The notes under the pieces are model-generated. The model searched no databases, was not told where the DNA came from, and worked only from the letters and a program-made list of their open reading frames with translations. A program made the translations under genes and the position numbers. From positions 96,001 through 160,000 of IMG/VR virus record IMGVR_UViG_3300028920_000027: DNA of 64,000 bases; one strand, given 5' to 3'. How positions within the stretch are numbered: position 1 is the first letter of the stretch; each line of letters starts with the position of its first letter. This document shows, one piece after another, positions 1 to 64,000 of the stretch. Origin of the DNA: a virus.

Positions 1-208
1 GGATGGCGAGCTTTCGCAGCGCACCAGCCAGCTCACTTGCCTTGGCCTCGGCCTCCTTGAGAGGGTTGGGGGAGGCAGCGGTTCGGTCTCGGTAGTCGTA
101 CCTCGTCATCGTGAAAGAACAGAGCCATCAACAGAATATGGGGTGGCCGCTCCGCGACTCTTCCCGACTCGTCGGACCACCTGTGTCAAGAAGCGGCAGA
201 CCCTTTCA

Positions 209-285
209 GCTCCAGGGGAGGGAATCGAACCCCCAAAAATCTCGGGTAACAACCGAGCGCCTTACCATTCAGCTCCACCCTGGAA
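209..285 (-). tRNA. tRNA-Asn(GTT)
   Basis: Cloverleaf folded by eye; anticodon arm CTCGG-TTGTTAC-CCGAG; TTCGATT T-loop. Confidence 0.85.
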
Positions 286-289
286 TGAC

Positions 290-374
290 AATCACATCAC
301 GGGACTCGAACCCGTCCCTCCGGCTTTAACTCGCTTCCGCTTTCCGGCGTGCTACCGACACACCCTCATGTGAC
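290..374 (-). tRNA. Atypical tRNA-like gene with ~20-nt anticodon loop, identity undetermined
   Basis: Acceptor GTCACAT/ATGTGAT, D arm and T arm ACGGG-TTCGAGT-CCCGT present; anticodon stem CCGG/CCGG encloses AAAGCGGAAGCGAGTTAAAG. Confidence 0.55.
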
Positions 375-532
375 TGCGTTCAACAGCCCTACTCGAGCGC
401 CGTACTCCAGCCACCTACTCACCCCAGACCCCTGTCCGGCGCTGCCCCGGCTCGGCGTTTTTATAGCGTAAAAGCGAGTGTTAGGTCTGACTTTTCTGTG
501 GATGTTCCCGACGCCTTTTCAAGGCTGTCTAG

Positions 533-604
533 TCGGAGACCCGGGGATCGAACCCGGCGAGTCTTGGCCCCGAACCAAGCGGCACACCCTGCGCCTTGTC
601 TCCG
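533..604 (-). tRNA. tRNA-Pro(CGG)
   Basis: Acceptor CGGAGAC/GTCTCCG; anticodon arm CTTGG-TTCGGGG-CCAAG. Confidence 0.85.
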
Positions 605-638
605 TTGTTGAGCGCTATGGATGACCCCCTTTGGACGT

Positions 639-714
639 TGGAGCGAGAGACGGGAATTGAACCCGCCAAATCCGGCTTGGAAGGCCAGCATCACGCCATT
701 GTGATTTCTCTCGC
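639..714 (-). tRNA. tRNA-Gly(TCC)
   Basis: GCGAGAG acceptor; loop CTTCCAA; encoded CCA end. Confidence 0.88.
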
Positions 715-776
715 AAGTGCCCCTGGGGCCAGTGTCCCGACCGAGACCGAGCAGGGGCAAGACGGCGTTGCCGCAG

Positions 777-847
777 CAGGCCTGTAAGGAGTCGAACCCT
801 ATCGACAGTGGACTTGGAAACCACCCGGCTACCTCAGCCTCAGACCC
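777..847 (-). tRNA. tRNA-Trp(CCA), compact D arm
   Basis: Acceptor GGGTCTG/CAGGCCT; anticodon arm GTGGT-TTCCAAG-TCCAC with one T.T mismatch; 5' end overlaps the 3' end of the receiver-domain ORF. Confidence 0.65.
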
Positions 848-1185
848 ATTGAAATCTTGTACATCAACTGATCAAGTCCATCCATCTTTGACCAAAAGTC
901 ATCAGCTCCACATATCCCGGCTTGTATTTCCAAGTCCTCAGAAGGTATTCCCGAAATCAACCATATCGGGGAAGAGGATACTTGGCGAATGAAACCTACT
1001 GCTCGTGGCCCTGGCACCTCAGGAAGGTGAACATCCAACAAGATCAAATCTGGTCCTCTAGCCCGAATCTCGGTGAGGGTCCCCCCAACCGACCTCTTCC
1101 AAAAGAGTCGATGCCCTCGTTTTTCAAAAACCGGAAATACTAACTGACCAAACAGGAAGTCGTCATCGATCAAAAACACCAGCAT
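829..1185 (-). CDS. Stand-alone CheY-like response regulator receiver domain
   Basis: MLVFLIDDD...PDLILLDVHLP...IWLISG...GADDFWSK: acidic pocket, phospho-acceptor Asp, Ser and Lys positions. Start trimmed to ATG 1185 because the longer ORF crosses tRNA genes. Confidence 0.8.
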   Translation of the reverse strand: MLVFLIDDDFLFGQLVFPVFEKRGHRLFWKRSVGGTLTEIRARGPDLILLDVHLPEVPGPRAVGFIRQVSSSPIWLISGIPSEDLEIQAGICGADDFWSKMDGLDQLMYKISMGLRLR

Positions 1186-1238
1186 ATGCACGAGATGCGC
1201 ATAACTTTTTTTGGCGGATGTGTAAAAGGAACACCAAG

Positions 1239-1308
1239 TGGACCCAGGGGGAATCGCACCCCCGCGAGTCTGCTTGCAAGGCAGACCGGTTGCCTTCAAC
1301 TTGAGCCC
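1239..1308 (-). tRNA. tRNA-Ala(TGC)
   Basis: TCTGC-CTTGCAA-GCAGA anticodon arm; G3.U70 pair in acceptor stem. Confidence 0.8.
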
Positions 1309-1314
1309 ATTTCG

Positions 1315-1389
1315 TAGCGAGAGTCGGACTCGAACCGACGACCTCCGGCTTATGGGGCCGGCGAGCACTCCAGACTGCTCTATCTCGCA
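1315..1389 (-). tRNA. tRNA with CAT anticodon (Met or Ile2)
   Basis: CCGGC-CCCATAA-GCCGG anticodon arm; GTCGG-TTCGAGT-CCGAC T arm. Confidence 0.8.
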
Positions 1390-1390
1390 G

Positions 1391-1462
1391 CGCCCCTGAC
1401 GTGGATCGAACACGCCTCGACCGGTCGACAGCCGGTCCGCCTCACCAGATGCGTACAGGGGC
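1391..1462 (-). tRNA. tRNA-Asp(GTC)
   Basis: ACCGG-CTGTCGA-CCGGT arm; GCCCCTG/CAGGGGC acceptor. Confidence 0.85.
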
Positions 1463-1589
1463 AAATGAAGGGTGGCACGTTGGCACATACCACCCCAGGA
1501 GAAGCAACCGATCACCCGAAGGTGCTCGGTCCTATTGTCCTGTCAAGTTGTCAGAGAACGAGGGTGGTGCAACGCCACCTCTTTGCTCA

Positions 1590-1663
1590 GCTCCGGGCCA
1601 AGGGATCGAACCTTGCTAGGCGGTGTCAGAGACCGCTGCCTTCACCAGATGGCTAGCCCGGAA
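1590..1663 (-). tRNA. tRNA-Gln(CTG)
   Basis: GCGGT-CTCTGAC-ACCGC arm; TTCGATC T-loop. Confidence 0.85.
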
Positions 1664-1693
1664 TGTCAAAATGTCTGCCCTGCTCGTGGCAGG

Positions 1694-1768
1694 TGGTAGG
1701 CCAGGTGGGAGTTGAACCCACAGTCATAGATTAAGAGTCTACTGGTTTTGCCGTTAACCGACTGGCCC
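1694..1768 (-). tRNA. tRNA-Lys(CTT)
   Basis: GTAGA-CTCTTAA-TCTAT arm; encoded CCA. Confidence 0.88.
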
Positions 1769-1921
1769 AGATTTTACCCAGCGGCACTTTCGAGAGCAGA
1801 ACCGCTGCTTGGCACTAACATGTGACTTGAAAGACACCTCAACCCAACCTCTTGTTGGGGGTACTCATTGATGTTTACTGACGGGCATAGCACTTGTATA
1901 ACCTCAGTGCTTTAGCCGCCC

Positions 1922-1996
1922 TGGTAGGCCGAGAGGGATTCGAACCCTCAGTCACGGGGTAAAAACCCGCTGGTTTGCGCATTAACCGACCGGCCT
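1922..1996 (-). tRNA. tRNA-Lys(TTT)
   Basis: GCGGG-TTTTTAC-CCCGT arm; encoded CCA. Confidence 0.85.
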
Positions 1997-2111
1997 TCAA
2001 AGGCGAATGGTCGGCACCTGTTTATCCTTGCTCATTTTCGTTCCCGTAGAGGTTGTCAACCCGGTCTAGAGTCATCTTCAAAGAAGATTCGTGGCAGTAA
2101 AAGCAGGGGTG

Positions 2112-2201
2112 TGGTGGGGCGTGAGGGAATCGAACCCACTCGGATCTCGAAGGACTCCAGTTTTACAGACTGACCCGCCTGCCTTAGCGGTCTAACGCCC
2201 C
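2112..2201 (-). tRNA. tRNA-Tyr(GTA), long variable arm
   Basis: TCAGT-CTGTAAA-ACTGG arm; long extra arm; encoded CCA. Confidence 0.88.
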
Positions 2202-2231
2202 ATGGTCTATGTTGATGTTCTTAAAACGACT

Positions 2232-2263
2232 GAGGCCGCCTCAGGTCTTTCCTGGGCGGCCTC
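2232..2263 (-). terminator. GC-rich hairpin upstream of the tRNA cluster (terminator/attenuator-like)
   Basis: GAGGCCGCC-TCAGG/CCTGG-GCGGCCTC inverted repeat, followed on the minus strand by CAGTCGTTTT. Confidence 0.45.
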
Positions 2264-2554
2264 GCTCTCTACTCCTACTGAGTGTGAACTAGGCCGCCTA
2301 GGTATCCACCTCCGGCTTGGCGATCAGAATGCTGGAGGTGATGGGCAAATAGGCTGAATTCCCTGCAAATTCTCCCTGATGCCCACGCGCACACCACTGT
2401 GCCGACGCCATTCTGGCGACTGCGAGTGATTGGAGTTTGTGCGTTGTGGACATCGAAAGCAGAACCTCGTTACATCTACGTCTACACTCTCCCTTGAAGG
2501 GGTGCAAGCATAAAAGTGATCCTGATTTGTCCGACAAGGGTTAGACCCTTGTAA

Positions 2555-3244
2555 TCACAAGGATTGTACGGTGTTGGAAATCTGAATCGACTCAATGCTA
2601 CCGTTGAAGGAGTCAAAGGCCCCAAGCAAATTGGGAGGTTCCATCGTGATCAGATACTCCGGTCGGAAAGGAGTCCATGGGCTCGTGGGATCCACAGGCG
2701 ACCAGTCGGCATCCGGCACGTCCACCCCATTGACCTGAAGCCGTATGTGCCGGGCTCCATGAACGGGTGTAGTACAATCCCATACGCAACGGATGTGCAG
2801 CTTTGTGTTGGACCCGTTGCCCGGGCCCGAAGGGGTCCCACGAGCAACGGCGTTGGCCCCCAGGTCCATCCACTCGATGTGAGGTCGGTTCGAAGTGTCG
2901 ATGGCGATGTGCATAATCCGAGTCACCGGCATCCTGTCGGCAACAGAGAAGATTGAGCGGGTGGTCCCATTCGAACCAGAATCAATGACGAGATCGATCG
3001 AACCCTGCCTGCCCGATATCCGGGAACCGCGCGGAAAGCGTCCTGGCTCACTCAATGCCCACCGGCCTCGACCGGCCACGCTGAAGACCTGATCCGAAAA
3101 GGCCCGCGCGCTGATAGCAGGGGCCAGCATCGAGCTGCCAGCATCCCACAGAGGAGCCCCTCCTGTGGTGTTGGGGGTGGCCATCTGGTTGGTCACGAGA
3201 ACGTTGGAGCCGTGGGCGTGCAGGTCTTGAGAGCGCTGGGCCAT
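2555..3244 (-). CDS. Beta-rich protein, possibly LamG/concanavalin-like virion protein
   Basis: Beta-strand pattern ending FNGSIESIQISN; start uncertain. Confidence 0.4.
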   Translation of the reverse strand: MAQRSQDLHAHGSNVLVTNQMATPNTTGGAPLWDAGSSMLAPAISARAFSDQVFSVAGRGRWALSEPGRFPRGSRISGRQGSIDLVIDSGSNGTTRSIFSVADRMPVTRIMHIAIDTSNRPHIEWMDLGANAVARGTPSGPGNGSNTKLHIRCVWDCTTPVHGARHIRLQVNGVDVPDADWSPVDPTSPWTPFRPEYLITMEPPNLLGAFDSFNGSIESIQISNTVQSL

Positions 3245-3380
3245 GCTGAAGCAATTCAAAAAGCTCTTTTTGAACGCCACAAGGGTGAAGTTCTCACCTG
3301 AAACCCAGAACCTGCTGACATCTGCCTCGGTCAAGGCCAAAGCCCGCACCGCCAACACAGGATTCCGCTGTCATCTGGGC

Positions 3381-3908
3381 ATGGGGGACTATGACCGGTT
3401 CACCGAATACTGGGCCAACGTCGCGTACCAATTCGTGGCTCAAGTCTATGCGGGCTACGACGTCGAGCCCCTGCGCGAGATCGGCGCCGTGGATGATGCT
3501 GACCACACGAGTGGGGCCAATGCCAGCTTCCAGCCCAGCTCAGGCAAGATCTGCCTCTGCCCTAGTTACGTCGCTGGGCGACCAGGGCGCGTCCTGGAGA
3601 AGCTCACCCATGAATTGACTCACGCCGCCCTTGATGGATTCCCCGCCGGTGACCCCTTTTATGAGGAAGGCTACACCGACTTCAGCGTCTGGGTCCTTGC
3701 CCACGCGCCGGTCTGGGGCGAGTACCGTCGCGCCATGATCGAGAGCGCGGAAGAGAACATCACCCTGCGTCGGGAGCGTGCCCTGCGTGACCTAAGCGAC
3801 TACGACCGCAAACGGTGGGCAGGCGGAGTCTTCGCCGCAGAGATGCATGGGCCCATGCTGCCCATCAAGCTCCGGATGCGAAAACTCGAAGGGACCAGAT
3901 ATTGGTGA
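3381..3908 (+). CDS. Zinc metallopeptidase (HExxH, gluzincin-like)
   Basis: LTHELTHAAL followed by FYEEGYTDF. Confidence 0.7.
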   Translation: MGDYDRFTEYWANVAYQFVAQVYAGYDVEPLREIGAVDDADHTSGANASFQPSSGKICLCPSYVAGRPGRVLEKLTHELTHAALDGFPAGDPFYEEGYTDFSVWVLAHAPVWGEYRRAMIESAEENITLRRERALRDLSDYDRKRWAGGVFAAEMHGPMLPIKLRMRKLEGTRYW

Positions 3909-4420
3909 TGGACCCCATCGCGATCCGCGTTGCCGCCCGCTACAAGGCCGCCTCCTATGATTCAGTCTCCTACGACGTGCTGAAGGAGGACTTGTCCCGG
4001 TTCCTACGCTACGTCAAGAAATTCGAACGACAGTCCAAGCTCTTACTTGAGTACCTCGAAAGCTGCAACCAGCTGCTTCGAAACCCGGAACTGGGGGAGC
4101 GGATCAAGACACTCCAAGAATGTCGACATAAGGCCACGCGCCTCCTAAGATCCCTCCCCTCTGCGATTGCCGAGGCCCACAACCCTCAGCGCACCCCCAA
4201 CTGGCACGACTTCCTCTCCTTCTACCAGAGCGGGTTCTTCATCGCGAGCCAAACGGAGAACTGGGAGGGTCTTCTTGAAGAGGAACTCTGGGGGAGTCAT
4301 GTTGCCCAGAGGATCTACAGCCGCATGAACGCGATACCACTGCATGATGCCGTCTCTGAGATCCATGATGATCTCAAGACCATCAAGGGAAAGTCCAACG
4401 ACGAGTGGGGGTGGAGATGA
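3908..4420 (+). CDS. Hypothetical protein with N-terminal RVAARY motif
   Basis: Start overlaps upstream stop; MDPIAIRVAARYKAA. Confidence 0.6.
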   Translation: MDPIAIRVAARYKAASYDSVSYDVLKEDLSRFLRYVKKFERQSKLLLEYLESCNQLLRNPELGERIKTLQECRHKATRLLRSLPSAIAEAHNPQRTPNWHDFLSFYQSGFFIASQTENWEGLLEEELWGSHVAQRIYSRMNAIPLHDAVSEIHDDLKTIKGKSNDEWGWR

Positions 4421-4809
4421 GCAGTCGTGAACAGCTCCTGCAAAAGGAGATTCAGAGCCACCGAAGCACCATCAAGACGCTGGAAGGTATCGCGAAAAAG
4501 CTCAGGGACGTCGTGCGCGTTGTGCAGCCTGACGCTAATGCCAACGGCAGCCCCCAGCAGATGATTGAAGAGGCCAAGACCACAGCTACACACTTTGAGA
4601 GAATGATCGCGCTGCTGGAAAGTGGTAGCGATGGGGACATCGAGGAGCATCTCAGCCTCGCCGATGACGTCCCCTACAGCTTCCTGAGCGAGTACACCCT
4701 CATATTCGATGCCAGCCAGCTGCTGGTCGAACTAGGCCACCTCTACGAATCATCAACCAACGCCTTTGATCGAGCTGAGCGCCTCTATGACGCCCTCGTT
4801 CATGAGTGA
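4417..4809 (+). CDS. Hypothetical helical protein
   Basis: ATGA overlap with upstream gene; GGAG RBS. Confidence 0.55.
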   Translation: MSSREQLLQKEIQSHRSTIKTLEGIAKKLRDVVRVVQPDANANGSPQQMIEEAKTTATHFERMIALLESGSDGDIEEHLSLADDVPYSFLSEYTLIFDASQLLVELGHLYESSTNAFDRAERLYDALVHE

Positions 4810-4924
4810 GCCCGGCGCTCGCGGGTGAGCTTGGTCTTGTAGCGCCGACACGGGTCACGCTTGCTGAGCCACCGGATGGAAGCGGTGGATGCTGCTGTGG
4901 CAGTCTCGACAGAGCGCAATAGTC

Positions 4925-5212
4925 TCAGTGCCACCTTTTGATTTTGGAATCAGGTGGTGTTCGGTCCACTCGTGGACTCCGATCCGGCGGCAGATCGGGC
5001 AGGGTAGGATCGTGTAAAATGCGGTCAATTTGCTCTTTCTTCAGACGCCAGGTCGACCAGAGGTATAGCCCAGCACCCGCGACAATCAGCACGACATACC
5101 AGGGCCACAGGAAATGCTTGACCATGAATACAAGGCCCACGACGAAGCTAGTCTGAGCCAGAGCTTGAACGAGAACGACCAGGAAAGCTACTCGGTCTGA
5201 TATCACTTCCAC
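4925..5212 (-). CDS. Small membrane protein
   Basis: Two hydrophobic segments. Confidence 0.55.
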   Translation of the reverse strand: MEVISDRVAFLVVLVQALAQTSFVVGLVFMVKHFLWPWYVVLIVAGAGLYLWSTWRLKKEQIDRILHDPTLPDLPPDRSPRVDRTPPDSKIKRWH

Positions 5213-5712
5213 CCAGGTGGAGCCATCTCAGCGTACTGATCGATATACTGCTGATCTGTCTCAGACAGGGGTTGGGGGAAGTTCCGAGCCAGGTACTCTC
5301 TAAAAGTCCGACCCCGACGATACTCGACCTCCCCCACTGAAGAAGTCTCACCCGAAGCATCGTATGTCACCCCCAGCCCAAAGGTCTCGGACAACTGCTC
5401 CTCGATGCACCCCTGAGCCCACCCCTCGAAGGGGTTAGGACTGTGGCGGAAAGCCACCGTCGACCCTTTACTCTGAAGTGCCACAGCAAATCCCACTTCC
5501 TGGTCACACGACAACGGGCCTTCATCCCGATTCCACTCGCGCGTCCCCGGAATGCTCACGATCCACACAGGACCATCATCCTGGAAGTCAGTCCTGTGAA
5601 CAACCATTCGGTCCTCGAAGACCTTCACAACGGCTTCCTTCAGAAGGTCCTCAAAATCGTCAGGGGTCAAGCGCTTGCTAGTGTCGAGGTAGATGTATCC
5701 GTAGTTTGCCAT
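5203..5712 (-). CDS. Hypothetical protein
   Basis: MANYGYIYLD start 7 nt after a GGTG-TACAGT promoter motif. Confidence 0.6.
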   Translation of the reverse strand: MANYGYIYLDTSKRLTPDDFEDLLKEAVVKVFEDRMVVHRTDFQDDGPVWIVSIPGTREWNRDEGPLSCDQEVGFAVALQSKGSTVAFRHSPNPFEGWAQGCIEEQLSETFGLGVTYDASGETSSVGEVEYRRGRTFREYLARNFPQPLSETDQQYIDQYAEMAPPGWK

Positions 5713-5731
5713 CACCCCAACTGTACACCGG

Positions 5732-7108
5732 CTACTCGTCCTCAAATAGCTCGCCACTCATGATCAGGTCGAAGGAATCCTGCTGTCCGTACAACTCCTT
5801 AGCCTCCTCCATCACGATTTCCAAGCGCTCGGTCGCGATCCTGTGATAGGGCTCATGCTTCTCGATGCCCAGGAAGTGCATCCGTTCAAGCACCGCCGCA
5901 TGCAAGGTTGACCCCGACCCACAGTAGGGATCAAGCACCAAACCACCCTTGGGACAGACGAGCCTGACCAACCACCGCATGAGCTTGAGCGGTTTGCGCG
6001 TTGGGTGATCATTCTCGATACGCCCACCAAGGGTGGTCTCCTTTTTGGCAGCCTTGGCACAGTAAAAGAAGGGTGCGTCAGGGGGCTCCTGCCCCTCAAA
6101 GTTCGGGAAGAAGCGTGAGGGAGCGGTGTCCACCACGGTCTTCCCCGTGCTTTGCCCCTCCAGCTCCAGGATGGGGCAACCGTCAACACACTCGTAGACC
6201 GGAACTTCCTCATTGCCGTAGACCCGCGCGTTGGGGGCCTTGTCACCATTCTCCGCGCCCACGTTGGCGAACCCACCCGGACGGCGCCCGCCAGGGTCCC
6301 CCCGCTGGTCCCCTCGAATCGTACGCGTGCCGATCTGCCGACATTCCGGGTGGTGAGTCAGGGTCAGATTGGTGGGCCACCGACCACCCTCGTGCTGCTC
6401 CCGCTCGATGGCACCCGAACTGGTGGGATTCCACCGTTGGTCCCCCGCCGCATTGTGGAAAGGATCCGAAGAACTGATCGACAACTGCTCCCCGTTCGTC
6501 GAGATGCGCGTGCCGTCGATGTTGAACGCACCAGTCTCGTGCTCCAAGAGATTCTGCACGACGGTTCCATCAAAAGGCTTGCGGAAGACCATGATAGGCT
6601 CCCACGATGGCTTGAGCGCCGTGCCCCAGCCCTTCCACTTGATGGCCTCGGGATGCTTCTGCTTCTCCAGCTTGGCGCCCACGTTGAGGCTCTTGGGAAA
6701 CCCTTGGGAGTGGACCCACTGGAGTACGTTGGACCCAAACTCGTCAGCAATGGTGTCACGGCACTCAAAACCCGCCGCGCGCAGGCCCATCGAGATGATG
6801 TCCCAGGTTCGAGTCCCGCCGAAACTCAGAAGATGCCCACCGGGCTTGAGCACCCGAAGACACTCCTGCCAGACGGCAATCGGCGGGATCTCCCACTTCG
6901 CCCCCATGAAGTCCCCCCCTGTGTCGAGGCGGACGCCTGCCAGGTAGGCAATGATCTCCTCAATAGTGGGCTCACGAGTCCCAAGCCCATAAGGAGGGTC
7001 CACCACAATGGCATCCACGCTGTTGTTGGGGATCTGCTTCAACCGATCGAGGCAGTCCCCCAGCAGGATGACATCATACAGTTCATTAACCGTTAGAAAT
7101 CCGGACAA
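5732..7108 (-). CDS. DNA amino-methyltransferase (N4-C/N6-A, beta class)
   Basis: GDCLDRL, DAIVVDPPYG (motif IV), HPTRKPLKLMRWLVRL, LDPYCGSGST (SAM-binding motif I). Confidence 0.9.
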   Translation of the reverse strand: MSGFLTVNELYDVILLGDCLDRLKQIPNNSVDAIVVDPPYGLGTREPTIEEIIAYLAGVRLDTGGDFMGAKWEIPPIAVWQECLRVLKPGGHLLSFGGTRTWDIISMGLRAAGFECRDTIADEFGSNVLQWVHSQGFPKSLNVGAKLEKQKHPEAIKWKGWGTALKPSWEPIMVFRKPFDGTVVQNLLEHETGAFNIDGTRISTNGEQLSISSSDPFHNAAGDQRWNPTSSGAIEREQHEGGRWPTNLTLTHHPECRQIGTRTIRGDQRGDPGGRRPGGFANVGAENGDKAPNARVYGNEEVPVYECVDGCPILELEGQSTGKTVVDTAPSRFFPNFEGQEPPDAPFFYCAKAAKKETTLGGRIENDHPTRKPLKLMRWLVRLVCPKGGLVLDPYCGSGSTLHAAVLERMHFLGIEKHEPYHRIATERLEIVMEEAKELYGQQDSFDLIMSGELFEDE

Positions 7109-7934
7109 GGAACTTCCCTCCAGGCGGCACGAGAAGCCGCGTCAACCAATCCACCAGCTCGCCGTGACCTTGAAGCTGGGGAAAGAACCGAGAAGCGCCT
7201 CCCGAGTCCCCGCGCGCCGTGTGTGCACAGTCAATGGTACCAAAGAGCCCTCCCTTGTAGTTGGCGCGATGCTCCCCTCCACCACTCATCCCAGGCCGGT
7301 TACCACTCAAGATGTCGAGCATCACCGCTGAGCAGTTGGGTGCACACTCCCACAGCTGGAGGGTCTCCTTACCATCGTCATCAGCATAACCCACCCGCTG
7401 GAAGCCCGTCTTCGACGTGCTCTTCCACGACCGGGCCTTGGGCGGTTCGAGACTGTCCTTCGAACCCCCCACTTGAACCGCGCTCGCGCGCCGGCACTCA
7501 GGAGTGTGGACGATCAGGACGTTGGACGGCCAGCGTCCCAGCTCGCTGACCTCACTCGCCCCCGAAAGGTCAGAGGTGTTCTTCCACGAGTTGCCCAGCG
7601 ATCCACCCTCGACCTTTAGTCGATCGACCATGGCCTTGTGCTTCTTGAAGTCAGCAGGGTCCGCATGCTCGACTCGCGTGGCGTCGATATTGAGCGCGCC
7701 CGCGCGGTGCCCCACGACGTTTTTGGTGATGGTCTGGTCAAGGGGCTTGCGGAACAAAAAGACTAACTGCCCACGAAAGTTTGGCATCACCAACCAGAGT
7801 GTGTCTCGCAGCTCCAGATGTTGCCGCCCCCAAAGGGCGTCATAAGGGCTCAGAATGGCCGCTATGTGGCCGCCAGGGGCCATCTCGGACACGAATCCCC
7901 AATCGGGCATGTCAATGATGGCCGCTGACAACAC
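7086..7934 (-). CDS. Methyltransferase-like paralogue lacking catalytic and SAM motifs
   Basis: Shares FRKP, GA.NID.TR, GRWP.N and SRFFP blocks with the downstream MTase but has no DPPY and no FxGxG-type motif; GTG start 6 nt after GGTG-TAGTAT. Confidence 0.65.
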   Translation of the reverse strand: MLSAAIIDMPDWGFVSEMAPGGHIAAILSPYDALWGRQHLELRDTLWLVMPNFRGQLVFLFRKPLDQTITKNVVGHRAGALNIDATRVEHADPADFKKHKAMVDRLKVEGGSLGNSWKNTSDLSGASEVSELGRWPSNVLIVHTPECRRASAVQVGGSKDSLEPPKARSWKSTSKTGFQRVGYADDDGKETLQLWECAPNCSAVMLDILSGNRPGMSGGGEHRANYKGGLFGTIDCAHTARGDSGGASRFFPQLQGHGELVDWLTRLLVPPGGKFLVRISNG

Positions 7935-7943
7935 CTGGCTATA

Positions 7944-9707
7944 CTACACCGCCGCTCGACGGTCGTAGCTCGCAACTTTCTGCATGGCCGCCGGGACTTT
8001 ATCCCACCAGGGCAGTCGGTCTTGAGGGCCTGTCTCGAACTGAGCCAAGATCCACTGGGTCTCTTTGGAGGCAGGCCCATAGTTGATGGCGACGTTCATG
8101 ACGCTTTGGAAGTTCGTGAGGACTCGATTCTTGGTATCCGCCGTGAAGGGCACTCTCTGCAAGACCGGCTGCTTCTCGGCCCACTTGAGCGCTGCCACGG
8201 CCTTACCTTTACTCTCAATCCACAAGTTGAGGCTGTAGCCCGACGGTTGAAGAATGACCTTGTAGCGCTCGTACCGGGCGCCCTCTTCGGTGTCGACGAG
8301 CCCCAGTTTGCCACCGAAAAACAGGACCCCAGGGGTCTCGATCATCTCGGATCCACCGCCTTCTGCCCGAACCAACCGCTGGACCATTCCCTTCGTGGCT
8401 GCCGTTCGACGATCGTAGGCTGTCTTCAAGGTTCCGCCGTAAGCTACGACTGCCTCGGCCATGGCATTCTTGAGTGGGCTCGGATCGAGAGCTTCATAAA
8501 CGCGCGCCATCAGCTCCCCCACGGGGTACTTACGCGACCGGTGCAGGTTGAGGGGGCGTCGCCCCACGAACTCCCAGTAGGCATACCCAAACAGGCCGAA
8601 CAAGACAAGGTTGCTCTTCAAGGCCCTCATCTCGCGATCGTTCAAGGTCCGACCCTTACCATTGACCAGCAGCTCGAAATTGTAGAGAGGCCAGGTGTCG
8701 TCACCCCGCTTCAGGGTCTCCTTGAGGCGGCGGTACTCGGCAAGAGGCTTCTGCTCGACCGACATCTGAACCGCAGGCTTGACAGACTTGCCCTTGCCGC
8801 CCGAGCCCATCAAACCCAAGCCACTCAGAGCCTCCTTGAGGCTGATGCCACCCTTGTAGAGCTTGGCGAGGGCCTCTGGACTGGGAGGCATCCTCCCATC
8901 GAGGACATGCCACTTGGCGCGAGGGCGCCAGCCGGGGGTGTGTTCCTCCATCCAAAGCTTGAGCGCCTTGGGGATGGCACGCTCGACTGCCCCCCGGATG
9001 GGGAAGATCTTGGTGTCCCACGTCTGCGTATAGGCGCGCTCGCTCGGCACCCCCACCGTACGGTCGTGCCGACGATGGACGATACCCATAATATAACCCT
9101 TGCCGTCCTTGATTCCGAACGCGATGCGTGGGTGAACGCGGATCTGGTACAAGATCCCAGCGTCGTCCTTGGTGTAGTTGCTGCTGTAGCCTGGGTCGCT
9201 AACAAGCTTCCACTCGACGCTGTCGCCTCGACTCATGGCCGACGAGTAGCTCGTGCCCTCGGGCTCGGGCGGTGGGATCTTGCCTTGGCGACTCTCTTCT
9301 TCGCGCTTCTGATTCCACTTCTCGCGCGCCCGAGCTTCGGCTTCTTCCGTCTTCCGACGCAGATCTTCCCACGAGCCGCCACCTCCCCCAGGTGCGCCCG
9401 AAGGGAGAGTCACATTCTGAGCGATTCCTTGATTGAGCAGAGTCTCGGCAGCCACATTGACCTGGGCCATGCCCTCAGTGGATCCGCCACGATCTGGGTG
9501 GAGCTGCCTCAGCAGCACCTTCCAACGAGCGCGAATGTCCTCAGGAGAGGCTCCCTTCTCCAAGCCCAAGATCCGGTATGCTTCACTGGGAGACATCTGC
9601 CGAGCCACGCGTACGACCGCGCGCCATGCCTCGAACTGGTCATCAGAAGCGGCTCGATTGTGATGGGCCTTGTAGGCTTCCCATGTGTAGGTCCACGGAT
9701 CCATCAT
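7944..9707 (-). CDS. J-domain (DnaJ-like) protein, 587 aa
   Basis: EAYRILGLEKGASPEDIRARWKVLLRQLHPDRGGS with intact HPD motif; long unknown C-terminus. Confidence 0.8.
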   Translation of the reverse strand: MMDPWTYTWEAYKAHHNRAASDDQFEAWRAVVRVARQMSPSEAYRILGLEKGASPEDIRARWKVLLRQLHPDRGGSTEGMAQVNVAAETLLNQGIAQNVTLPSGAPGGGGGSWEDLRRKTEEAEARAREKWNQKREEESRQGKIPPPEPEGTSYSSAMSRGDSVEWKLVSDPGYSSNYTKDDAGILYQIRVHPRIAFGIKDGKGYIMGIVHRRHDRTVGVPSERAYTQTWDTKIFPIRGAVERAIPKALKLWMEEHTPGWRPRAKWHVLDGRMPPSPEALAKLYKGGISLKEALSGLGLMGSGGKGKSVKPAVQMSVEQKPLAEYRRLKETLKRGDDTWPLYNFELLVNGKGRTLNDREMRALKSNLVLFGLFGYAYWEFVGRRPLNLHRSRKYPVGELMARVYEALDPSPLKNAMAEAVVAYGGTLKTAYDRRTAATKGMVQRLVRAEGGGSEMIETPGVLFFGGKLGLVDTEEGARYERYKVILQPSGYSLNLWIESKGKAVAALKWAEKQPVLQRVPFTADTKNRVLTNFQSVMNVAINYGPASKETQWILAQFETGPQDRLPWWDKVPAAMQKVASYDRRAAV

Positions 9708-10579
9708 GACTCCAGGTAACGATCCACAGTTTGATTGGCCAGGGGAAGCCAGCGCTTGAAAAACTCATTAACGGTACCCAAACCCAGGCCCAATTGCTGA
9801 GAAATCTGCCGCTGAGAGTGCCCCTCGACGGCGAGGTTGACCAGCTCACCCAGGACTGACAAGTCCCCTTTGAAAACCCCCGTGCGCCGCGCGTCGGTGC
9901 GGAGGGCTTCCATGAACTTGGACCGCTCCACCCCCGGGAGTCGCAACACAGCTTGCTCCAAAGCTTCAGTATCATCAATCTCGACCTCGATATCACGCAT
10001 TTGACCTTCATCATCGATCAAGCTGGTCTCCCGTTGCTCCTGACGAATCAACGAGCGGAAGGCGTCGATGATCGCGTTTTGGAGGATGACCCGCACGTAC
10101 TTGGCAGCCTCCGCCCGAGAGGCGCCTTCCTTCACCGGGTGAGCTTGGAGCTTGACGAGAGCCTTCCCTACGGCTTCGGCAAATAGGCCGTCAATCGCCT
10201 GGGACGGAATCTTAACCACGCTTATCGCGTACTTGAAGGCCGTTCGGCGAATGGCGTCGGCTTCCTCACGGAAGTAGCGCCCCGAGATGAGCAGCGCAAG
10301 GCGATTGACGGCCCTGTTGAAGGTAGCGCCCTTGGAAAGCCGGTTCTTGTCAATGACCTCCCGAACCTTGTCCGAAAGAGGGGCTAGCTTCATGTCCACG
10401 ACATCGCGCAACAAGAAGTGGGCGGCGACGAAGCGGCTGAACATCTCCCGATCGGAGATGGCTAGCTTCTGGAACACGGCAGCGACCCGCACGGAAAACG
10501 GCTGGCCGTTGAGAATGTGCAGCTGAAGAGATTGGGCCGCTGCGGCGAGGCGGGTCTGCAACATACCAGACCCGCCCAA
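9704..10579 (-). CDS. Sigma70/ECF-like RNA polymerase sigma factor
   Basis: Region-2-like YVRVILQNAIIDAFR and region-4 HTH GHSQRQISQQLGLGLGTV. Confidence 0.6.
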   Translation of the reverse strand: MGGSGMLQTRLAAAAQSLQLHILNGQPFSVRVAAVFQKLAISDREMFSRFVAAHFLLRDVVDMKLAPLSDKVREVIDKNRLSKGATFNRAVNRLALLISGRYFREEADAIRRTAFKYAISVVKIPSQAIDGLFAEAVGKALVKLQAHPVKEGASRAEAAKYVRVILQNAIIDAFRSLIRQEQRETSLIDDEGQMRDIEVEIDDTEALEQAVLRLPGVERSKFMEALRTDARRTGVFKGDLSVLGELVNLAVEGHSQRQISQQLGLGLGTVNEFFKRWLPLANQTVDRYLES

Positions 10580-10587
10580 TAGAAGGA

Positions 10588-11883
10588 CTATGCCTGCTGA
10601 GCGACCCGAACCCGCTGTCGCTGCCGAGTGCGCCGCGCCTTATCAGCCGCTTCCCGAATGCTACAGCACCCGCGCTCGACCTCAACCGAGATGTCGATGA
10701 GCGTGCGCTCGACCGCCGCCCCATCTGAAGCGCCCGAGACACGAGATAACTCAGATGGTGTTCCCAAGGCACGAGCCAGGTCGAACCGATCCTCAAACTC
10801 GACGAGAGGGTCTTCCTCGGTCAAACCAACCTCCCAGGCAGATCCATCCTCCAACGGGCTGAGGGTGTATTCCTTGACAAATCGACGATTCTTCTTGCGG
10901 CACCAATTCGAGAAGATGTTGTGAACTGTATGCTTCAGATACCCCACCAGGGCCTTTTGGTTGGAATCGACGGTTGACCCAGGGCCCAGCCTCCGCACGA
11001 ACTTTTTGAGAACATCAGCGTGGCAGAGACACATCCACATCTCCTGCAACAGGTCCTCTGACTCATCCTTGATCTGGTTGTAGTTGAGCATCCACTTTGC
11101 AAGTAGGCGCCCATACTTCTTGTGGAGGATCGCCATGCTGCGAGGGATCCCCGCAGGCCATGAAGGCACTCCCAAGTGCTCGTGTAGAGCCTCATTGACC
11201 GCCTCCGCGCCATGACGAAGGGTGATACCCTTCTCTTGAACCAGGGTCAGGGCAACGTCACCGTCACCGTCTACCCCCAAAGCCTCGAACAGCTTCCAAT
11301 GGCGCATGACAATACGCTCAGCCACCTCATGCTCAGAGGCGGTCGAGCTGTGGAGGTAGTCCCTGATGGCGGCCTCGACCTTTGTTGAACCATGGCGGAG
11401 GTCAACAAGCTGCCCCCGAATCAGAGCAAGAGCTACCTTGGTGGCATCAGGAACCAACTCAAACAGCTCCAGGTGGTGCTCGACAAGTATCTCGGCCCTT
11501 ACCTCGTCAGGAGTCTTGTAACCCAACCCGAGGTACTGGCAAACCGCCTTCTTGATCGTCTCCGCACCATGGCGAAGATCGACACCACGCTGAGCCAAGA
11601 CGAGTGCCACCTTGTAGCGCGCAAGAGCCTCCACCCCCAGAAGCTCGAACACAGCACGATGCTTCACAACGAGGGCTTCGGCCCTCATCTGCATCTTCCA
11701 GCTGGCCGCCATATGGGCACGAAGGATCCTGCTGACAGTGGCTGACCCGTGGCGAAGATCGACCTTCTTGGCCTGAACCAGCTCTAAAGCCACTCGTGCC
11801 GGATCATCTACCTTCATTTCCAAAAATAGACGCCAATGGCGTTGAAGTAAATGACCCGCAGTGTCCTCTTGCTTTTTACCCAT
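10588..11883 (-). CDS. Sigma region-2-like domain fused to four N-terminal ~58-aa (D/T)LRHG repeats
   Basis: Four aligned repeats, then KYGRLLAKW...SEDLLQEMWMCL...GYLKHTVHNIFSNWCRK. Confidence 0.55.
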   Translation of the reverse strand: MGKKQEDTAGHLLQRHWRLFLEMKVDDPARVALELVQAKKVDLRHGSATVSRILRAHMAASWKMQMRAEALVVKHRAVFELLGVEALARYKVALVLAQRGVDLRHGAETIKKAVCQYLGLGYKTPDEVRAEILVEHHLELFELVPDATKVALALIRGQLVDLRHGSTKVEAAIRDYLHSSTASEHEVAERIVMRHWKLFEALGVDGDGDVALTLVQEKGITLRHGAEAVNEALHEHLGVPSWPAGIPRSMAILHKKYGRLLAKWMLNYNQIKDESEDLLQEMWMCLCHADVLKKFVRRLGPGSTVDSNQKALVGYLKHTVHNIFSNWCRKKNRRFVKEYTLSPLEDGSAWEVGLTEEDPLVEFEDRFDLARALGTPSELSRVSGASDGAAVERTLIDISVEVERGCCSIREAADKARRTRQRQRVRVAQQA

Positions 11884-11952
11884 ATACCCCCCTACATCGT
11901 GAGGTCGTAAAACGTTCAGATCTATAACGGCCCGTCAAGAGCACCCGCTCAG

Positions 11953-12513
11953 GTGTATACTCTGGTTAAACTGGACCTGATGGATTCTGCCATACATGAA
12001 GCTCAAACCATCGCTCGGGCAATGAAGCTCGTGGTGTTGGCCGGTGAGAGCAGCCTGGCGCCGGAAGATGCCAGGAATGCTGTGCGTGAGGCAGCTCCCT
12101 ACCTGGAAGGGTTGAGTCGTACAGCGGCCGCTATCGTGCTTGGAGAGCTCGGCGCCGAGCTCCCGGTGCTCCCTCGCAGGACCGCAGGCGAGCGCCTGCT
12201 CGATACCATCGCCCACGTTTGGTGGGGTTGGATTAACCAACGCCATCGAGAAGTTTCGTGGCGGGCTCATGCCGCTCAAGGGCTTGCTCTCGCCCTGGAT
12301 GAAGCCAAGAAGGAGGGTGAGGGATTGATTCAAGTGATGACCCTCCGTCTCGTTGCCGAAGCATTAGGACACCTGCTCCAGAACGAGCTAGACCTGGGTA
12401 AGCGGCGATGGCAACAAGCCTTGGAGCTTGGTGCCCACCATGGCATCGAGTCGCAGCTCGACCTGAACTGGATGTTCGCAGCGACCCTCATTATGGCTCG
12501 ACAAACTGGTTGA
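11953..12513 (+). CDS. Hypothetical all-helical (TPR-like) protein
   Basis: Ala/Leu-rich helical pattern; start uncertain. Confidence 0.5.
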   Translation: MYTLVKLDLMDSAIHEAQTIARAMKLVVLAGESSLAPEDARNAVREAAPYLEGLSRTAAAIVLGELGAELPVLPRRTAGERLLDTIAHVWWGWINQRHREVSWRAHAAQGLALALDEAKKEGEGLIQVMTLRLVAEALGHLLQNELDLGKRRWQQALELGAHHGIESQLDLNWMFAATLIMARQTG

Positions 12514-13361
12514 TAGCTCCCCCTTCCTCTGTGGAGAGGTCAGAGTGCTGTTCCCTAAAAAATGACTGTGGTGTCGCTGAGAGGTTCTCCTCAACGCCCC
12601 GAAGGTCCTGCCTCTTCCGAGGCTTCATGGTACCGCCTTCCGAACCTTGAACAGTCCCAGCTCTTTCCCACAGGCTACCGTACTCATCCTGCTCTCTCCA
12701 GTTCCTTCTCCAAGAGCTAGGTCAAACTATGACCAACTTCCTTCTTTGGCTTGATGACCTTGGCAAAAAGCAGTCCCCGTTGTTCTGCCTTTCCTGAGAG
12801 GCTCTGGAGCCTCCCGAAGCTCCAAGAGGAGCCACTTCGACCCTGACGGGTTCCGGGAATGATGTCGTTCTCAACCCTGTTCCTTGCGATCACGCTAGAG
12901 CTTTCACCCTTGCTGTCGTTTCTGGAGGAGTCGTGAAGAGGACACCTTGCTGCTGCATCTTCGATGCTCGCAACATTGCTACCTTCTAGGTTGCTGCTGG
13001 CATTTACGGATAGGACTTCAGATACGTATTTGGTGTGTGTATTTAGGATCTTAGAGATGATCCTACCGATCACACCAAGTCCCCGAAGCCGGGATTGGCT
13101 GGGGGTACTGCTCCTACTTGTCTCGTGCTGAATCACTCTGAAAAATTCCCTCAGGGATCAGTTCCCGAAGTGCCTCTTGGGTTCATCGGAAGAGACTGCT
13201 CGATTGCTCCTACCAGTGGTCTTCTTGGTTTGGGTCCGAAGACTCAGGGGGAGACTATCAACCCCCTTGGACGCTTCGTTCGATAAGCGTCCCTCCTTGG
13301 TACGGCTCGCGAAGGGACCTGTCCAGGAAAATCGTCAAGGCTTCCCCGACGGGATCGGGAA

Positions 13362-13751
13362 GTGATTAGAATCACGAACAAAGGGGGTCGATGTTCGGCC
13401 AGTCAACTGGTACGCTTTGGCTTCATGGGGTTGATGGTGCCGATGAGTGTGGTGGAGCTGAGCGACGTGACAGGAAGGCCCAAAGTCCTTCAGGAGCTAC
13501 CTCAGCTCCGGGTAGGTGACCCAGTGGCTCTTCGCTTCAAGCTGAAGCGCACGAACGATTCTGGGCGAGACGAGGAGCTGATGGTGGATCACCGCTTCCG
13601 GGTCGAGGCCGTTGGCTACGACGCCTCAGGGCCCCACAGGCAGCTCCTCGTGGTCTCGATGGCCTCTGGGAAGGCTCCCACCTGGAGGAGCGTGAAACGG
13701 TCTCCTGGACGCCGTCTCGGGCCAGCACGGCATCCCCGAACGAGCATTTAG
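13362..13751 (+). CDS. Hypothetical protein
   Basis: Open ORF; true start probably internal (MSVVELSDV). Confidence 0.5.
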   Translation: MIRITNKGGRCSASQLVRFGFMGLMVPMSVVELSDVTGRPKVLQELPQLRVGDPVALRFKLKRTNDSGRDEELMVDHRFRVEAVGYDASGPHRQLLVVSMASGKAPTWRSVKRSPGRRLGPARHPRTSI

Positions 13752-13866
13752 GCTTCCCAAAGCGGGAACTCGGACTTCTCGGTGTAGAGTGGGGCATGGC
13801 GACTCTGCTCATAGCCAACCACGCCTTCACCACGATCCAGGGGCCGCTCACGGACGTAAAGCACGG

Positions 13867-14565
13867 TCAATACTCGTCATCGTCGCGCTTCATGCGCTTC
13901 AGCTCTTGCTCGAACCAACACAGCTGGTTGACAGAGTGAACATGCTTGGCCCAGCGCGCTCGGAGCCGCCGCATTTCAGCCAAGTTGTCTGTCGTGCGGT
14001 CGGTCCAGATGTCCCACAGGGCCACGTCCCACCGTGCCTTCTTCGGGGGCTTGTACTCAAACACGTCCGCGGTGATGACCTTGAGCTTGTCGGCCGCCAC
14101 CGGACTGATGTTTTCGTCAACCCACGTCCGGAGCGGGAACTCGACCAACATTCGCACCGCCGGATGCTTCTCTAGGACGGTCACTTCTGTCACTCGGTCA
14201 AGTGATAAGATGGGGGGTAGGATCATACCCAACCCCAGACCACCGATGATGGCACGTCCACGCGCTTCATCAACGAAGTAAGCACATGTCTCGCGCTCCA
14301 TCCAGGTATCACTCATCACGACGTCACACCCTTGGTGGACCAGACGAGCATACTTCCCAGGAGGGACAGCCCCCCATTCATCTCGAGCAAAGAGCGCCTT
14401 GGTAGCCGTCTTCTCTGACTCTTTTGTGTCGATCTCGAAGTGCTCGACGGCCCAACCGTCAATTTGGCCTTCGGGGACTATTTCACGAACGGAAGGGAAG
14501 TTAGCCCCTTTGAATACACGTCTCATGACTTCTCGGTACAGGTAGTCGTTGCCAGCTGGCGGCAC
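13867..14565 (-). CDS. Class I SAM-dependent methyltransferase, spermidine-synthase-like
   Basis: VMSDTWME...IIGGLGLG...VTVLEK...ITADVFEY...DVALWDIW. Confidence 0.75.
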   Translation of the reverse strand: MPPAGNDYLYREVMRRVFKGANFPSVREIVPEGQIDGWAVEHFEIDTKESEKTATKALFARDEWGAVPPGKYARLVHQGCDVVMSDTWMERETCAYFVDEARGRAIIGGLGLGMILPPILSLDRVTEVTVLEKHPAVRMLVEFPLRTWVDENISPVAADKLKVITADVFEYKPPKKARWDVALWDIWTDRTTDNLAEMRRLRARWAKHVHSVNQLCWFEQELKRMKRDDDEY

Positions 14566-14568
14566 AAG

Positions 14569-14874
14569 TCAACGTCTCGGATCCCACTTCTTGAAGGTGA
14601 TTCCCTTCCGAATCGTGTCGAGCGCCTCATCGAGAACATCCTTCGGAACTTCGGGCTCCTCCTGGAGACGGCAATGATCCTGCCGTGCGTAGGTTTGTAC
14701 GACATCCTTCTCGGCAATGCGCCCCCGCTTGTTTGCAGCCCGCTCATACCGAACGTAGCCTTCAAGGTAAATGGCGGCGACTCCCCCTCTTTCCAGGAAG
14801 ATAAACCTCCACACTTGGCGAACCCTTGTCTCTCCGGGAGTGGAGGTGTCTCGTTGGACTTTGAATAGTTGCAT
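14569..14874 (-). CDS. Hypothetical protein, probable paralogue of 18609-18908
   Basis: W.F...L..Y...R...VP..V..EA pattern shared with 18609-18908. Confidence 0.5.
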   Translation of the reverse strand: MQLFKVQRDTSTPGETRVRQVWRFIFLERGGVAAIYLEGYVRYERAANKRGRIAEKDVVQTYARQDHCRLQEEPEVPKDVLDEALDTIRKGITFKKWDPRR

Positions 14875-14952
14875 GATCCCACTTACGAAGGCAGTTCCCA
14901 GAACGTTCGGTAAACCGACCAACCTGGTGTAAAGTAGGCCACCAAGCCAGGG

Positions 14953-16074
14953 ATGCCAGAGACTATCATCCGCTATGGGGACCTTGCCCAGCTCAGTAGG
15001 CATTACGATTTGCTGTCGAGGTGTGCCCTTGTCCGGTACGTCGAGATTCAAGACGTCGCCGATCGAGATATCCTTGCCCTGAGGATTGTGTACCGGGCCT
15101 GTGCTGAGGTGCGGGTGGAGTTGGACCACTTCGCCCAAGAAGCCAGTGGCACTATCACCCGTCTCACACGCGAACGGATCACCATGAGTATCCTTCAAAC
15201 CCAGGAAGGGCGGTCCCGCCTGGCGAGCCTGGCGGAATCATTTCGACAACAATTGGACTACGCGGGGATAGCCCGCCGTGCCCTTGTTGTCGACCCTTTG
15301 CCTGAAGGCGCGGTCCCCGTCTTCGAAGGTGATCTTGATGTTGCTCAACATGTTCTGGCAGAAGAGCACGTCTATGCCTACACCGAAGCTGAGCACGTGA
15401 ACCGTCCAGCTCCTCACCGCAACACGTTGGGCAAGTATGCCGACCTCATCACGACCGTCTTCGCGCCCGATGATCGCAACCTCTTACCCAGGAACCCCTT
15501 CGACTGGGGTTGGTGGGAAGGTGGTTGGTGGGGCGATGACGTTCACCCAGCAGGGTATTGGGTCTACTCAGATCCCTGGTGGTATCTGTGGCGCCGACAG
15601 ATTCAACAATCCGTTCTGACAGACCGAAGGATGGACAAGAGCATTCGACAAGTCACGGTGCCAATGTTCGAGATCGAATCGAGCCCCACTATAGCCATTG
15701 CGGATGTTCGAGAGCACCGCTTCAACCTCATTGAACGGCCTCAGTCGCTGACTCAGTCGCTGACTCAAACCGAGGTGGTGGGTAGGGGGGGCTACTCCAA
15801 GTCTATGGACCAGTGGCGCCCCAAGGACCGTCACTTGAAGCACTTCATGCCCATGGACCAGGAATGGCCCGAATGGGTCCAGCCAGGAGCCCATGTGCGC
15901 TCAACCTGCCCTGGTATGGGAGTGGCCACGGTCGTCGAGGTTCATAACCTCTACCTCACCCTCAACTGGAAAGGGTCCACCCAGCGGTGGTCTAAACATA
16001 CCGGGTGGTTCCACGACCACTGGCAGTATGAGGAGGCACCCCCAACCCTTTGGGAGCGTCTCAGCGCGGCTTGA
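14953..16074 (+). CDS. Mosaic protein with capsid-protein-like N-terminal segments and C-terminal TLWERL
   Basis: QTQEGRSRLA...LDYAGIARRALVVDPLPEGAVPVFEGD and VTVPMFEIESSPTI...RFNLIER recall large-phage major capsid N-terminal segments (from memory, unverified). Confidence 0.45.
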   Translation: MPETIIRYGDLAQLSRHYDLLSRCALVRYVEIQDVADRDILALRIVYRACAEVRVELDHFAQEASGTITRLTRERITMSILQTQEGRSRLASLAESFRQQLDYAGIARRALVVDPLPEGAVPVFEGDLDVAQHVLAEEHVYAYTEAEHVNRPAPHRNTLGKYADLITTVFAPDDRNLLPRNPFDWGWWEGGWWGDDVHPAGYWVYSDPWWYLWRRQIQQSVLTDRRMDKSIRQVTVPMFEIESSPTIAIADVREHRFNLIERPQSLTQSLTQTEVVGRGGYSKSMDQWRPKDRHLKHFMPMDQEWPEWVQPGAHVRSTCPGMGVATVVEVHNLYLTLNWKGSTQRWSKHTGWFHDHWQYEEAPPTLWERLSAA

Positions 16075-16372
16075 CCGTGGTCACACGACGGGCGTTGTAG
16101 GGAGTTGCCGTGACCGTCGTGGTGTTCATGGTGTCCCAAGCCCACGCATAGATGGTGCTTCCAGAGGTGTTCGTTGTGGCCGTGGGGTAGCCCTGGTGGC
16201 GGAACCGGATGGCTACTGGTATTGGGAAAGGGCCCACCGAGTAGGTGACGACTTGCTGAACCTGAGGGCGAGGTCGAAGCTTCAGCTCTTGGAGCTTGGA
16301 GGAGGGGCATCGACCGTAAGCCGCAGACGACCTGAGGGGTGAACCCCAGCTCGTCCAGAACTTGCTGTTGGG

Positions 16373-17047
16373 TCAGAGGCATCGTGCTCGATAGCGCGTG
16401 GCTACCTTCTTGGCGGTTTCGGCAGGCAGCTTCCAAATCTTGAAGAGACCCATCGTCTTGTCCTGTTTGCGACCCTTGGGGACGGGCTCGATGGTTACCG
16501 TGGGATTGCCCTTGGCATCGGCCCCGAACTCCTTGATCTTGCCCTTCTTGTTCTTGTACTTCCCATACAGGATGATGTCACCCACGTTGAATGAATATGC
16601 CTTCTTGTAGAACTTGTGAGTGAACTCCCCGCAGCCAGGGCCGAGATCCTTGCGCGGATGCTTCTTTCCTTCGTTGTCGACCTCGAAGACCATTCCCCCG
16701 TGGTAGACAAATTCCCCGGGTTTGAAGCCCTCCCCCTTGGCATCACCCTTCCCTTCATTCTTGGCAGCCAGGCGAGAAGGGCCACCCTGTTGCTTGTACT
16801 CTCGCAGCACGTCGCTGATGAACCGCGGCCACTTAGGCTCGGTCTCATCTTCCCAGTCCAGGATGCGCTGAAGCGCCTCCGTGAAGTAGGTACCGCCCTT
16901 GTGCATCCCTTGGGTGTAGCGGTCATCGAAGTCGTCAGCCAACGTGTTCGATACACCCTTTCGAGTCGGCTCAGTCTCCCACTTGCGGCAAATGCTCACC
17001 GCATGGCTGATTAGAGACTTGCGGTCGGGGAAGAGGGGGTTCGCCAC
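16373..17047 (-). CDS. Hypothetical protein with SH3/KOW-like C-terminal domain ending KVATRY
   Basis: FNVGDIILYGKYKNKKGKIKEFG; Lys-rich. Confidence 0.55.
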   Translation of the reverse strand: MANPLFPDRKSLISHAVSICRKWETEPTRKGVSNTLADDFDDRYTQGMHKGGTYFTEALQRILDWEDETEPKWPRFISDVLREYKQQGGPSRLAAKNEGKGDAKGEGFKPGEFVYHGGMVFEVDNEGKKHPRKDLGPGCGEFTHKFYKKAYSFNVGDIILYGKYKNKKGKIKEFGADAKGNPTVTIEPVPKGRKQDKTMGLFKIWKLPAETAKKVATRYRARCL

Positions 17048-17057
17048 AAGGTTCCTT

Positions 17058-17888
17058 TCAGCGGAAAGAGGTGCCCAAGGTCGGTACCCAGAAGTCTGTC
17101 GATTGTTTCCAGCTCAGGTACTCAGGCGCCATGACACAGAAGCCGTCTTCGCCCCAGCCGGGGCCCCACGAGTTCTTGATGAGAAAGCCATCAGGCACGT
17201 AGCCGATGATCATCATTGCGTGACCACCCGCGAACACATTCCCCTTGGGGCGCGGTACAGGGCCTCGCGATCGGAGCTTCATGAACTCCTTGGTCACCTG
17301 CGTACCGAAGACCACCGGGTGGTGCGACCGAAGTGCGTCGATAATCAGGTCGAGCCGGGTGTTGCCGGTTGAGGTGATGCGGTAATAGCTGTGGATGCGG
17401 TGGCCCGTGGCCTCGCGCATTGCTTTCAAGGAAGGCAGGCGGTAAAGCCGCCTCAGGTCGTAGGGCCAGATCTCCTCGGTGCAGATGCCAAACCGCTGGA
17501 GCACACAGAAGGCCAGACGAACCCATGTCCCCTCGTCGTGGTCGATGTCCCCCTTACCGTCTCTGTCGAGGTCTTGAAGGGCCCGACACATCGAGTAGAC
17601 GAAGAGGCGACTCAGCTCGACGCGCGGGCGTCCCTCGATGGCATTGACGACTTCAACGGCATCCGCTGTGGCATTGCCGACACACGAGCTGGCTCGCAGC
17701 TGGTTGGTGTCGGTCGTGAAATCGCTCAAATCGACGTAGGTGCTGTTACCCGCTCGGGTCTTGAGCAAAGCGTTGTTGAACTTGCGGTCGGGCTTTTCCC
17801 CACGTAGCTTGGGCGGGTCGGGTACGTAGCCAAATCGTTTGCCAAGTTTGCGGGCGCTGAAGTTTGGGTGCTGGGTGAGTTGTGACAT
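17058..17888 (-). CDS. Papain-like (C1A) cysteine peptidase
   Basis: QLRASSCVGNA (catalytic Cys), GGHAMMIIGY (His), FLIKNSWGPGWGEDG (Asn). Confidence 0.9.
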   Translation of the reverse strand: MSQLTQHPNFSARKLGKRFGYVPDPPKLRGEKPDRKFNNALLKTRAGNSTYVDLSDFTTDTNQLRASSCVGNATADAVEVVNAIEGRPRVELSRLFVYSMCRALQDLDRDGKGDIDHDEGTWVRLAFCVLQRFGICTEEIWPYDLRRLYRLPSLKAMREATGHRIHSYYRITSTGNTRLDLIIDALRSHHPVVFGTQVTKEFMKLRSRGPVPRPKGNVFAGGHAMMIIGYVPDGFLIKNSWGPGWGEDGFCVMAPEYLSWKQSTDFWVPTLGTSFR

Positions 17889-17944
17889 GGTCCCTCCAGG
17901 AACCCCGGCCCACAAGAAGATTCTTTCGATGCCCCCCTACCAAC

Positions 17945-18301
17945 ATGACCCCAACCATTCGCTTCGTGCCGCTACTCGTCGTGCCGCTGCTACTCACGGC
18001 GTGCCCGAAGACTGATCCCACCAAACCTCCAGTGCCGCCGCCGCTCGATCCGACAGGTACCGAGTTCTGTGCCGAGATGTGCAAGCGCATCGGGCCCGCG
18101 GGTCTCAAGTGTGAAGAGGGCGAGGACGTCTACAACTCCGACCTAGAAGGCGAAGAGGGCGTGCCTAACCAGAGCTGCACTGACTGGTGTGAAGAGCAAC
18201 AGGAACGCGGTTTCTACATCAACCCCAAGTGTGTCCGACTTGTCGAGTCCTGCAAGGAAATCGAGGACGCTCGTCAAAAGGACGAAGCCGAGTGCCCCTG
18301 A
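17945..18301 (+). CDS. Cys-rich lipoprotein
   Basis: Signal peptide with lipobox LLLTAC, Pro-rich linker, eight further Cys. Confidence 0.7.
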   Translation: MTPTIRFVPLLVVPLLLTACPKTDPTKPPVPPPLDPTGTEFCAEMCKRIGPAGLKCEEGEDVYNSDLEGEEGVPNQSCTDWCEEQQERGFYINPKCVRLVESCKEIEDARQKDEAECP

Positions 18302-18320
18302 TCCCGGTGTATCACTGGAC

Positions 18321-18596
18321 ATGGCAAGCTATGGCAAGTACCGTGAAGAGGGCTCCATCATTCTCGTCGAGATCCTGTCAGACAAGACCAACGACAATGG
18401 TCGAGAGGTCGAACTCAAGTGTCTCCAGGTCATTCGGCCCGTGAGAGGCGGGGTGCCACTCCCCAACCCTGACCCCATCGTCGGACAGGTGTGGAGCGTT
18501 TGGGCAGGTCCTGGGTCCGGACCCTATTGTGGGTGGAGCCTGGAAGTTCTCGAAGCTGGCGCCCCCGAATTAAAAGGTCTACCCAAGGCCGGCTAG
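18321..18596 (+). CDS. Hypothetical protein
   Basis: ATG 5 nt after GGTG-TATCAC. Confidence 0.55.
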   Translation: MASYGKYREEGSIILVEILSDKTNDNGREVELKCLQVIRPVRGGVPLPNPDPIVGQVWSVWAGPGSGPYCGWSLEVLEAGAPELKGLPKAG

Positions 18597-18608
18597 ACTG
18601 AAGTTATA

Positions 18609-18908
18609 GTGCTCAACTCCACCCGCCCCATCATGATCGTCCACGAAGGGCAGAACCGACTCACCCGTCACCGATGGGTGTTCGAGCTGGAAAGCAGCCG
18701 ACTCGTGTTAGTGCGCTACCACTACGAGATCCGGCGCAAGATCGAGAGTCCCTGGGGTCTACGCAAGTTCTACGAAGCCAACCCCACGGGAGCCTACGGG
18801 GACTGGGAGTGGCTCAAGATCGACGACGTGCCTTGGCCCTCCGAATTGGAGCAAGAAGCCAAGGAGAAAATCTTGGAGGGGCTGGTCGTTTTACGACAAG
18901 TCGCTTGA
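18609..18908 (+). CDS. Hypothetical protein, probable paralogue of 14569-14874
   Basis: Shared residue pattern. Confidence 0.55.
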   Translation: MLNSTRPIMIVHEGQNRLTRHRWVFELESSRLVLVRYHYEIRRKIESPWGLRKFYEANPTGAYGDWEWLKIDDVPWPSELEQEAKEKILEGLVVLRQVA

Positions 18909-18990
18909 CGCTTGACGGTGTAGAGTGAAGAGAGCCCGCCGCCCCGATGCACTCCCCCCTCGGTGCACGGCAAGAGCGGCGGTGCTCATC

Positions 18991-19539
18991 TTACTGCCAG
19001 GCTACCTCGACACAGACTTCGAGGGGCTCGGGCTGGGGTAGTGACTTACCTGAAATGCGGCTCAGCATTTGCACAAACTGCGGGTTTGACAGCGGCTTGT
19101 AGCCATCCTCACCCCAGCGTCTTGTGCGGCGAATCAGCTCGATGGCGGCCCGCCCCGATAACCCTTTGTGCATGATGAGCGTAACGGCCGTCACGAGGCC
19201 ACTGCGGTTCATTCCCGCCGCGCAGGTGACCATGACTCTCTTCCCCTCCGAAAGCGCGTTAGCGGCCCGCCTGGCGGCCCCCACGACCCAATGGAGCCCT
19301 TGGCGATCGAGGGGCTTCTCCCCGGGCAGGTCATCAATGGGAGCCCGCACGACTTCAACATCGGGATAATAGACGCTTGCCGGCTGAATCTCACGCGCCG
19401 CCAGGATCAGCATGTCTATGCCCAACTCACTCAGGGCAGTGCCATAGGGAGGCTTGCTTCCCTGATAGAGGCCAGGGATGATCTTGTCGTAGGTCCAGGG
19501 GTGATCCGCGATGATGAGCACGCCTCTGATGGCCCACAA
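18991..19539 (-). CDS. Dual-specificity protein phosphatase
   Basis: APIDD general-acid loop and VTCAAGMNRSG (CX5R). Confidence 0.88.
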   Translation of the reverse strand: MWAIRGVLIIADHPWTYDKIIPGLYQGSKPPYGTALSELGIDMLILAAREIQPASVYYPDVEVVRAPIDDLPGEKPLDRQGLHWVVGAARRAANALSEGKRVMVTCAAGMNRSGLVTAVTLIMHKGLSGRAAIELIRRTRRWGEDGYKPLSNPQFVQMLSRISGKSLPQPEPLEVCVEVAWQ

Positions 19540-19616
19540 GAAGAATCACTAGTACCGGAGTACCAGAAGTAGCCACGCCCCCCGCGGGGACCATACCCAC
19601 CTTTGAACCAGACATC

Positions 19617-19757
19617 CTAACTGCGAGTCAGTTCACCAATCACGTGCGAAATCTCCAGGCCCGTCATATCGCCTTTGAGCCTCTTCCGAAGCACGGCTAT
19701 CGGGATGCCAGGGTTGTCACGAATGACCTCGTAGACCGCTCGCTGGTGAAGGTTCAT
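19617..19757 (-). CDS. Small winged-helix-like protein
   Basis: QRAVYEVIRDNPGIPIAVLRKRL. Confidence 0.45.
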   Translation of the reverse strand: MNLHQRAVYEVIRDNPGIPIAVLRKRLKGDMTGLEISHVIGELTRS

Positions 19758-19788
19758 GCGGCTTCGTCCCAATCGTAGCGAATCTTTT

Positions 19789-20169
19789 TCATTTGAGGTC
19801 CCTCCACACCTTCTTTCGGGCATTGTCCCCTGGAAGAAGAACAAGAGCGTCCGAGGGTCGATGTTCAACACACACTCGGCGCCGTCCCTTACTATTCAGG
19901 CGAAACCAACCAGGCTCTGAACACCCTTCGGTGCTGCACCGGGGGGTTTGCTTCTGCCTCGCCCGAATTTTGGTCCACATGAGCAGGAGTGATGAGGTTG
20001 CAACGCAGACCTCTAGCCCTCTACGACCCGCCACCCAAACTCGACCCTGACCCAAGTCGATCTTGGTGATGACTCCTTCGGAGCCTTGAAGGGCCCACAC
20101 GTCGCCCACCTTCAGACTTGTCGGCTCGACTGGATTGATCACGCCCCGAGATACACCACGGTGTAACAT
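19789..20169 (-). CDS. Hypothetical protein with Cys/His cluster
   Basis: CSTEGC...CVEH. Confidence 0.45.
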   Translation of the reverse strand: MLHRGVSRGVINPVEPTSLKVGDVWALQGSEGVITKIDLGQGRVWVAGRRGLEVCVATSSLLLMWTKIRARQKQTPRCSTEGCSEPGWFRLNSKGRRRVCVEHRPSDALVLLPGDNARKKVWRDLK

Positions 20170-20252
20170 AAAGCTGTGAACAAGCCAGCCTTCCCAGCCC
20201 TGTGGTATGTCAGCTCCCCTTCGCAGGAGCTTATCGCTCTGACCAACGGTGA

Positions 20253-20654
20253 GTGGCTTTGAAGGTACTGGTTACCGGCAGTCGGAGCTGGGTCAGCCCG
20301 GTACCGATCCGTGAAGAGTTGGAGAAGCTCCCCCCAGGGACCATCCTCGTCCACGGCGCTTGTCGAGGTGCCGACAACATCGCCGCTGATGAAGCTCGCA
20401 AGCTGGGGTTCGAGGTCCGTGCCTACCCAGTGTCTGATGAGGAGTGGAATTCCAAGGGTGGGGGCGCCGGCCACGCCCGCAACCAGCAGATGCTCGATGA
20501 GGAGCACCCTGATCAGGACGACGTGTACATCGACCTCGTGCTTGCCTTTCACCGGGATTCCGGGTTAGGCCGTGGGACCCGTGACATGATGGCGCGCGTG
20601 GCCGTCGCAGACCCGCCCATTGAGCAAAAGGTCGTCGTCCACAGAAAGGGTTGA
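20253..20654 (+). CDS. SLOG superfamily (YspA/DUF2493-like) protein
   Basis: VLVTGSRSW...LVHGACRGAD...GHARNQQML...VLAFH...GTRDM. Confidence 0.8.
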   Translation: MALKVLVTGSRSWVSPVPIREELEKLPPGTILVHGACRGADNIAADEARKLGFEVRAYPVSDEEWNSKGGGAGHARNQQMLDEEHPDQDDVYIDLVLAFHRDSGLGRGTRDMMARVAVADPPIEQKVVVHRKG

Positions 20655-20659
20655 CAGGT

Positions 20660-20690
20660 TTGGGCATCGGGTCCATCATGCCTGTCACCG
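20660..20690 (+). promoter_or_regulatory. Sigma70-like promoter region (TTGACA-17-CATCAT); coordinates approximate (about 20651-20680)
   Basis: gggTTGACAggtttgggcatcgggtcCATCATg upstream of the 20813/PTH2/tRNA unit. Confidence 0.35.
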
Positions 20691-20812
20691 TCTTCGATTT
20701 CCGTCTTCGCAGGCTTCCCATCATGTCCAAATCGTAGACCTACAGCCGTTCGAGGTCGCCTCCAAGGTGCGCAGTTGGTACATAACCCCACTGCAACCCT
20801 TGGAGATCCAAA

Positions 20813-21256
20813 GTGAAAGAGCCCTCGACACCAATATCTAGACTGCGAACAGTCATTCGCGAACTGGCCAGCGCTGGCCACAACCATCGCCGACACCAGC
20901 AAGAACTGCGGCGCACCCCTGGTACGGGCCCGGTGCGGCAGGCCCTGCGGGAAGACTACCTGATCACGACGCGAGCTCAGGCCCGACACGCCTTGCTGGC
21001 CTACGCCATGATTAGAGGTCGGAAGTACGCCGATATCGAGCCCCGATCCAATGAGGCCCCTTCCGAGCGCTGGCTGATGGCCAACCTCTTGAAGGCTGAG
21101 CCTGAGGTCACTCCTACGCCGGCTGATCTTAAGGCGTGGATTGCAGGAGAGGAGTGCCCCTTCCAAGTGAACCTCAACGACCGGTGGGAGACCCGCCGCG
21201 CCTTGAGGAAAGCCGCCGCACTGAAAGCTTCCCCCGTACTGGAGGCCACGGGATGA
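20813..21256 (+). CDS. Hypothetical protein
   Basis: HALLAYAMIRGRKYADIE; GGAG RBS. Confidence 0.6.
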   Translation: MKEPSTPISRLRTVIRELASAGHNHRRHQQELRRTPGTGPVRQALREDYLITTRAQARHALLAYAMIRGRKYADIEPRSNEAPSERWLMANLLKAEPEVTPTPADLKAWIAGEECPFQVNLNDRWETRRALRKAAALKASPVLEATG

Positions 21257-21340
21257 TCGAAGTCAGAACCGTAAGCACCAAGCTCTTCCAGTTCCGAGAA
21301 GGTGCTGAGGAACGGATGGCTGACGCCTGCGACTACGACA

Positions 21341-21637
21341 ATGACTGACCGACTCCGCATTGTGACCCGCGCTGATCTCGCGCATGGCTCCCGCGCCGTG
21401 CAGGCTGTCCACGCCATGCGCGAGTGGGTCGACCAGTATCCGATCCTCGACCAGGAGTGGTACGAAAAGAGCAACACGATTGCCTTGCTTGAGGTTCCGA
21501 ATGAGTCTAAACTGCGCGCCCTATTGGAGCGCGCAACAGAACGGGGAATCCCTGTTGCATCGTGCTCAGTCCTGGGCGTGATGCTCGGCGGCTGTGCTCA
21601 TCCCTTCCCTTGGCTCTCAAGTTCGATGCCCCGGTAG
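21341..21637 (+). CDS. Peptidyl-tRNA hydrolase PTH2-like protein, C-terminus possibly damaged
   Basis: LRIVTRADLAHGSRAVQAVHA...SNTIALLEVPNE...GIPV; expected EPD-type C-terminal motif absent. Confidence 0.6.
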   Translation: MTDRLRIVTRADLAHGSRAVQAVHAMREWVDQYPILDQEWYEKSNTIALLEVPNESKLRALLERATERGIPVASCSVLGVMLGGCAHPFPWLSSSMPR

Positions 21638-21700
21638 CTCAGTTGGCAGAGCGGCTGGATTCTAACCCGGTGTGCGCAGGTTCAAGCCCTGCCTGGGGCG
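21628..21700 (+). tRNA. tRNA with 8-nt anticodon loop ATTCTAAC (Arg TCT, CTA or quadruplet TCTA)
   Basis: GCCCCGG/CTGGGGC acceptor, canonical D and T arms, stem GCTGG/CCGGT. Confidence 0.7.
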
Positions 21701-21704
21701 CTTT

Positions 21705-21780
21705 GGAGGTGTAGCTCAGTGGTAGAGCGCGGCCCTGTAAAAGGGGCTGATGTCGCGTGGTTCGATCCCACCCACCTCCA
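21705..21780 (+). tRNA. tRNA with expanded anticodon loop CTGTAAAAGG (Tyr/Thr-like, undetermined)
   Basis: GGAGGTG/CACCTCC acceptor, TAGCTCAGTGGTAGAGC D arm, TTCGATC T loop, stem CGGCC/GGCTG. Confidence 0.65.
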
Positions 21781-21815
21781 CTCTTTGAAAAAGTCGCGGG
21801 CGTTTTTTGATCCGC

Positions 21816-21825
21816 GGTGTACAGT
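21816..21825 (+). promoter_or_regulatory. GGTG-TACAGT promoter upstream of the isolated CRISPR repeat
   Basis: Matches the motif found before about 19 starts in the window. Confidence 0.6.
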
Positions 21826-21882
21826 CCGAACTCAACACAACGTCGGCGAGCCAACGATCAACACCGAGATAATCAACACCGA

Positions 21883-21918
21883 GATACCAGGGGCTTCCAG
21901 GCCCCTAAGGATTTCAAC
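21883..21918 (+). repeat. Isolated copy of the array-1 CRISPR repeat
   Basis: GATACCAGGGGCTTCCAGGCCCCTAAGGATTTCAAC, 32/36 identical to the array-1 consensus. Confidence 0.9.
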
Positions 21919-21938
21919 AACATCAAGATGAGGATCCA

Positions 21939-22679
21939 ATGTCGAAGCTGAGCCACGTTCTGGCAGTCGTCAACCAGGTCAAAACCAACGCGATGGAGCA
22001 GGTCACCGGGCTGTACCAGCAGCTTGATAAGGCCAAGTTGACGGTGGGCCTGACTCGAACCTACAAGCCTCTGACCGACGATGGTGAAACCCTTCCCGAC
22101 GAGAATTCCATCGTTCAGATGCGAGTTGAGGATGTTCTTCGCGACGTAGTCAAGCACCTGACGCCCCTCTACGACGTATCCCTCCAGCGCGATGCTGCGA
22201 ATTGCGAGGCCAAGGCTGATCTTGTCGTCGACGGTGAGACCCTGCTCAAGGACGTGCCCGCTACCTATCTGCTGTGGTTGGAGAAGCAGGTCAACCACAT
22301 GCACACGATCATCTGCAAGCTGCCCACGCTGCCGGCGGAAGGTGAGTGGACCTTCGACCAGGGGTCCGCATGCTACAAAGACACTGTGTCCATGAGGGCA
22401 CGCACCAAAAAGGTACCGAAGCCCATCACCCTGTGTGAAGCTACGAAGGAACACCCAGCCCAGGTTCAGCTTGCCCACGAGGACATCATTGTTGGCTACT
22501 GGCATCAAACCGCACTCTCCGGGGCCATCCCCCGTACGCGTGCACAAGAGCTGCGAGACAGGGTTGAAACCTTGTTGGCGGCCATCAAAACAGCGCGGGA
22601 AACCGCCAACCACGTCGAGGCCCCGAAGAAAGAAGCGGGTGCCGTGATCTTCCGCTACCTTTTCCGGAAGGAAAGCTAA
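21939..22679 (+). CDS. Conserved-looking helical/coiled-coil protein bracketed by CRISPR repeats
   Basis: 246 aa; GAGGA RBS; TRTYKPLTDDGETLPDE and VPATYLLWLEKQ blocks; function unknown. Confidence 0.8.
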   Translation: MSKLSHVLAVVNQVKTNAMEQVTGLYQQLDKAKLTVGLTRTYKPLTDDGETLPDENSIVQMRVEDVLRDVVKHLTPLYDVSLQRDAANCEAKADLVVDGETLLKDVPATYLLWLEKQVNHMHTIICKLPTLPAEGEWTFDQGSACYKDTVSMRARTKKVPKPITLCEATKEHPAQVQLAHEDIIVGYWHQTALSGAIPRTRAQELRDRVETLLAAIKTARETANHVEAPKKEAGAVIFRYLFRKES

Positions 22680-22747
22680 CCTGCCTCCGTGGTGGCAACC
22701 CCTTACCCAAGGAGGTTCATCTACATCCTGCTGCGACCCCAACAAGG

Positions 22748-22785
22748 GGTACCGGGGGGGCTTTTAGGCCCCTGAGGATTTCAAC
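22748..22785 (+). repeat. Second isolated copy of the array-1 CRISPR repeat
   Basis: GGTACCGGGGGGGCTTTTAGGCCCCTGAGGATTTCAAC; the 3' 17 nt are identical to the array repeat. Confidence 0.88.
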
Positions 22786-22821
22786 AAGACTACCTAAGCT
22801 GAAGCTAAGACTGAGACTGAC

Positions 22822-22960
22822 GACCCTTGGAGTTAAGTGTTGGTTCGATCCCAGCCCCGCCGACCGAGTCCCGCGGGCTCCTTCCCCGGATTGAGTCCCG
22901 GGCTCTCACCCTCTCATCGGCGGGTAGCCCAATCTGGCAGAGGCACTCCGTAGCCGGGTC
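22822..22960 (+). ncRNA. Circularly permuted tRNA-like RNA 1 (Y-RNA/YrlA-like)
   Basis: Order: GACCC..GGAGT, T arm GTTGG-TTCGATC-CCAGC, CCCGCCG, loop, CGGCGGG, D arm, ACTCC..GGGTC; all stems complementary. Confidence 0.7.
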
Positions 22961-23023
22961 TACCTGATGCCTGAGACTTGGTAGAAAGCTGACCAAAAGC
23001 GGTGGTCTCGCTCATCGACCGTT

Positions 23024-23180
23024 ACCTCGACAATCTTCGTGGATGTGGGTTCAAGTCCCTCCGGGCCAGCTCTGTCGAGTAGGGTCCGAACCACCCCCTC
23101 CCCCTTGGGTGGCTCCTTACTCGGCAGAGCTGGCCTGTAGCTCAATGGCAGAGCACACGAACTTTAGATCTGATCGAGGT
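23024..23180 (+). ncRNA. Circularly permuted tRNA-like RNA 2 (Y-RNA/YrlA-like)
   Basis: ACCTCGA..TTCGTG, T arm GTGGG-TTCAAGT-CCCTC, 21-bp closed acceptor-like hairpin (23062-82 with 23117-37), D arm TAGCTCAATGGCAGAGC, CACGAA..TCGAGGT. Confidence 0.7.
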
Positions 23181-23362
23181 CGACCCTGTGGAGCAGTAGT
23201 CTTCGGACTGAGACCAAACCGAACATCAATCCTAATACGACTGATCACAGAACCCGGGGAGCCGGCTATGCTCCTCGGGTTCGCCTATTTTGAGGACCGC
23301 GATGTTCAGGCTCGCCAAAAGTTGTTGACAGGGTGGGGAGTGGGGACTACAACAATCCCCAC

Positions 23363-23707
23363 GTGACAGAGTTTGGAGAGCACGTTCGGGCTCGCCGTGA
23401 GGCGGCGGGGCTATCGGTACGTCAGTTGGCCAAGCAAGCAGGTCTCGACCACAGCTACTTGAGCCGACTGGAGCTGGCCAAGGTCGGGACCTACCCCCCT
23501 TCGGAGGGGAAGGTCCAGGAGTTGGCCAAGGTGCTGGGCGAAGACCCAGACGTCCTGCTTGCGATGACGGGTCGAGTTTCCCGGGAGCTACTCAAGGTGA
23601 TCTTGAGCCGCCCCCGGGAGTTTGCTCAGCTTATCCGGCAGCTCAAAGACGCACCGGCCAACGCCATCCTCAGGGTGGTCCGAGAAGTGCGGGATGGAGA
23701 GTGGTAA
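23363..23707 (+). CDS. XRE-family HTH transcriptional regulator
   Basis: FGEHVRARREAAGLSVRQLAKQAGLDHSYLSRLE; TTGACA-17-TACAAC upstream. Confidence 0.85.
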   Translation: MTEFGEHVRARREAAGLSVRQLAKQAGLDHSYLSRLELAKVGTYPPSEGKVQELAKVLGEDPDVLLAMTGRVSRELLKVILSRPREFAQLIRQLKDAPANAILRVVREVRDGEW

Positions 23708-23708
23708 C

Positions 23709-24188
23709 ATGCTGGAATTGCACAATGATGAGCTGGTTTATGCGGTCCGCCACTCGGGATCACTCCAGAGAGCATCAGGGCAACCCTTTCCAGTGACCAG
23801 GTGCAGGTGCTCAAGGAAAAGCGTAAGGGGACCGTTCGTGACGGAGCGTGGGGTTAGCCCTGCTGTAGCTGGATCGATGGCACTCATGGGACACCTAAGT
23901 GCCGCCACCCGCGGCTTCGAGACCTGGGTCACCGAGGTGGCCCAGTCCGCGGGGATTCCCTACCTCGAAGAAGGGGAGCACCCCTCTGACTATAAGGTCA
24001 TGTCGATCTCTGACGTGATGCGCCTGGTCTCGAAGCCCAAGGGGATGTGGTCGGATAACTCCCAGCTGTGCTGGGTAATCCTCAACGGGGACGGACAAGC
24101 TCTGGGTATCCGGTCAATCGATCTATATCATAACCGAGAACGCGCCTATGAGCTGGTCCGGGTGCTGGAGCGCTCCGGTGTAGAGTGA
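23709..24188 (+). CDS. Hypothetical protein
   Basis: Follows the XRE gene at 1 nt. Confidence 0.5.
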   Translation: MLELHNDELVYAVRHSGSLQRASGQPFPVTRCRCSRKSVRGPFVTERGVSPAVAGSMALMGHLSAATRGFETWVTEVAQSAGIPYLEEGEHPSDYKVMSISDVMRLVSKPKGMWSDNSQLCWVILNGDGQALGIRSIDLYHNRERAYELVRVLERSGVE

Positions 24189-24213
24189 GGTGTGGGGCCT
24201 TGTGCCCCGCGCC

Positions 24214-24287
24214 GTCCCCGTAGCTCAATCTGGCAGAGCACCCGCTTCTAGTTCGGGTTGTTGCAGGTTCAATTCCTGTCGGGGGCC
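24214..24287 (+). tRNA. tRNA with CTA anticodon (amber-suppressor-like)
   Basis: GTCCCCG/CGGGGGC acceptor; arm CCCGC-TTCTAGT-TCGGG; T arm GCAGG-TTCAATT-CCTGT; own GGTG-TAGAGT promoter at 24177. Confidence 0.7.
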
Positions 24288-24290
24288 CCC

Positions 24291-24566
24291 ATGGCCACGT
24301 TTGAAGATCAAGTCGACGAGTTCATCGAGAATTGCACTGCCATCGACGTGGGGGTCAGACAGCTTCTTCAAGAGCAGGGGGTGGAGGCCAACACCCCCGA
24401 GAATGTCGAGATCATGGCTCAGATCAACGCCAAGCTCAGCGAGGTAGTTGATCTTGTGGGGGCGCTCGTCAGGTCTGCGGGTAGCTCTTGTTCCACTGGA
24501 CCTGTCGAGGCATCAGCTCAGCCACCGCATCCTGCTGTTCATCGGTCCACTGACCCTGAGCCCTAG
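24291..24566 (+). CDS. Hypothetical acidic protein
   Basis: Starts immediately after the tRNA. Confidence 0.45.
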   Translation: MATFEDQVDEFIENCTAIDVGVRQLLQEQGVEANTPENVEIMAQINAKLSEVVDLVGALVRSAGSSCSTGPVEASAQPPHPAVHRSTDPEP

Positions 24567-24882
24567 CGTACCAATTGACCACCAGCTTTTCCTTGCTGGG
24601 GGTGTTGCGGCTGTCCACATAGATCTCGCCCATATCACGGAACGAGATCCCTTGGTCCAGAAGGTCGGGCCGAGCATTAACCACTACGTTCTGAAGTGCT
24701 TGGAGAGCCTTCTCGGCAGAAACAAGGCTCCCAGTGAGGTGGTGAATGCGGCCGTAGCCCGTGACTGTCGTCCACACCTGGATCCCATACTGGTCCACCT
24801 CAGCATAGAGGCCATCGTGCTGACCAGACCCAACTCTCTGCTGGGCTTCTCGGGTTTTCCAATCCTTGGCGGTGATAGTCAT
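24469..24882 (-). CDS. Hypothetical protein
   Basis: Plausible composition; overlaps a convergent ORF. Confidence 0.5.
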   Translation of the reverse strand: MTITAKDWKTREAQQRVGSGQHDGLYAEVDQYGIQVWTTVTGYGRIHHLTGSLVSAEKALQALQNVVVNARPDLLDQGISFRDMGEIYVDSRNTPSKEKLVVNWYARAQGQWTDEQQDAVAELMPRQVQWNKSYPQT

Positions 24883-24947
24883 GGATCCTCATACGATGGA
24901 AGCAACTCGTTCAGTCAAGAATGGGCCACAAATGAATCACCGGGCCG

Positions 24948-25547
24948 GTGTACGGTGGTTTCGTGCAGGACGAACAAGAACGCCTCAAACGCGAGCTGGC
25001 CGACCTGGAATCGAAGGCTGCCTTCGTTCGCCAGCGCCTTTGCGAGTTGAACGATGACATCGTGGGCCCCTTCGGGTCCCGTGCCAAGGGCAAGCAAGAC
25101 GACATCTACACATGTCGAGGGTGCGGCTTGAGCAGCAAAAATGTCGAGTGTGCAGGCATCTACTACTGCCCCAATCCCCTTTGCACGTCGAGTGGGGCCG
25201 CACCCCACCGGGCCAAGATGAAGAGCTTCCAGGAGGACAAGAACGGCCGGCACACGGTGGACCCCGACGAGATGCTTCAGGTGGGGCTCAAGTTCCTGCA
25301 CGAGCACCCACCTAGTGATCTCACCGCCGCCGTGCGACGGATGCTCCCCTACTGGGCCAAGCAAGGCACTTGGGGGGCCATCGAGGCGTGGATGGAGGCG
25401 ACGGGCCAGACCCTGCCCGATCACTACGAGTCGGGCTGGGGTCCCGGTCCACACCCCTGCACCAACGGCTCAGAGAAGGGCGTGGAGCCCCTGCGATATG
25501 TTCACTTGACCTCCGCCTGCTTCTCGCCGTCGGGTGACACCCCGTAG
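24948..25547 (+). CDS. Hypothetical protein with Zn-finger-like Cys cluster
   Basis: CRGC...CAGIYYCPNPLC. Confidence 0.55.
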   Translation: MYGGFVQDEQERLKRELADLESKAAFVRQRLCELNDDIVGPFGSRAKGKQDDIYTCRGCGLSSKNVECAGIYYCPNPLCTSSGAAPHRAKMKSFQEDKNGRHTVDPDEMLQVGLKFLHEHPPSDLTAAVRRMLPYWAKQGTWGAIEAWMEATGQTLPDHYESGWGPGPHPCTNGSEKGVEPLRYVHLTSACFSPSGDTP

Positions 25548-26434
25548 CCCATCTTTTTCAGCTCCTTTGCCATGTCACATTCATCGCCGGGGAGCATCGA
25601 TCGGGGCTCAGGCTCGGGCCCCTCATCCGATTTCATCAGCGCCTTGACGTGGGTATGTGCCGGGCTGCGGAACCGACTTACCTCGTCGGCCCCCTCGCGT
25701 TGAGCAGACCACACCACAATCGACGGAATATCACCAGGAGAAGTAGACTTCTCGATGTCAACCTGTCTCACGACGTATGAGACAGGTTGGTTCGTGACCA
25801 TGCGTCGCCTGGCGTCTCTCACCGGGTTCGACATGAACACCACCATGCCAACCGTCAGCCGTTCGACAGGAAGGTGCACGACGGTGGAGGGGCCCACCGT
25901 GGTCTCGCTCTTCAAGTGGTTAGCGATCTCTCCAGGAAGAGGTGTGTTCCCCCGCTTCGTGCCCGGCTGGGTCGGCGTGATGAACGTTCGGGATAGGACC
26001 TGGGTTCCTTCCTGCGCTTTGACGTCTTCAGCCAGCCTTGCCTGCGATTGTTCCAGCGTGAAGGGCTGTACGCCCATGAGTTGCAGCTGCCCTCTCCAGA
26101 AGAGTCGGCGAACGCGCGAAAGGTCCGAGCCGGAGCCGGGGTCGTGGGCGCCCAATTGGTGAGCTTGGTGGAAGAATCCTGTACCCGGGATCCCCGTGTC
26201 GTGGTTAACCACAACTGCTGTGGTTAACGGGCGACCTCGGGTGTGGTCTTCCTCGGCAATCATCGCGAGGGCATCAGGAAGGCTGCACCCCTTGGGAGTG
26301 TCCTTCAGGGCGTCGGCGATGGCACCATAGGTGGTGAGCAGCTTGAGGTGGTGGGCGAAGTAGTGGACAATCCCTCGAACCTGGGCAGCGTAGACAGCTA
26401 CCCGCACGTCATCGTGCAGACCTTCGATAGGCAT
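25502..26434 (-). CDS. Hypothetical protein
   Basis: Long ORF; N-terminal TTYGAIAD...RGRPLTTAVVVN...GIPGTGFF block. Confidence 0.55.
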   Translation of the reverse strand: MPIEGLHDDVRVAVYAAQVRGIVHYFAHHLKLLTTYGAIADALKDTPKGCSLPDALAMIAEEDHTRGRPLTTAVVVNHDTGIPGTGFFHQAHQLGAHDPGSGSDLSRVRRLFWRGQLQLMGVQPFTLEQSQARLAEDVKAQEGTQVLSRTFITPTQPGTKRGNTPLPGEIANHLKSETTVGPSTVVHLPVERLTVGMVVFMSNPVRDARRRMVTNQPVSYVVRQVDIEKSTSPGDIPSIVVWSAQREGADEVSRFRSPAHTHVKALMKSDEGPEPEPRSMLPGDECDMAKELKKMGYGVSPDGEKQAEVK

Positions 26435-26513
26435 GATGCCTCCTGATTGTGAGCGCCCGCCAGTTTGTGCGGGCCGACACGGGACCATCCCCGCGGCACT
26501 CAAAGCCAAAGCA

Positions 26514-26948
26514 TCAAAGGATCCTCAGCGTAGAGTCCACCCACGCTACCCAATCGACGAGGCGGTAGAAGCGTTGACCCTCGATGTAGTCCAGCACGCG
26601 CCTGAGGCTCCACGGCTTCCAGTCTGGGTTGTCCCAACGCATGGGCTCGGAGTCATAGGCACGCCACTCGTTGAGTTTCCAGTTCCAGCCCACCTCGGGG
26701 CGGGGGGCACTGGAGTCAGCCCCTTTGCAGAAGACAATAGTCCTGAAGGTAGGCATCCTCGCCGGCAGCTCCATGTTCAGCGCTCGCCTCTTCAAAAGGT
26801 AGCGTGAGTAGCTGATGAGAAGCTCGATCTCTGCCGCGGTCGGCATTCGACTCCCCTGATCAAGGCAGATGAGCCAAGGGATGGACACCCGCGGTGGAGC
26901 CACTGCGATTCCCATCTCCCTCAGTCTCTGCTCTTGGGTTGGAGTCAC
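26514..26948 (-). CDS. Hypothetical Trp-rich protein
   Basis: GTG 6 nt after GGTG-TAGACT. Confidence 0.55.
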   Translation of the reverse strand: MTPTQEQRLREMGIAVAPPRVSIPWLICLDQGSRMPTAAEIELLISYSRYLLKRRALNMELPARMPTFRTIVFCKGADSSAPRPEVGWNWKLNEWRAYDSEPMRWDNPDWKPWSLRRVLDYIEGQRFYRLVDWVAWVDSTLRIL

Positions 26949-27271
26949 CCCTTCAGTCTACACCACGGGCCGGAACGTGGGAGTCTGACAAATGGCGAGA
27001 ACAACTCCTGCGTGCCTTCACGCCCACAGCATGGCAACGCCTGATGTAGGTGAGCCGCCATCACGAGGTGGGCCCGTGCGGCGGCTCAGCATTAGGCACA
27101 TCCCTCCAAAGGAGTTTTGTCTTTCCCTCCAGAAGTCGTGTCTGGGACTATTCTACACCAGTCCCGACTTATCGGTCCATACAGAACGGCTTGCGAGCAC
27201 AGTCGGGGCAAATGCGGCTCACCTGCTCCCGGGTGAGCAGGGGATCAGCTGAGGCTACCTTCTGCTTGACC

Positions 27272-27556
27272 ATGCCTCTCCTGGACATCAAAACTTCTGC
27301 CACTCACCTACACTCACTTATATTTACCCACACTAATGGCAGATTCTTTGATGAACCACTCTGGGAAGACATGAGACCTCCAATTGCTTTGAACCAGCCA
27401 CAGCTTCCCTACCGCGTCGTCCGGAAGCGGGTTCGTTTCAGCGATGGGACCACGAAGGTTTTTCCTGTCAAGGTCTACAAGTTCCCTCAGGACGGAGGCA
27501 CCCCTCTCAAGGTGCTGCCCTCAGAGTACGGGTTGGGGGACGCTTTCAGCTTTTGA
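27272..27556 (+). CDS. Hypothetical protein
   Basis: Open ORF before the HD gene. Confidence 0.4.
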   Translation: MPLLDIKTSATHLHSLIFTHTNGRFFDEPLWEDMRPPIALNQPQLPYRVVRKRVRFSDGTTKVFPVKVYKFPQDGGTPLKVLPSEYGLGDAFSF

Positions 27557-27573
27557 TCGGTGTATGATCCGCC

Positions 27574-28149
27574 ATGGCGGATCGTGGCGATTGGATGCAG
27601 ACGACGAGTGGGCGTGCCTTCTGGCCCCTCGACCCAAGACCCGAAGACATTTGCATTCGAGATATCGCCATTGCGTTAAGCAAGCTTTGTCGTTTTGGAG
27701 GCCACACCCACGAGTTTATCTTTTACTCTGTTGCGGAACACTGCCTCTACGGCGCCCACAACGGCGCCTTCGATTTGGAGTTGCAGCACCTGTTCTTGCT
27801 GCACGATGCCTCCGAAGCCTACCTTCAGGATCTGATTCTGCCCCTCAAGCGCGTCCTAACGGATTACCGCAAGATCGAGGCACGTGTTGAACAGGTCATC
27901 TTCGAGAAGTTCGGACTCTGGGAAGCATTCCAACGACGTCGAGCCGAACTGAAGGCGATCGACGACCGGATGCTCGCCACGGAACTACGGGATTTGATGG
28001 CGGACCCTCCCTACCCTTGGGCCATCGTCGAGAACGTCAAACCTTACCCTCTCAAAATCGAACCTCGGAATGACACCCTAGCCGTAGTCGAGAGTTACCT
28101 ACGATTACACCAAGACCTGTCAGAGAGGAGAGGGCTACATGCTAAATAG
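27574..28149 (+). CDS. HD-domain phosphohydrolase (YfbR-like 5'-deoxynucleotidase family)
   Basis: DIAIALSKLCRFGGH...YSVAEHC...LLHDASEAYLQD. Confidence 0.85.
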   Translation: MADRGDWMQTTSGRAFWPLDPRPEDICIRDIAIALSKLCRFGGHTHEFIFYSVAEHCLYGAHNGAFDLELQHLFLLHDASEAYLQDLILPLKRVLTDYRKIEARVEQVIFEKFGLWEAFQRRRAELKAIDDRMLATELRDLMADPPYPWAIVENVKPYPLKIEPRNDTLAVVESYLRLHQDLSERRGLHAK

Positions 28150-28513
28150 GGGCGAAGGGGTGGTCTACCCTCGGCGCACGTTCACCCTGAAAGCCGATGA
28201 CCTCATCATTGGTCGGGTTGGAATTCGCTGTGCCGAGGAGCACGTGCGAGCGCTGCTGAAAGCGCTGCTCAAGGGCGGTTTCAAGGTTGAGCCTGGGCCG
28301 TCGGTGGATCCCTCCAAGTGTGCCGACTGCTCAGGCTACGTGCCGATGTACGTGGTGGGAGACGAGGTCTGGGCCAAAGCCATCGCCACGAAGCCTGCCC
28401 GATTCCTTTGCCTGAGTTGTCTGGAGCAACGTCTCGGGCGCCTACTACTGTTCCAGGACTTCCCTGAAGCTAACCCCACCAACCAAGCCATACACTACTT
28501 GAGGCCCCGGTGA
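28139..28513 (+). CDS. Hypothetical zinc-finger protein
   Basis: CADC...VWAKA...FLCLSCLEQRLGR. Confidence 0.6.
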   Translation: MLNRGEGVVYPRRTFTLKADDLIIGRVGIRCAEEHVRALLKALLKGGFKVEPGPSVDPSKCADCSGYVPMYVVGDEVWAKAIATKPARFLCLSCLEQRLGRLLLFQDFPEANPTNQAIHYLRPR

Positions 28514-29025
28514 AACGTCGTCTATTCCTCGAACGAGTCGACACCAAAGAAGTGCACATCGCCCACGTCACGGGTTCGGTGATGGTATGGGAAGAAGGCG
28601 ACTGGAGACCACTCGGCAGTGGGGTGTCGAGGTTAGACACCACAGGTACTTATATTATCGCGCCCTTGGTCGAGATTCTTCCCCTCAAGCCCAGCTTGCG
28701 GGAAGCTCGGAAGTGGGAAGGGTATAACGACAAATGGCACGGCCTTCGCGCCCGCGCCGCGCTCTGGGACCAACAGAGGTATGACTACGTGACCTCCTGC
28801 ATGGGCCTCTTGGCTCAGTCGTGGAACTTCGTCCTCTCTTGGAACCGCAAGCTCCCTCAAAGCATCGCTCTGGTTGCCATCCAACATGACGTCGTGGATT
28901 ACCAAGACCCGGGGCACGCACCGAACTGGGTCGAGATGCTGCGGGATGAGTTCGCGAGGCAATCGAAGACCGTTCAGCCCCACCAGCTTTCCTTCTGGGA
29001 ACGTATCGGCAAGGGCGAGTTCTGA
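28510..29025 (+). CDS. Hypothetical protein ending SFWERIGKGEF
   Basis: GTGA overlap; C-terminal WER motif. Confidence 0.6.
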   Translation: MKRRLFLERVDTKEVHIAHVTGSVMVWEEGDWRPLGSGVSRLDTTGTYIIAPLVEILPLKPSLREARKWEGYNDKWHGLRARAALWDQQRYDYVTSCMGLLAQSWNFVLSWNRKLPQSIALVAIQHDVVDYQDPGHAPNWVEMLRDEFARQSKTVQPHQLSFWERIGKGEF

Positions 29026-30782
29026 TGAACCGGGAAGCCGTTCGCATCCCACGGGCACACCGGGTTGCCTACTTCGAGAAACAGTTGCGCCTCCACCGCA
29101 ACCATCCAGAATTCCGGCTCGCCGACGAGCCCTTGCGCCGCTTGATCGGCTTCTCCTGTACCTGTGGAGGATCCGAGACCTTGATTCAGATCAGCCTTGC
29201 CTCCGTCCGCGAGCTGATGCCCCAAGCGTTGCGGGCCTTCCAGAATGTCCGCAACCAGCACATGAACTACGGGTTGCGGCAAAAGAAGAGGCGAACTCGC
29301 GCCGATAAGAAAGCACGGGCCCTCCTATTCAGTCACCTCACCAAACAGCAGAAGTGGCACTATCGGGCCCACGGCTGCATCCGCTTCACAGGTGGTGACG
29401 GGCACGAGTACGAGATCGAGCTGAACGTCTGCAACAACGTCTACAAGCTCGAAGACGGCCATCGAAAGGTACGCTACTGCGTCGTCTTCAAGGGTCATAG
29501 AAGACTCCCCCTGTACGACCTGATGCTGGCCCAAATGGTCATACTCAAGGTAAACCCCGACTACTTCCACGAGATCGCCATCAAGTCAGAGATCAACGAC
29601 TACCGTGACGTGGGAGCCCCTCTCCAAGGTCAGCAGCTAGAAGGTGCCGCCGAAGCCGCCGAGGTGGGTCATGAGGGCGTTGTCATCCGCCGAAACGTGC
29701 AAGGGCTGGTTGAGCGCCTTCAGCAACGACTCAATGAGTTCGAGCAGCAACGCTACACCCATCCTGAAGCCAACCTCCGCCAGCAACTTCAGGAAGTCGG
29801 GTTTGGGCGTCCCGAGATCCTGATGAACGACTTGATCTTCAGAAAGGAGCAGGGCAACGATCAGGCGATTGAGTACGACGTTCCCCTGGGCGGGGCCGCC
29901 TACTACTTGAACTGGGACGACAGCATTGTGGCCACGTGCGGGCCCCGCGTCATGGTGCCGCGCCTCAACCTCGATGACGTCGACTACGCAGTGGCCGTGA
30001 TTGCCCTCTTGCAAGCCGCTGCGTGCTGCACCTACGACCACTACGACCAGGTGTTGGACCACTTCCGACAGTATGATCTCCAGTTTGCCCAGGTCCTCTT
30101 TCACCCGGATGACGAGCCCGTGTTCGTCGAGTGGATCGCGGGCGCTCGCTGGGTCCCCTACCTGACCACGGACGAGCGGGTCCCTCGGGGCAAAGCCCTT
30201 TGCCTGACCAACGCAGAGTTCCTGGGCATCATCACCCATTGGCATGCAAACGATGGCGAACCGGCAGGGATTGGGTTCTGCGTTCTTAACAACCGGGGCG
30301 TCGTCAAGCTTAGACTTCCCCCAGATGAGGATGACCGTGAAGACATTGATGAGGTTCAAGTGGGCCCCAGACGACCAGAGGGATGTGGTCCAGGTCCGAA
30401 AGATCTTTCAACACCACCGCTTTCAGGGCCGGAAGATCTTCAAGGTCGGAGAGGACGGAGAGATGGGAGACCCGATGGAGGTCTTCGATCCGAGCGAGGG
30501 GAGGATGGTCGTGTCGGAGCGGATGACGTCGTTCGAGAGGATCCGGGAGAGCTCGGAGAGCTCGGAGAGCCCGGAGAGTACCTCAGGAGATGGCTCTCCT
30601 CCGAACGGCGCCGAGGTACCCAGCACCGGCAAGAAGTCAATCTCGAAGGCACCGACCTCAAAGGCCTCACGGAAGACCAGCTCCGGGACCGCCTCGCGGA
30701 AACGTACCTCGAAGAAGGCCCCGAAGAAGGCGGGCACCAAAAAGGCCCCCACCAAGCGCGGTTTTCGGCAGACGGGCAATGA
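29025..30782 (+). CDS. Multidomain hypothetical protein with a capsid-C-terminus-like segment; 3' ~150 codons probably read-through into the next gene
   Basis: N-terminal ARALLFSHLT...LPLYDLMLAQ domain; DLQFAQVLFHP...RVPRGKALC...GIGFCVLNNRGVVKL segment; overlaps 30325-30873 out of frame. Confidence 0.5.
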   Translation: MNREAVRIPRAHRVAYFEKQLRLHRNHPEFRLADEPLRRLIGFSCTCGGSETLIQISLASVRELMPQALRAFQNVRNQHMNYGLRQKKRRTRADKKARALLFSHLTKQQKWHYRAHGCIRFTGGDGHEYEIELNVCNNVYKLEDGHRKVRYCVVFKGHRRLPLYDLMLAQMVILKVNPDYFHEIAIKSEINDYRDVGAPLQGQQLEGAAEAAEVGHEGVVIRRNVQGLVERLQQRLNEFEQQRYTHPEANLRQQLQEVGFGRPEILMNDLIFRKEQGNDQAIEYDVPLGGAAYYLNWDDSIVATCGPRVMVPRLNLDDVDYAVAVIALLQAAACCTYDHYDQVLDHFRQYDLQFAQVLFHPDDEPVFVEWIAGARWVPYLTTDERVPRGKALCLTNAEFLGIITHWHANDGEPAGIGFCVLNNRGVVKLRLPPDEDDREDIDEVQVGPRRPEGCGPGPKDLSTPPLSGPEDLQGRRGRRDGRPDGGLRSERGEDGRVGADDVVREDPGELGELGEPGEYLRRWLSSERRRGTQHRQEVNLEGTDLKGLTEDQLRDRLAETYLEEGPEEGGHQKGPHQARFSADGQ

Positions 30783-30873
30783 TGCCCTGGGCAGTCAGAC
30801 CAAGCCCAAGGCGGCCTCGAAGCGGGCACCTGTCAAGAAGACCACCCGGGTTCGCAAGACGACCCGCAAATGA
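30325..30873 (+). CDS. Protein with a domain similar to 30899-31138 plus a Lys/Ala/Thr-rich histone-H1-like tail
   Basis: FKWAPDDQRDVVQVRKIF...GDPMEVFDPSEGRMVV; KKAPKKAGTKKAPTKR tail. Confidence 0.65.
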   Translation: MRMTVKTLMRFKWAPDDQRDVVQVRKIFQHHRFQGRKIFKVGEDGEMGDPMEVFDPSEGRMVVSERMTSFERIRESSESSESPESTSGDGSPPNGAEVPSTGKKSISKAPTSKASRKTSSGTASRKRTSKKAPKKAGTKKAPTKRGFRQTGNDALGSQTKPKAASKRAPVKKTTRVRKTTRK

Positions 30874-30898
30874 CCCCAAAATCGGAAAGGAATGAAGG

Positions 30899-31138
30899 AT
30901 GAGCACAAAAAGGCCTGATCACGTGATGGCTGCGATGGGTGAAGAGGGTGACACCAAGTACAGCTGGGACCCCAGCGATCCTGAATCGGTGGCCGCCGCT
31001 CAGGAGACCTTCAACGGCTACATCTCCGATGGCTACCGTCCCTTCGCCCTGAGCGATGGTACTCAGGGCGAGCAGATGACGGAGTTCAATGCCAGCGCTG
31101 GCAACATCCTGATGGTTCCGCCCATGCAGGGCGGCTGA
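30899..31138 (+). CDS. Small protein with MoaD/ThiS/ubiquitin-like C-terminal PPMQGG
   Basis: 79 aa ending ILMVPPMQGG-stop; AAGGA RBS. Confidence 0.6.
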   Translation: MSTKRPDHVMAAMGEEGDTKYSWDPSDPESVAAAQETFNGYISDGYRPFALSDGTQGEQMTEFNASAGNILMVPPMQGG

Positions 31139-31477
31139 GTGCCGACCAAGCTCGACCATGGCTCCTACTACTCGACAAGCCCCTTCGACGTCGTTCAGCA
31201 CCAGTACGCTGCGGGCGAATGGGGCTATGTCGAGCTACTAGAGGTCAAAGACACCCCCGAGGGCCACCTATCCTTCGTCCTCTTGCTGAACAATACCTCC
31301 GAGGGCCTCTACTTTTTTGACGAAGGGTACCACCTCTGGGAGCGCGCGACCCGAGCCGAGGCCGATCAGCTGTGGGAGTTGTTCTTCAGCAACCCCAAGA
31401 AAATGCGTGAAGCCACAACCCGAGAGACGTGGCTCCTCGACATTCCGCCGCGTGAAGACCTAGCCGCAGGAGGCTAG
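31139..31477 (+). CDS. Hypothetical protein
   Basis: Abuts the upstream stop codon. Confidence 0.5.
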   Translation: MPTKLDHGSYYSTSPFDVVQHQYAAGEWGYVELLEVKDTPEGHLSFVLLLNNTSEGLYFFDEGYHLWERATRAEADQLWELFFSNPKKMREATTRETWLLDIPPREDLAAGG

Positions 31478-32206
31478 GCGCCACCCGGCGGGGCTCGGCT
31501 GGAAATTGATGTAGTCCGCGTACCCGTGCTGAATCGCAAGGCCCGCTTTGACGAGCTTTACACACCGCTGGTAGGCGGTCTCGTCTTTGCCTCGATAAAG
31601 ATCACATGGCAGGCCCTTCAGCTGCTGGTACAGCTCGGGCGAGAGATCCTGGTTAACCTTAACCGTGTCCTTGATCTCCTCTTCAAGGAGATCCTGAACT
31701 TTGCCAATCTCCTCGGCCGTGTGGACCACGCCGCCAGTGTTCAGGTCAAGGTACCACTGGAGTACTTCAGCACGTGTCCCCAGGTCACTCACGTTCCAAC
31801 GGATGCTGGGACCGTTGCGGCGAATGGGGGCGCTGAATTCACTGTACCTGTATCCAAATACCGGCACCTCGTCCTGGAGGAATCCCATGATCGCCCGCAG
31901 TCGCTGCTTCCCGTCGACGAGCACGTAGTCCGTAGTATCCCCCCGGTTCCACCCTGGACAGTTCAGGTAGACGTTGTTCCCGCTCTGGCCACCTCGAAGG
32001 CAGAATTCGAGGTAGGCTGTCTGCTTCTCGAGCGTCCAGACATGTGGACGCTGAAAGTCAGGGTCGATGTTGAGCCCGTCTTCCACGTGCTGTTCAAAGT
32101 ATCGTATGAGCGAACTCCAAGGCACGTCGACACCATAAGGAGCGGTTCTTGTCATCGGAGGGATGGCCTGAAAGTCTGGCCGGCGGATCTTGATCATGGC
32201 TATCAC
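31460..32206 (-). CDS. DUF262 (GmrSD N-terminal/ParB-like) domain protein
   Basis: IDPDFQRPHVW...YVLVDGKQRLRAI. Confidence 0.8.
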   Translation of the reverse strand: MIAMIKIRRPDFQAIPPMTRTAPYGVDVPWSSLIRYFEQHVEDGLNIDPDFQRPHVWTLEKQTAYLEFCLRGGQSGNNVYLNCPGWNRGDTTDYVLVDGKQRLRAIMGFLQDEVPVFGYRYSEFSAPIRRNGPSIRWNVSDLGTRAEVLQWYLDLNTGGVVHTAEEIGKVQDLLEEEIKDTVKVNQDLSPELYQQLKGLPCDLYRGKDETAYQRCVKLVKAGLAIQHGYADYINFQPSPAGWRLASCG

Positions 32207-32433
32207 CTAGAAAACCGAGGTTATTCCCAGCTCGAATGCCTGTCGAGGGGGCGGCAATCATCCCACTATACGATGGGTGCCCAGGGATCGTTCAGGGTAA
32301 CCCTTCTTTTTTTGACGAGAAGTCTGAATCCTCGGTGTATAGTGTCAACATGGACTATTGGGACATCATGACACTAGTTGGGCTGAGGGGATAATGTCGA
32401 GCGGGCCCGCATGGTCGCGGTGAGCAAGCTCTG

Positions 32434-32652
32434 ATGCCGCGCAACGATTTGGTTGAAATGGAGGGGGTGGTTGGCCGACAGCTCGGCGGGGGTCAATATC
32501 GCATCACCACGGGCGACGGGGAAGAGATCCGCGCCCAACTCAACGGCCGAATGCGCAGGAATCATATCCGCGTACTGCCTGGAGACCGCGTGAAAGTCGC
32601 GGTCTCCCCCTACGACAAGAGCCACGGGATGATCACCTACCGTTTCAAGTAG
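32434..32652 (+). CDS. infA: Translation initiation factor IF-1
   Basis: 72 aa S1 fold: EMEGVV...GRMRRNHIRVLPGDRVKVAVSPYDKSHGMITYRFK. Confidence 0.95.
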   Translation: MPRNDLVEMEGVVGRQLGGGQYRITTGDGEEIRAQLNGRMRRNHIRVLPGDRVKVAVSPYDKSHGMITYRFK

Positions 32653-32664
32653 ACCCGAAACAAC

Positions 32665-33475
32665 ATGAACACCATCGTCATCGGCGACATTCACGGCTGT
32701 CTGGACGAGTTTCAAGCACTCGTGGAGAAGGTCGCCCTCAAGCCCGAGGACCATGTGATCTGCCTGGGCGATTTCATGGACAAGGGGCCGGACCCTGCCG
32801 GTTGTGTGCGGTTCGCGCGTACGCATGGGTTCCAGTCTGTCCAAGGCAACCACGAGGACAAGCACCTCCGCTGGCGGCGTCACGAAGCCCGCAGGATCCT
32901 GGATCCCTCCTACACAACCCCATGACGTTGGATGTTGCCAAACAGCAAGACAATACCGCTCTGAGCGGCGACGACATCGACTGGCTCAGTAACCTGCCCC
33001 CATCGTCGAGGCTGATGGTTGGGTGGCCGTCCACGGCGGCTTTCTACCAGGCAAGACCCCACGGGAACAGGCCGCTGACCGCAAGATCCGCTCGACCATC
33101 GTACGCGTGAGGTGGCTCACCCCCGAAGGCGAGCACTGGGCCGAGTTATGGGACCAGCATTTCAACGTGGTCTACGGCCACGAGGCACACAGCCTCAGCC
33201 GCCCCTACGACGTCCAAGCCCCCAGCGGCGCCCGGACCGTGGGTATCGACACGGGCTGTGTCCACGGGGGCCACCTGACCGCCTTCGTGGTTGAAAACGA
33301 CGGGGCCACCCACTTCGTCCAGGTGCCGGCGGCCAAGTGCTACCACCGACACCACGGGCTACGGGCTAGACGCTCCCACAGGGTGGGGGGCGGGAAGGGT
33401 GGCACCCCCACGGGAGTGTGGGGTTGCGGGGTAGACGTAGGTTGCAGGCATCACAGGTTGTCGAGCGAAACATAG
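32665..33475 (+). pseudogene. Calcineurin-like metallophosphoesterase (ApaH/PrpA-like), split by two frameshifts
   Basis: IGDIHGC, CLGDFMDKG, GNHE in frame 1; WLSNLP in a second frame; VHGG, VYGH, IDTGCVHGGHLTA in a third. Confidence 0.8.
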
Positions 33476-34029
33476 ACAGTTTGGCAATGATTGCAACGTT
33501 GAACGTCCACGACCTGGATACCCCCAACATCAATTCCGAGACTTCGCAGGGCGGTGAGGTTGACCAGCGACGGGTCCGAAAGAAGCAGCCCGTCCCGGCA
33601 CCGCGAGCATTGTATGGGCGAGCGAGAGTCCTCTTCGGTAGGATATCGAATGAGGCTCTCAAGCCCTTGCACCTGGGCCACCTCGGGCGGCTCCAGAGAG
33701 CCCAGCTGGAGGCATGAGGGCTCGATTCCCACCAGACGCTCGAAAAGCGTTGGCAGAAACGGGGTTGGAGGGTCGAAGATAGGCTCGTGTTTGACCTCAG
33801 GTTCGGACTCCAGAGCCCGTTCGGCTTCACGCCAGGGAGCCACCCAGGAGTTAGCGCGGGTGGTGGTACCGTCGTTGCCACCATCCAAAAAAAGGTCACC
33901 ATCTTGTGAGGAGATGGCCCCGCAGTGCGAGCACCAAACGATGTCAGTACCTTCAACGTAGCGAAGGTGGGCAGGATTGTGGAAGCACTCCGGCACGACT
34001 CCTGGGAAGATACACCAATTGGTGTACAT
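33451..34029 (-). CDS. Hypothetical protein with Zn-ribbon CxxC pairs and internal PTLFERL
   Basis: WCSHCG, CSRC, CNHC. Confidence 0.5.
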   Translation of the reverse strand: MYTNWCIFPGVVPECFHNPAHLRYVEGTDIVWCSHCGAISSQDGDLFLDGGNDGTTTRANSWVAPWREAERALESEPEVKHEPIFDPPTPFLPTLFERLVGIEPSCLQLGSLEPPEVAQVQGLESLIRYPTEEDSRSPIQCSRCRDGLLLSDPSLVNLTALRSLGIDVGGIQVVDVQRCNHCQTVYVSLDNL

Positions 34030-34161
34030 CTAGGGCATGAATCCCAACGAGCTTCTCGGTGTTCATGGCACCACGGGGAAGGTGAGCCCGAGGAAGTCGA
34101 GGTCTACCGTTCCGACCGAAGAGGCAGGCCCAATTTCGATTCATCCTATATCGCACAGTGA

Positions 34162-34251
34162 GTTGGAACCGGTGTAGAGTTGATACCATTTGACGGCGAG
34201 GAGCACATCGTCGTCCAGGAAGATGGCGTTCTCGCTGTCATCAAGGAGTAG
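34162..34251 (+). pseudogene. Possible GroES C-terminal remnant
   Basis: Translates FDGEEHIVVQEDGVLAVIKE-stop, like the GroES end; no N-terminal half seen. Confidence 0.35.
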
Positions 34252-34255
34252 GTCA

Positions 34256-34480
34256 ATGACTGAAGCTGAGCTTGCCACTGCGGCGGCCAAACAAAAGTTC
34301 GAGATTCTTGATCTGAAAGAGCTGGTGGCGTTGGCCATCGAAGAAGCCCTTCGCCGTACCGGTGGAAACATCATGAAGACGTGCCGTATTCTGAACATAG
34401 GCAAGGCGACCCTTTACCGCCGGCTTCAGGAACCTCGGTTCCAGAGAGTTCTTCAAGCAGCCCGAGCACCATCACAATGA
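34256..34480 (+). CDS. Fis-type HTH DNA-binding protein
   Basis: AIEEALRRTGGNIMKTCRILNIGKATLYRRL. Confidence 0.8.
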   Translation: MTEAELATAAAKQKFEILDLKELVALAIEEALRRTGGNIMKTCRILNIGKATLYRRLQEPRFQRVLQAARAPSQ

Positions 34481-35146
34481 TCCCCATCCCCATTACGGTT
34501 CTGGTCGTTGTCCTGGCCATTGTGGCCCTGGTTGTCGGCTTCTCCGTGTGGTCTGCACGGATTTCCCGCTACCACTACAACATCCTGAACAAGAAGTGGG
34601 GGGTCCTCGTTCAACGTGAGGAGCACCTCAGCCGGTTCATCGCACTCGTACAGGAGGTTCAGGACCTGGCCTTTTTCGGGGCGCCCTTTCGTGTCGTGAG
34701 GGGGCGTTCCGACTTTCGAGACGACTCTCCGTCACGACCAGCGCTTGTCGCCGTCGCAATCAAAGAGCGGCTCTACCTAAAAATTGGATGCATCCCGCGG
34801 GGGGGAAGATCCCAAGGTGGGCATTAAGACCCAGGTCTATCTGGAGCAGAATCGCATCCACGCTGGTCAAAGCTACATCTTTGGCATCGACAACTTAATT
34901 CAGGAAGCTGAACTGGAAACCCTGAAAGTTCTAAAAGAGGAAGAGACCCTTTTACAGGACCGAACCGACCAAGGTGTCACCTTTGACCATCTTCGGTCAC
35001 GCCTTGCGGTCAAACAGGGAGATGCCTCGACAGCTGGTGCTCAGGCGTCTACCTAGGCGGTCCTCACTGGAGCATCCTTGAAGCTTTGAAGGCGTCAACA
35101 ACAAAGACCCCCACGCCGTTTAGTCGACCCGGTGTATCTTGAAATC

Positions 35147-35527
35147 ATGACCTTCCCGTCTCAACCCACCCCGCCTTCCAAAATCACTATCCTCAACCAT
35201 TCTACGGAACTCGACCCCTCGGGGTTCTTATACCACCTCAACATCTCGATCTTCAAAGTCCGCATCGAGGTCGTCAAACCCTCTCACTCCCATATAATAG
35301 ACTGCCTGGCGTTCTGGCACGTCTACCTCCAGGGGTCGACTCTAGAACATTATCTTGCCTGGGGCAAGATCCGCATCGAGGACGCCGAGCCCGACAAGGC
35401 CGTCGGAGCTGCGTGCTTGGCAACGGCCGAAGCTCTTCAGAAGCTGTGCCAGGGTATCTTGGCCATCGGCAATGGGGACTTCAGGACCACCTATGCAACG
35501 GTTGGTCCGAAGAAGACCGATGGCTGA
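35147..35527 (+). CDS. Hypothetical protein
   Basis: ATG 6 nt after GGTG-TATCTT. Confidence 0.55.
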   Translation: MTFPSQPTPPSKITILNHSTELDPSGFLYHLNISIFKVRIEVVKPSHSHIIDCLAFWHVYLQGSTLEHYLAWGKIRIEDAEPDKAVGAACLATAEALQKLCQGILAIGNGDFRTTYATVGPKKTDG

Positions 35528-35582
35528 TTTGCCAGAGGAATGGTTTGATAAGACATGGGACCACAACTAGGAACCACTGCCA

Positions 35583-36800
35583 ATGCCCGTTGAGCACATC
35601 GAGATGTGGTGGGAGTGCAAGACCTGTGGAACCCTCAACGGAGGACTTGCCAAGGTCTGTGGAAAGCGGCCCGTCGAGGACGGGAAAGTCGTCTCGCCTC
35701 GTAGTGATGTCGGCTGTGGAAAGCCCATCGAGGACGAAGAATGGATCGATCCCGATGACGACAGTGTCAACCTCATCACAGACGCGGAGGGCATCCAGCA
35801 AGCTCAGGACGGCACCGACTGGATCTGCGGCTACTGCGGCTCATCTCAGAAGCGCGCCAATGGCCAGTGTGCCTCTTGCGGTGGGGACCCCAACTTCAAC
35901 CACCGCCTGCGCGGGAGTGAAGAGACAGCCCCCGTTGGCGACCTCGATCCCTTTGGAGGTCAGCCTGAGCGGACCACCTACGGGTCATCATACCTGCCCA
36001 AAAGCGATCCTCCATTTCTCCGACGGCGCCGGTCCAAATTGCCCCTCATCATTGGGGGGGTGGCTTTGACTCTCATCGCTCTAACCGTTTTCATCTTCTG
36101 GCCGCGCTACGTCGACGCAGAGGTTGTTGGGTCCCACTGGACCTCCACGGTCACCATCGACCGCTACCAAAAGGTGCCCCACGAAGGCTGGGAGCCCCCT
36201 TATGATGCGGTGGATGAGATTGAGATGGGTAAGCGGAGTCACCCCACTAAGAAAGTCCAGGTCGGCACCAAGACCATCAAGGTAGACCCATCTGGGGGCT
36301 GCGGCCAGACGTGCAAACCGATTCCTAAGGTTTGCAAGAAGACCCCTAGGAATTGCACGGAGAACAAGAATGGAACCAAGACCTGCTCAGGAGGGGACAT
36401 GAAGTGCACGGGCGGGGGTGAGACATGCAAGAAGAACAAGTGCACCGACAGTCAGAAAGTGCTCAAAGAGATCGCGATCTATGAGCCTGCGAAGTTGATG
36501 TGGTATTCTTGGAAGATTTGGGAATGGAAGTACGACCGCTCGGTTGTCCGCAAAGGTCAAGACCTCGATCCACAACCCCCCGAGAAGGCCAAGTACCGGC
36601 TCAACGTTGGCTGCATGGACGGCGAGAAGGAGCGGGCGTCGGCCCCCAACTGGAAGTACACCACGGTTTTCCGCGACGAGTCGGGGGAAACCCACAACTA
36701 CCACCCATCAACTCACAACGAATACGTGAGCCTCAAGCAAGGCGTCCGCAAGCGACTCCGTGTTTCGGCCGCAGCCGTTGCCATCGTAGAGGACCGATGA
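35583..36800 (+). CDS. Membrane-anchored protein with two RanBP2-like zinc ribbons and a Cys-rich extracellular part
   Basis: WECKTCG, WICGYCG...CASCGG, one TM helix (LIIGGVALTLIALTVFIFW). Confidence 0.75.
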   Translation: MPVEHIEMWWECKTCGTLNGGLAKVCGKRPVEDGKVVSPRSDVGCGKPIEDEEWIDPDDDSVNLITDAEGIQQAQDGTDWICGYCGSSQKRANGQCASCGGDPNFNHRLRGSEETAPVGDLDPFGGQPERTTYGSSYLPKSDPPFLRRRRSKLPLIIGGVALTLIALTVFIFWPRYVDAEVVGSHWTSTVTIDRYQKVPHEGWEPPYDAVDEIEMGKRSHPTKKVQVGTKTIKVDPSGGCGQTCKPIPKVCKKTPRNCTENKNGTKTCSGGDMKCTGGGETCKKNKCTDSQKVLKEIAIYEPAKLMWYSWKIWEWKYDRSVVRKGQDLDPQPPEKAKYRLNVGCMDGEKERASAPNWKYTTVFRDESGETHNYHPSTHNEYVSLKQGVRKRLRVSAAAVAIVEDR

Positions 36801-37024
36801 TCGACAGTCTGAAGCTGACCCCCAAGCAACGCGAAGTCTTGGGCCTGGCCCCTGACGCCCCCAGCGACGGCAAGATGTTCAAGGGCGGGCAGGCGAACAC
36901 GGCCAACACTCTCGTAGCCAAGGGTCTCCTGTGCGTGGCTGGGTCAGGGCACACAGGGACCTTCTACGTGCGGACCGCCGCTGGGTACACCCACGCCCGC
37001 GACCTGGGACTAGCAACACCCTAG
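36797..37024 (+). CDS. Small hypothetical protein
   Basis: ATGA overlap. Confidence 0.5.
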   Translation: MIDSLKLTPKQREVLGLAPDAPSDGKMFKGGQANTANTLVAKGLLCVAGSGHTGTFYVRTAAGYTHARDLGLATP

Positions 37025-37332
37025 TGTGGAGCGTCTACATCGTCCAAAGTGAGCGAGATGGTTCACTTTATGTGGGGATCACGCTTGACGTTGAAGCTCG
37101 GGTGGCGGCTCACAACGCTGGCATGGGAGCCAAGCGTACGCGGGGGCGCGGCCCTTGGGTCTTGTGCTGGTCGAAGGCCGTCGGGGCCCGCGGGGAAGCC
37201 CAGCGGGAGGAAGCTCGAATCAAAAAGCTGCGGCGGGCCCAGAAGCTGGCCATTTTTTGGTGTACCTTGAGCTATGCCGGAAGAAGACCCCTGCTTCGGT
37301 CCCTGGACCGTGAAGACCACGAAGACCACTGA
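37024..37332 (+). CDS. GIY-YIG nuclease (YhbQ/UPF0213-like)
   Basis: WSVYIV...SLYVGIT...RVAAHNAGMGAKRTRGRGPW...EARIKKL. Confidence 0.85.
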   Translation: MWSVYIVQSERDGSLYVGITLDVEARVAAHNAGMGAKRTRGRGPWVLCWSKAVGARGEAQREEARIKKLRRAQKLAIFWCTLSYAGRRPLLRSLDREDHEDH

Positions 37333-37786
37333 GGGGCAGAAGCCTCTCATCACCTACAAGCACAACTCTGGGCACGTGATCACGTTCGAGCGCACTTCTA
37401 GTGGCCTCCAACGTGCCATGACTTCAATTCAGGCCATGGGCGAAGTCCTCAAACTCGTAGACATCCCTGGCATGACCGACGCCGATGGGATGAGCCTGCT
37501 ACGAGCTTTTCAAGCGACGGGCGTCCCTACCGGAGTGGGTCGTGCGGCTCCCAAAGTCATCGCCAGCATCGAGCGCATCATGGCACGCCCCCCATGTACG
37601 ACATCGGAGATTATCCGATGTCTCGAGGACGAGGCTCCCGACCCAGGAGAGTGGCAGGAAGCCGTTCGGGAAGCTGTCGTCGAGGTCTACCAACAACGCC
37701 TCGAAGGGTACTGCGCCAAAGCTGCCGACTGCCAACTCGTTGTCGACACGTTGACTCCTGAACAACCCCCGGGAAGCAGTGCCTGA
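37274..37786 (+). CDS. Hypothetical protein
   Basis: ATG 5 nt after GGTG-TACCTT. Confidence 0.55.
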   Translation: MPEEDPCFGPWTVKTTKTTEGQKPLITYKHNSGHVITFERTSSGLQRAMTSIQAMGEVLKLVDIPGMTDADGMSLLRAFQATGVPTGVGRAAPKVIASIERIMARPPCTTSEIIRCLEDEAPDPGEWQEAVREAVVEVYQQRLEGYCAKAADCQLVVDTLTPEQPPGSSA

Positions 37787-37997
37787 GCTGCTCAGGGGGG
37801 GGCAGCTTTCTATCCCGAGTTCGGTCGTTGTTCCCGTTTCATTCACACAGTACGCTAAGATCGTGAAGCGTGGCATGCCACGATCAAGCGCACCTCTGGC
37901 GGGCGGGAGCCTTTTTGCACCTTGGTGTCCCGTTCCAGACCAGCCTTTTCCCCCACCTTCGAGAGGAAGCCGACTTTCGAGTCGCCATGAGGGTACC

Positions 37998-38336
37998 TTA
38001 GCCCTCTGACAGGCGTTCCCACGCCGTTTTGACTGGGCCCGGGACTTCGGCCTGCTCCGGGGTCTGCACGGCCTCCAGAAGGGTGTGGCCGGCCTTTTGG
38101 ACCCTCTCTCGCTTAGATCGTTCCTCCTGGACTTCTCGCTCAGCGCGCTGAGCCCTTCTCTGGCACGCTTGAAATTCGCGATTCAGGTCGTGCCCCACCT
38201 TTCGCAGACGTTCGATTTCGTTGCGGGACCACCTCAGCTCTTCCTGCTTGTGTATCTTCGTTTGGCGGTACCACCGGTACTGGAGCGCCAGGACAACGGC
38301 GATGGTAGTGGCACAGGTGACTTCGAGAATAGACAC
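37998..38336 (-). CDS. N-terminal TM + coiled-coil protein ending TAWERLSEG
   Basis: Paralogue of 39084-39395. Confidence 0.65.
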   Translation of the reverse strand: MSILEVTCATTIAVVLALQYRWYRQTKIHKQEELRWSRNEIERLRKVGHDLNREFQACQRRAQRAEREVQEERSKRERVQKAGHTLLEAVQTPEQAEVPGPVKTAWERLSEG

Positions 38337-38492
38337 TTTTTTGGAAGTTACACCAGTGAGCCGGTGTAACTTGTATCATGGCTAACGCTGCCGCCCCATC
38401 CCCAGTATGACCTCTACAGTGACCGAGGTCAGCTGGGCATCCGCCAGCACAACGAATCAAGAGATCCAACAAGGATCCTCCGAAGCCGCTGA

Positions 38493-38711
38493 ATGAACCT
38501 GTCTGAACTCCTTCCGGTCATTGCCTTCATGCTGGTCGTGGCTCTACTGTTCTACTCGATGGGCGTTCGGGACGCGAACCGTCGCTGGGCCAATGCGGCG
38601 AAGTATGACTTCCCCCGCAAGTGGCGGGGGGTAGACTTCAAGGTCCAATACAGGGATCCTGACCAGGTGATCGACGCGATCCTCGAAGGTTATGACGACG
38701 ATTCGGAATAG
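38493..38711 (+). CDS. Small membrane protein
   Basis: FYSMGVRDANRRW...KWRGVDFKVQ; paralogue at 40652. Confidence 0.6.
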   Translation: MNLSELLPVIAFMLVVALLFYSMGVRDANRRWANAAKYDFPRKWRGVDFKVQYRDPDQVIDAILEGYDDDSE

Positions 38712-38717
38712 GAAATC

Positions 38718-39002
38718 ATGGCACAAGCAAAGGACTACTACTTCTACATTGGCGAGGACCTCGACGACCCCAGCATGGGCATGGTGGTTATCACCAGCGT
38801 CGAGTACTACAACAATGAAGGCTGCCTCGACGAAGATCTTCAAGAGGAAGAGCTACAGCAGGTCGAAGGCTGGCCCGGAGGCATCCTGGAAGACGTAGGG
38901 GGTGCCACCTTCATCTGGAACTTCGAGGACATGAGCCTCTCTGAGATGAAGGACCTGATGGAGCAGGCCGGATTCCAATACAACGAAGAGCTTTTGGACT
39001 GA
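38718..39002 (+). CDS. Small highly acidic protein
   Basis: Asp/Glu-rich; AGGA RBS. Confidence 0.6.
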   Translation: MAQAKDYYFYIGEDLDDPSMGMVVITSVEYYNNEGCLDEDLQEEELQQVEGWPGGILEDVGGATFIWNFEDMSLSEMKDLMEQAGFQYNEELLD

Positions 39003-39083
39003 ACACGGAAGCTGCACAGACGGGCCGCATTGGTTTTCAGAAACTTCGCTGGCCAACAAAGAAACCGTTCCCACACAACACCA

Positions 39084-39395
39084 CTAGCCTTTCCGCAACC
39101 GCTCCCACGCGGTCAAACGGACGGACTCGAGAGCCTTCTTCGGCGGGGGCTCGGGCCCTTCGGGAACCTCTGGTCGATTCGCCAGCTCCTGCTCGAGACA
39201 AGTCCTGAGCTCGGCGTACTGGATGCCCATGGATTGCAGGCTCGTGCGCAACTGAGCCTCGTTCTTCTTCAGTGCTGTGATCTCTGAACGGAGGCGGCCC
39301 CGCTCCTCTTGCCGCTTGAGGCACCAGCAGTACTGGATACTGATGATGAGCAGCTCGGCGATGACCACGGCTGTGAGGAGTTGGGTCAAGGTCAT
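39084..39395 (-). CDS. N-terminal TM + coiled-coil protein ending TAWERLRKG
   Basis: Paralogue of 37998-38336; GGAG RBS. Confidence 0.65.
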   Translation of the reverse strand: MTLTQLLTAVVIAELLIISIQYCWCLKRQEERGRLRSEITALKKNEAQLRTSLQSMGIQYAELRTCLEQELANRPEVPEGPEPPPKKALESVRLTAWERLRKG

Positions 39396-39437
39396 TTTTC
39401 TCCAAGGTACACCGTTGGGACCAGTGTACCCTAGGGC

Positions 39438-40655
39438 ATGGCCAACCCCATCGCCCCCATGCTCCGGGACCACGTCCTACGCCTGATCAGTGCCGAGGGG
39501 CGCGAACGGGTCGAGGGGCTCATCCTGCCGCTCGCCCTGGCGCGCCACGACTACAGCTCTGAGCAGTCGGCTGTGCTGGCAGTTTCGAACTTCGTCACCC
39601 ACCTGATGAACCCCTCACACGCCTTCATTCCCCGGTGGCACACGGTGATTCAGGAGCTGGTGCGAACCACTCCGGTCCCGGATCCCGAGCCCGAAGTTAG
39701 CTCCAATGCGCTCGCCAACATGTTTGGCAACGGATCCGTCTTTATCGATCTTTCCAGGGGCGAAGGCCAGGAATGGGGAAGTCTTAGCGATCTGCACCGA
39801 GTCAGTGGTGCAGGCAAGAGTCGCACGCCAAGCGACTGGCTGAGAACCAAACAGGCTCAACGTCTCATTATGGAGCAGTCTGGGAAATCACAGACTGCCT
39901 TAAATTCCGCTACATTTGACGTCGACGACTACAACGACGTGATTCAAGTGGTCAATGGCGGCACCCATCCAGGGACTCGAGCCCGTTGGGAACTCTTCAC
40001 GGCTTTTGCCGAATGGCTGGCCCCAGCTTTCCACCTGCAAGTCATCCGGGACTGGCGGATCTATGTCACTGGTCAGGCCGCTCAAATGCCGGCCCAGGGC
40101 GCACTCGAGCAGGCCCTCGTCCGCCTCGTATCCAGCTTCGAACGGACGCTGGACACGTTTGCCAAGACCGCTGAGCGCCTCGCCTGCTGGGATGGACAAC
40201 GCCTTCAGCAGGCATCGCCCGTGCCCGTGGCGCCCCCTGGGGGGCAGGCAGAGGCACGGGCCCAAGTCCGGATCATTGTCGAAGAGCATGCCAAGTTTTT
40301 GATAGCGCAGGGCATCCCTCACAGGGAAGCCTACGAGAGTGCCTATGGGTGGCTCTACACGTTCGCTGAAGGGCAGTGGGGGATCCGGGTACGGCGGCAC
40401 AGCCAGAGCGAGACCAACCTCGAGTACATTGACAGCCAGGGGCTCTCCACGCGCCTGCTGGAGTTGGTCAAGCTGTTCTACCCGGACGCCTATGCTAGGT
40501 GCCAGCACCGCATCGAGTCGCCTATCCCGCGCCCGTCCCGCAAACGCAGGGTAGAGGTTGAGGGCGACAGCGATGATGACAGTGCCGACGACAACACTGG
40601 GTCGCCTTTTGTCCAGGAAGTTGTGGAAAACTACGTCGCCGAGCAGCTGTCATGA
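39438..40655 (+). CDS. KilA-N domain protein
   Basis: SLSDLHRVSG...PSDWLRTKQAQRLI...NGGTHPGT...FAEWLAPAFHLQV. Confidence 0.8.
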   Translation: MANPIAPMLRDHVLRLISAEGRERVEGLILPLALARHDYSSEQSAVLAVSNFVTHLMNPSHAFIPRWHTVIQELVRTTPVPDPEPEVSSNALANMFGNGSVFIDLSRGEGQEWGSLSDLHRVSGAGKSRTPSDWLRTKQAQRLIMEQSGKSQTALNSATFDVDDYNDVIQVVNGGTHPGTRARWELFTAFAEWLAPAFHLQVIRDWRIYVTGQAAQMPAQGALEQALVRLVSSFERTLDTFAKTAERLACWDGQRLQQASPVPVAPPGGQAEARAQVRIIVEEHAKFLIAQGIPHREAYESAYGWLYTFAEGQWGIRVRRHSQSETNLEYIDSQGLSTRLLELVKLFYPDAYARCQHRIESPIPRPSRKRRVEVEGDSDDDSADDNTGSPFVQEVVENYVAEQLS

Positions 40656-40830
40656 CCCTGTACATCTCCATGCTCATCGTGGCAGCCGCGTTCTACTTTA
40701 TGGGGGTCCGCGACACGAATCGACGGCCGCCGCGCGGTACAACTACCTTCACAAGTGGCGCGGCATTGACTTCCGGGTCCAATGCCAAGATCCTGAAGTA
40801 CTTAACCAGCTCGAATCCTACGACGAGTAG
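40652..40830 (+). pseudogene. Frameshifted paralogue of 38493-38711
   Basis: FYFMGVRDTNRR in one frame, ARYNYLHKWRGIDFRVQCQDP in another. Confidence 0.6.
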
Positions 40831-40835
40831 AACCA

Positions 40836-41177
40836 TTGACCATCCGTTTTGGCCCCAACCTTGTCTACCCCAGCGACCGCCAGGGGGGTCGGTACCAAGA
40901 GTTTCAAGGGACCGCTATTGAGGTCGATGAGTGGGAACCTCACGAGCCCGGAAGCCGGATTGCCAAAAGAGCCGTTCGAGTTGTAGTCAAAATCCCCGGC
41001 GAAGAGCAGACATACGCCGGGTATACCGAGGCCCCACCTCCAGTTGGTGCGACCGTGACCATTCGGGTCTATGACTGCGGTGGGGGCTGGTACCCCGATA
41101 GTCGTATCCAAGGGTGGTCATCACCCCGGCCACGAAAGACCTTTTGGGAACGTTTGAATGGTGCACAAAGTTTCTGA
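40836..41177 (+). CDS. Hypothetical protein ending KTFWERLNGAQSF
   Basis: C-terminal WER motif. Confidence 0.55.
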   Translation: MTIRFGPNLVYPSDRQGGRYQEFQGTAIEVDEWEPHEPGSRIAKRAVRVVVKIPGEEQTYAGYTEAPPPVGATVTIRVYDCGGGWYPDSRIQGWSSPRPRKTFWERLNGAQSF

Positions 41178-41243
41178 AATTAAGACGACCGAGCTGTCTT
41201 TCAAAGACGCCATGGCCCTCGGCCAGTTCACCCAGACGCTACA

Positions 41244-41453
41244 ATGAAGCCTGCTTGGCAGGAGGTTCTTTGTGACGAGTGTCAGGGGCGTGCCCAGTGG
41301 CCTGGTAGCCGAGGCCTAGTTCAGTGTTGGAAGTGCTACGGAACCGGGATGCAAGTGCCCACCAGGACTCAGCTGGAGGCCGCTAGAGCGCGGCTGGAAC
41401 TGTTCCAGCAGCTGATGACCACCATCGCCCGTCTCCAGAAAGCCTCCAAATGA
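41244..41453 (+). CDS. Small zinc-finger protein (CxxCxG...CxxCxGxG)
   Basis: CDECQG...CWKCYGTG. Confidence 0.55.
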   Translation: MKPAWQEVLCDECQGRAQWPGSRGLVQCWKCYGTGMQVPTRTQLEAARARLELFQQLMTTIARLQKASK

Positions 41454-41934
41454 GCGTAGGGCTGATTCAAGGGGCCACCCTCCCAGCAGCGGCCCCTTCA
41501 GGTGACTTCCGAGGGAGAAGTCGTGCGCGACGACACGGTCGGGTGCGCGCCTCAGCAAGCTGCTGGCCGGGAGCAGATTGGTGTAGAATAGGCCCGTGAT
41601 GCCGGTCTACTTTAGCATTTGGGGCGATCCTTCAGGGCCCAGGAGGCTAACCTACGCCCGCGGGACACTCGGACCTATGAAGTCCCTTCTGGGTCAGTCG
41701 AGCTTCAGCACTTTCTGGTTCTGCTTCTGCTTCTGCTTCTGCTTGACCAAGGTTTTCAGCTTAGCAACAGTATCTTCCGGCAACTGGCCGCCCTGGACAT
41801 TCAACGCACACAGCCGTCCCGGGCGGTCGGGTTGGCTTTGATACACCAACCACCACACGCGCGGAACCTCAGCCGCGAGCTGGTTGCGGAGGATCTTCAG
41901 ATTCTCAACAGCGCCCTGAGCTAGTTCAGTTTCC

Positions 41935-42237
41935 ATGACTCGAACATACACCAAGCTCCCCCGCCGGGTACGGCGGGTGTTCAAGACCATTCCGTGGAGG
42001 ACTTTGGAGCAGCTGTACGCAGCCAACGGTTGGGTCTGCTCTACCTTTGATCCTGAAGATCCTGGAGGGGTCACGCTGCCCTCTGCACGGCGCATCATGC
42101 GCACGGCGGTACATCTCACGCTCGACGTCTTCAACAGCCCGGCGCAGATCCGGTGCATCCGGTCGATGCACCTTGTCGCATCCCGGCACGAGCTGCGTGT
42201 AGGCGATATGGTAGCCCTGCGCCGCTACTCGTTCTGA
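41935..42237 (+). CDS. Hypothetical protein
   Basis: Open ORF, plausible composition. Confidence 0.45.
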   Translation: MTRTYTKLPRRVRRVFKTIPWRTLEQLYAANGWVCSTFDPEDPGGVTLPSARRIMRTAVHLTLDVFNSPAQIRCIRSMHLVASRHELRVGDMVALRRYSF

Positions 42238-42262
42238 TCGCCGTTCGGTGTAGGATGCCGCC

Positions 42263-42550
42263 ATGGCTGATGGCACCAAGCTGGTCCAGATCATGCGCGA
42301 CATCGCCAAACACGTGAGTCGCGTGGGTGGCATTCCCTACGACTGGACGCAGGTCCAGATCATGATTCACTTTCGGGAGTTTGGGGGACGTCCCCATCGA
42401 TCCTATGGTGCTTCTATCGGGGACAACAGGGTAGAGGGTGCCACGAGCGAAAAGCAGGCACTCCTCGCCCTACAGGTTGATCTGAGGGGTCAGACCACGG
42501 GGTCTGGGGACCACGACTACCCCAGTGGGGCCACGTTCTTTCACAGGTGA
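42263..42550 (+). CDS. Hypothetical protein
   Basis: ATG 6 nt after GGTG-TAGGAT. Confidence 0.55.
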   Translation: MADGTKLVQIMRDIAKHVSRVGGIPYDWTQVQIMIHFREFGGRPHRSYGASIGDNRVEGATSEKQALLALQVDLRGQTTGSGDHDYPSGATFFHR

Positions 42551-43069
42551 ATGGTGCCTGCTCTGACGAACTCACTGACTCTGGTGGCCGTCAAGGAAGA
42601 CGATGCCGCGCCCAGGCTGCGGACCTGCGTCCCTCCCCCGCAACCACGAACCATCTGGCAGCTCATCGGGGGGATCGTCGAGAACCCCAATCGGTACCGG
42701 TACAAGAATCCGCTGCCGGAGAACCCCGACCGCGCTGTAGCGGTTATCCACAACGGTGTGATCGTGATGTGGTTGGGCCACATCGGATCCGACATGGAGT
42801 ATCTCTACGAGTGTGGCGGGCTCGACGATGAACTGGGGCAGACCCAGCCGGACCTCGGCCCTACCGATTCGGGGGTATACGTCTGGGAAGGGGTCATCCG
42901 GTGGGAGGTCTACCGCGATTACTGGGGAGAGTACGACGGCGAGGAGCACGAGTGGGTCGGAGCCTGGCGCCCCGTCACGACAGAAGAAGCTAAAGCCACT
43001 GCTCGGGGGGATTCAGTCTGGGACCCTGACTTGTGGCACGAGCCCGAGACGGTCCCCGAATCGGTGTAG
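42551..43069 (+). CDS. Hypothetical acidic, Trp-rich protein
   Basis: Abuts the upstream stop codon. Confidence 0.55.
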   Translation: MVPALTNSLTLVAVKEDDAAPRLRTCVPPPQPRTIWQLIGGIVENPNRYRYKNPLPENPDRAVAVIHNGVIVMWLGHIGSDMEYLYECGGLDDELGQTQPDLGPTDSGVYVWEGVIRWEVYRDYWGEYDGEEHEWVGAWRPVTTEEAKATARGDSVWDPDLWHEPETVPESV

Positions 43070-43292
43070 TGGAGCGCCCGCGCCAAGCAAAGCTTGCAAA
43101 ATCCTCGAAGGTTGCGCTGACCAATTGCGAGCGGTGTAATGGTCTCTATAACCCCCGTACCTCTCGCAAGCATTACTGGTGCCTCTATGGCTCCACAAGG
43201 GGGTCCTGACCTTTGACAATTTGGTCAGTTCTAGAGGACCTCTCGCCAACCAACCTCTAAGAACTTGAAGGTCCTTACTTTTTCGAAAGTGG
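43070..43292 (+). promoter_or_regulatory. CRISPR leader of array 1
   Basis: Non-coding; contains GCGAGCGG..CCCC..ACCTCTCGCA..GGGGGT..CTTTGACA blocks also found before array 2. Confidence 0.7.
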
Positions 43293-45077
43293 GGTACCAG
43301 GGGCTTCTAGGCCCCTGAGGATTTCAACCTCTCGACTTGCCTCACTCAGAGCAGCCAGGGAAGGGGGTACCAGGGGCTTCTAGGCCCCTGAGGATTTCAA
43401 CTTCGACTACATCGTCGTTGCGGTAGAGGGTGATACGAGGTACCAGGGGCTTCTAGGCCCCTGAGGATTTCAACCCGTTCTTCATCCTTCGCACCACCTC
43501 ACCCGCCCCCGGGTACCAGGGGCTTCTAGACCCCTGAGGATTTAAACAGAAGCAAGAAGGCGCCTGAGCCAACTGCGGCGCGGTACCAGGGGCTTCTAGA
43601 CCCCTGAGGATTTCAACACGCACGTCAATGCGCCAATCGCAAGCGACCCGAAGAGGTACCAGGGGCTTCTAGACCCCTGAGGATTTCAACATCGCCAAGC
43701 TACGGGAAGAGCTCAAGCGCGCCGAGGGTACCAGGGTCTTCTAGACCCCTGAGGATTTCCTCGGGCTCTTCTTCTTTCCGGACGTCACCGACGGTACCAG
43801 GGGCTTCTAGGTCCCTGAGGATTTCAACTGCCTCGGTACCAGGGGCTTCTAGACCCCTGAGGATTTCAACTAGGCGATCAGGAAGTCGTCGCCGACGCGC
43901 ATGAAAAGAGTACCAGGGGCTTCTAGACCCCTGAGGATTTCAACAGGATGGAGGAGAACTAGGGGCTTATAGACCCCTGAGGATTTCAACACTCTTGAGT
44001 GCCTCAAGCACTGCCGCGTTCGACGGTACCGCGTTCGACGGTACCAGGGGCTTCTAGACCCCTGAGGATTTCAACGCCTTCCGAGCATCGAGCAGAACTT
44101 CGCGATGGTACCAGGGGCTTTCTAGGCCCCTGAGGATTTCAACGATCAGGCGCTGGGACAAGCAGGGATGCCCCTCGGTGGGGTACCAGGGGCTCCAGGC
44201 CCCTGAGGATTTCAACAGCGTGTTCAAGAAGACGTAGGGAACCCCTTGGTGGGTACCAGGGGCTTCCAGGCCCCTGAGGATTTCAACCTGCTGCTAATAG
44301 GTCAAAAGGGTCCAGTATCTCCGCAGATATCAGGGTCTTCTAGACCCCTGAGGATTTCAACGAGTATTGAAACGCACTTGGCCACTGGCTCCTTCTAGGG
44401 TACCAGGGTCTTCTAGACCCCTGAGGATTTCAACCTGTCGTGGCCGGCGGCCGTTGCGAGTTCGCCGGGTGGTACCAGGGGTTTCTAGACCCCTGAGGAT
44501 TTCAACGTCAGTGTCCAGGGCCGACATGAGCCCCTTGGGTACCAGGGGCTTCTAGACCCCTGAGGATTTCAACGACTTCCTCGCCGAACTGCGAGAGGCG
44601 GTAGAGTAGGTACCAGGGGCTTCCAGGCCCCTGAGGATTTCAATGGGAGGACGCCAGTCTTCTTGAGTGCCTTTTTCGACGCAGTACCAGGGGCTTCTAG
44701 ACCCCTGAGGATTTCAACGGATACACGACCCCCTGTGGGCCGAAATCGACAAGCTCGGTGGCACCAGGGGCTTCTAGGCCCCTGAGGATTTCAACAAGAA
44801 GCTCCAGGGCGATCCCGTGCCGGGCAGCACGGTAAGGGGCTTCTAGGCCCCTGAGGATTTCAACGAGTAGCCTCGGACAGGCTCAATCCCCATCAACGAG
44901 GGTATCAGGGGCTCCTAGACCCCTGAGGATTTCAACCCACATGGGGCGTCGAGCCCGAGCGAGCGCCAGGTGGCACCAGGGCACGGCAAGGGGTCGGAAC
45001 CGGGCTTCCAGGGGCTTCCACGACCGCTTTGACAGTCGAGGGGTACCAGGGGCACACAAGCCCCTGAGGATTCCAAG
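43293..45077 (+). CRISPR. CRISPR array 1: 24 repeats plus a degenerate trailer repeat; consensus GGTACCAGGGGCTTCTAGACCCCTGAGGATTTCAAC (36 nt); spacers mostly 31-41 nt
   Basis: Repeats enumerated directly; CAGGGG/CCCCTG hairpin; orientation from leader, trailer decay and downstream terminator. Confidence 0.98.
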
Positions 45078-45114
45078 ATACAACAGGACCGTTCCTTAAT
45101 AAAAACGGTAGTTT

Positions 45115-45159
45115 AAGGGCACCTTCGGATTTCCTTCCGAAGGTGCCCTTTTCTTTTTT
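45115..45159 (+). terminator. Rho-independent terminator after array 1
   Basis: AAGGGCACCTTCGGA/TCCGAAGGTGCCCTT stem followed by a T tract. Confidence 0.85.
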
Positions 45160-45195
45160 GGGAAAGGCTTGAACGTTCCTGGTGTATAAAGTTTC

Positions 45196-45906
45196 ATGTA
45201 CCCCACAACTGCAACGTTCGTCGTTGGGATCGACGGCGAGAGAGCTTGCTACTCCAACCCGGCGTTTCGCTCAGAACGCTACACATACCCCGTGATCACC
45301 CCACCGGCAGCGGCTGGCATCATGGACAACACTTGGTGGCGGCCGGGAGTACGGTGGGTCGTCGAACGAATCGACGTCTTGAAGCCGATCCAAACCTATA
45401 CACAAACTGTCAACGAGATCAAGGTCTGCCCTCAGACCTTGGAATCGGCTCTGAAATATCGGGTAGCAAAACTGCTACCGAGCTCTGAAGCAGTTCAGGT
45501 TCAAGGAGGGGTTAACATTGAAACCAATCGCACCTTGAGGCGCACCACGATGTTGTACGACGTATCATACAACATCTGGATGCGGGCTGTATGTGCCGAC
45601 TGGAGGCTCGCCAAGAAAGCCGAAGCGAGCACCTGCCGCTTCCTTCTTTCCGGTCGTAGCTTCCGACCTCGATGCCTTGGGATGAGAGAGTTGGATGCCA
45701 AGGTACGGCTGGTCACTATGCTCGACCACGATGGGGTGGCCCACACTGACCTCCCTCGCCCCATCCCACTGACTCAGGACCTTGGGTGGATGGTACACAG
45801 CTACGTCTGGGAAAACGGCGTCCGCAAACAGGTCGGGTTGTTCCATGCCTACCTGAACGCTGGCACGCTACTCGTGCCCCCAGAACCAATGAGGATGGTG
45901 TCATGA
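45196..45906 (+). CDS. cas5: Cas5d (type I-C pre-crRNA processing nuclease)
   Basis: ACYSNPAFRSERYTYPVITPPAAAGI...WWRPGVRWVVERIDVLKPI...NEIK...YDVSY...CLGMRE. Confidence 0.88.
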   Translation: MYPTTATFVVGIDGERACYSNPAFRSERYTYPVITPPAAAGIMDNTWWRPGVRWVVERIDVLKPIQTYTQTVNEIKVCPQTLESALKYRVAKLLPSSEAVQVQGGVNIETNRTLRRTTMLYDVSYNIWMRAVCADWRLAKKAEASTCRFLLSGRSFRPRCLGMRELDAKVRLVTMLDHDGVAHTDLPRPIPLTQDLGWMVHSYVWENGVRKQVGLFHAYLNAGTLLVPPEPMRMVS

Positions 45907-47105
45907 TCCTAGAGACCTTGTATGAATTTGCCAAGCTGCATGGACTCGTGCCCAGCGTGCTTCGGAAACGACACGCCAATTACACTTTCCACCTCGATCC
46001 GAAGGGGTGTTTGCGTGAGTTCTCTGACGAGCGACAAGTGATGGCAGACGCGAAGGCCAAACGGTCCAGCAATATCCAACCCAACTTGCTCGACAATGTG
46101 GGGTACACATTCGGTTTGGGCAAGCATGGACCCAAACGACAGGAAGCCTGGTTGGAGGCCCTACGCGCCTTCAAGTCCATGGCGCCGGTTGCAACCTTCG
46201 CTCAAAAGCCTCTACCTGATGGCATCCTCAAGATTCTTGCCAAAAACTCGTCCAAGGTTGTGGCCTTCACCGTGGGAGGGGAGTCCCCCTATGAACACCC
46301 TGACATCGTTGAGCACCTGAACGCTCAAGAGGAAGGTGACTACATCTGCCGCATCACTGGACGGAGCTGTAGTCCAGGATTCGTCCCCAACATCAGCAAC
46401 CTACCCCCCAACGGAAGCTTGCAGAACTTCGTGGGGTTCAATGCGTCCGCTACACAGTTCGATGGGCGTGAAAACAAATGCTGCTTTGTCATGCATCGCG
46501 AAGTTCGCGAAGGCATCATTGCAGCCATTGACCATCTCGCGCGCTATGAGAACAAGGAGCGCCCGTCGGCCATCGTTGCAACGAAGCGCTTTCACTCCAA
46601 GAGTGAGGTAAACTCTGCTCGGAGTGGGCCCGTCCCCACGACTCTGCTCTTCTCCCTGGAACCAGAGTTCGACGTTAGCCCTCTGATGGTCCTGCTTAGG
46701 GGGTTGAGGTCAGAAGGGGAAACCCCAGAGGAACGACTGGAGGAAGGTCGACAAGCTCATAAGGCTGCCCTGGAAACCCTGGTCTCATGGACGGGCTACT
46801 CTGGGGATCTCTATGCTCTGACCCTTTGCGCTGACGGGGCCTGCCGACGGACGGCTGTACTGGACTTCACTACCATCCCTCTAGCAGAGATCCCGGCTCG
46901 GATGGAGTCGTTCACTCATGCATCTGGCCCGTACCCCCTACGCTGGCGGCTGGCCGAAATGCCCAACTACACGCTCGCGTGGCGCTTCATGCGGGCTGTC
47001 TTGGCCGGTGACCCTCTACCTCCCGCAATCCTGGCACACGCACTTCGGCAGCCGCTCAAGAACGAGCAGCTGTTGACCACTCTCACAGCTTTTCAAAGCC
47101 TTTAG
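45903..47105 (+). CDS. cas8c: Cas8c large subunit (N-terminal part only)
   Basis: MILETLYEFAK...RSSNIQPNLLDNVGYTFG; ATGA overlap with cas5; ~400 aa, shorter than typical Cas8c. Confidence 0.75.
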   Translation: MILETLYEFAKLHGLVPSVLRKRHANYTFHLDPKGCLREFSDERQVMADAKAKRSSNIQPNLLDNVGYTFGLGKHGPKRQEAWLEALRAFKSMAPVATFAQKPLPDGILKILAKNSSKVVAFTVGGESPYEHPDIVEHLNAQEEGDYICRITGRSCSPGFVPNISNLPPNGSLQNFVGFNASATQFDGRENKCCFVMHREVREGIIAAIDHLARYENKERPSAIVATKRFHSKSEVNSARSGPVPTTLLFSLEPEFDVSPLMVLLRGLRSEGETPEERLEEGRQAHKAALETLVSWTGYSGDLYALTLCADGACRRTAVLDFTTIPLAEIPARMESFTHASGPYPLRWRLAEMPNYTLAWRFMRAVLAGDPLPPAILAHALRQPLKNEQLLTTLTAFQSL

Positions 47106-47119
47106 CCAAAGAGGACCTA

Positions 47120-47596
47120 ATGCCTGAAACCACCCCTGAAACCACCCCTGAAACCCCAACCACTCCGACCAATGGTCACAGGATTTCAGAAAAAAGGCTG
47201 GCCCAGCTAAGACACCCCAACCCGACCTTTCACCTGGGCCGTGCCATGGCTCGTGCTGTGGTCATCTACAGGTACGCGCAAGGCAGTGCCGCAGCAGCAT
47301 CCCTGGAGAATAAGGTCGTGTCCGCGGGGTCTCGCCCCTTGGAAATCGTTACCCAGATTCTCAACCGGACTCAACGAGCCATCGCGTACTTGAGTCGTGG
47401 GGAGGCCCGCCAAGGGGCGGCAATCGACATCCATAACTATGAAGAAGCAGTGGAGTTGATCGATGCCCAAGCGCTGCCCCGCACGTTCCAGGCGCAGGAC
47501 CAGGTCCTGTTCTGGAACGGGTACAACAGCGAGAAGAATTGCATCCGCGCCCGACAACGTATTCAGGCTGCGGAATCGGCAAACAAAGGGGGCTAA
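47120..47596 (+). CDS. cas11: Cas11c small subunit encoded as a separate gene
   Basis: PTFHLGRAMA...LPRTFQAQDQVLFWNGY resembles the Cas8c C-terminal domain; own GAGGA RBS; different frame from cas8c. Confidence 0.7.
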   Translation: MPETTPETTPETPTTPTNGHRISEKRLAQLRHPNPTFHLGRAMARAVVIYRYAQGSAAAASLENKVVSAGSRPLEIVTQILNRTQRAIAYLSRGEARQGAAIDIHNYEEAVELIDAQALPRTFQAQDQVLFWNGYNSEKNCIRARQRIQAAESANKGG

Positions 47597-47646
47597 CTCT
47601 CCCTGCGGATTGACTCTCACCATCAGGGGCGACCCTGCGGATTGAC
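47585..47646 (+). repeat. Two degenerate CRISPR-repeat-like units between cas11 and cas7
   Basis: AGGGGG-CTAACTCT-CCCTG-CGGATTGAC and CAGGGG-CGA-CCCTG-CGGATTGAC; exact 14-nt direct repeat CCCTGCGGATTGAC at 47601 and 47633. Confidence 0.55.
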
Positions 47647-47668
47647 CCAAATGTAAATGTGGAGAAAA

Positions 47669-48670
47669 ATGACTAAGACAACTACGACTAAGGCAACTAC
47701 TCTTCCCGCCCTCGATGGACTTTTGGTAATCGAGGCCCACAACGACGCCCTCAATATCGACCCCGATGTCGGAGTGCCCCGCACCAACCCCATCTCGGGA
47801 AAGGGGGAGGTTAGCGCTGAATGCATAAAGGCCAAAATCCGGCGGTCCGCTATGCGGCTCAACCCGACTTTGGTGCCGTTCTACCACCGTGGCGCCGTCC
47901 ACCAGGACCACATCGAGCAGGCATACGAAGCTGCCGGCGCCATCGTCAAGACTGCGAAGAAGGCGTCCAAGAAGACTGCGAAGGCTGAGGCCCCCGACAT
48001 CGAGGATACTGAGGCCCCCGACACCGAGGATGCCGAGGATAACACCATCACGATCGACACCATCAAAGGCAACGCCGAGCTGTGCCGCATCTTCTTCGAC
48101 GTCTCTTGGTTTGGACTGGTGGTCACCAAGCCGGGTCGCGGTCAGATCCGGGGACCATTCTCATTCGGGATTGGCGAGACCGTCTATCCTGTGAATCTGG
48201 ATGAGCGCCTCCTGACCCGCCAGACGGTCACCAACCGAGAACGGTCAGACAAGCAGAAGGGTGCCAACCAGGAGTTCGGACGCAAGACCGTTGTGACCCA
48301 TGGGGTCTACCTCGTACACTGGCACTTCGACCCCTTCTGCGCCGACCAGAACGGGCTCACGGAGCAGGACCTGGCGGAGTTCATCGAGGCCATGCTCCAC
48401 ATGTTCCGCAACGACCAGTCGTCAGCACGGAACAACGTGACACTGCGGAAGGCTTATGTCTTCGAGCACGCGAGTCCCTTCCGGGACGCCGAACCGGTCG
48501 AGCTTTTAGAGCAAATCAAGGTCACGGCCGAGAACCCCGACACCGCGGTCTCTTGGGACGCCTACACAGTCGAGGTCCCGGCAGACTTGCCTGAGACGAT
48601 CAAGCTCCACGTCCTCAAGGACGGCCTCACCATCAACAATCCCTGGGTCAAGGCATCCGCTGCCGAATAA
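47669..48670 (+). CDS. cas7: Cas7c (Csd2) backbone subunit
   Basis: NIDPDVGVPRT...GEVSAECIKAKIR...FFDVSWFG...GQIRGP...FGRKTVVTHGVY...MFRNDQSSAR. Confidence 0.9.
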   Translation: MTKTTTTKATTLPALDGLLVIEAHNDALNIDPDVGVPRTNPISGKGEVSAECIKAKIRRSAMRLNPTLVPFYHRGAVHQDHIEQAYEAAGAIVKTAKKASKKTAKAEAPDIEDTEAPDTEDAEDNTITIDTIKGNAELCRIFFDVSWFGLVVTKPGRGQIRGPFSFGIGETVYPVNLDERLLTRQTVTNRERSDKQKGANQEFGRKTVVTHGVYLVHWHFDPFCADQNGLTEQDLAEFIEAMLHMFRNDQSSARNNVTLRKAYVFEHASPFRDAEPVELLEQIKVTAENPDTAVSWDAYTVEVPADLPETIKLHVLKDGLTINNPWVKASAAE

Positions 48671-48685
48671 TAGCCCGCTACCATG

Positions 48686-48718
48686 CCAGGGAGGGGGGTT
48701 TTTGACCCCCCTCCCTGG
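48686..48718. terminator. Strong hairpin between cas7 and the helicase gene
   Basis: CCAGGGAGGGGGG/CCCCCCTCCCTGG inverted repeat; directly followed by GGTG-TAGTTT. Confidence 0.6.
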
Positions 48719-48738
48719 TGTAGTTTTTGGGAACGTTC

Positions 48739-51252
48739 ATGAGATTCCGACACTATCAGATTCACGGATTCAGCGCGGCGACGAGTCGTCGTTGGCGTTT
48801 CATCTACCTATGCTGGGCTGTAGCTTCCGGTAAGACAGCGTTCACCCATGCCTACCTGGCCGAAGTTTTCCGCAACGGCTGGCACTCGCACGCAGTCATT
48901 GTGGGGCCCTACGAGCCCATCCGCAACGGGTTCGACACCAGCAAACTGGGTGACGATAAGCGCGAGTTCTGCATGGGGGGTGTCACTGTCCGGGCTTGGG
49001 CAGGGATGGTTCGAGAGTTGAAGAGAGGGTCCTCCCAAGCCGGCCAAGCCGGCCGCATTGAGTCGACCGTTCGGGAGTTGGTCAGCTACTTGCTGAACCC
49101 TCGCCCCACGGATGAAGCCACGGGAAGGCCTTACGCTGTCAGCGTGTGTACGCAGACAGCTCTTCAGTTAATCCTTCATATGGACCAGCTACCGGCTGAC
49201 ATGAGTCACGTGCTGTTCGTCATCGACGAAGCTCAGGGTATCGGTGCTGACTGTACCAACCGTGTCGTGAACACCCTGATTTCTCGGGGAACTCGCTTCA
49301 TCCTTGCATCGGGGTCACCGTACCGGGACGACAACCGAAATGTCCTCCCCGACCCCAATGACCCAGATGTTCTCATTCTCTCCCGGTCTCTGGCAGAGCA
49401 GATTCACGAGGGGTATGCCCCTCGTGTTAAGTTCGAGGTCGAGGTCGTTGACTGCGATGGGGACACCTATGAGTCCCGTCAGCAGCAGATGATCGACCAT
49501 GTGGTGGCCGACTTCCAACCTGGCCAGAAGAAAGTCATCCGTGCTGTCCCTGCGCGGGGTGCCATGTACGACAGGGACGGTGAGGATGCCGATGCCGATG
49601 ACTTCTCGGAGAACGTCGATGACGTGAGAGTAGGGGTGCGACTCCGGGACCTGGCGCTCAGGGCTTTTACTGAAAGGGGTTTACGATTTCGGGATGCCAC
49701 GAGCTACCCAGGCAACCACGGCGACGACTGGCTGGAGTCCGAGCGTCGGGTTCGCGACTTCAATGATTCGGAAGTTGATGTGGTGTGGGGGATCAACCGC
49801 ATCTACTGCGGCATGGATTGGGCTCTGGCGAACACAGTGTGCTGCCTAGACTTCCCCACGACTTTACCCTTGATCGTCCAGCTCCTCGGGCGTGGCATGA
49901 GGTACAAGGGCGGCCGGCACGGAGGTGGGTATGCCAACTACCCGGAGCAGTACCTCGAACGGACGCTTCTCAAAATCTACGTTCCCGGCCGACGTGACGG
50001 AAGTGAGCGCTTCTTTCGGCACGACATGGCCCAGGTAGCTGTCAAGATCGGAGCTGTCCTCGCCACAGTAGCTCTCCCGGACGGCTTGACCGCCAAGCTG
50101 GATATGCACCGAGCTTTGAGGTCCCCTCTCAGCGACGCTTCGGTCGTCGAAGGCACTGGTAGGGGGAGTGCCAACGAAAGCGAGATCGCCGAAGCCGCTA
50201 GTCAACACTTCATGATCCACTACGGACGGCGGGAGTGCACCGTTGGTGAAGCTCGTGATCAGCTCATGCGTGCATACCGCATTCGTCGCCAAAGGCAGGG
50301 TCTCGAGGTGTCGGATGAAGACGTGGAGGCAATCAACCTCTTACTCCACCGTTTCATCAGCGAACGCAACGAACGAAACCCGTTGGATCGTGAAAGCCAG
50401 CGACGCATGGGAGAAGCCCATGACCGCGCCGTTGAAGCCGCTGCTCGACGCCATCCCCACAACCCGAGACGGTTGGTACAGGAAGCCTATCGCCGCGTGA
50501 TTGACGAGTACAGCGAGATGCGGATCGTAACCGCTGAATCACCTCTTCTCAGCACCATTGTGCGATTCGTGATCGACCTCGACGATGGGACAGCAGGCGG
50601 CATTGCACAAAGGTTGGAACAAGAGTCTCGACCTCTACATGAGCAAGCTGTGCGCCACTGGGCTATGGCCTACTGGACCAACAACGGAGCCTTCCCTGAC
50701 ACCGACAGTGGCCCCGTCCAGGAAGACCCTCGCGAAGATTGGTCTCGCGTCATTGCCGCTTTACAAGGGGGTTATCGAGGACTACCCTCACACCCTTCTG
50801 TGGAAGACCTGGTGCGTTCCCATCAGATGAGTGATGGCGACGTGTTGCATCTATTCAGGCTCTGCCCCGACTTATTGCCATCGGACTTGACGGTGGGGTG
50901 GACGTCAGACGTGAGTCTGCAATTCTACTACGATCGGTACCGAGACATGAGGCGCACCGCCGAGGCGTTACCTCCACACACTTGGAATAGGCTCGTTGAC
51001 TACTTGCTCCAGCAATCAACCATTCGGCTGGGCTCCCTGTTGAACCTATTTCGAGAAACTCCAGTGACAGTTGACCTTCGGGCCCGACGGCCCTGGTATC
51101 TGTTCTGGCACTCCGTGAGCCGCGCTTCTTCGGAAGGTAGGGACCTCGACCTGCGGACATTGCGAACCTGGATTCGACGGGTTCGCAATGGAGCTGTCTC
51201 TATTGGCCAGGTCTACGACGACGACAGTTCAGCTACCACCGTAGTGGTGTAA
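48739..51252 (+). CDS. SF2 (ResIII-like) helicase with unknown C-terminal region; no HD nuclease domain
   Basis: FRHYQ (Q motif), ASGKT (I), IDEAQG (II), ASGSP (III), CGMDW (V), QLLGRGMR (VI). The helicase core begins at the N-terminus, leaving no room for an N-terminal HD domain. Confidence 0.8.
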   Translation: MRFRHYQIHGFSAATSRRWRFIYLCWAVASGKTAFTHAYLAEVFRNGWHSHAVIVGPYEPIRNGFDTSKLGDDKREFCMGGVTVRAWAGMVRELKRGSSQAGQAGRIESTVRELVSYLLNPRPTDEATGRPYAVSVCTQTALQLILHMDQLPADMSHVLFVIDEAQGIGADCTNRVVNTLISRGTRFILASGSPYRDDNRNVLPDPNDPDVLILSRSLAEQIHEGYAPRVKFEVEVVDCDGDTYESRQQQMIDHVVADFQPGQKKVIRAVPARGAMYDRDGEDADADDFSENVDDVRVGVRLRDLALRAFTERGLRFRDATSYPGNHGDDWLESERRVRDFNDSEVDVVWGINRIYCGMDWALANTVCCLDFPTTLPLIVQLLGRGMRYKGGRHGGGYANYPEQYLERTLLKIYVPGRRDGSERFFRHDMAQVAVKIGAVLATVALPDGLTAKLDMHRALRSPLSDASVVEGTGRGSANESEIAEAASQHFMIHYGRRECTVGEARDQLMRAYRIRRQRQGLEVSDEDVEAINLLLHRFISERNERNPLDRESQRRMGEAHDRAVEAAARRHPHNPRRLVQEAYRRVIDEYSEMRIVTAESPLLSTIVRFVIDLDDGTAGGIAQRLEQESRPLHEQAVRHWAMAYWTNNGAFPDTDSGPVQEDPREDWSRVIAALQGGYRGLPSHPSVEDLVRSHQMSDGDVLHLFRLCPDLLPSDLTVGWTSDVSLQFYYDRYRDMRRTAEALPPHTWNRLVDYLLQQSTIRLGSLLNLFRETPVTVDLRARRPWYLFWHSVSRASSEGRDLDLRTLRTWIRRVRNGAVSIGQVYDDDSSATTVVV

Positions 51253-51361
51253 GGTAGCGAGGGGTTCGGTGATACCGAAACCCCCAACACCTCTCGCAGC
51301 CCAAATTTTCAAGGGGGTTCCCACCCCCTTGGTCTTTGACAGCACATAACCGCTCGCATCC
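51253..51361 (+). promoter_or_regulatory. Truncated CRISPR leader of array 2
   Basis: GCGAGGGG..CCCC..ACCTCTCGCA..GGGGGT..CTTTGACA as in leader 1, but only ~20 nt before a 5'-truncated first repeat. Confidence 0.6.
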
Positions 51362-51934
51362 CAATTCTTGCCCTTGAGGATTCCAACAGCTCCTCCAGAA
51401 CACCCGGGGCGAGTCGGCCGTACAGGAACAAGGGCAATTCTTGCCCTTGAGGATTCCAACCACAACTTCGAGTTGGTTCACTACGGGGAGGGGCAAGGGC
51501 AATTCTTGCCCTTGAGGATTCCAACCATGGTTCGGCGAACGAACTTGCATTTCTCGTACTGCGGGACAAGGGCAATTCTTGCCCTTGAGGATTCCAATGA
51601 TCTGCTGTGAGACAAAGCTAAAATGCCCTCTCTGAAACAAGGGCAGTTGCCCTTGAGGATTCCAACATCGCCCACGAGACCAAGGCAGACTTCGACGAAT
51701 GGCAAGACAAGGGCAGTCCATGCCCTGAGGATTCCAACGTGGCTCCCGCGACCCGGTCGAACACCTCGAGGAAGGAGACAGTCTTGGCCCTTGAGGATTC
51801 CAACCTGCGGTAATGGCACAAGCAGACGTTTTACCGTCGTGAGACAAGGGCCTTGCCCTTGAGGATTCCAACATCCAAAACCACTCTGGGAGCTACGGCT
51901 ACATCGTATGTGTCTTTGCCCTTGAGGATTCATG
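51362..51934 (+). CRISPR. CRISPR array 2: ~9 repeats, consensus near GGGACAAGGGCAATTCTTGCCCTTGAGGATTCCAAC, 8 spacers, increasingly degenerate 3'
   Basis: Repeats enumerated directly; CAAGGGC/GCCCTTG hairpin; 29-37 nt unique spacers. Confidence 0.93.
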
Positions 51935-52138
51935 AGGGAGAATCCCGCGACCGGTGTATAGTTCTGCTCAGGCCATGCTGACGTTGGCCTGCACCCCTGA
52001 GCCCGGCACCCCACGGCGGGCTCCCTCAACGGGGCGAAGAGGGTCCGAAACGCTCTCACTGCCGGTGTTGGTGATTCCATTCCCGAGTGGAGTCCGGCGT
52101 GGGGGCGGGTGCCACTCGGTCGAAGTGGAGTCCACAAC

Positions 52139-52912
52139 ATGACCAACTCTCGCAAGCAGCGGGCCAAGAAGCTCGCGAAGAAGCTCCGCATTTCCCACCA
52201 GGGCGCCACCAACCTCATGCGCCAGCAGCAGGACCAAGACCTCCGGGACGCGCCCCCGTGGTACCTTCGCACATTCGAGGTTCGCGAAAACGGTCAACTG
52301 CTTCCACTTCCGCCCACATCCTACAGCGAGATGCTGGAGCAGATCCGCGTCTTCATGGTTGCTAACTCCGATTACCAGCTGTCCCTTGCGGACGAGCCCC
52401 TCGGCTTGCGAGAGGTTCTACGCCGCAGCGCCCTGGCCACGAGTCGTTTCAACAAGGGCCTGATCTTCGAGGTCGAGGGCTCGCAGCTCCTAGCCGAGCC
52501 CGCAGGAGAGTGGTCCGATCAAAAAGCTCCCCACACCAAGCTTCAAGACAAGATCGAAGCCGCTCTCAAGGACGTCAACGTTTTTGCAACGCCAACCTAC
52601 ACGGAGATTCGGTTCGAGAACGCCGACGGTAGTCTCTGGGGATCCACGTCCGAGTGGGCACCTGAGGTCACGGCCAAAACGGACACCCTGCTCCAACGCA
52701 AGATGTGGGTCATCCGGCGGGCGTGGACCATATACCGTAACCAGGTCTCACGCCACGAGGCTCCGGAAGACCGCCGCTACGACCAACCCGATCCCGAAGA
52801 TCGAAAGGAGCGGGAGACCCTCTGGGAGGCTCGCAGTACCTGGTACAGGGAGGGGGTGTTCGAGCGCTTTGGGCACCCCGCACGCATCGTGCTTCAGCCG
52901 AGCACCCTTTAG
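52139..52912 (+). CDS. Hypothetical protein
   Basis: MTNSRKQRAKKLAKKLRISHQGA start; long ORF. Confidence 0.6.
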   Translation: MTNSRKQRAKKLAKKLRISHQGATNLMRQQQDQDLRDAPPWYLRTFEVRENGQLLPLPPTSYSEMLEQIRVFMVANSDYQLSLADEPLGLREVLRRSALATSRFNKGLIFEVEGSQLLAEPAGEWSDQKAPHTKLQDKIEAALKDVNVFATPTYTEIRFENADGSLWGSTSEWAPEVTAKTDTLLQRKMWVIRRAWTIYRNQVSRHEAPEDRRYDQPDPEDRKERETLWEARSTWYREGVFERFGHPARIVLQPSTL

Positions 52913-53453
52913 ACAATCCCCAAGCCGTTGCCAACGAACTCGTGTCCCGGACCCACCGGATCCGAAACCTTACTGTTGATGAGCTTCAGCGAGACGCCTG
53001 GAGCCCGTACCGGGTCCAAGGCCCCAATGGCTGGATGGGGTGGGCCGCACCCGACGGGCACTGCCACGTCAGCGAGGATCGCACCTCCGTGTGTGTCTAC
53101 TGGTGCCCAGCCTGCCGCGCGGACCAACCCCAATGAATGACCCCTGTCCCCTGTGCCGACGGGGGGGCAGGGTCCCCGGTCCGCGCCTACAAGACCAAGA
53201 TGTACAGGATGTGTCCCCGTGTGCTCCTCAAGTGCACCAGCTGTGGCTATGAGTGGTTCGGGTACGCCAAGAAGCGAATCCGTTAAGGCGAAGGGGGCAG
53301 CCGCCAGGTTGACTCCAGAACTACTAGAGTACTCAGTTTGGATCAACCCTTTACTCCATGACTTTTGAGTTTCCGACCTCCGCGGCGTACAGTGGTGCAT
53401 GAGGTCACGAATGACTGAACGTTTCCAAGGATCACATCGTATGGGGGAGTATC

Positions 53454-53717
53454 ATGGCAACTCTCACTGAGATGAACGCTGAACACAACCTCTTGACCAA
53501 GGCTTTTGATCTGGTCAAGCCCTCGACGCACTGGAAGGACGTTATCAGTGCCTATGTCCCGGCCCACGCTCTGGTCGAGGCTGGGGTCACCATCGAAGAC
53601 GTCGCCCGTGCGGTGATCCACTTCACTGCGACCGAGGCTGATGTCAATCCCTTGAGCATGGGCGCTTTCTTCGTCCAGGCCAAGGGTTACCGCGCCGGGC
53701 CGGCGGGAGACCACTGA
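53454..53717 (+). CDS. Small hypothetical protein
   Basis: GGAG RBS; AFDLVKPSTHWKD...FTATEA...QAKGYRAG. Confidence 0.6.
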   Translation: MATLTEMNAEHNLLTKAFDLVKPSTHWKDVISAYVPAHALVEAGVTIEDVARAVIHFTATEADVNPLSMGAFFVQAKGYRAGPAGDH

Positions 53718-53718
53718 A

Positions 53719-54006
53719 GTGCAGATCAAGTTCACTGTTCACCGGGACGGTCACATTTCCAGAGAGGTCGTCGAACGGCCCTTCACGTTGGCGCTTGATG
53801 TCTTGCGCATCACTCGCCCCACGGATGACCGCATCAAAATGGTCTCTCCGGCGCCACAGCCTACTCCCACCCCGGCGCCCAAGCCCACCCTCCGGGCTGT
53901 CTCCTACCATGGGGTCCCTTTGGGGTACATAGACGACTTTCCAATTGAGGTTCAGCACGCTTTGGATGCCCTTGAGGTTGATGGTGACCATCAAAACTGC
54001 TGGTGA
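53719..54006 (+). CDS. Hypothetical protein
   Basis: Coupled to the upstream gene. Confidence 0.45.
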   Translation: MQIKFTVHRDGHISREVVERPFTLALDVLRITRPTDDRIKMVSPAPQPTPTPAPKPTLRAVSYHGVPLGYIDDFPIEVQHALDALEVDGDHQNCW

Positions 54007-54304
54007 CCTGGTTATGGCCCTCGATCAGGGGGAGTTCAGCAGCATAGGGTCCTACCCCCTCTACTTCATCACCTCGAACGAGGATTGCCTGCACCCCAAG
54101 TGCGTGCGCGAACTTCTCGACCCCGACCAGACGGGCCTGGGCGTGCGCGAACTCCTCGATACCCGTGACCCTGCTGAGGCGACCACGGTCGACGAGTGGA
54201 AGATTATCTCGCACGGAATCAACTGGGGCATTCCCGACCTCTACTGCGCCCATTGTGGCGCGCGCATCGAATCTGCCTGTGAGGAGCAAGCCGATGATTC
54301 TTGA
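53984..54304 (+). CDS. Hypothetical protein with CxxC pairs
   Basis: GSYPLYF...CLHPKC...LYCAHCGARIESA. Confidence 0.55.
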   Translation: MTIKTAGDLVMALDQGEFSSIGSYPLYFITSNEDCLHPKCVRELLDPDQTGLGVRELLDTRDPAEATTVDEWKIISHGINWGIPDLYCAHCGARIESACEEQADDS

Positions 54305-54650
54305 GCGAGCAGAAGCCTGGCATGTCCGGGATACTCACACCGACGCCCAATACCTCGTGCAGTTCTGGGACACCCATCAGGAACGGCATGGTCGACGTCG
54401 CATGGCCGTGGCTGTGTTCCGTCAGAATCCAACCTTCCCATCCAACTACCACCTCATCCAGCGCACTCGTGTCTGGCCCATCCCTTCGTTGTCGTGCGAC
54501 GGCCCCGAAGTCGCCACCTACGTTGTCAGTGAAGTGACTTGGGAAATCCTCGACGACTACGTTCCCGAAAAGGACCTTGATGTCTCTCTTGAATCCGTCG
54601 AGAACCTTGGCGAGATCCACCTCACCCACAACCTGTTCAAAGCACCGTGA
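54294..54650 (+). CDS. Hypothetical protein
   Basis: Operon-like overlap. Confidence 0.5.
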   Translation: MILERAEAWHVRDTHTDAQYLVQFWDTHQERHGRRRMAVAVFRQNPTFPSNYHLIQRTRVWPIPSLSCDGPEVATYVVSEVTWEILDDYVPEKDLDVSLESVENLGEIHLTHNLFKAP

Positions 54651-54862
54651 AATACCAACTTCATGAGAAGTGCCCCGCCTGTGAACGAACGCGTACGGAC
54701 TCCGGCGTGTCCGTTGCTGAAACCGTGGCCATGCACAACCCCGACACCACGGACCTGAACGCCCGCGCCACGCTCCGGTGCCGCGCCTGCGGGCACACGT
54801 GGGAAGGTCACACCACGAGCCCATATACCCAGAGAATGCGCCGACGAGGGAGAATCCGATGA
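54647..54862 (+). CDS. Small zinc-ribbon protein
   Basis: CPAC...CRACGHTW. Confidence 0.55.
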   Translation: MKYQLHEKCPACERTRTDSGVSVAETVAMHNPDTTDLNARATLRCRACGHTWEGHTTSPYTQRMRRRGRIR

Positions 54863-55278
54863 ACACCAAGCTAATGCCTAGAGCGGAACAATCACAGCGG
54901 CTTACTCTCATCGCGCAGAAACTGCGAGGGGTGGACCGCCGGGATCCCGTCGTGGATGAGTTCGTCGATCTTCTGAGCCGCCACCTAGCCACTACTTGCG
55001 ATCTCAGCATTAGAGACCGAACTCTGACCCTGGTGCTCTTGCCTCTCAGAGGCGCCCCCACGCCCCGGAAGCGAACCCCTCATGGGGTGAGCCACTCCAT
55101 GGATCAGATCTTGATCGTCGATCCCGAGAGCTTTCGGGTCATCGAGGTCATCAAGGACTGTTTTGGCCGGACCAGACCGGGGGATCCCGTGTACCAGGGA
55201 GACTTTATTCGGCTGGGACGGGCGCGGCTGGCCGAGGAAGCTCGGCCTACCTTGTGGGAGCGGCTCGACGAGGAGTAG
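54859..55278 (+). CDS. Hypothetical protein ending PTLWERLDEE
   Basis: ATGA overlap; C-terminal WER motif. Confidence 0.6.
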   Translation: MNTKLMPRAEQSQRLTLIAQKLRGVDRRDPVVDEFVDLLSRHLATTCDLSIRDRTLTLVLLPLRGAPTPRKRTPHGVSHSMDQILIVDPESFRVIEVIKDCFGRTRPGDPVYQGDFIRLGRARLAEEARPTLWERLDEE

Positions 55279-55753
55279 TGTACTCGGTCATCCCAAGGGC
55301 AACGTAGGCCCACTCGACAGCCGTCGAGAGAAAGTGCTCGGGGAATGGTAGCTCAGTGGCGGCGGCCATGAGGTTGAGGACCCCAAAAACGAAGGCGTCA
55401 GAGGGAGACTTGGGCTTGCTGATGGGAGGGTACTTCTCGGCGATGCGACCGAGTATATCCTGGGAGACTTTCAGGCTGTTTGGTGAAGATGAAATGCACT
55501 CCCACATCCTGGTGGCCCGCTGGTCCAGAGTGAGATGGGGTAGGACCTCGGCCATGAGATCCCGCACGGCAACGAGGACCTGCTCTTCATAGTCGAACTC
55601 GTCGGCCTCAACACGCCCATGAAAGCGGAGGACCGCCCTCTCGTACTGAGACCAAGTCCCTTGGTCAATTAGACCTTCTTTGATCGCCTGTTCAATAGGG
55701 CTGAAGCCCTGCTGGGCAGCCTTAAATCGCGCGAGTTTCTTGTAGAGTCCCAT
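55247..55753 (-). CDS. Hypothetical protein, possible N-terminal HTH
   Basis: GGTG-TAGAAT upstream; IDQGTWSQYER. Confidence 0.5.
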   Translation of the reverse strand: MGLYKKLARFKAAQQGFSPIEQAIKEGLIDQGTWSQYERAVLRFHGRVEADEFDYEEQVLVAVRDLMAEVLPHLTLDQRATRMWECISSSPNSLKVSQDILGRIAEKYPPISKPKSPSDAFVFGVLNLMAAATELPFPEHFLSTAVEWAYVALGMTEYTTPRRAAPTR

Positions 55754-55809
55754 CAGGATCAGATTCTACACCAGATCGGCTGAACGTTTTCGAAACTCGC
55801 GGCGTATGG

Positions 55810-56382
55810 TTGGGTATGGCACTACCCGCATCCGCACTATTCGCCCGCCCCTCTGGCAAGCCCGCACCCGCCAAAGATTACTCTGGTGAGCAAGCAGCCC
55901 TGACCAGGGCTGGCGTTCCCGAGAGCAACGACGAGCACCCTGTTTTGAATCTCGTCGAGCGTCGTGACGCTTACAACGCGGTTGACTTCGATAAGAGCCG
56001 CGTGCCCACGGCGGTCCTACGCCAGCTCGCTCACGAAGCTCTGCTCACCCGGTGCTGGGCCCAGGCCCGCATCTACCTCGACGACCTCGGAAAACGGTCC
56101 AACAATACCGAGCCCCTCAACCGTGACGACTACTGTATCAGTGGACTATATTATGACATCATCGTTGACCGCATCAAGAGCGTCAACCTGAAGGTCAAGC
56201 CTACTCGTGGAGCCGAAGTGAGGATGGACGACCTCAAGAAGGGTGACCGCTTCGTCGATGTCCAGGGTAAGACTTGGGTCTACCAACGTCGGCACGGGAC
56301 CAACCGCGGGGCCCACATCGTGGTTGACGATGTGGGCTTCTCTACGGTATTCGCTGGGTGTGCGACGGTGACAAAAGTCTAG
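55810..56382 (+). CDS. Hypothetical protein
   Basis: Open ORF. Confidence 0.5.
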   Translation: MGMALPASALFARPSGKPAPAKDYSGEQAALTRAGVPESNDEHPVLNLVERRDAYNAVDFDKSRVPTAVLRQLAHEALLTRCWAQARIYLDDLGKRSNNTEPLNRDDYCISGLYYDIIVDRIKSVNLKVKPTRGAEVRMDDLKKGDRFVDVQGKTWVYQRRHGTNRGAHIVVDDVGFSTVFAGCATVTKV

Positions 56383-56409
56383 CGGGCTCCACTCTCAAAC
56401 GGCTTGGAC

Positions 56410-57075
56410 CTAACCCACCTCCCCTATCAACACCCCTACTGCATCCGCCGCGCCGAGCTCTCGTTGGTTGTTCGTCGGCGGGTGGGGGTGAACGCTATCT
56501 GCCCCATGCCCCGCGGCGCGGTCGAGGTAGGTGGCGCGAACCAATTCGAGGTCGTGACGGGCGTGGTCCACGTGCAGTAGATATGCCCGCAACGCGGGGG
56601 TGGTAGCCTTTTCCGTGGCGGCTCGTGGGTAGTTCACCGGGAGCGTGTCAAGCAAAGCATCGGTGAGGCCGACGATGCGTGTTGCGGCACACTGGCCGCG
56701 CTCGCGCTGGGCTCGGGCTTCGTCGCGCTCAATGGTTTGCCGCCCCTCATTTAACACGACGCGCACCAGTGTTTTTACAGCGGCGTCGAACTCTCCTGAA
56801 TCCGGCGTCCACTGCTCTAGGCGTCGCTCGATCTCGTTGACGGCCCGCTTCAGCTCGGGGAGCGGTAGGTTCCCAGCACCAGTATGGTGCATGTGCACGT
56901 CGAGGCACAGGCCGAGCAGGTTGTACTCGTCACGCTTGTAGATCCCGCAGTCATCAATCGCGCTCTGGCTTCGCCCGTGAAATTTGACACGCGGCATGCT
57001 CAGGTTTTCGGTATCGCTTCCCATTAGTATACTCCTATCTCCTATCATGTAAAACATGCTCAGAATGTGCACCAA
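56410..57075 (-). CDS. Hypothetical protein
   Basis: Open ORF; start uncertain. Confidence 0.45.
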   Translation of the reverse strand: MVHILSMFYMIGDRSILMGSDTENLSMPRVKFHGRSQSAIDDCGIYKRDEYNLLGLCLDVHMHHTGAGNLPLPELKRAVNEIERRLEQWTPDSGEFDAAVKTLVRVVLNEGRQTIERDEARAQRERGQCAATRIVGLTDALLDTLPVNYPRAATEKATTPALRAYLLHVDHARHDLELVRATYLDRAAGHGADSVHPHPPTNNQRELGAADAVGVLIGEVG

Positions 57076-57127
57076 ACACTTCTGGGCTCAGATCCAGAAG
57101 CCGACGACGAAGGCACGGAGAGGCCCT

Positions 57128-57515
57128 CTAGCTGAGGTACTTGAAGTCGGGGTTCCGGCGGAACTGGTCACTGTCCTTGTCGTGCTCCAGAGCACCGATT
57201 TCGACGAGCTTGTGCACCAGCTCGGTCAGTAGCTCTCCCGCGGGGTTGGCTGACCAGAAGATGTTTGCGGCTCTGGTGAAGCACGACGTCTACCCAGGAG
57301 CCTTCGGGGAGCAGGTCGAGGCTTTGTGCGAGGCGTAACTGCACGAGATCGAAGTCGGCCCACTCGGCAAGGTGTTTAGCGAGGGCGTTCCGCGGCGCTG
57401 GGAGGGCACCGGGGCCCTCTAGGGTCGAGTGGTTGGGGCGCTGGGGCTCAATGGCACCAGTACCAGGGTAGCAGATGCGGCAGTTGCCAAGAGCAAGGTC
57501 GTGACGACAGGACAT
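57128..57515 (-). pseudogene. Hypothetical protein split by a frameshift near 57265
   Basis: ...DVVLHQSRKH continues in another frame as WSANPAGELLTELVHKLVEIGALEHD...FRRNPDFKYLS-stop. Confidence 0.45.
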
Positions 57516-57745
57516 GGTAGACGGTACACCGACTTGGGGTAACTTTGACGGCATGAAGCGACCGCCGTTGGAAAAGCTTTCCTGACGTCCCTAGTCCTTG
57601 CTCATCAGCTCCCAAGACGTCGGGGGCGGGGCTGAGTAGCTCTTGGGTTTGACGTAGATGGGCGAGTCGGGGACCTTGTGTGGGTCCACGTTGGTGACTG
57701 AGGTGCACCGGGGAGTGGTGATTTTTGGATCGGATTGCGAGCCGT

Positions 57746-58096
57746 CTAACCACCACACTGCTCCCGGGACTGCCGTGACCGGTGTCGGGACCCGGCGTAC
57801 TCGTACCCCTTCGGCGCGTCAATCGTGTCGATGCGAATCTGAGCGGGGTCCGAGCCCTGACACATCTCAACAAGATCCTGGGCCACGTTACCGGCGCGGT
57901 CCCAGTTGTCCCCAGGGGTGCCTTCAAGGGCGCGACCCTTCTCGTCGCAGAAGATGTAGAGGTAGATGAGGGACTGGATGCCCTCGGTTTCCCCGTCGCA
58001 AATAACGGGGGTGAGTGCCTTCATCTCGGGCCAGGGGCCTTCTCCTAGCACGTAGTAGGTTCGGCGTTCGTCATTGAACAATTTGAAGATGTCCAT
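57746..58096 (-). CDS. Hypothetical protein
   Basis: ATG 6 nt after GGTG-TAAAGG. Confidence 0.55.
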   Translation of the reverse strand: MDIFKLFNDERRTYYVLGEGPWPEMKALTPVICDGETEGIQSLIYLYIFCDEKGRALEGTPGDNWDRAGNVAQDLVEMCQGSDPAQIRIDTIDAPKGYEYAGSRHRSRQSREQCGG

Positions 58097-58448
58097 GTCG
58101 ACCCTTTACACCAATGTGACGACAGGGGCTCATCGACAACCCACGGCTTGATCGAAGGCTGTGGGTTGTCTAGCTAGTAGCCGTTCCCGACGCCGCCCCC
58201 AGCCGGGTCGCTGTACCACACGTCGTCTTCGCTGTATTCCCCTTGGACGTGGCTTATCTCAGGCACTAAGGGCACGACCCGCAACAGGACTTGCATGGCC
58301 GCGCTGGGTCTCACGTAGTACAGCTCGCCCCAGACCCAGAACTTGGGGTACGGGATCATCCGTGCGGCGTCCGCTAGCGTCTTTGGTTTTGACCGTGCAT
58401 CCTTCACGTCTCGTCTCAGGTATCAATGCTTCTTCGCTCGGGAACGGC

Positions 58449-58757
58449 TTAGGTATTCGGCTTCTTCTTGTAGTCCTCAGGGTTGATACCACTGATGACC
58501 TTTTTCACGGCATCACTAAGGTCAAACTCCGAATTTACCAGGCCGTGGGAGAGTTGAGAAGCTCTCTGCTGGCCCGGTCGAACCCAGCGAACGACGATAC
58601 CACGGTCTTCGATGTCGGGTATCTTGGGCTTGGACGTGCCTAGGTCACAAACGAGGGTGACCTCGACCTCGGTACCATCTTCGCGGGCGTAGATGTTGGT
58701 ATGGGGGCCCCAGGTAGCAGAGTACCAAGCTTGCTTTTTGGAATCTAAAAATGACAT
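58449..58757 (-). CDS. Hypothetical protein
   Basis: AAGGA RBS. Confidence 0.5.
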   Translation of the reverse strand: MSFLDSKKQAWYSATWGPHTNIYAREDGTEVEVTLVCDLGTSKPKIPDIEDRGIVVRWVRPGQQRASQLSHGLVNSEFDLSDAVKKVISGINPEDYKKKPNT

Positions 58758-58807
58758 GGGTAGGGTCCTTCAGTTGGGTTGGTGTTGGTTGTTGAGTCGC
58801 TGGGCCA

Positions 58808-59047
58808 TCAGATTGCCGGTCCGGTCCACGGCTCCCAGACGCGCTCGTCGCGGGGGAGCATGAACATGAGGCACTTTTGCACCTCCAACGCGCCCGTGTC
58901 CGTGGCCCCATCCTCGACATCGCCCCACGGCAACGGTCGGCCATCCTTGTAGTGGATCGTCATCCGTCCCGCGGGCGTCCAGGGGTCACGGCGCACCTGG
59001 GGAAGCCGCTGCTCGAACACCTCTTGCAGGGTCAGGAGGGCGCTCAT
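58808..59047 (-). CDS. Hypothetical protein
   Basis: ATGA overlap. Confidence 0.5.
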   Translation of the reverse strand: MSALLTLQEVFEQRLPQVRRDPWTPAGRMTIHYKDGRPLPWGDVEDGATDTGALEVQKCLMFMLPRDERVWEPWTGPAI

Positions 59048-59418
59048 TCCAGCCCCAGCGCCCGCTTCTCATTGTCGTCGAGCTTGCTCAGCGCCCGCTT
59101 CCGGATCTCTTCGACGTCGAGCGTCGAGGGCCCGTCGAGGTCGATGGGCTTTTCGTCCTGGAGCAAGTAGACCTTGCCGTTGACCATAACGGCCCAGCGC
59201 GCCTTGATGTTGTGGTAGTGGTGACCCAGACGCCCGGTGACCTTTTGGGCGCCGGCTTCCGTCGAACGGAAGGCAAGGGTCCCGCGGTGCACGCCCCTAC
59301 CCCCGTCATCGGTCTGGTAGGCTTCGTAGACCTGTAAAGGTTCGCGATTACGACAGGGGACCGAGTCGTCGAAGGGGCTAGGCACGTCGCAGGGCTCGTT
59401 GTGGTGGTCATAAGGCAT
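59044..59418 (-). CDS. Hypothetical protein
   Basis: ATG 5 nt after GGTG-TAAAGT. Confidence 0.55.
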   Translation of the reverse strand: MPYDHHNEPCDVPSPFDDSVPCRNREPLQVYEAYQTDDGGRGVHRGTLAFRSTEAGAQKVTGRLGHHYHNIKARWAVMVNGKVYLLQDEKPIDLDGPSTLDVEEIRKRALSKLDDNEKRALGLE

Positions 59419-59478
59419 GTCCCACTTTACACCAAGCAGCTCGAATGCTTTTAGACCGGAGTGGTGTACCTTTTAGAC

Positions 59479-59994
59479 ATGATCGAAGCCTACGTTGCGC
59501 GACTCGACGGCAAGCTTGTCGGTTGGGTCCCCGTCGCTCAGCACGAGCGGTTCTATGGACCGGGCCCGGAGTTCGTCGTGAAAGTCGCTGCCCTCGAACC
59601 TGACGAGGTTTCGGATGTTGAGCTGGCTATGGCTCAAGACGCCCTTGAAGCGGCCCAGAGGACCCATGCAATGGCCGCTCTCGAAGCCCAGCTGGAGCCC
59701 CTCTCCGAAACCGTCTACGCCCTCCAGGTGAATGCCAACCGGTTTTGGCTCGATCAAGCCCCGCTTCGAATGGCCAAGTACCTCGAAACCTGGACCGAGG
59801 TTTGCCGTCTTGGCTACGAACTGATGTGGGTCCGACACCGTCGAGAGGTCGGGTGGAGAGTCATCACCTGGCTCACCTTCCTTGACCTTCAAAATGCGCC
59901 CTCCCCGCCCGCCAAGTGGGCACACGTGGTCCGGGAATCGCTTTTTGCCAACATCACACTACACATACCCGGGAAAGTGGTGACATGTCCCTGA
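59479..59994 (+). CDS. Hypothetical protein
   Basis: ATG 6 nt after GGTG-TACCTT. Confidence 0.55.
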   Translation: MIEAYVARLDGKLVGWVPVAQHERFYGPGPEFVVKVAALEPDEVSDVELAMAQDALEAAQRTHAMAALEAQLEPLSETVYALQVNANRFWLDQAPLRMAKYLETWTEVCRLGYELMWVRHRREVGWRVITWLTFLDLQNAPSPPAKWAHVVRESLFANITLHIPGKVVTCP

Positions 59995-60288
59995 AGCATC
60001 GCGACACCGTGGAGACCAGCTCCGAAGTCTTCACTCCCGGCTAAACCGTCTACGCCGCCCACGCGGATGAGGTTGAGCGTCTCGTCATCGTCGAGCAAGG
60101 GACCGGCGATTTCAACCTCAAATCCACTCCGGCCGACCCCTATGTCGTCTGGGACCCGGCCCACCCCGAAGAAGGGGGCGCCGTTTACAGCGGCCTACGT
60201 CTCTATGAAGACCCGCCGCAGCCGCTTCGGCAACTCTGGCCCTGGAACTCAACGAACCCTGAAAGTTCAGCCATTGGATTCTAGCCGC

Positions 60289-60627
60289 TCAAGGGTGGTC
60301 CGCCAAACGTCGAAGCTTTGTCTCCTGCGTCGCCAAGCCTGCCAGATAGAACGCCCGCGTTCGCTCATCTTCGACCGGAACGGGCCGGAACGCTTCGGGG
60401 TTGACGTTCAAGTACGTCGACGATCTTGAACTCGTCAGATAGGGTGGGTACGCACCCAGGTACTCCAAAAGATCGCCAACCACAGCATCGGCTCCAAACG
60501 CCGAGTCGTAATCCTTCTCGAGCTTGGCCCGGTAAGCGGCCAAGCAGGCCGCTTGCAAGAGCGCCAAGTGTGTCGCCGCCTGCTCTGGGATCCCCAATGG
60601 GCCCCATGGTCGCCGTACTATAGACAT
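60289..60627 (-). CDS. Hypothetical protein
   Basis: Open ORF. Confidence 0.4.
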   Translation of the reverse strand: MSIVRRPWGPLGIPEQAATHLALLQAACLAAYRAKLEKDYDSAFGADAVVGDLLEYLGAYPPYLTSSRSSTYLNVNPEAFRPVPVEDERTRAFYLAGLATQETKLRRLADHP

Positions 60628-60908
60628 TGACCCCCCAACTCCTCACCGTCAAAAAGCCGTCGAGCGTCTTCCGCCGAAACCAGCTGGTCTAGGTGTGTCA
60701 AAACATTGGTCAAGAGTTGTGGCGGAATGTCTTCCCGAGTGATGTTTATCGCCAAGAGCTGGCCGCCGGGACTGATCTTCAACTGATGCGCACGGATTGC
60801 CGCGCTCACCGCGTCGTATTTACCGTTGAGAATGACCACCCCACGGCACCCCGCCTTGTCCGCGTAGGAGCAGTAGGTCATCTGCTTCGGAACCTCACTG
60901 ATGCCCAT
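60618..60908 (-). CDS. Hypothetical protein
   Basis: ATG 5 nt after GGTG-TACTAG. Confidence 0.55.
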   Translation of the reverse strand: MGISEVPKQMTYCSYADKAGCRGVVILNGKYDAVSAAIRAHQLKISPGGQLLAINITREDIPPQLLTNVLTHLDQLVSAEDARRLFDGEELGGQCL

Positions 60909-60928
60909 ACCCACTAGTACACCGGAAT

Positions 60929-61561
60929 CTACGAAATGGGCCAACGAGCATGCTCAGGGGCCGGATCGAGGCTTATTTTCTGCCGAACTTGAGCGTCAAG
61001 CCAAGCATGGAGAACGCCACTGTCTGCAAAATCGGTCTGGAGAGGGACTCGGCCACAATTTGACCATACACGGTAGGGCTTGAGTTCGCCTTGAACGAGG
61101 TAGTTCTCATACCGAGGTGACACTTCGACTTTCGTGTTTGACCAAAGGCGAGCGTGGAGTGGGCCTCCTATGACCGTGACGAGCTTGACGTCCGAAGAGC
61201 CACGCCCAGCCTTCACCAGGTTGAGAAGGTCTCGGTGAAGTTGAGCGCGGAAGGCCGAGAGTGCTTGGTTGATGTACCGGGGTACGCCGGGAATGTCCGC
61301 ACAAGGAGCCTGGCGAAGGTCCTTGAGGGCATACTGGAATGACCCGGAGAAGGGTTTTTGACGGACAAGCCCTGCGTTTCTGCCCGAAGTCCAGAGGTCA
61401 CCGTTGAAGGTTCTACCCGTGAAGGACCCTCGGTCGATGATGAAGTGAGGTCGATCGAGAAGGGGCGGGGATCCCTCAGTCACGAGCAGAGGAGCGTCCT
61501 TCGGCAGCGAGACTGCTGCTGCCGTGATCCCGAGTAGCTGGAGGAAGACGCGGCGTTCCAT
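60929..61561 (-). CDS. Hypothetical protein with Tat-like signal peptide
   Basis: MERRVFLQLLGITAAAVSL; ATG 7 nt after GGTG-TATACT. Confidence 0.55.
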   Translation of the reverse strand: MERRVFLQLLGITAAAVSLPKDAPLLVTEGSPPLLDRPHFIIDRGSFTGRTFNGDLWTSGRNAGLVRQKPFSGSFQYALKDLRQAPCADIPGVPRYINQALSAFRAQLHRDLLNLVKAGRGSSDVKLVTVIGGPLHARLWSNTKVEVSPRYENYLVQGELKPYRVWSNCGRVPLQTDFADSGVLHAWLDAQVRQKISLDPAPEHARWPIS

Positions 61562-61616
61562 GGGAGCCAGTATACACCGATGCTGAGGTGGGCACGGCGC
61601 GACTTGCGCGGTTATG

Positions 61617-62651
61617 TTACACCAGCTCTGCCAGCGGTCTACCCTCGTGGGTGAGTCGCTCCACGCCGAACTGGAAGTACGTTGAATCGATCTCGCAAGC
61701 GCACGCACGACGCCCCAACCTGATGGCCGCGATGGTCGCGGAGAACAACCCGCCGAAAGGTTCCCAGATCACGTCGCCGACGTCGGTCAATGATGCGCTC
61801 CATCAGGGCAAGTGGCTTCTGGTTCAGGTGAACAGCCCTGCATCCGTTCTGCACCGTGTAGTGGAGCCAGATCCCAAACGTTGGTGACACCGTGTGGGCA
61901 GTGAAACTTGGCGCGCGTTCCGGCCCACGCGAGAAGTAGGGTCTTCCCGCCGGCTTGCCATGCTGGTTGGCGTAGTCAGAGATCCAGTACGTCTTTGAGC
62001 CGCGGATCGACGGGATGCTTCTCAAGCAGTGGCTCTTGGCCGAGTGGAAGCGCACCGGGCTTCCTCTGCGGCTGGCGAACACTGCGTGTGGTGTTCGGAA
62101 CGCCGCGACCAGGAAATACTTTGACCAGGGGCACGTCTGGTATTGGCCACCAGTCGAGATGTGTTGACGTTGCCAGCGACACCCTTATTCCAGATGTTCG
62201 CGTTCACATACCGAAAGCCGTGCCGCTCCAGTGTCGGGTGGGCCGCTGCCCAGCCGATCTCGCTGTTCCAGAACCACAGCGTCATACCGGGCTTGGCATA
62301 TCTGACCCACTCTCGCGCATGGGGTTCGTACCAGGCCGGAACGCCGAGATGGTCTGACGTGTCCCCTTCGAACCCGAGAACACCGTAGGCACCATCCGAA
62401 ACGATCGTGTCTGGGCGAGGCCACCTCGCGTAGTGATGTAAAGCGTCACCAAATGCCACCTCTGAGCCGTGAGCACGCCAGCGTTCTGTCGGTGGGGCGT
62501 TGCCCAGGCGAATAGCCTTCGCACGGCCCACTGTGCTCGGATATTCTCGATTGATCTGGGGACTGTTGTCGAGGAGTGACACACCACTGTCGCACCCACA
62601 CCCACATTTGGCCAAGTTTGGGGATCCATGACCATGAGATTCTCGCGGCAT
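61617..62651 (-). pseudogene. DNA methyltransferase pseudogene with an internal ~180-bp inversion and small indels
   Basis: Minus strand: IVSDGAYG...LWFWNSEIGWA...IWNKG and HLNQKPL.LMERII...WEPFGG; the middle segment reads on the plus strand (61982-62160). Confidence 0.8.
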
Positions 62652-62960
62652 GAGCCGCAGTCTACCTCAACCACATCAAGAAGTCCGAAGAGGTAAAACC
62701 TGCCGCCGCCAAGACTGCCCCCGCCAAGACTGCCCCCTGAGAGCCCCTTCGATCACTTGCAGGTAGCCGCCATCGACGTCGACGAAGCAGCTTCCCAAGG
62801 CGATCCAGCCTTGGCTAACTAGCCTGGGTGCGACGATGGGAAATAAGCTCGATCCCCCGCCCAAAGAGGGAGCGAGGGCTCGAAGACGCCTATGACCAAG
62901 GCGTATCCCGACGACTGGACCCTCTCAGCTTACTCGTGCAGGGTTCGCTGGCAACTTCTT

Positions 62961-63266
62961 TCAGCGGACCCGGTGCGTGGCTCGAGCCCGTAGCAGCGGT
63001 TTGAGGCCAGCGGCGGCCTTACTCAACGCGGCCCGCTCACCCGTGGTCAAATGCCCCCGGAACGCCTCTTCAGCCGCCTCGGCCACGTCAATGAGGCGGT
63101 CGAACACCTCGGCGAGCGCCTCATCCCGTTCGTCATCGTCCATGGACTCCAAGTCTTCGGGACGGTAGCCCAGGCTGCTGGGGTCGTAAGCTGCCTCGAC
63201 CAAGGTGTAAGCAAGCTTGGGATTCGTGGTCGCTAGTTGGACAGCGCGGTGCGCGAGTCGATCCAT
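62961..63266 (-). CDS. Hypothetical helical protein
   Basis: MDRLAHRAVQLATTNPKLAY... Confidence 0.45.
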   Translation of the reverse strand: MDRLAHRAVQLATTNPKLAYTLVEAAYDPSSLGYRPEDLESMDDDERDEALAEVFDRLIDVAEAAEEAFRGHLTTGERAALSKAAAGLKPLLRARATHRVR

Positions 63267-63335
63267 GCCAGACCGTTCCGATGAGTCTTTCCGGTGTATC
63301 CTCACAAACGTCTCCCCCGGGGAAGCCGCACACTG

Positions 63336-64000
63336 ATGGTCACCTACATTGAAGTCTCTCTCGGCACCAAGATCCCGTTCGATGAGTCTGCCTACGCCAT
63401 GTGGTACGGCTGCCGGCAGCTCGACGTCGAGACGCGCACCTTCGACTTCTTGCAAGATGTCGAGCCCGACCCGGAACATGTTGTGCACGGCAAGGTCCGC
63501 ACGGTGCTCCGAGCCCTGCGTCGACTCCAAGTGCCGCCGCCACCCCCGCTCGATGCCCCCGAGCCGCTCCTCCCCTTCTTCGGGCGCCGCATCTGGACCA
63601 CGACACTGGGCGCCATCCGCGAACACAGGGGTCGAGTGTTCATCAAGCCCGCTGAGGACCAGAAAGCCTTCACCGGGTTCGTCGCTGACGATCCCGTGCA
63701 GACCATGGTCCGAACTGCACCCTTTCCCAACGATATGCCATTGCTCGCTTCCGAACCCGTCACCTTCGTCGCTGAGTACCGCATCATGGTCCACCACAGG
63801 CGCCTCATCGCCTGCCGCCACTACTCAGGGGACTTCACCACCTCCCCCGACTTCAGCGTCGCCTATGCCGCCGTGAGAGCCTTCACGGCCGCCCCCTGTG
63901 CCTACAGCCTCGACCTCGGCGTCACCAATGATGACCGAACGCTCATCGTCGAGGTCAACGACGCCTGGGCGCTAGGCTCCTACGGTACGCCGCCCATGCT
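63336..64000 (+). CDS. ATP-grasp domain protein (DUF4343-like), truncated by window end
   Basis: VFIKPAEDQKAFTG...SEPVTFVAEYR...HYSGD...YSLDLGV...IVEVNDAWALGSYG. Confidence 0.8.
   Translation, partial: MVTYIEVSLGTKIPFDESAYAMWYGCRQLDVETRTFDFLQDVEPDPEHVVHGKVRTVLRALRRLQVPPPPPLDAPEPLLPFFGRRIWTTTLGAIREHRGRVFIKPAEDQKAFTGFVADDPVQTMVRTAPFPNDMPLLASEPVTFVAEYRIMVHHRRLIACRHYSGDFTTSPDFSVAYAAVRAFTAAPCAYSLDLGVTNDDRTLIVEVNDAWALGSYGTPPM

Follow-up and report, generated by a model that had tools for sequence, protein, structure and literature searches.

Introduction

The N-domains of AAA+ proteins read short C-terminal peptides, such as ssrA, the ClpX-binding tail of SspB and the MIM helices (Vps4 MIT). In phage T4, the C-termini of gp43, gp55 and gp33 are hydrophobic-acidic, can be exchanged for one another, sit on flexible linkers of divergent sequence and are read by one hub; gp33 has been described as a sigma-4 mimic (PMC2988020). 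The Rubisco-binding motif of the algal pyrenoid, [D/N]W[R/K]xx[LIVA], is short and helical, occurs at exact C-termini where a carboxylate follows it, is present on unrelated soluble and transmembrane proteins and suffices for their targeting; the compartment is held together via one multivalent hub, Rubisco (10.1101/2020.08.16.252858). Encapsulin cargo-loading peptides and the C-termini of HK97-type scaffolds are linker-borne peptides that dock unrelated cargo on a shell of HK97 fold (PMC8346489, PMC11664910).

Here we describe a short C-terminal tag, xWERL, in an uncultured huge phage; we found no published description of such a tag. Like the pyrenoid motif, it is found C-terminally on unrelated soluble and membrane proteins with a carboxylate after it, but the pyrenoid motif is eukaryotic, has another residue spacing and has a known reader, Rubisco, and the likeness lies in the logic and does not reflect homology. 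As with ssrA, the SspB tail and the MIM helices, the tag is a short C-terminal peptide, and relatives of the phage encode a Cdc48-like AAA ATPase, yet it has no sequence match to these motifs.

A shared C-terminal tag

The window is a stretch of 64,000 nucleotides, bases 96001-160000 of one contig of 182,335 bp, itself a fragment that represents about 38% of the phage genome. We scanned the whole contig in six frames, counting as tails the matches lying 0-14 residues before the stop in ORFs of at least 75 aa; tag counts are approximate because the gene calls are home-made. Twenty-nine matches to W[ED]R[LIVM] were found, about 20 of them in tails, and about 20 ORFs end in [ST]-x-W-E-R-[LIV] followed by 0-14 residues, and roughly 10% of the phage proteins are tagged. 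Eighteen proteins have W[ED]R[LIV] within their last 20 residues, where shuffling predicts 0.18; the motif also occurs once in the first 20 residues, and elsewhere at one match per 46,588 interior residues. The regular expression [TS].W[ED]R[LI].{0,8}$, which a sequence-only reading of the window had put forward as a check, is matched by 15 proteins, whereas 300 within-protein shuffles yielded 0.01 (maximum 1). The shared C-terminal tag is real, and its frequency had been understated: the six cases reported by the sequence-only reading have the places and peptides that it quoted, but six is an undercount for the contig.

The tag has a recognisable format, in which a linker rich in Pro, Lys and Arg leads to the core [ST]-x-(W/F/Y)-[DE]-[RH]-[LI]-[LM] and then to a short acidic tail (27% Asp plus Glu). 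The flexible or Pro-rich linker noted earlier is borne out, with 11% Pro against 5.6% in the protein bodies. The core is predicted to form an N-capped amphipathic helix of one to two turns, in which S/T-x-x-E would provide a capping box and the aromatic residue and Leu/Ile would lie on one face. We rejected a membrane-targeting amphipathic helix of the MinD/FtsA type: such helices are basic-hydrophobic and loosely conserved, whereas the tag is a short peptide with near-invariant residues and an acidic run behind it.

Arginine is encoded in the tags by CGC, CGG, CGT, CGA, AGA and AGG, leucine by CTC, CTA, CTG, CTT and TTG, and glutamate by GAA and GAG, while the DNA flanking the tags shows no conservation. 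The use of both codon families for Arg and for Leu indicates that selection acts on the peptide, and agrees with the earlier proposal of protein-level conservation. BLASTP among the tagged proteins of the contig revealed no paralogy, which fits the earlier view of mostly unrelated carriers. The tag might nevertheless be an artefact, produced by chance, by a DNA-level signal that shows up in the translation or by hidden paralogy, and have no function. The shortness of the motif, and nothing further, speaks for this; the shuffle controls with their far fewer tails, the spread of synonymous codons next to unconserved flanks, the lack of paralogy among carriers and the recurrence of the tag in related phages speak against it, and we regard it as extremely improbable.

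Tagged proteins and their genomic context

The first tagged ORF of the window (14953-16074, plus strand, 373 aa) ends in PPTLWERLSAA (16039-16074, stop included, as for all tags below). Two stretches of its body resemble N-terminal sequence of the major capsid protein of the same phage (MCP, at 24881-25759 of the contig), which it matches by BLASTP, and residues 68-137 match the major head protein family phrog_2522 (E=1.6e-13); tagged MCP-like paralogues are also present in the related genomes G002 and G004. Two other plus-strand carriers are ORFans, one of 171 aa (28510-29025) that matches no Pfam or PHROG family and ends in QLSFWERIGKGEF (28984-29025), the other of 113 aa (40836-41177) that ends in RKTFWERLNGAQSF (41133-41177). 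The ORF at 54859-55278 (plus strand) ends in RPTLWERLDEE (55243-55278) and has 115-166 aa, as its start may be at 54778, 54859 or 54931.

On the minus strand, the 112-aa product of 37998-38336 consists of an N-terminal transmembrane helix, a coiled coil, a Pro-rich linker and the tag VKTAWERLSEG (37998-38033). Its C-terminus is probably cytoplasmic, because basic residues follow the transmembrane helix (positive-inside rule), and its matches to Rz-like spanins are weak and typical of coiled coils. The 103-aa product of 39084-39395 (minus strand) has the same architecture, with a PEGPEPPP linker before the tag RLTAWERLRKG (39084-39119). The two genes have the motifs GGTGTAACTT and GGTGTACCTT, respectively, 18 nt upstream. 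They had been taken for paralogues, but their products show no BLASTP similarity at E<=0.01 and therefore share an architecture rather than a detectable paralogy.

The internal LPTLFERL reported for the 192-aa ORF at 33451-34029 (minus strand) is present at residues 92-99 (33733-33756), preceded by the Pro-rich DPPTPF. Past the TGA stop of this ORF (33453-33451), an in-frame extension of 37 codons (33340-33450, minus strand) encodes a Pro-rich linker and PPTLWERLARSPWCRW followed by a stop. As this is the only convincing post-stop tag among six genomes, it suggests a recent nonsense mutation or low-level read-through.

The bodies of tagged proteins are almost all ORFans. A carrier of 323 aa has no homologue among 5.8 billion proteins, this phage (G000) and G002 have no carrier in common, and 87 of 113 loosely defined carriers lack a homologue in any of six genomes. 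Nearly all carriers are small, fast-evolving accessory proteins. Those with a recognisable character include two membrane anchors, the MCP-like protein, a radical-SAM enzyme and a 96-aa protein resembling sigma region 4 (163314-163604 of the contig), a diversity that fits an address better than a catalytic element. Tagged genes are located in variable, non-structural regions, 85-160 kb from the MCP gene. Several are preceded by GGTGTAnnnT, a motif found upstream of replication and accessory genes and nearly absent from the structural module at 0-60 kb.

The tag in related huge phages

In each of five related huge-phage genomes, the tag comes in a flavour particular to that genome. Whereas this phage, G000, has P-T-L-W-E-R-L, the flavour is T-x-W-[ED]-R-[LI]-L in G002, W-[ED]-H-[LM] in G005, [ST]-R-F-[ED]-R-[ILF] in G004 and G006, and S-R-F-D-[LM]-[IM] in G003, where SRFD is found in seven tails and nowhere else. 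Across six genomes, tails matching [ST].[WF][ED].[LIVMF] number 10-33 per genome, against 1-4 expected from the interior rate. The flavours map onto the core-genome tree. Since related phages carry their own version of the tag, it behaves like an address label for one partner, and since flavours differ between sister phages, the reader is more likely to be phage-encoded than a conserved host hub.

Loss of the motif in orthologues had been named as an outcome that would tell against a function; both retention and loss or gain were observed. An orthologous family of 170-aa proteins retains the tag, in a flavour that follows the genome in which the gene resides, and retention extends across about 139 lineages (cluster representatives). 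On the other hand, the tag was lost or gained between the orthologues G002_397 and G003_124, and between G004_382 and G006_040, which implies that it is not essential to every carrier.

Possible partners of the tag

The presence of an HK97-type MCP together with a tagged MCP paralogue recalls the encapsulin and scaffold systems, and raises the question of whether the tag is a cargo-loading peptide for which the inner side of the HK97-fold capsid protein, or a scaffold, would be the docking site, its carriers being packed in the head and injected with the DNA. The format, a C-terminal peptide on a flexible linker shared by unrelated cargo, fits this explanation, as does the MCP itself, which is 91-97% identical between genomes, compared with 30-70% in other core proteins, as might be expected of a protein with many partners. 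A putative scaffold adjoining the protease also has a conserved C-terminal L-S-x-L-W-N-S-A-P-D-V. Yet the tag is far more variable than the MCP, shifting from W-E-R-L to F-D-L-I between genomes with MCPs more than 91% identical, and it is unlike encapsulin cargo peptides, which are of the Gly/Ser/Leu type. Moreover, the tagged genes lie in variable non-structural regions, several behind GGTGTAnnnT, and two carriers are anchored in membranes by transmembrane helices instead of being soluble cargo. Neither linkage nor co-expression of cargo and shell genes was found, the carriers being far from the MCP gene and having a different upstream motif. Gene position, promoter class and membrane-anchored carriers thus disfavour the capsid, one of the partners initially envisaged, and we judge head loading unlikely.

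The tag could also be a sliding-clamp-binding tail, as in T4. It shares with the T4 tails the format of a hydrophobic-acidic C-terminal epitope on a divergent flexible linker, the sigma-region-4-like carrier recalls gp33, and the phage encodes the clamp-loader subunits tau/gamma, delta and delta'. However, we identified no phage-encoded clamp of the beta or gp45 type (PF00712, PF02767, PF02768 and PF09116 have no match in up to six genomes, whereas controls respond), although a host clamp might serve instead, nor did the six genomes yield a Pol III alpha. The replication proteins themselves (ligase, RecA, RecD2, the clamp-loader subunits and a flap-nuclease fusion) end otherwise, the presumed clamp-contact loop of delta is M-S-F-D-like rather than tag-like, and the tag does not fit the clamp-binding consensus Q-L-[SD]-L-F. 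The number and nature of the clients also differ: T4 has three, all replication or transcription factors, and a phage-encoded hub, gp45, whereas each genome here has 20-40, mostly ORFan. This makes a clamp-binding role very unlikely.

A third explanation treats the tag as a degron or processing signal for a papain-like protease, possibly with a Cdc48-like AAA ATPase, such that the machine would remove, activate or clear accessory proteins at a set time of infection. Such a machine would still be a single reader, but one whose recognition of the tag leads to cleavage or turnover instead of localisation. The window encodes a papain-family cysteine protease of 276 aa (17058-17888, minus strand; PF00112, E=2.5e-13, above the cut-off) with the Cys, His and Asn in place, whose best match of known structure is xylellain (3ois, E=2.5e-21). 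It is a core gene, found in all tag-bearing genomes (G000-G007, G010 and G011). Its identity is bimodal, 50-62% among G000, G002, G004 and G006 against 30% to G003 and G005, whereas other families are even, and no other among 86 core families splits the genomes in the way the Arg position of the tag does. The genomes with the second protease type, G003 and G005, are exactly those without Arg at core position five, which is Leu/Met in G003 (its sister G004 keeps Arg) and His in G005, while in G001, G007, G010 and G011 the tags have Arg and the type-2 protease is absent. Protease subtype and tag Arg position thus agree in 10 of 10 genomes (Fisher 1/45), a match that involves only two independent changes and is uncorrected for phylogeny. 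Before the G-T-(W/Y/F) wall, type-1 proteases have Asp/Glu and type-2 proteases Ser/Ala, at a residue that we presume to be near papain subsites S3/S2, and the residue that follows the Arg, hydrophobic in every case, would match the P2 preference of the papain family.

The protease family is, however, widespread in viral contigs, and several carriers of type 2 (G020-G025) show no such tags. In addition, some tags end at the conserved Leu/Ile or one residue past it (PTLWERL, SRFDLIG and TRFERI, each directly before the stop), leaving nothing to cut if P2 is the Leu. As for the AAA ATPase, a core protein of the relatives found in G002-G006, it is closest to the D2 of p97/Cdc48/VAT (E=1e-26), but it lacks an HbYX tail and was weakly flagged in the co-variation screen, with 4 columns where 0.7 were expected, which falls short of significance once corrected for the 86 families. 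Taken together, a degron or processing signal seems doubtful, and the protease is only a lead as the tag's reader.

A weaker candidate is the J-domain (DnaJ) protein of 587 aa at 7944-9707 (minus strand; PF00226, E=2.4e-7, residues 43-92), whose relatives in other genomes are found by the J-domain region only; as a reader it would be a co-chaperone in which the part outside the J domain diverges fast. Of a MoxR AAA+/vWA remodelling pair, the vWA protein is present at 77387-78934 of the contig, but a MoxR-type ATPase to accompany it (PF07726) has no match in five genomes. We rank the candidate readers as the papain-like protease, then the Cdc48-like AAA ATPase, then the J-protein or GroEL chaperones. 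Among the partner classes proposed earlier, protease/chaperone is the only one with a lead, and this lead is weak.

Discussion

Our results suggest that xWERL is a selected short linear motif, which probably gives its carriers a shared docking or address tag, recognised by one co-evolving reader. Unrelated carriers, a linker and a flavour that changes genome by genome are the pattern predicted by a docking signal with one co-evolving partner, and it is from this pattern that we infer both binding and a single reader. Of what the sequence-only reading suggested, protein-level selection, unrelated carriers, the linker and persistence in relatives are supported, docking itself is a prediction, and the capsid is disfavoured as a partner. 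Under this model, the tag, once appended to accessory proteins, would bring them to one reader, whose binding site would drift, lineage by lineage, in step with the tag. Alternatively, each carrier could put the peptide to a use of its own, such as a membrane or nucleic-acid contact, with no common reader.

A more specific, and rather unlikely, version of the address tag is a sorting code for an intracellular structure built by the phage, a viral factory in which a multivalent hub would gather the clients and the papain-like protease could edit or release them. The hub might be an unannotated core protein, and its clients would comprise the membrane anchors, the capsid-like protein, the sigma-like factor and dozens of fast-evolving effectors. 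If true, such a factory would parallel the organisation of the pyrenoid by the Rubisco-binding motif.

Results

The sequence-only reading had listed six proteins sharing a C-terminal (T/S)-x-W-E-R-(L/I) peptide, together with an internal LPTLFERL. All six peptides translate exactly as quoted and the internal copy is present, but there are more than these six: scanned in six frames, the whole contig has about 20 open reading frames of at least 75 aa whose ends match [ST]-x-W-E-R-[LIV] plus 0-14 residues, and the segment at 172-182 kb is an almost uninterrupted series of tagged genes. The comparison with shuffled sequences proposed at that stage gives 15 matching proteins (home-made gene calls) against 0.01 in shuffles. 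The four-residue core was observed in 18 tails, where 0.18 are expected; elsewhere it turned up only twice, at one N-terminus and at one place in 46,588 interior residues.

The tag is encoded in many ways, since its arginine uses six codons and its leucine five, in each case from both codon families, and the flanking DNA is unconserved on both sides. This codon spread rules out a DNA-level signal as the cause of the tag, and selection acts on the peptide rather than on the DNA. Hidden paralogy is also ruled out, because BLASTP finds no mutual similarity between the tagged proteins (carriers) once the tag is removed. Ten carriers have no convincing Pfam or PHROG family, and a 323-aa carrier has no homologue in 5.8 billion proteins. 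A few do resemble other proteins: two stretches of the 373-aa carrier at 14953-16074 are similar to the N-terminal part of the major capsid protein (MCP) of this phage, and a 96-aa carrier outside the window is like the region-4-like part of a phage sigma-type protein. In the carriers at 37998-38336 and 39084-39395, an N-terminal transmembrane helix is followed by basic residues, then by a coiled coil and a linker rich in Pro, and the tag probably lies on the cytoplasmic side. Taking all carriers together, Pro, Lys and Arg are enriched in the linker and Asp and Glu in the tail, most commonly with 3-7 residues after the core.

Several carriers are preceded, 15-18 nt before the start codon, by the compact motif GGTGTAnnnT. 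Other non-structural genes, among them those for the ligase and GroEL, also have it upstream, and the structural module almost lacks it. The motif resembles a promoter of mRNAs with a short leader or none. The contig holds 58 copies, found at this spacing before many non-structural ATG starts, e.g. at 14926, 38354 (-) and 39413 (-). The open reading frame at 33451-34029 (-) stops at a TGA, after which the same frame runs on for 37 codons through a Pro-rich linker to PPTLWERLARSPWCRW and a stop (33340-33453). The stop could be a nonsense mutation of very recent date, or read-through at a low level could give a tagged isoform. As the only case in six genomes, it leads us to reject read-through as a general route of tag addition.

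The window covers bases 96001-160000 of a single contig of 182,335 bp, linear in the IMG/VR classification and 38% complete by CheckV estimate. Hundreds of IMG/VR contigs of 300-530 kb encode an MCP 89-94% identical to that of this contig, which is thus a piece of one huge-phage genome within a large clade. The MCP (292 aa, L025:4881-5759 (-), genome 24881-25759) is 91-97% identical between the genomes compared, for 30-70% in other core proteins, and is under unusually strong constraint. There are 13 tRNA genes, at 209-2201 (-), 21628-21781 (+) and 24214-24289 (+) of the window, including an amber suppressor with anticodon CTA (labelled Pyl by ARAGORN) and an odd one whose anticodon was called as four-base 'tcta'. 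With table 11 the structural genes stay open, and no wholesale TAG recoding is apparent. A gene for a 587-aa J-domain protein (7944-9707 (-)) adjoins two sigma-like genes with weak region-4 and region-2 matches (9704-10564 (-), 10588-11823 (-)) and an N6/N4 DNA methylase gene (5732-7108 (-)).

Five relatives were fetched whole or nearly whole and their protein tails searched de novo. A tree of 41 core families gives (G000,G002), G005, (G006,(G003,G004)), where G000 is the contig under study. Every genome has its own version, or flavour, of the tag: T-x-W-[ED]-R-[LI]-L-acidic in G002 (about 30 carriers), [ST]-x-W-[ED]-H-[LM]-[LM] in G005, [ST]-R-F-[ED]-R-[ILF] in G004 and G006, and S-R-F-D-[LM]-[IM] in G003. 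Each genome has 10-33 tails of the general form, where 1-4 are expected. Mapped on the tree, flavours follow descent, with extra changes on single branches. The tag outlives its carrier proteins: the carriers of G000 are all without a homologue in G002, and of 113 loosely defined carriers, 87 lack one throughout the six genomes. Carriers are located in the variable part of the genome, outside the syntenic structural and replication block at 0-80 kb.

One family of carriers, about 170 aa long, has orthologues in five genomes, each bearing the flavour of its own genome. A profile search of 1.84 billion representatives found 205 members. Nearly all of the 139 full-length ones end in a Pro/Lys-rich linker, [ST]-x-(Y/F/W)-[DESTN]-[RH]-[LI]-[LM] and an acidic run, which often contains D-P-F-[GE]-D. 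This gene always precedes one for a Cys-rich protein of about 210 aa with a C-x-x-G-C-x-x-C-C-like motif (G002 46432-47609, G003 209802-210991 and orthologues), and the two form a conserved gene pair. Across IMG/VR the family served as flavour reporter at only eight loci, and the 20-kb flanks of 80 loci of the protease described below showed few tags. The exact PTLWERL coding pattern gave 19 single matches in IMG/VR, with in-frame tags in one relative only; the motif is too lineage-specific for pattern scans.

Some other endings look like the tag. A protein of about 390 aa (L157:430-1605 (+) of G002, missing from the G000 fragment), with a tail-terminator/neck-like fold and a disordered C-tail, has a C-terminal G-R-N-x-x-[FY]-E-R-I-x that is invariant in 119 of 120 homologues. 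Since this ending does not track the flavours, the likeness is probably coincidental and we did not count it in the tag system. A 95-aa core protein of the head-tail module (L026:4635-4922 (-), genome 44635-44922) has the conserved end [FY]-[IV]-E-R-[LM]-F-[DE]-[DE]-x-G-x-P-L-K, an E-R-L-acidic terminus that stays constant while the tag varies. In the cultured Bacillus phage G (NC_023719, L324-L348), 27 proteins end in Y-W-K-E-N-D-R-Y-L-x-K-I-L (e.g. 26153-27432, 352560-370448), and DRYL is confined to 18 tails. A tandem array of paralogues of about 200 aa accounts for most of these proteins, so that this is partly a gene family and not a pure tag.

Discussion

The tag system of this huge-phage clade is real: it is strongly non-random, C-terminal and kept at the protein level. 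The peptide has near-invariant residues, sits on a flexible leash, is borne by unrelated proteins and changes in step within each genome; a docking or address tag for one co-evolving partner (the reader) is the explanation that fits best, and we regard it as likely. Such a function is well supported by inference, and unproven. Flavours differ even between sister phages, and a phage-encoded reader therefore seems more likely than a conserved host hub. Judging from its residues, the core would form an N-capped amphipathic helix, with an S/T-x-x-[DE] capping box and the aromatic and Leu/Ile residues on one face. From one flavour to another, Leu and Arg would trade places between core positions two and five, which share a helical face (T-L-W-E-R-L and S-R-F-D-L-I). 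An amphipathic helix might simply bind membranes, which is unlikely for a tag that is acidic and whose residues are near-invariant.

The format of the tag also fits a capsid-loading peptide, and so do the extremely conserved MCP and its paralogue among the carriers. Yet this explanation fits poorly with the position of the carrier genes, their promoter class and the membrane anchors, and the tag changes while the MCP stays constant. Another precedent is phage T4, where gp43, gp55 and gp33 have interchangeable hydrophobic-acidic C-termini (PMC2988020). A clamp-binding tail of this kind would agree with the sigma-4-like carrier and with the phage clamp loader, but there are too many clients, the tag is absent from the replication proteins, and searches of the contig and the five relatives found no recognisable sliding clamp or Pol III alpha. 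The clamp-loader genes (L026:9107-11881 and L027:11717-13627, genome 49107-51881 and 71717-73627) encode tau/gamma, delta and delta' subunits, tau/gamma with an intein and a LAGLIDADG domain; the presumed clamp-contact loop of delta does not match the tag.

To search for the reader, we aligned 86 families common to five or six genomes and screened for positions that are acidic in genomes with Arg at the fifth core position of the tag but not acidic in G003 and G005, whose tags have Leu/Met and His there, respectively. First in this screen came a papain-like cysteine protease (17058-17888 (-), PF00112), a core gene of the clade, C1 and xylellain-like, whose best solved relative is xylellain (3ois). 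It alone among core families has a bimodal identity pattern (50-62% vs 30%): G003 and G005 have a canonical type 2 protease; type 1, carried by the others, is derived and has Asp/Glu before a G-T-(W/Y/F) wall and, near the predicted substrate cleft, an acidic insertion resembling DxDxDG. The two type 2 cases are independent, because G004, the sister of G003, has type 1 and Arg tags. Four further Arg-tagged genomes (G001, G007, G010, G011) lack type 2. Subtype and Arg position thus agree in 10 of 10 genomes (Fisher 1/45, kinship ignored), a match that involves only two evolutionary events. We take the protease as a lead, not a finding. Its family is widespread, and several type 2 carriers show no such tags. 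Moreover, some tags end at the conserved Leu/Ile, where cleavage after that residue is impossible.

Other core candidates are a Cdc48/p97-like AAA ATPase (in relatives), the J-domain protein (7944-9707), GroEL and a vWA protein; PF07726, sought as a MoxR partner for the latter, was not found in five genomes. An all-alpha HExxH protein of 273 aa (L027:13840-14661 (-), genome 73840-74661; H78, E79 and H82 invariant) was dropped as reader because it is missing from the tag-bearing G003 and G005. Its AF2 model (pLDDT 95) has no Foldseek match in the PDB at E<=0.001. Weak matches at the top of the list are to membrane proteins, and the protein could therefore be a new-fold membrane metallopeptidase.

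Nearest in logic to the tag are the T4 clamp epitopes, the encapsulin cargo-loading peptides and the pyrenoid Rubisco-binding motif. The latter, [D/N]W[R/K]xx[LIVA], is helical, occurs at exact C-termini before the carboxylate, is borne by soluble as well as transmembrane proteins, and suffices for targeting (10.1101/2020.08.16.252858). The tag can be filed under none of these families, and we found no description of the motif, or of shared tags in huge or jumbo phages, in the literature.

Hundreds of huge-phage genes lack a known function, and a tag on 5-10% of the proteome would sort them into one functional class and give a handle for pulling out its partner. Lineage-specific flavours and one orthologous reporter protein make it possible to find this reader by co-variation and to test it with peptides. 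As a peptide address code that spans the proteome, the tag would be the first described for a bacterial virus, and it could serve as a portable targeting module.

Follow-up and report, generated by a model that had tools for sequence, protein, structure and literature searches.

The closest described counterparts of the locus reported here are single CRISPR repeats that lie outside arrays. Camara-Wilpert et al. 2023 (PMC10651486) credit Faure et al. 2019 with the first list of solitary repeat units in viral genomes, and themselves describe RNA anti-CRISPRs (Racrs) made from such units. A second group comprises the CreTA-type regulators and the type I-C crlRNAs of Nezha, Gabija and other supervised systems, where Cas5c cleaves a single I-C repeat unit on the 5' side of its 11-nt handle, and the handle is loaded into Cascade with the sequence downstream of it (bioRxiv 10.1101/2024.12.27.630466). 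Cas5c enzymes cut at the hairpin base and retain the 11-nt handle, and they read the cut site together with this downstream handle, the 5' end and loop of the repeat being dispensable, though the B. halodurans enzyme is sensitive to changes at the stem base (PMC8524198). Finally, Csy4/Cas6f hairpins have been engineered into mRNAs as insulators, where cleavage gives defined ends and uncouples neighbouring elements (PMC4604432).

The locus lies on a 182-kb fragment of a huge phage that has its own type I-C CRISPR system and two stray copies of its repeat flanking a single gene. The analysed stretch, called the window, is 64,000 nucleotides long (positions 96,001 to 160,000 of IMG/VR record IMGVR_UViG_3300028920_000027), and all coordinates are given within it. 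The fragment is 38% complete; the other 62% of the genome, and all of the host's, lie outside the data. The source DNA run of the stretch, from marine sediment, is the only run listed as containing it, and no RNA run is. A 41-kb Logan contig assembled separately from this run covers 21700-23400 with zero differences, so that the locus is not a mis-join at repeats. The features are as follows:

21816-21825, plus strand: promoter-like motif GGTGTACAGT of a phage-specific extended -10 type, putative in function
21857-21886, plus strand: 15-nt tandem duplication ATCAACACCGAGATA, two copies, seen by direct reading and self-match
21883-21918, plus strand: SRU1, solitary array-1 repeat in the 5' UTR, with a 7-bp hairpin, its handle at 21908-21918 and a G>A change at 21907
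21939-22679, plus strand: gene for a DUF7873 protein (PF25283) of 246 aa, ribosome-binding site GAGGA 5 nt upstream
22748-22785, plus strand: SRU2, solitary array-1 repeat following the stop codon and preceding the RNA, with its handle at 22775-22785 and an altered 5' stem arm
22786-23292, plus strand: DUF7873-associated double tRNA-mimic RNA, supported by covariance model R1, covariation and alignment with relatives
43293-45077, plus strand: CRISPR array 1, 25 irregularly spaced repeats, source family of SRU1 and SRU2
45190-45801, plus strand: cas5d (Cas5c), candidate endoribonuclease for the repeats (TIGR01876, PDB relatives)
45786-51252, plus strand: rest of the type I-C-like operon (Pfam matches, translations), consisting of the next four entries
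45786-47105, plus strand: cas8c
47120-47596, plus strand: cas11-like separate ORF
47657-48670, plus strand: cas7
48727-51252, plus strand: cas3-like helicase, a weak assignment from Helicase_C only
51352-51872, plus strand: CRISPR array 2, 8 repeats of a related but distinct sequence

The promoter-like motif, repeat, ORF, repeat, structured RNA and terminator follow one another on one strand, and the locus probably forms a single plus-strand transcription unit running from the motif at 21816 to the terminator at about 23282. An earlier note on this DNA had drawn the same anatomy, and its coordinates proved correct throughout: two copies of the array-1 repeat in the orientation of the array, 829 nt apart, with one ORF between them whose ATG comes 20 nt after the first copy. 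In the case of the promoter that it placed at 21816, a promoter-like motif does stand there, and its candidate function agrees with the frequency of GGTGTANAGT in the window (10 occurrences vs 0.31 expected) and with its presence at the homologous place in a collinear relative, L004. The note was wrong in setting the second repeat about 36 nt before the RNA, as SRU2 directly abuts the conserved RNA 5' end and it is the first tRNA-like module that starts at 22829; its two tRNA-like RNAs are the two heads of one double tRNA-mimic RNA of about 500 nt. The phage Cas5d that it invoked passes the NCBIfam cut-off, the HMM search it proposed for the 246-aa protein returned DUF7873, and its suggested link to Ro60/TROVE and RtcB found no support, neither having a match in the 182-kb fragment.

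Both repeats lie outside ORFs, 829 nt apart and with no other copy within 100 bp, as in solitary repeat units of the SRUFinder type, and a CRISPR mini-array was rejected because the interval holds a conserved gene and a normal spacer measures about 30-40 nt. They resemble viral SRUs and Racrs in being single repeats of a viral genome, outside arrays and downstream of a promoter-like element, with I-C among the types represented, and RacrIC1-AcrIC5 provides the precedent of a repeat that shares its RNA with a protein gene (PMC10651486). Unlike Racrs, they match the array and effector operon of the phage itself and not those of a host (PMC10651486), and there are two of them, which bracket one gene that is half of a conserved RNA-protein module and not an anti-CRISPR. 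With the crlRNA units and CreTA-type regulators they share the placing of an I-C repeat-like unit beside a non-cas gene, but crlRNA units are located within the cas operon or next to it and pair in part with a promoter site flanked by a PAM, whereas the present repeats are about 21 kb from the cas genes, have no such target in the 182 kb and are followed after the handle by an mRNA start or a structured RNA. The closest likeness in layout is to the engineered insulators, which likewise have one repeat hairpin in the 5' UTR and another behind the ORF, though those are man-made and use Cas6f (PMC4604432), whereas this is a natural locus with Cas5d. A literature search found no description of a natural case of Cas5d acting on a non-CRISPR operon.

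Al-Shayeb et al. in 2020 reportedly described CRISPR-Cas systems without adaptation genes in huge phages, and to our knowledge that description does not extend to solitary repeats flanking a phage gene. The present phage is similar in being a large fragment with effector genes and arrays and with no match to cas1 in its 182 kb.

The type I-C effector module is represented by Cas5d (TIGR01876, 86.5 bits against the cut-off of 85; PDB Cas5d relatives at E 2e-21), Cas8c (PF09709, 48 bits) and a Csd-family Cas7 (PF05107, 153 bits). The Cas7 has one distant relative only, 42% identical, among 5.8 billion proteins, and a pattern scan for viral relatives returned none; such divergence of the phage Cas proteins indicates that the solitary repeats match the phage's own system and not a generic host system. 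An exact 17-mer of the repeat, used to look for close relatives, had no match in IMG/VR, and none of the spacers of arrays 1 and 2 had a match in the 182 kb or among the DUF7873 loci compared.

SRU1 agrees with array-1 variants at 34 of 36 positions, with one change within its 3' 18 nt; of its two changes, the G>A at 21907 falls at the stem base, on the base immediately 5' of the expected Cas5d cut. In SRU2 the 3' 18 nt are identical to the array, and its changes (in the 5' stem arm an A>G and two additional G, in the loop a single change) are all confined to the 5' arm or loop, the parts dispensable for Cas5c, which speaks for a role at the level of RNA. The 11-nt crRNA handle, AGGATTTCAAC at the 3' end of the repeat, is intact in both. 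Each copy folds as the upper 7-bp hairpin at -12.4 kcal/mol, against 8 bp for the array consensus; the C-G pair that closes the stem is missing from both, owing to the G>A in SRU1 and to a bulge in SRU2, and this counts against such a role. The two copies differ from each other at about 6 positions (about 30 of 36 shared) and are each closest to different array variants, which points to two separate events, one on each flank of the gene. By a crude intergenic model, the chance of bracketing one gene in the sense orientation is about 0.002. Each insertion ends, on its right side, with the last base of the repeat, and the bases that follow are native and common to relatives. No further solitary copy occurs in the 182-kb record, either at up to 3 mismatches in the 3' 18-mer or with the 12-nt handle at up to 2 mismatches plus a hairpin, and the sequences preceding each SRU have no exact match in IMG/VR, the arrays or their leaders.

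We favour a real RNA-level interaction of the two repeats with the phage Cas5d/Cascade over neutral scars, at a probability of about 0.4, on the strength of the intact handles, the different array variants and the roughly 0.2% chance of bracketing. From the sequence we infer transcription through the repeats, their cleavage or binding and an effect on expression. Two separate insertions, in this lineage only, would each have placed the phage's own type I-C repeat in the sense orientation, one between the promoter and the ribosome-binding site and the other after the stop codon, immediately before the RNA's first base. The phage Cas5d would then recognize the hairpin base and handle and cut, or at least bind, there, with cuts expected at 21907/21908 and 22774/22775. 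Cutting would divide the primary transcript into three pieces, namely a leader, an mRNA with a crRNA handle at its 5' end 20 nt before the ATG and a repeat hairpin at its 3' end, and the tRNA-mimic RNA with a crRNA handle on its 5' closing stem, and the mRNA and the RNA could thereby be dosed or stabilized separately. Any loading of Cas7 behind the handle would cover the ribosome-binding site. The fuller proposal is that Cas5d/Cascade has been recruited beyond immunity, processing or coating the transcript of a non-CRISPR ribonucleoprotein operon via two acquired repeat units, so that mRNA and tRNA-mimic RNA receive crRNA-type 5' handles and the DUF7873 particle comes under the control of CRISPR proteins; as a whole we consider this possible though doubtful.

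If Cas5d truly cuts or binds at these sites, the locus would be a natural counterpart of the CRISPR-nuclease insulators engineered in synthetic biology, with a virus managing its own mRNA and structured RNA by its CRISPR proteins, and with its defined RNA ends and protein partner it would offer an experimental handle on the uncharacterised DUF7873/double tRNA-mimic particle, which occurs in hundreds of bacteria and phages. Should the repeats be scars instead, the locus still documents the escape of repeat units from arrays in phages without adaptation genes.

The enzyme itself is one consideration that weighs against the RNA-level interaction. The B. halodurans and S. mutans Cas5c have catalytic Tyr, Lys and His residues, and an HMMER alignment of middling confidence to 3kg4 and 3vzi matches W of the phage Cas5d to the Tyr/His position and K-K to the K-H position, giving W and K in place of the Tyr and His. 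These positions vary in other solved Cas5c proteins too, one of which has L and K-F, and the phage Cas5d is accordingly a putative RNase. Comparison with relatives is also unfavourable. L004, which is 52-75% identical at the amino-acid level over 3.5 kb, is without both insertions, and the SRU2 site is likewise empty in L002 and L005. Neither the repeat nor a flanking direct repeat was found in any of the 164 other DUF7873 loci, whose 328 flanks reach local alignment scores to the repeat of at most 12, compared with 30 for SRU1 and 29 for SRU2. The one other DUF7873 phage with an I-C-like system, G030, has an I-C-like Cas7 and a 29-repeat array and no solitary repeat anywhere. The DUF7873 gene and the RNA occur as a pair in about 77 of 83 viral and about 74 of 80 bacterial loci. 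In hundreds of genomes the module clearly manages without CRISPR, and this also tells against the RNA-level interaction. Judged by these comparisons, the two repeats are an add-on specific to this phage lineage. A loose metagenome query for the repeat end joined to GACTACC listed 120 chance matches, none with DUF7873 or the RNA. A repeat-like hairpin after the stop codon in L004 was set aside, as its score of 10 is reached by 4% of shuffles and equalled in other loci.

The earlier note had looked to related phages for the order repeat, ORF, repeat and RNA, and held that homologous loci lacking the repeats would point to a one-off recombination scar. The order is absent from L004, G030 and all 164 loci, which goes part of the way towards refuting the note's reading; against a pure scar stand the independent origins, the intact handles and the low chance of bracketing. 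Neutral scars, left by recent illegitimate or microhomology-mediated recombination or slippage between array and locus and tolerated in untranslated gaps with no role, are nevertheless a serious alternative, which we hold to be possible without preferring it. The repeats occur in one genome among 165 loci and the stem base is damaged in both, and local slippage has left a sign beside SRU1, where the second copy of the ATCAACACCGAGATA duplication supplies the first 4 nt of the repeat and the duplication falls inside an insertion of about 85 nt relative to L004. At the SRU2 site L004 has GGTTACC, close to the first 6 nt of the repeat (GGTACC), and this could be a microhomology junction. Array 1 is itself disorderly, with spacers of 6 nt and 10 nt and a 105-nt spacer that holds a decayed repeat, indicating that repeat-mediated rearrangement is active. 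Scars would, however, require two independent sense-orientation events on the flanks of the same gene, both with right junctions exactly at the last base of the repeat, with handles left intact and changes falling in dispensable parts, and with no other scar in the 182 kb.

The same exact junctions would also suit repeats that serve to make guides, an explanation that we judge improbable. The native sequence after each repeat would become part of a guide resembling a crRNA, with the 11-nt handle followed by about 35 nt, and be loaded into Cascade. The guide would be directed either at repeat-less alleles of the locus carried by rival phages or hosts, or at a promoter, to be repressed through partial pairing in the manner of crlRNA and CreA. 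Single I-C repeat units do give rise to crlRNAs of 48-50 nt that have the 11-nt handle and a 3' end not made by a repeat (bioRxiv 10.1101/2024.12.27.630466), and the phage's own locus would be protected, as AAC and not a TTC-type PAM precedes the match. The targets are the difficulty: in the 182 kb (38% of the genome) no site pairs with the first 18 nt of either guide beside a TTN PAM, and none reaches 12 of 15 seed matches beside TTN; shuffled guides give the same zero. The reconstructed pre-insertion junctions place ACC, CTG or CTC, not TTC, before the would-be protospacer, and even the nearest relatives have diverged too far to serve as targets.

Even less probable is that the repeats are RNA anti-CRISPR decoys soaking up the Cas proteins of a type I-C system in the host or a rival phage. 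Viral solitary repeats are known to act as Racrs, often from just downstream of a promoter, and one I-C Racr is carried on a bicistronic RNA with a protein gene (PMC10651486). Racrs mimic a host repeat and are described as being without associated cas genes, whereas here cas5d, cas8c, cas11-like, cas7 and cas3-like genes and two arrays lie about 21-23 kb away, no acr-like neighbours were seen, and the repeats match the arrays of a phage whose Cas proteins are highly divergent, so that decoys would mainly poison the phage's own system. The least likely explanation, that the repeats are recombination handles through which the DUF7873 gene moves as a cassette, by excision or by exchange with the arrays, is suggested by two copies of 36-38 nt in the same orientation 829 nt apart, with the arrays 21 kb off likewise oriented, but the copies share only about 30 of 36 bases, no joined (deleted) form exists among the contigs of the source run, loss of the gene would orphan the RNA, and the divergence of the gene from L004 does not exceed that of its neighbours, so that there is no sign of cassette replacement.

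Apart from its CRISPR repeats, which set it apart from all other DUF7873 members examined, the locus contains an ordinary pair of DUF7873 gene and double tRNA-mimic RNA. The protein is a full-length DUF7873 (290 bits against a cut-off of 27, residues 1-243 over 244 profile positions) with 294 homologues found, the nearest 68% identical, and its AlphaFold model has a pLDDT of 90. A Foldseek search of the PDB returned no match with E at or below 0.001, a wide VIA search gave helical-hairpin matches only (Z of at most 8), and PADLOC, PHROGs and NCBIfam were without a match. No conserved protein neighbour was found across 164 loci, nor was a link of the pair to Ro60, RtcB or CRISPR found in other loci. 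The nearest published relative of the RNA is the YrlA Y RNA that accompanies Ro60/Rsr (Chen et al. 2014, PMC4201824; RF02553), though the present RNA differs in having two modules in one longer molecule and no Ro60 gene, with no TROVE match in the 182 kb, and assignment to RF02553 was rejected at 32.2 bits against a gathering threshold of 69. The RNA begins with the 5' closing segment AAGACTAC (22786-22793) and a track of 6-nt repeats, continues with two permuted tRNA-like modules at 22829-22950 and 23037-23161, each made of a T arm, a capped acceptor-like stem and a D arm, and then has a terminator-like hairpin at 23250-23282. Covariance model R1 scores the two modules at 52.4 and 45.3 bits, and in the alignment 90.5% of cells are paired, compared with 64% in shuffles, with 16 of 21 pairs covarying.

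Two copies of the array 1 CRISPR repeat stand alone on either side of the DUF7873 gene (21939-22679), and they may interact at the RNA level with the phage's own Cas5d/Cascade, by processing or by binding, a reading to which we assign a probability of about 0.4 from the sequence of one genome. The novelty lies in the arrangement: a phage that carries a type I-C system has set two copies of its own repeat on the flanks of one gene. The solitary repeat units SRU1 (21883-21918) and SRU2 (22748-22785) lie where the earlier note had located them, with a repeat-to-repeat interval of 829 nt and the ATG of the ORF 20 nt downstream of SRU1, and two scans of the full 182 kb gave no further solitary copy. 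SRU1 differs from the array variants at two positions, one being a G>A at 21907; SRU2 has exactly the array sequence in its 3' 18 nt, with an A>G and two extra G in the 5' stem arm and one change in the loop. The two differ from each other at about six positions, and the loop of SRU1, CTTCCAGG, is shared with two array repeats (44252 and 44609), while the SRU2 loop matches no array repeat; the copies thus stem from two separate events rather than one duplication. In the source run, a separate assembly (a 41-kb Logan contig) covers 21700-23400 with zero differences and at a depth equal to that of the array contigs, which excludes mis-assembly at the repeats.

The window spans positions 96001-160000 of an IMG/VR virus record that is 182,335 bp long with a CheckV completeness of 38%, and the record is therefore a fragment of a huge phage. 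The window contains tRNA clusters and a type I-C-like effector operon located between two arrays:

43293-45077, plus strand: CRISPR array 1, 25 repeats
between the arrays: cas5d (86.5 bits with TIGR01876, whose cut-off is 85)
between the arrays: cas8c, ending at TAG
47105-47596: stretch from the end of cas8c in which a Cas11-like ORF in another frame (47120-47596) starts 15 nt past the cas8c TAG and matches the Csd1 profile over its final 110 positions (C-terminal part)
between the arrays: cas7, member of the I-C-like effector operon
between the arrays: cas3-like helicase, member of the same operon
51352-51872, plus strand: CRISPR array 2, 8 repeats

The predicted ORF behind cas8c is a stand-alone Cas11-like gene, whereas classical I-C systems use an internal-start Cas11. 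No match to Cas1 was found anywhere in the 182 kb, and the Cas7 is very divergent, its sole relative among 5.8 billion proteins being 42% identical. The 33 spacers of the two arrays gave no match in the 182 kb or among the retrieved loci. Array 1 is disorderly, with spacers of 6 and 10 nt, one of 49 nt containing an internal duplication and one of 105 nt in which a decayed repeat lies; three of its repeats carry compensatory G>T/G>A changes that preserve the hairpin.

Comparison with relatives indicates that the solitary repeats are an add-on of this phage lineage. The 3.5-kb metagenome contig L004 is collinear with window positions 20253-23722, its proteins being 52-75% identical for every gene, and it shares the two tRNAs, the promoter motif, DUF7873, the RNA and an HTH gene, and lacks both repeats. 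Two stretches of the window have no counterpart in L004: about 85 nt lying between promoter motif and ribosome-binding site and ending in SRU1, and about 40-56 nt that separate the stop codon from the RNA's conserved 5' end and end in SRU2. On its right side each insertion stops at the final base of the repeat, directly followed by native sequence: the ribosome-binding site and start codon behind SRU1, and behind SRU2 the 5' strand of the RNA closing helix, AAGACTAC, which is able to pair with 23196-23203 and aligns with the conserved GACTACC start in L004 and in two further loci, L002 and L005 (proteins 58-60% identical), where the module is present and the repeats are absent. The other loci of the 164-locus set have neither a repeat match in either flank (best score 12, against 29-30 in the window) nor a flanking direct repeat of any kind. 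In a set of 50 larger viral records that encode DUF7873, an I-C-type Cas7 and an array occur together in one, the 619-kb G030:

L288 (a locus within G030) 13797-15566 (G030:C1:503495-505549), minus strand: array of 29 repeats, about 6 kb from the I-C-type cas7

All 29 repeat matches in G030 lie inside this array, with no solitary copy and none near DUF7873. The 3' end of its repeat is GTGAATTCAAGC. Homologous loci without the repeats, which by the earlier note would point to a one-off recombination scar and so speak against its reading, are thus what the comparison shows as far as the data reach, the closest DUF7873 relative in the searched collections being 68% identical.

Recognition by Cas5c depends mainly on the cut site and the 11-nt handle and requires neither the 5' end nor the loop (PMC8524198); the SRU2 changes all fall within these dispensable parts. 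This conservation of the part read by Cas5c, the exact right edges and the occurrence of two events, when two random intergenic insertions bracket one gene in sense in about 0.2% of trials under a crude gene model, argue that the copies are more than scars. SRU1 and SRU2 can be likened to single I-C repeat units that are cut by Cas5c and loaded into Cascade (bioRxiv 10.1101/2024.12.27.630466), and to an I-C solitary repeat carried on one bicistronic RNA with a protein gene (PMC10651486). The functional reading is weakened by the loss from both copies of the closing C-G pair beside the cut site, where the B. halodurans enzyme is sensitive to stem-base changes and the S. mutans enzyme tolerant (PMC8524198), and by the phage Cas5d, which in an alignment to solved Cas5d proteins has W and K at the catalytic Tyr and His positions of the best-studied enzymes, although these positions are also variable among solved Cas5c proteins. 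The disorder of array 1 likewise weakens that reading and, with the damaged stem base of both copies, favors neutral scars, a somewhat less probable account, as do two further features: a 15-nt tandem duplication overlaps the SRU1 start, and L004 reads GGTTACC at the SRU2 site, resembling the first six repeat bases, both compatible with slippage or microhomology-mediated insertion. Production of crRNA-like guides from the lone repeats is rather improbable, since the 18 nt immediately following each repeat pair with no sequence beside a TTN PAM anywhere in the 182 kb, with shuffled controls equal, in a comparison that covered 38% of the genome and no host, and the reconstructed pre-insertion junctions give no TTC. 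A role as RNA anti-CRISPR decoys is decidedly unlikely, given that the system whose repeats the copies match is that of the phage itself and is highly divergent, and cassette excision by recombination between the repeats is most improbable, with no joined form among the source-run contigs.

The 246-aa ORF between the repeats proved in a profile search to be a full-length DUF7873 protein (290 bits), with 294 homologues in a near-length search; the family is encoded in at least 418 viral contigs and at least 577 bacterial species, and its model (pLDDT 90) has no informative structural match. Of the two tRNA-like RNAs described earlier, the tRNA-like character holds, but both are modules of one RNA, each consisting of T arm, capped acceptor-like stem and D arm within a closing outer stem. 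When 35 phage and bacterial modules were aligned, 90.5% of cells paired, compared with 64% in shuffles, and both sides changed in 16 of 21 pairs; the covariance model built from the alignment scores 52.4 bits at 22829-22950 and 45.3 bits at 23037-23161. One or two modules lie directly 3' of the gene in about 77 of 83 viral and about 74 of 80 bacterial loci (counted by eye from covariance-model matches), no protein neighbor is conserved across 164 loci, neither Ro60/TROVE nor RtcB, suggested earlier for an HMM search, was found in the 182-kb fragment, and the Rfam YrlA model gives the RNA 32 bits where 69 are required. DUF7873 and its RNA are therefore a self-contained, CRISPR-independent pair, and an ordinary one in this phage. 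The RNA start (22786-22822) has as its first 35 nt a track of 6-nt units (AAGCTG, AAGCTA, AGACTG, AGACTG), conserved in kind over bacterial and phage loci. It is this track that Cas7 would cover if loaded behind the SRU2 handle.

With 10 sites in the window where 0.31 are expected, the motif GGTGTANAGT is over-represented ~30-fold, and its sites lie mostly ahead of genes:

5720, 13781, 14926, 18917, 21816, 24177, 32334, 34171, 51953, 59424: GGTGTANAGT sites in the window

This over-representation, its place ahead of an amber-suppressor tRNA and its retention at the homologous place in L004 make it a credible candidate promoter element of the phage. Ahead of cas5d, at about 45182, stands the closely similar GGTGTATAAAGT. 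The tRNA with the amber-reading CUA anticodon (24214-24289) lies behind its own GGTGTAGAGT motif, and TAG still terminates genes, cas8c among them. ARAGORN calls the two tRNAs that immediately precede the unit (21628-21781) with odd anticodon loops, one with the 4-base anticodon tcta and the other as Leu-taa, whose loop in the Rfam alignment has an insertion of 4 nt instead of 1. Near the module are a YAcAr (SLOG-family) gene (20253-20654) and a peptidyl-tRNA hydrolase-like (PTH2-like) gene (21302-21637), which may form a functional neighborhood concerned with tRNA or RNA repair; the YAcAr gene is found again in both of the closest phage loci (L004 248-643, L002 8397-8798). A strong terminator-like hairpin at 23250-23282 ends the unit, and its loop GCCGGCTATGC is kept in L004 (2921-2950), L002 (7125-7155) and L005 (7133-7158) although the DUF7873 proteins of those phages are only 58-68% identical, suggesting that the hairpin may be more than a terminator.

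What the first reader, a model, noticed from the sequence alone, without database searches (positions are those of the whole stretch)
45196..51252. Cas3-less type I-C-like Cascade paired with a non-Cas3 SF2 helicase between two arrays
Seen: cas5d, cas8c, cas11 and cas7 are followed by an ~840-aa SF2 helicase (ASGKT, DEAQ, SGSP, QLLGRGMR) with no HD nuclease motif. Its C-terminal region includes a W...WTNNGAFPDTDSGPV...W..V.AALQGGYRGLP block. No cas1, cas2, cas3, cas4 or cas6 is present in the window. Known: canonical I-C needs Cas3 (HD + SF2) to destroy DNA; type IV-A uses the nuclease-less CasDinG; huge-phage surveys have reported type I variants where a helicase replaces Cas3, so the class may not be wholly new. 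Inference: the system may silence or block targets (host genes or competing phages) rather than degrade them, and may borrow host Cas1-Cas2. A hairpin and separate promoter motif split the helicase from cas7, so its functional link is unproven.
Basis: partly seen in the sequence, partly recalled or inferred. Interest (0 to 1): 0.82.

Follow-up and report, generated by a model that had tools for sequence, protein, structure and literature searches.

The report
Phage Cascade with helicase replacing Cas3
A fragment of a very large marine-sediment phage carries a CRISPR targeting complex whose usual DNA-shredding enzyme (Cas3) is replaced by a nuclease-free motor protein; this layout was noted in 2020 but I found no paper that tests it, so how it disables its targets is still open.

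Summary
The genes are cas5d (45196-45906), cas8c (45903-47105), a separate cas11-like gene (47120-47596), cas7 (47657-48670) and an 837-aa SF2 ATPase (48739-51252). They lie between two CRISPR arrays that share a 3' handle but have different hairpin stems.

No cas1, cas2, cas3 (HD or core), cas4 or cas6 was found in the 182-kb record. That record is only about 38% complete. A 301-kb relative with terminal repeats also lacks cas3 and cas1.

The helicase is not Cas3 or CasDinG. Its closest solved relative by sequence is a type I restriction motor (HsdR). It has no conserved nuclease signature.

All five members of this helicase clade (23-29% identity by tblastn, up to 35% in the core) sit directly after cas7. 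None of five looked-up relatives outside the clade is cas-linked, and none of 80 canonical I-C loci holds a homologue.

The class was published by Al-Shayeb et al. (2020) and was seen before in this scan on other DNA. This is therefore a new member of a known, uncharacterised kind. Nuclease-free interference is an inference. Borrowing host Cas1-Cas2 is not supported, because the repeat stems drift with compensatory changes.

The parts
43293..45077 (+). CRISPR array 1: about 26 units of a 36-nt repeat (hairpin plus invariant 3' handle ...CTGAGGATTTCAAC). Spacers are mostly 30-41 nt. Some units are degenerate or collapsed (6-nt and 10-nt 'spacers' at 43829-43834 and 43945-43954).
45115..45150 (+). 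Terminator-like hairpin (15 pairs, followed by a T run) between array 1 and cas5d.
45196..45906 (+). cas5d (236 aa), the presumed pre-crRNA endonuclease and Cascade subunit.
45903..47105 (+). cas8c/csd1 (400 aa). Its ATG overlaps the cas5d stop. The conserved CRITGxxC motif is present.
47120..47596 (+). cas11-like small subunit (158 aa). It corresponds to the split-off C-terminal region of Csd1, which is fused to Cas8c in loci L001 and L090.
47657..48670 (+). cas7/csd2 (337 aa).
48683..48721 (+). Strong GC-rich hairpin followed by a T-rich tail between cas7 and the helicase. It is a likely attenuator or partial terminator. An unrelated 17-bp hairpin sits at the same place in L001.
48739..51252 (+). 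Cascade-linked SF2 ATPase/helicase (837 aa, P0002). It has a two-RecA core (1-420), a helical linker, one 'W-module' (about 625-700) and a clade-specific helical tail. No nuclease domain was found.
51358..51931 (+). CRISPR array 2: 8-9 units with a different stem (GGGCAA...TTGCCC) but nearly the same 3' handle (GAGGATTCCAAC).
22748..22785 (+). Solitary copy of the array-1-type repeat (7-bp hairpin plus exact handle), far from the arrays and inside an RNA-gene cluster. It is a possible extra Cas5d processing site.

Best explanation
This is a phage-borne, adaptation-less derivative of a type I-C CRISPR-Cas system in which Cas3 has been replaced by a nuclease-free SF2 motor protein.

Shown here: the gene set, the two arrays, the absence of Cas3 domains in the helicase, intact ATPase motifs, and a clade-specific, long-conserved linkage of this helicase to cas5d-cas8c(-cas11)-cas7.

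Inferred mechanism:
1. Cas5d cuts the pre-crRNA at the base of each repeat hairpin, leaving the conserved handle.
2. Cas5d, Cas8c, Cas11 and Cas7 assemble with the crRNA into a Cascade that forms an R-loop on matching DNA of a rival mobile element or the host.
3. The helicase is recruited to the R-loop and uses ATP to translocate or unwind from it. This would evict polymerases or block replication and transcription without cutting, much as CasDinG is thought to do in type IV-A.
4. The hairpin after cas7 lowers read-through, so less helicase than Cascade is made.
5. The arrays are inherited guide libraries, not actively growing ones.

My odds: real Cascade-helicase functional unit about 0.9; nuclease-free mode of action about 0.45-0.5.
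For: 1.

2. Helicase identity. Its only Pfam match is a weak Helicase_C hit. It has no NCBIfam or PADLOC Cas3/DinG match. Canonical I-C Cas3 proteins taken from loci found here score Cas3_HD plus Cas3-like_C_2 in the same test.

3. Nearest relatives. A profile of the Cas-linked clade finds type I HsdR best among solved structures (3h1t, E 2e-9), then UvrB and XPB. No Cas3 or DinG appears at E up to 0.1, and nothing matches the C-terminal half. The AF2 core aligns equally well with Mfd, INO80/ISWI, RIG-I/LGP2, XPB, RadD and FANCM (Z 20-23).

4. Conserved residues. Motifs I, II, III and VI are invariant in the clade. No H/D/E cluster is conserved in residues 420-837, which are predicted all-helical.

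5. Synteny. The helicase directly follows cas7 in L001 (a 301-kb phage), L002, L003 and L090, with overlapping or adjacent genes in three of them.

6. Trees. These five helicases form one clade (SH-aLRT 97) inside a wider ResIII family. P0145 was placed in the clade before its context was known.

7. Specificity. None of the five relatives looked up outside the clade is visibly cas-linked: P0036, P0047, P0106 and P0043 have no cas gene on their contigs, and P0012 has no cas7 in the 700 bp upstream on a 3.5-kb contig. None of 80 canonical I-C cas7 loci holds a homologue.

8. Co-divergence. The five linked Cas7 proteins also group together.

9. Missing genes. There is no cas3, cas1, cas2, cas4 or cas6 in the 182-kb record. 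There is no cas3 or cas1 in the 301-kb relative, which has direct terminal repeats.

10. Repeats. 45 of 51 distinct repeats from three loci keep a hairpin of 5 bp or more next to an invariant handle, with 26 different 3' arms. A shuffled control gave a mean of 3.2 and a maximum of 8.
Against: No experiment exists for this system or its relatives, and I found none in the literature.

The window's record is about 38% complete, so a cas3 or another nuclease could lie elsewhere. CheckV rates even the terminal-repeat relative at 62%.

The C-terminal 400 residues are modelled poorly (pLDDT mostly under 60). A cryptic catalytic site is therefore unlikely but not excluded.

Members of the wider helicase family are fused to an Mrr-type nuclease (P0009) or sit beside DNA methyltransferases. 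The ancestral context is thus restriction-like, and a nuclease acting in trans is plausible.

No spacer target was found, so the biological target class is unknown.

The strong hairpin after cas7 could mean the helicase is expressed separately.
Confidence: 0.6

Rival explanations
1. The helicase is a true Cascade partner, but interference is destructive. It would load at the R-loop and work with a nuclease supplied in trans. Candidates are a host Cas3 or HD protein, a host or phage restriction-type nuclease, or a gene in the missing about 60% of the genome. It could also stall like a type I/III restriction motor to trigger cutting.
For: The nearest solved relative by sequence is a type I restriction R subunit. 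Family members are fused to Mrr_cat_2 (P0009) or neighbour N6/N4 methyltransferases. The record is incomplete.
Against: No nuclease gene is conserved next to the helicase in the five Cas-linked loci. The downstream genes are unrelated: an array, lysin-like genes and unknown ORFs. There is no cas3 HD or core in the 301-kb terminal-repeat relative. No bacterial array with this repeat was found that would point to a compatible host I-C system.
Confidence: 0.27
2. The helicase is an unrelated phage housekeeping or anti-restriction helicase that merely sits beside a stand-alone, DNA-binding-only Cascade. That Cascade would act like CRISPRi, as the Cas3-less Cascades of Tn7-like transposons do.
For: A strong terminator-like hairpin separates it from cas7. 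Distant homologues occur without cas genes.
Against: All five members of its clade lie immediately after cas7 at about 23-35% identity, with overlapping or adjacent genes in three loci. The Cas7 and helicase trees both group the same loci. It has no PHROG family match, as a common phage housekeeping helicase would.
Confidence: 0.06
3. The protein is a highly diverged Cas3' (helicase-only Cas3) whose HD partner (Cas3'') is encoded elsewhere.
For: It occupies a Cas3-like place in the operon and is an SF2 DExx ATPase.
Against: It has no Cas3_HD, cas3_core or Cas3-like_C_2 signal, while canonical Cas3 proteins score all of these in the same test. It lies on the far side of a long branch from I-C Cas3 and nests inside a ResIII family with non-CRISPR members. 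No Cas3 chain appears in the profile search of solved structures.
Confidence: 0.03

Closest known systems
Helicase-associated type I-C variant of huge phages (Al-Shayeb et al. 2020, Nature 578:425, PMC7162821, Extended Data Fig. 9)
   Same: It is phage-borne. It has a Cas5d-like protein without Cas6, lacks Cas1 and Cas2, and has 'a helicase protein instead of Cas3'. The window's locus fits this description point for point.
   Different: The paper gives only the architecture and a helicase tree, with no mechanism. Its two phages also carry a CasPhi (Cas12j) system, and no third array or CasPhi-sized gene near an array was seen in this 182-kb fragment. I could not test whether the published helicase is orthologous to this one. 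Earlier notes of this scan describe variants with a methyltransferase-like partner, and none is present here or in the four related loci.
Canonical type I-C CRISPR-Cas (Desulfovibrio vulgaris / Bacillus halodurans / Pseudomonas aeruginosa type: cas3-cas5-cas8c-cas7-cas4-cas1-cas2)
   Same: It shares Cas5d, Cas8c and Cas7 homologues and has no Cas6. The repeat has a hairpin and a ...GATTTCAAC-type 3' handle.
   Different: There is no Cas3 and no adaptation module. Cas11 is a separate gene, not an internal translation product of cas8c (the latter is from my own knowledge of I-C). Cas7 is only 27-34% identical to canonical I-C Cas7 and forms its own group. Repeat stems are heterogeneous.
Type IV-A CRISPR-Cas with CasDinG
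   Same: A Cascade-like complex without an acquisition module is paired with a nuclease-less SF2 helicase. It is carried by a mobile element. The presumed action is nuclease-independent interference (abstracts of PMC11519345 and bioRxiv 10.1101/2023.06.23.546257).
   Different: The effector complex here is type I-C-derived, not Csf. The helicase is not DinG/XPD-like: P0002 has no PADLOC typeIV_DinG hit and no DinG or XPD chain appears in the profile search. If the mechanism is alike, it arose independently.
Type I / ISP / III restriction motors (HsdR, LlaBIII, EcoP15I Res) and other duplex translocases (Mfd, Snf2, XPB, RadD)
   Same: The nearest sequence and fold relatives of the ATPase core are in this group. 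Relatives of the family neighbour methyltransferases or carry an Mrr nuclease.
   Different: The Cas-linked clade has no nuclease domain or methyltransferase partner. It carries one copy of an uncharacterised 65-aa W-module plus a clade-specific tail.

Membership tests
Type I-C CRISPR-Cas (canonical) | Cas5d, Cas8c (Csd1) and Cas7 (Csd2) present, no Cas6 | tested here: met
   Pfam hits are above gathering scores for Cas_Cas5d, Cas_Csd1 and Cas_Cas7, and TIGR01876 is above its cut-off. The NCBIfam Csd1 and Csd2 equivalog scores are below their cut-offs, so the proteins are divergent. No Cas6 hit in the record.
Type I-C CRISPR-Cas (canonical) | Cas3 with an HD nuclease fused to an SF2 helicase | tested here: not met
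   No Cas3_HD or cas3_core match in the 182-kb record. The helicase lacks Cas3 domains, while control I-C Cas3 proteins have them. The record is incomplete.
Type I-C CRISPR-Cas (canonical) | Adaptation module Cas1-Cas2-Cas4 | tested here: not met
   No match in the record. No Cas1 in the 301-kb relative.
Cas3 family | Cas3 helicase core (TIGR01587) and Cas3-type C-terminal domain (PF22590) | tested here: not met
   No hit for the window protein. Five canonical Cas3 proteins scored PF22590, and four of them PF18019, in the same test. The helicase is separated from Cas3 by the longest branch of the tree.
CasDinG (type IV-A helicase) | DinG/XPD-type SF2 helicase matching CasDinG profiles | tested here: not met
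   No PADLOC typeIV_DinG or Csf4 hit for P0002 at E up to 0.01. The fold searches are inconclusive on this point, because families not listed are not excluded.
Huge-phage type I-C variant with helicase (Al-Shayeb 2020) | Phage genome; Cas5d-like protein without Cas6; no Cas1/Cas2; a non-Cas3 helicase in place of Cas3 | tested here: met
   The source is an IMG/VR virus record.
Huge-phage type I-C variant with helicase (Al-Shayeb 2020) | Helicase orthologous to the published 'unidentified helicase' | not testable with these tools
SF2 ResIII-type helicases | Motifs I (GKT), II (DExx), III (S/T-A/G-T/S-P) and VI (QxxGRxxR) in a two-RecA fold | tested here: met
   The motifs are invariant in alignment A2. 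The AF2 core is confident. Relatives score Pfam ResIII, but the window protein itself reaches only Helicase_C at E 2.4e-4.

The most novel reading that the evidence does not exclude
Cascade here recruits a restriction- or Mfd-like duplex translocase that has no nuclease. A type I system would then have independently reinvented the type IV-A/CasDinG strategy: RNA-guided, ATP-driven eviction of polymerases or remodelling of target DNA without cutting. It would run on an inherited guide library whose repeats are held only by the hairpin-plus-handle shape, and Cas5d may also process a non-CRISPR RNA at a solitary repeat beside a Y-RNA-like gene.
Probability: 0.4. Interest if true: 0.8.

Novelty: new member of a known kind. 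Interest (0 to 1): 0.55.

Why it matters
Cas3 defines type I CRISPR-Cas. A lineage that swapped it for a nuclease-free motor and then kept that pairing through deep divergence argues that the motor itself gives a useful RNA-guided outcome. That outcome could be silencing, replication block or polymerase eviction.

This would be a second, independent origin of CasDinG-like interference. It is also a compact programmable DNA-motor system of possible use as a tool.

The comparative results here turn a one-line published observation into a defined, testable five-gene system. They are: clade-specific linkage, a relative with terminal repeats that has no cas3 or cas1, and repeat stems that drift while keeping their pairing.

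Tried and rejected
- Complex prediction of Cas8c with the helicase C-terminal half gave no verdict. It is not used as evidence either way.
- Spacer targets: no convincing protospacer in the phage's own 182-kb record or fetched loci. INPHARED gave only a chance-level 26-nt hit that overlaps repeat sequence. Three leader-proximal spacers found nothing in IMG/VR.
- Host search by repeat: the first pattern found nothing in genome contigs. The looser two-handle pattern gave mostly single chance hits, and its one multi-hit locus (L103, Rubritalea) is a 68-bp satellite, not a CRISPR array.
- The search for related loci with the helicase alone found nothing in IMG/VR. The helicase alignment was too divergent to seed a scan.
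- A conserved gene downstream of the helicase (possible nuclease or methyltransferase partner) was not found in the Cas-linked clade.
- W-module fold: Foldseek found nothing significant. The VIA wide search gave only weak TetR-type HTH-like matches (Z up to 4.9), so the fold stays unassigned. The Pfam scan of the three C-terminal pieces gave no credible hit. The ESM Atlas gave no usable feature hit.
- Expression: no RNA holder was listed among public runs, and read laying was not run.
- Literature: I found no functional study of this variant.

Full report
**What is there**

The window is bases 96001-160000 of a 182,335-bp IMG/VR virus record. The record is linear, and CheckV estimates it at about 38% complete, so it is a fragment of a very large phage. 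Its DNA is held by marine-sediment metagenome runs.

At 45196-51252 on the plus strand lie five genes:
- cas5d (236 aa)
- cas8c (400 aa, counted from ATG 45903, which overlaps the cas5d stop)
- a separate 158-aa gene that matches only the C-terminal part of Csd1, which makes it cas11-like
- cas7 (337 aa)
- a large SF2 ATPase

Cas5d also matches solved Cas5d and type I-C Cascade chains. The cas11-like protein aligns colinearly, though weakly, with the C-terminus of the fused 564-aa Cas8c of a related locus.

The helicase most likely starts at ATG 48739 (837 aa, P0002).

**Arrays**

Array 1 (43293-45077) gave 20 repeat matches where none is expected by chance, and about 26 units when degenerate ones are counted. 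Array 2 (about 51358-51931) has 8-9 units with a different stem but nearly the same 3' handle. One solitary repeat lies at 22748-22785. The record holds no other array.

**What is missing**

Profile searches of the whole record found no Cas3 HD domain, Cas3 helicase core, Cas1, Cas2, Cas4 or Cas6. The same profiles did score in control genomes. Because the record is incomplete, this alone does not show that the phage lacks them.

A related phage record (G001, 301,550 bp, with direct terminal repeats) carries the same system. It also has no Cas3 HD, Cas3 core or Cas1.

**What the helicase is**

Its only Pfam match is a weak Helicase_C hit. It has no NCBIfam match, no PADLOC Cas3 or CasDinG match, no PHROG and no direct sequence match to a solved structure. 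As a positive control, five canonical I-C Cas3 proteins taken from loci fetched here scored DEAD and Cas3-like_C_2, and four of them also scored Cas3_HD.

An exhaustive HMMER search found 1,082 relatives. They fall into two kinds:
- Full-length relatives at about 25-35% identity that score Pfam ResIII/DEAD/Helicase_C.
- Hundreds of proteins that share only residues about 625-700. It is a roughly 65-aa module repeated up to 14 times in other proteins, including a protein with Mrr nuclease, ResIII and Helicase_C domains.

An AlphaFold model built from 20 relatives is confident for a two-RecA core (residues 1-420). It predicts an all-helical, poorly defined C-terminal half. Foldseek and VIA-align place the core equally close to Mfd, INO80/ISWI/Chd1, RIG-I/LGP2, XPB, RadD, FANCM, EcoP15I Res, LlaBIII and HsdR, with Z of 20-23 and the rows tied. 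A profile of the Cas-linked clade finds a type I restriction R subunit as the best solved relative (3h1t, E 2e-9), then UvrB and XPB. All of these matches lie in the core.

ATPase motifs I, II, III and VI are invariant across the clade. In the C-terminal half the invariant residues are L, P, R, W, A and G, with no H/D/E cluster.

The W-module modelled alone is confident (pLDDT 86.5). It is a small bundle of four helices with a short hairpin, and it has only weak TetR-HTH-like matches.

I therefore found no HD, PD-(D/E)xK or HNH signature. The poor model of residues 420-837 means a cryptic site cannot be strictly excluded.

**Is the helicase part of the system?**

Contexts of close relatives:
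- P0006 lies on the 301-kb phage as cas5d-cas8c-cas7-helicase-array.
- P0060 lies as array-cas5d-cas8c-187-aa gene-cas7-helicase.
- P0010 lies as cas7-helicase, with a one-base gap.

Tree test:
- In a tree of helicase cores these three, the window protein and P0145 form one clade (SH-aLRT 97). The clade sits inside the wider family, and canonical Cas3 is a distant outgroup.
- I looked up P0145 only after the tree was built. It too lies as cas5d-cas8c-cas7-helicase, with the helicase start overlapping the cas7 stop.
- All five clade members are therefore Cascade-linked.

Relatives outside the clade show no cas link:
- P0036 follows an N6/N4 methyltransferase.
- P0047 precedes a weak methyltransferase-like gene.
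- P0106 lies in a ParA/ParB plus methylase element.
- P0043 lies near another N6/N4 methyltransferase.
- P0012 has no cas7 in the 700 bp upstream on its 3.5-kb contig.

Two further checks agree. None of 80 canonical I-C cas7 loci from metagenomes encodes a homologue of the helicase. The five helicase-linked Cas7 proteins also group together against 73 canonical ones (SH-aLRT 80 for all five, 98 for four), although the branches are long.

Both partners thus appear to have been inherited together since a single recruitment of a helicase from a restriction-like family carried by mobile elements.

**The hairpin**

The hairpin after cas7 is very stable (-43.4 kcal/mol, z -5.5) and is followed by a T-rich tail. 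L001 has an unrelated 17-bp hairpin at the same place (-32.7 kcal/mol, z -6.5). In L002, L003 and L090 the two genes abut or overlap.

I read the hairpin as an attenuator, or an RNA-stabilising 3' end, that sets a lower dose of helicase than of Cascade subunits. It does not argue for functional independence. No promoter-like site was found behind it.

**Repeats**

Across the window, L001 and L002, the 12-13-nt 3' handle is almost invariant, but the stem sequences differ from unit to unit. Of 51 distinct repeats, 45 keep a hairpin of 5 bp or more that abuts the handle, using 26 different 3' arms. When the 5' part was shuffled, the mean was 3.2 and the maximum 8.

This fits selection for a shape recognised by Cas5d. 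It argues against recent Cas1-Cas2 activity, which copies the repeat each time a spacer is added (the latter point is from my general knowledge). Collapsed units in array 1 (6-nt and 10-nt 'spacers') point the same way.

**Mechanism**

Shown: the parts list, intact ATPase motifs, no detectable nuclease, and conserved linkage.

Inferred: Cas5d processing, Cascade R-loop formation, recruitment of the motor, and ATP-driven action on the target without cutting, by analogy with type IV-A CasDinG.

The main rival is that a nuclease acts in trans. The restriction-like ancestry of the helicase makes that a serious alternative. The targets are unknown, because no protospacer was found.

**Novelty**

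Al-Shayeb et al. [quoted passage not shown] I found no functional study since then.

Earlier notes of this scan report the same class on other genomes, often with a methyltransferase-like partner. That partner is absent here and in the four related loci.

This is a new member of a known but uncharacterised kind.

Noticed in passing
window 22748-22785 (with 21628-21781, 23015-23186, 24214-24289): A solitary CRISPR repeat (7-bp hairpin plus exact 3' handle) sits about 21 kb from the arrays, inside an RNA-gene cluster. The cluster has two tRNAs upstream, a sub-threshold YrlA (Y RNA-like) match about 230 nt downstream (32 bits against a gathering score of 69) and another tRNA further on. Cas5d might process this transcript.
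   Followed up: partly
window 24214-24289 and 21628-21701: ARAGORN calls a tRNA with anticodon CTA, an amber-suppressor type that it labels Pyl. It also calls a tRNA with a four-base anticodon (tcta). This hints at stop-codon or frame recoding in this phage. The cas genes and the helicase are open under table 11.
   Followed up: no
L001 8531-10870; L002 36-713: Arrays of the related loci have repeats whose stems change from unit to unit (for example GGGAC/GTCCC, GGAGC/GCTCC, GGTGC/GCACC, GAGGC/GCCTC), while the handle CTGATGATTTCAAC stays fixed. This is a striking within-array series of compensatory changes.
   Followed up: yes
window 50611-50838 (helicase residues about 625-700); P0005, P0009 and other hits: The W...WPxxxSG...W...AL..G.RGLP block is a roughly 65-aa module with no Pfam family. 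It is repeated up to 14 times in hundreds of metagenomic proteins. The Atlas clusters that carry it are mostly Planctomycetota. One carrier is a protein with Mrr nuclease, ResIII and Helicase_C domains.
   Followed up: partly
window 43829-43834, 43945-43954, 44144-44251, 44937-45041: Array 1 has irregular units: 6-nt and 10-nt 'spacers', plus two stretches of about 105 nt. One of the long stretches holds a degenerate repeat. This suggests decay or recombination inside the array.
   Followed up: partly
L103 1953-3465 (Rubritalea MAG): A 68-bp satellite repeat (22 copies, 93% alike) happens to contain the reverse complement of the CRISPR handle. It is not a CRISPR array.
   Followed up: yes
L009 2470-8816 (IMG/VR contig): Another viral contig carries a canonical type I-C set with a full Cas3 (HD, DEAD and Cas3-like_C_2 domains). 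Phages therefore carry both the Cas3 form and the helicase form.
   Followed up: partly
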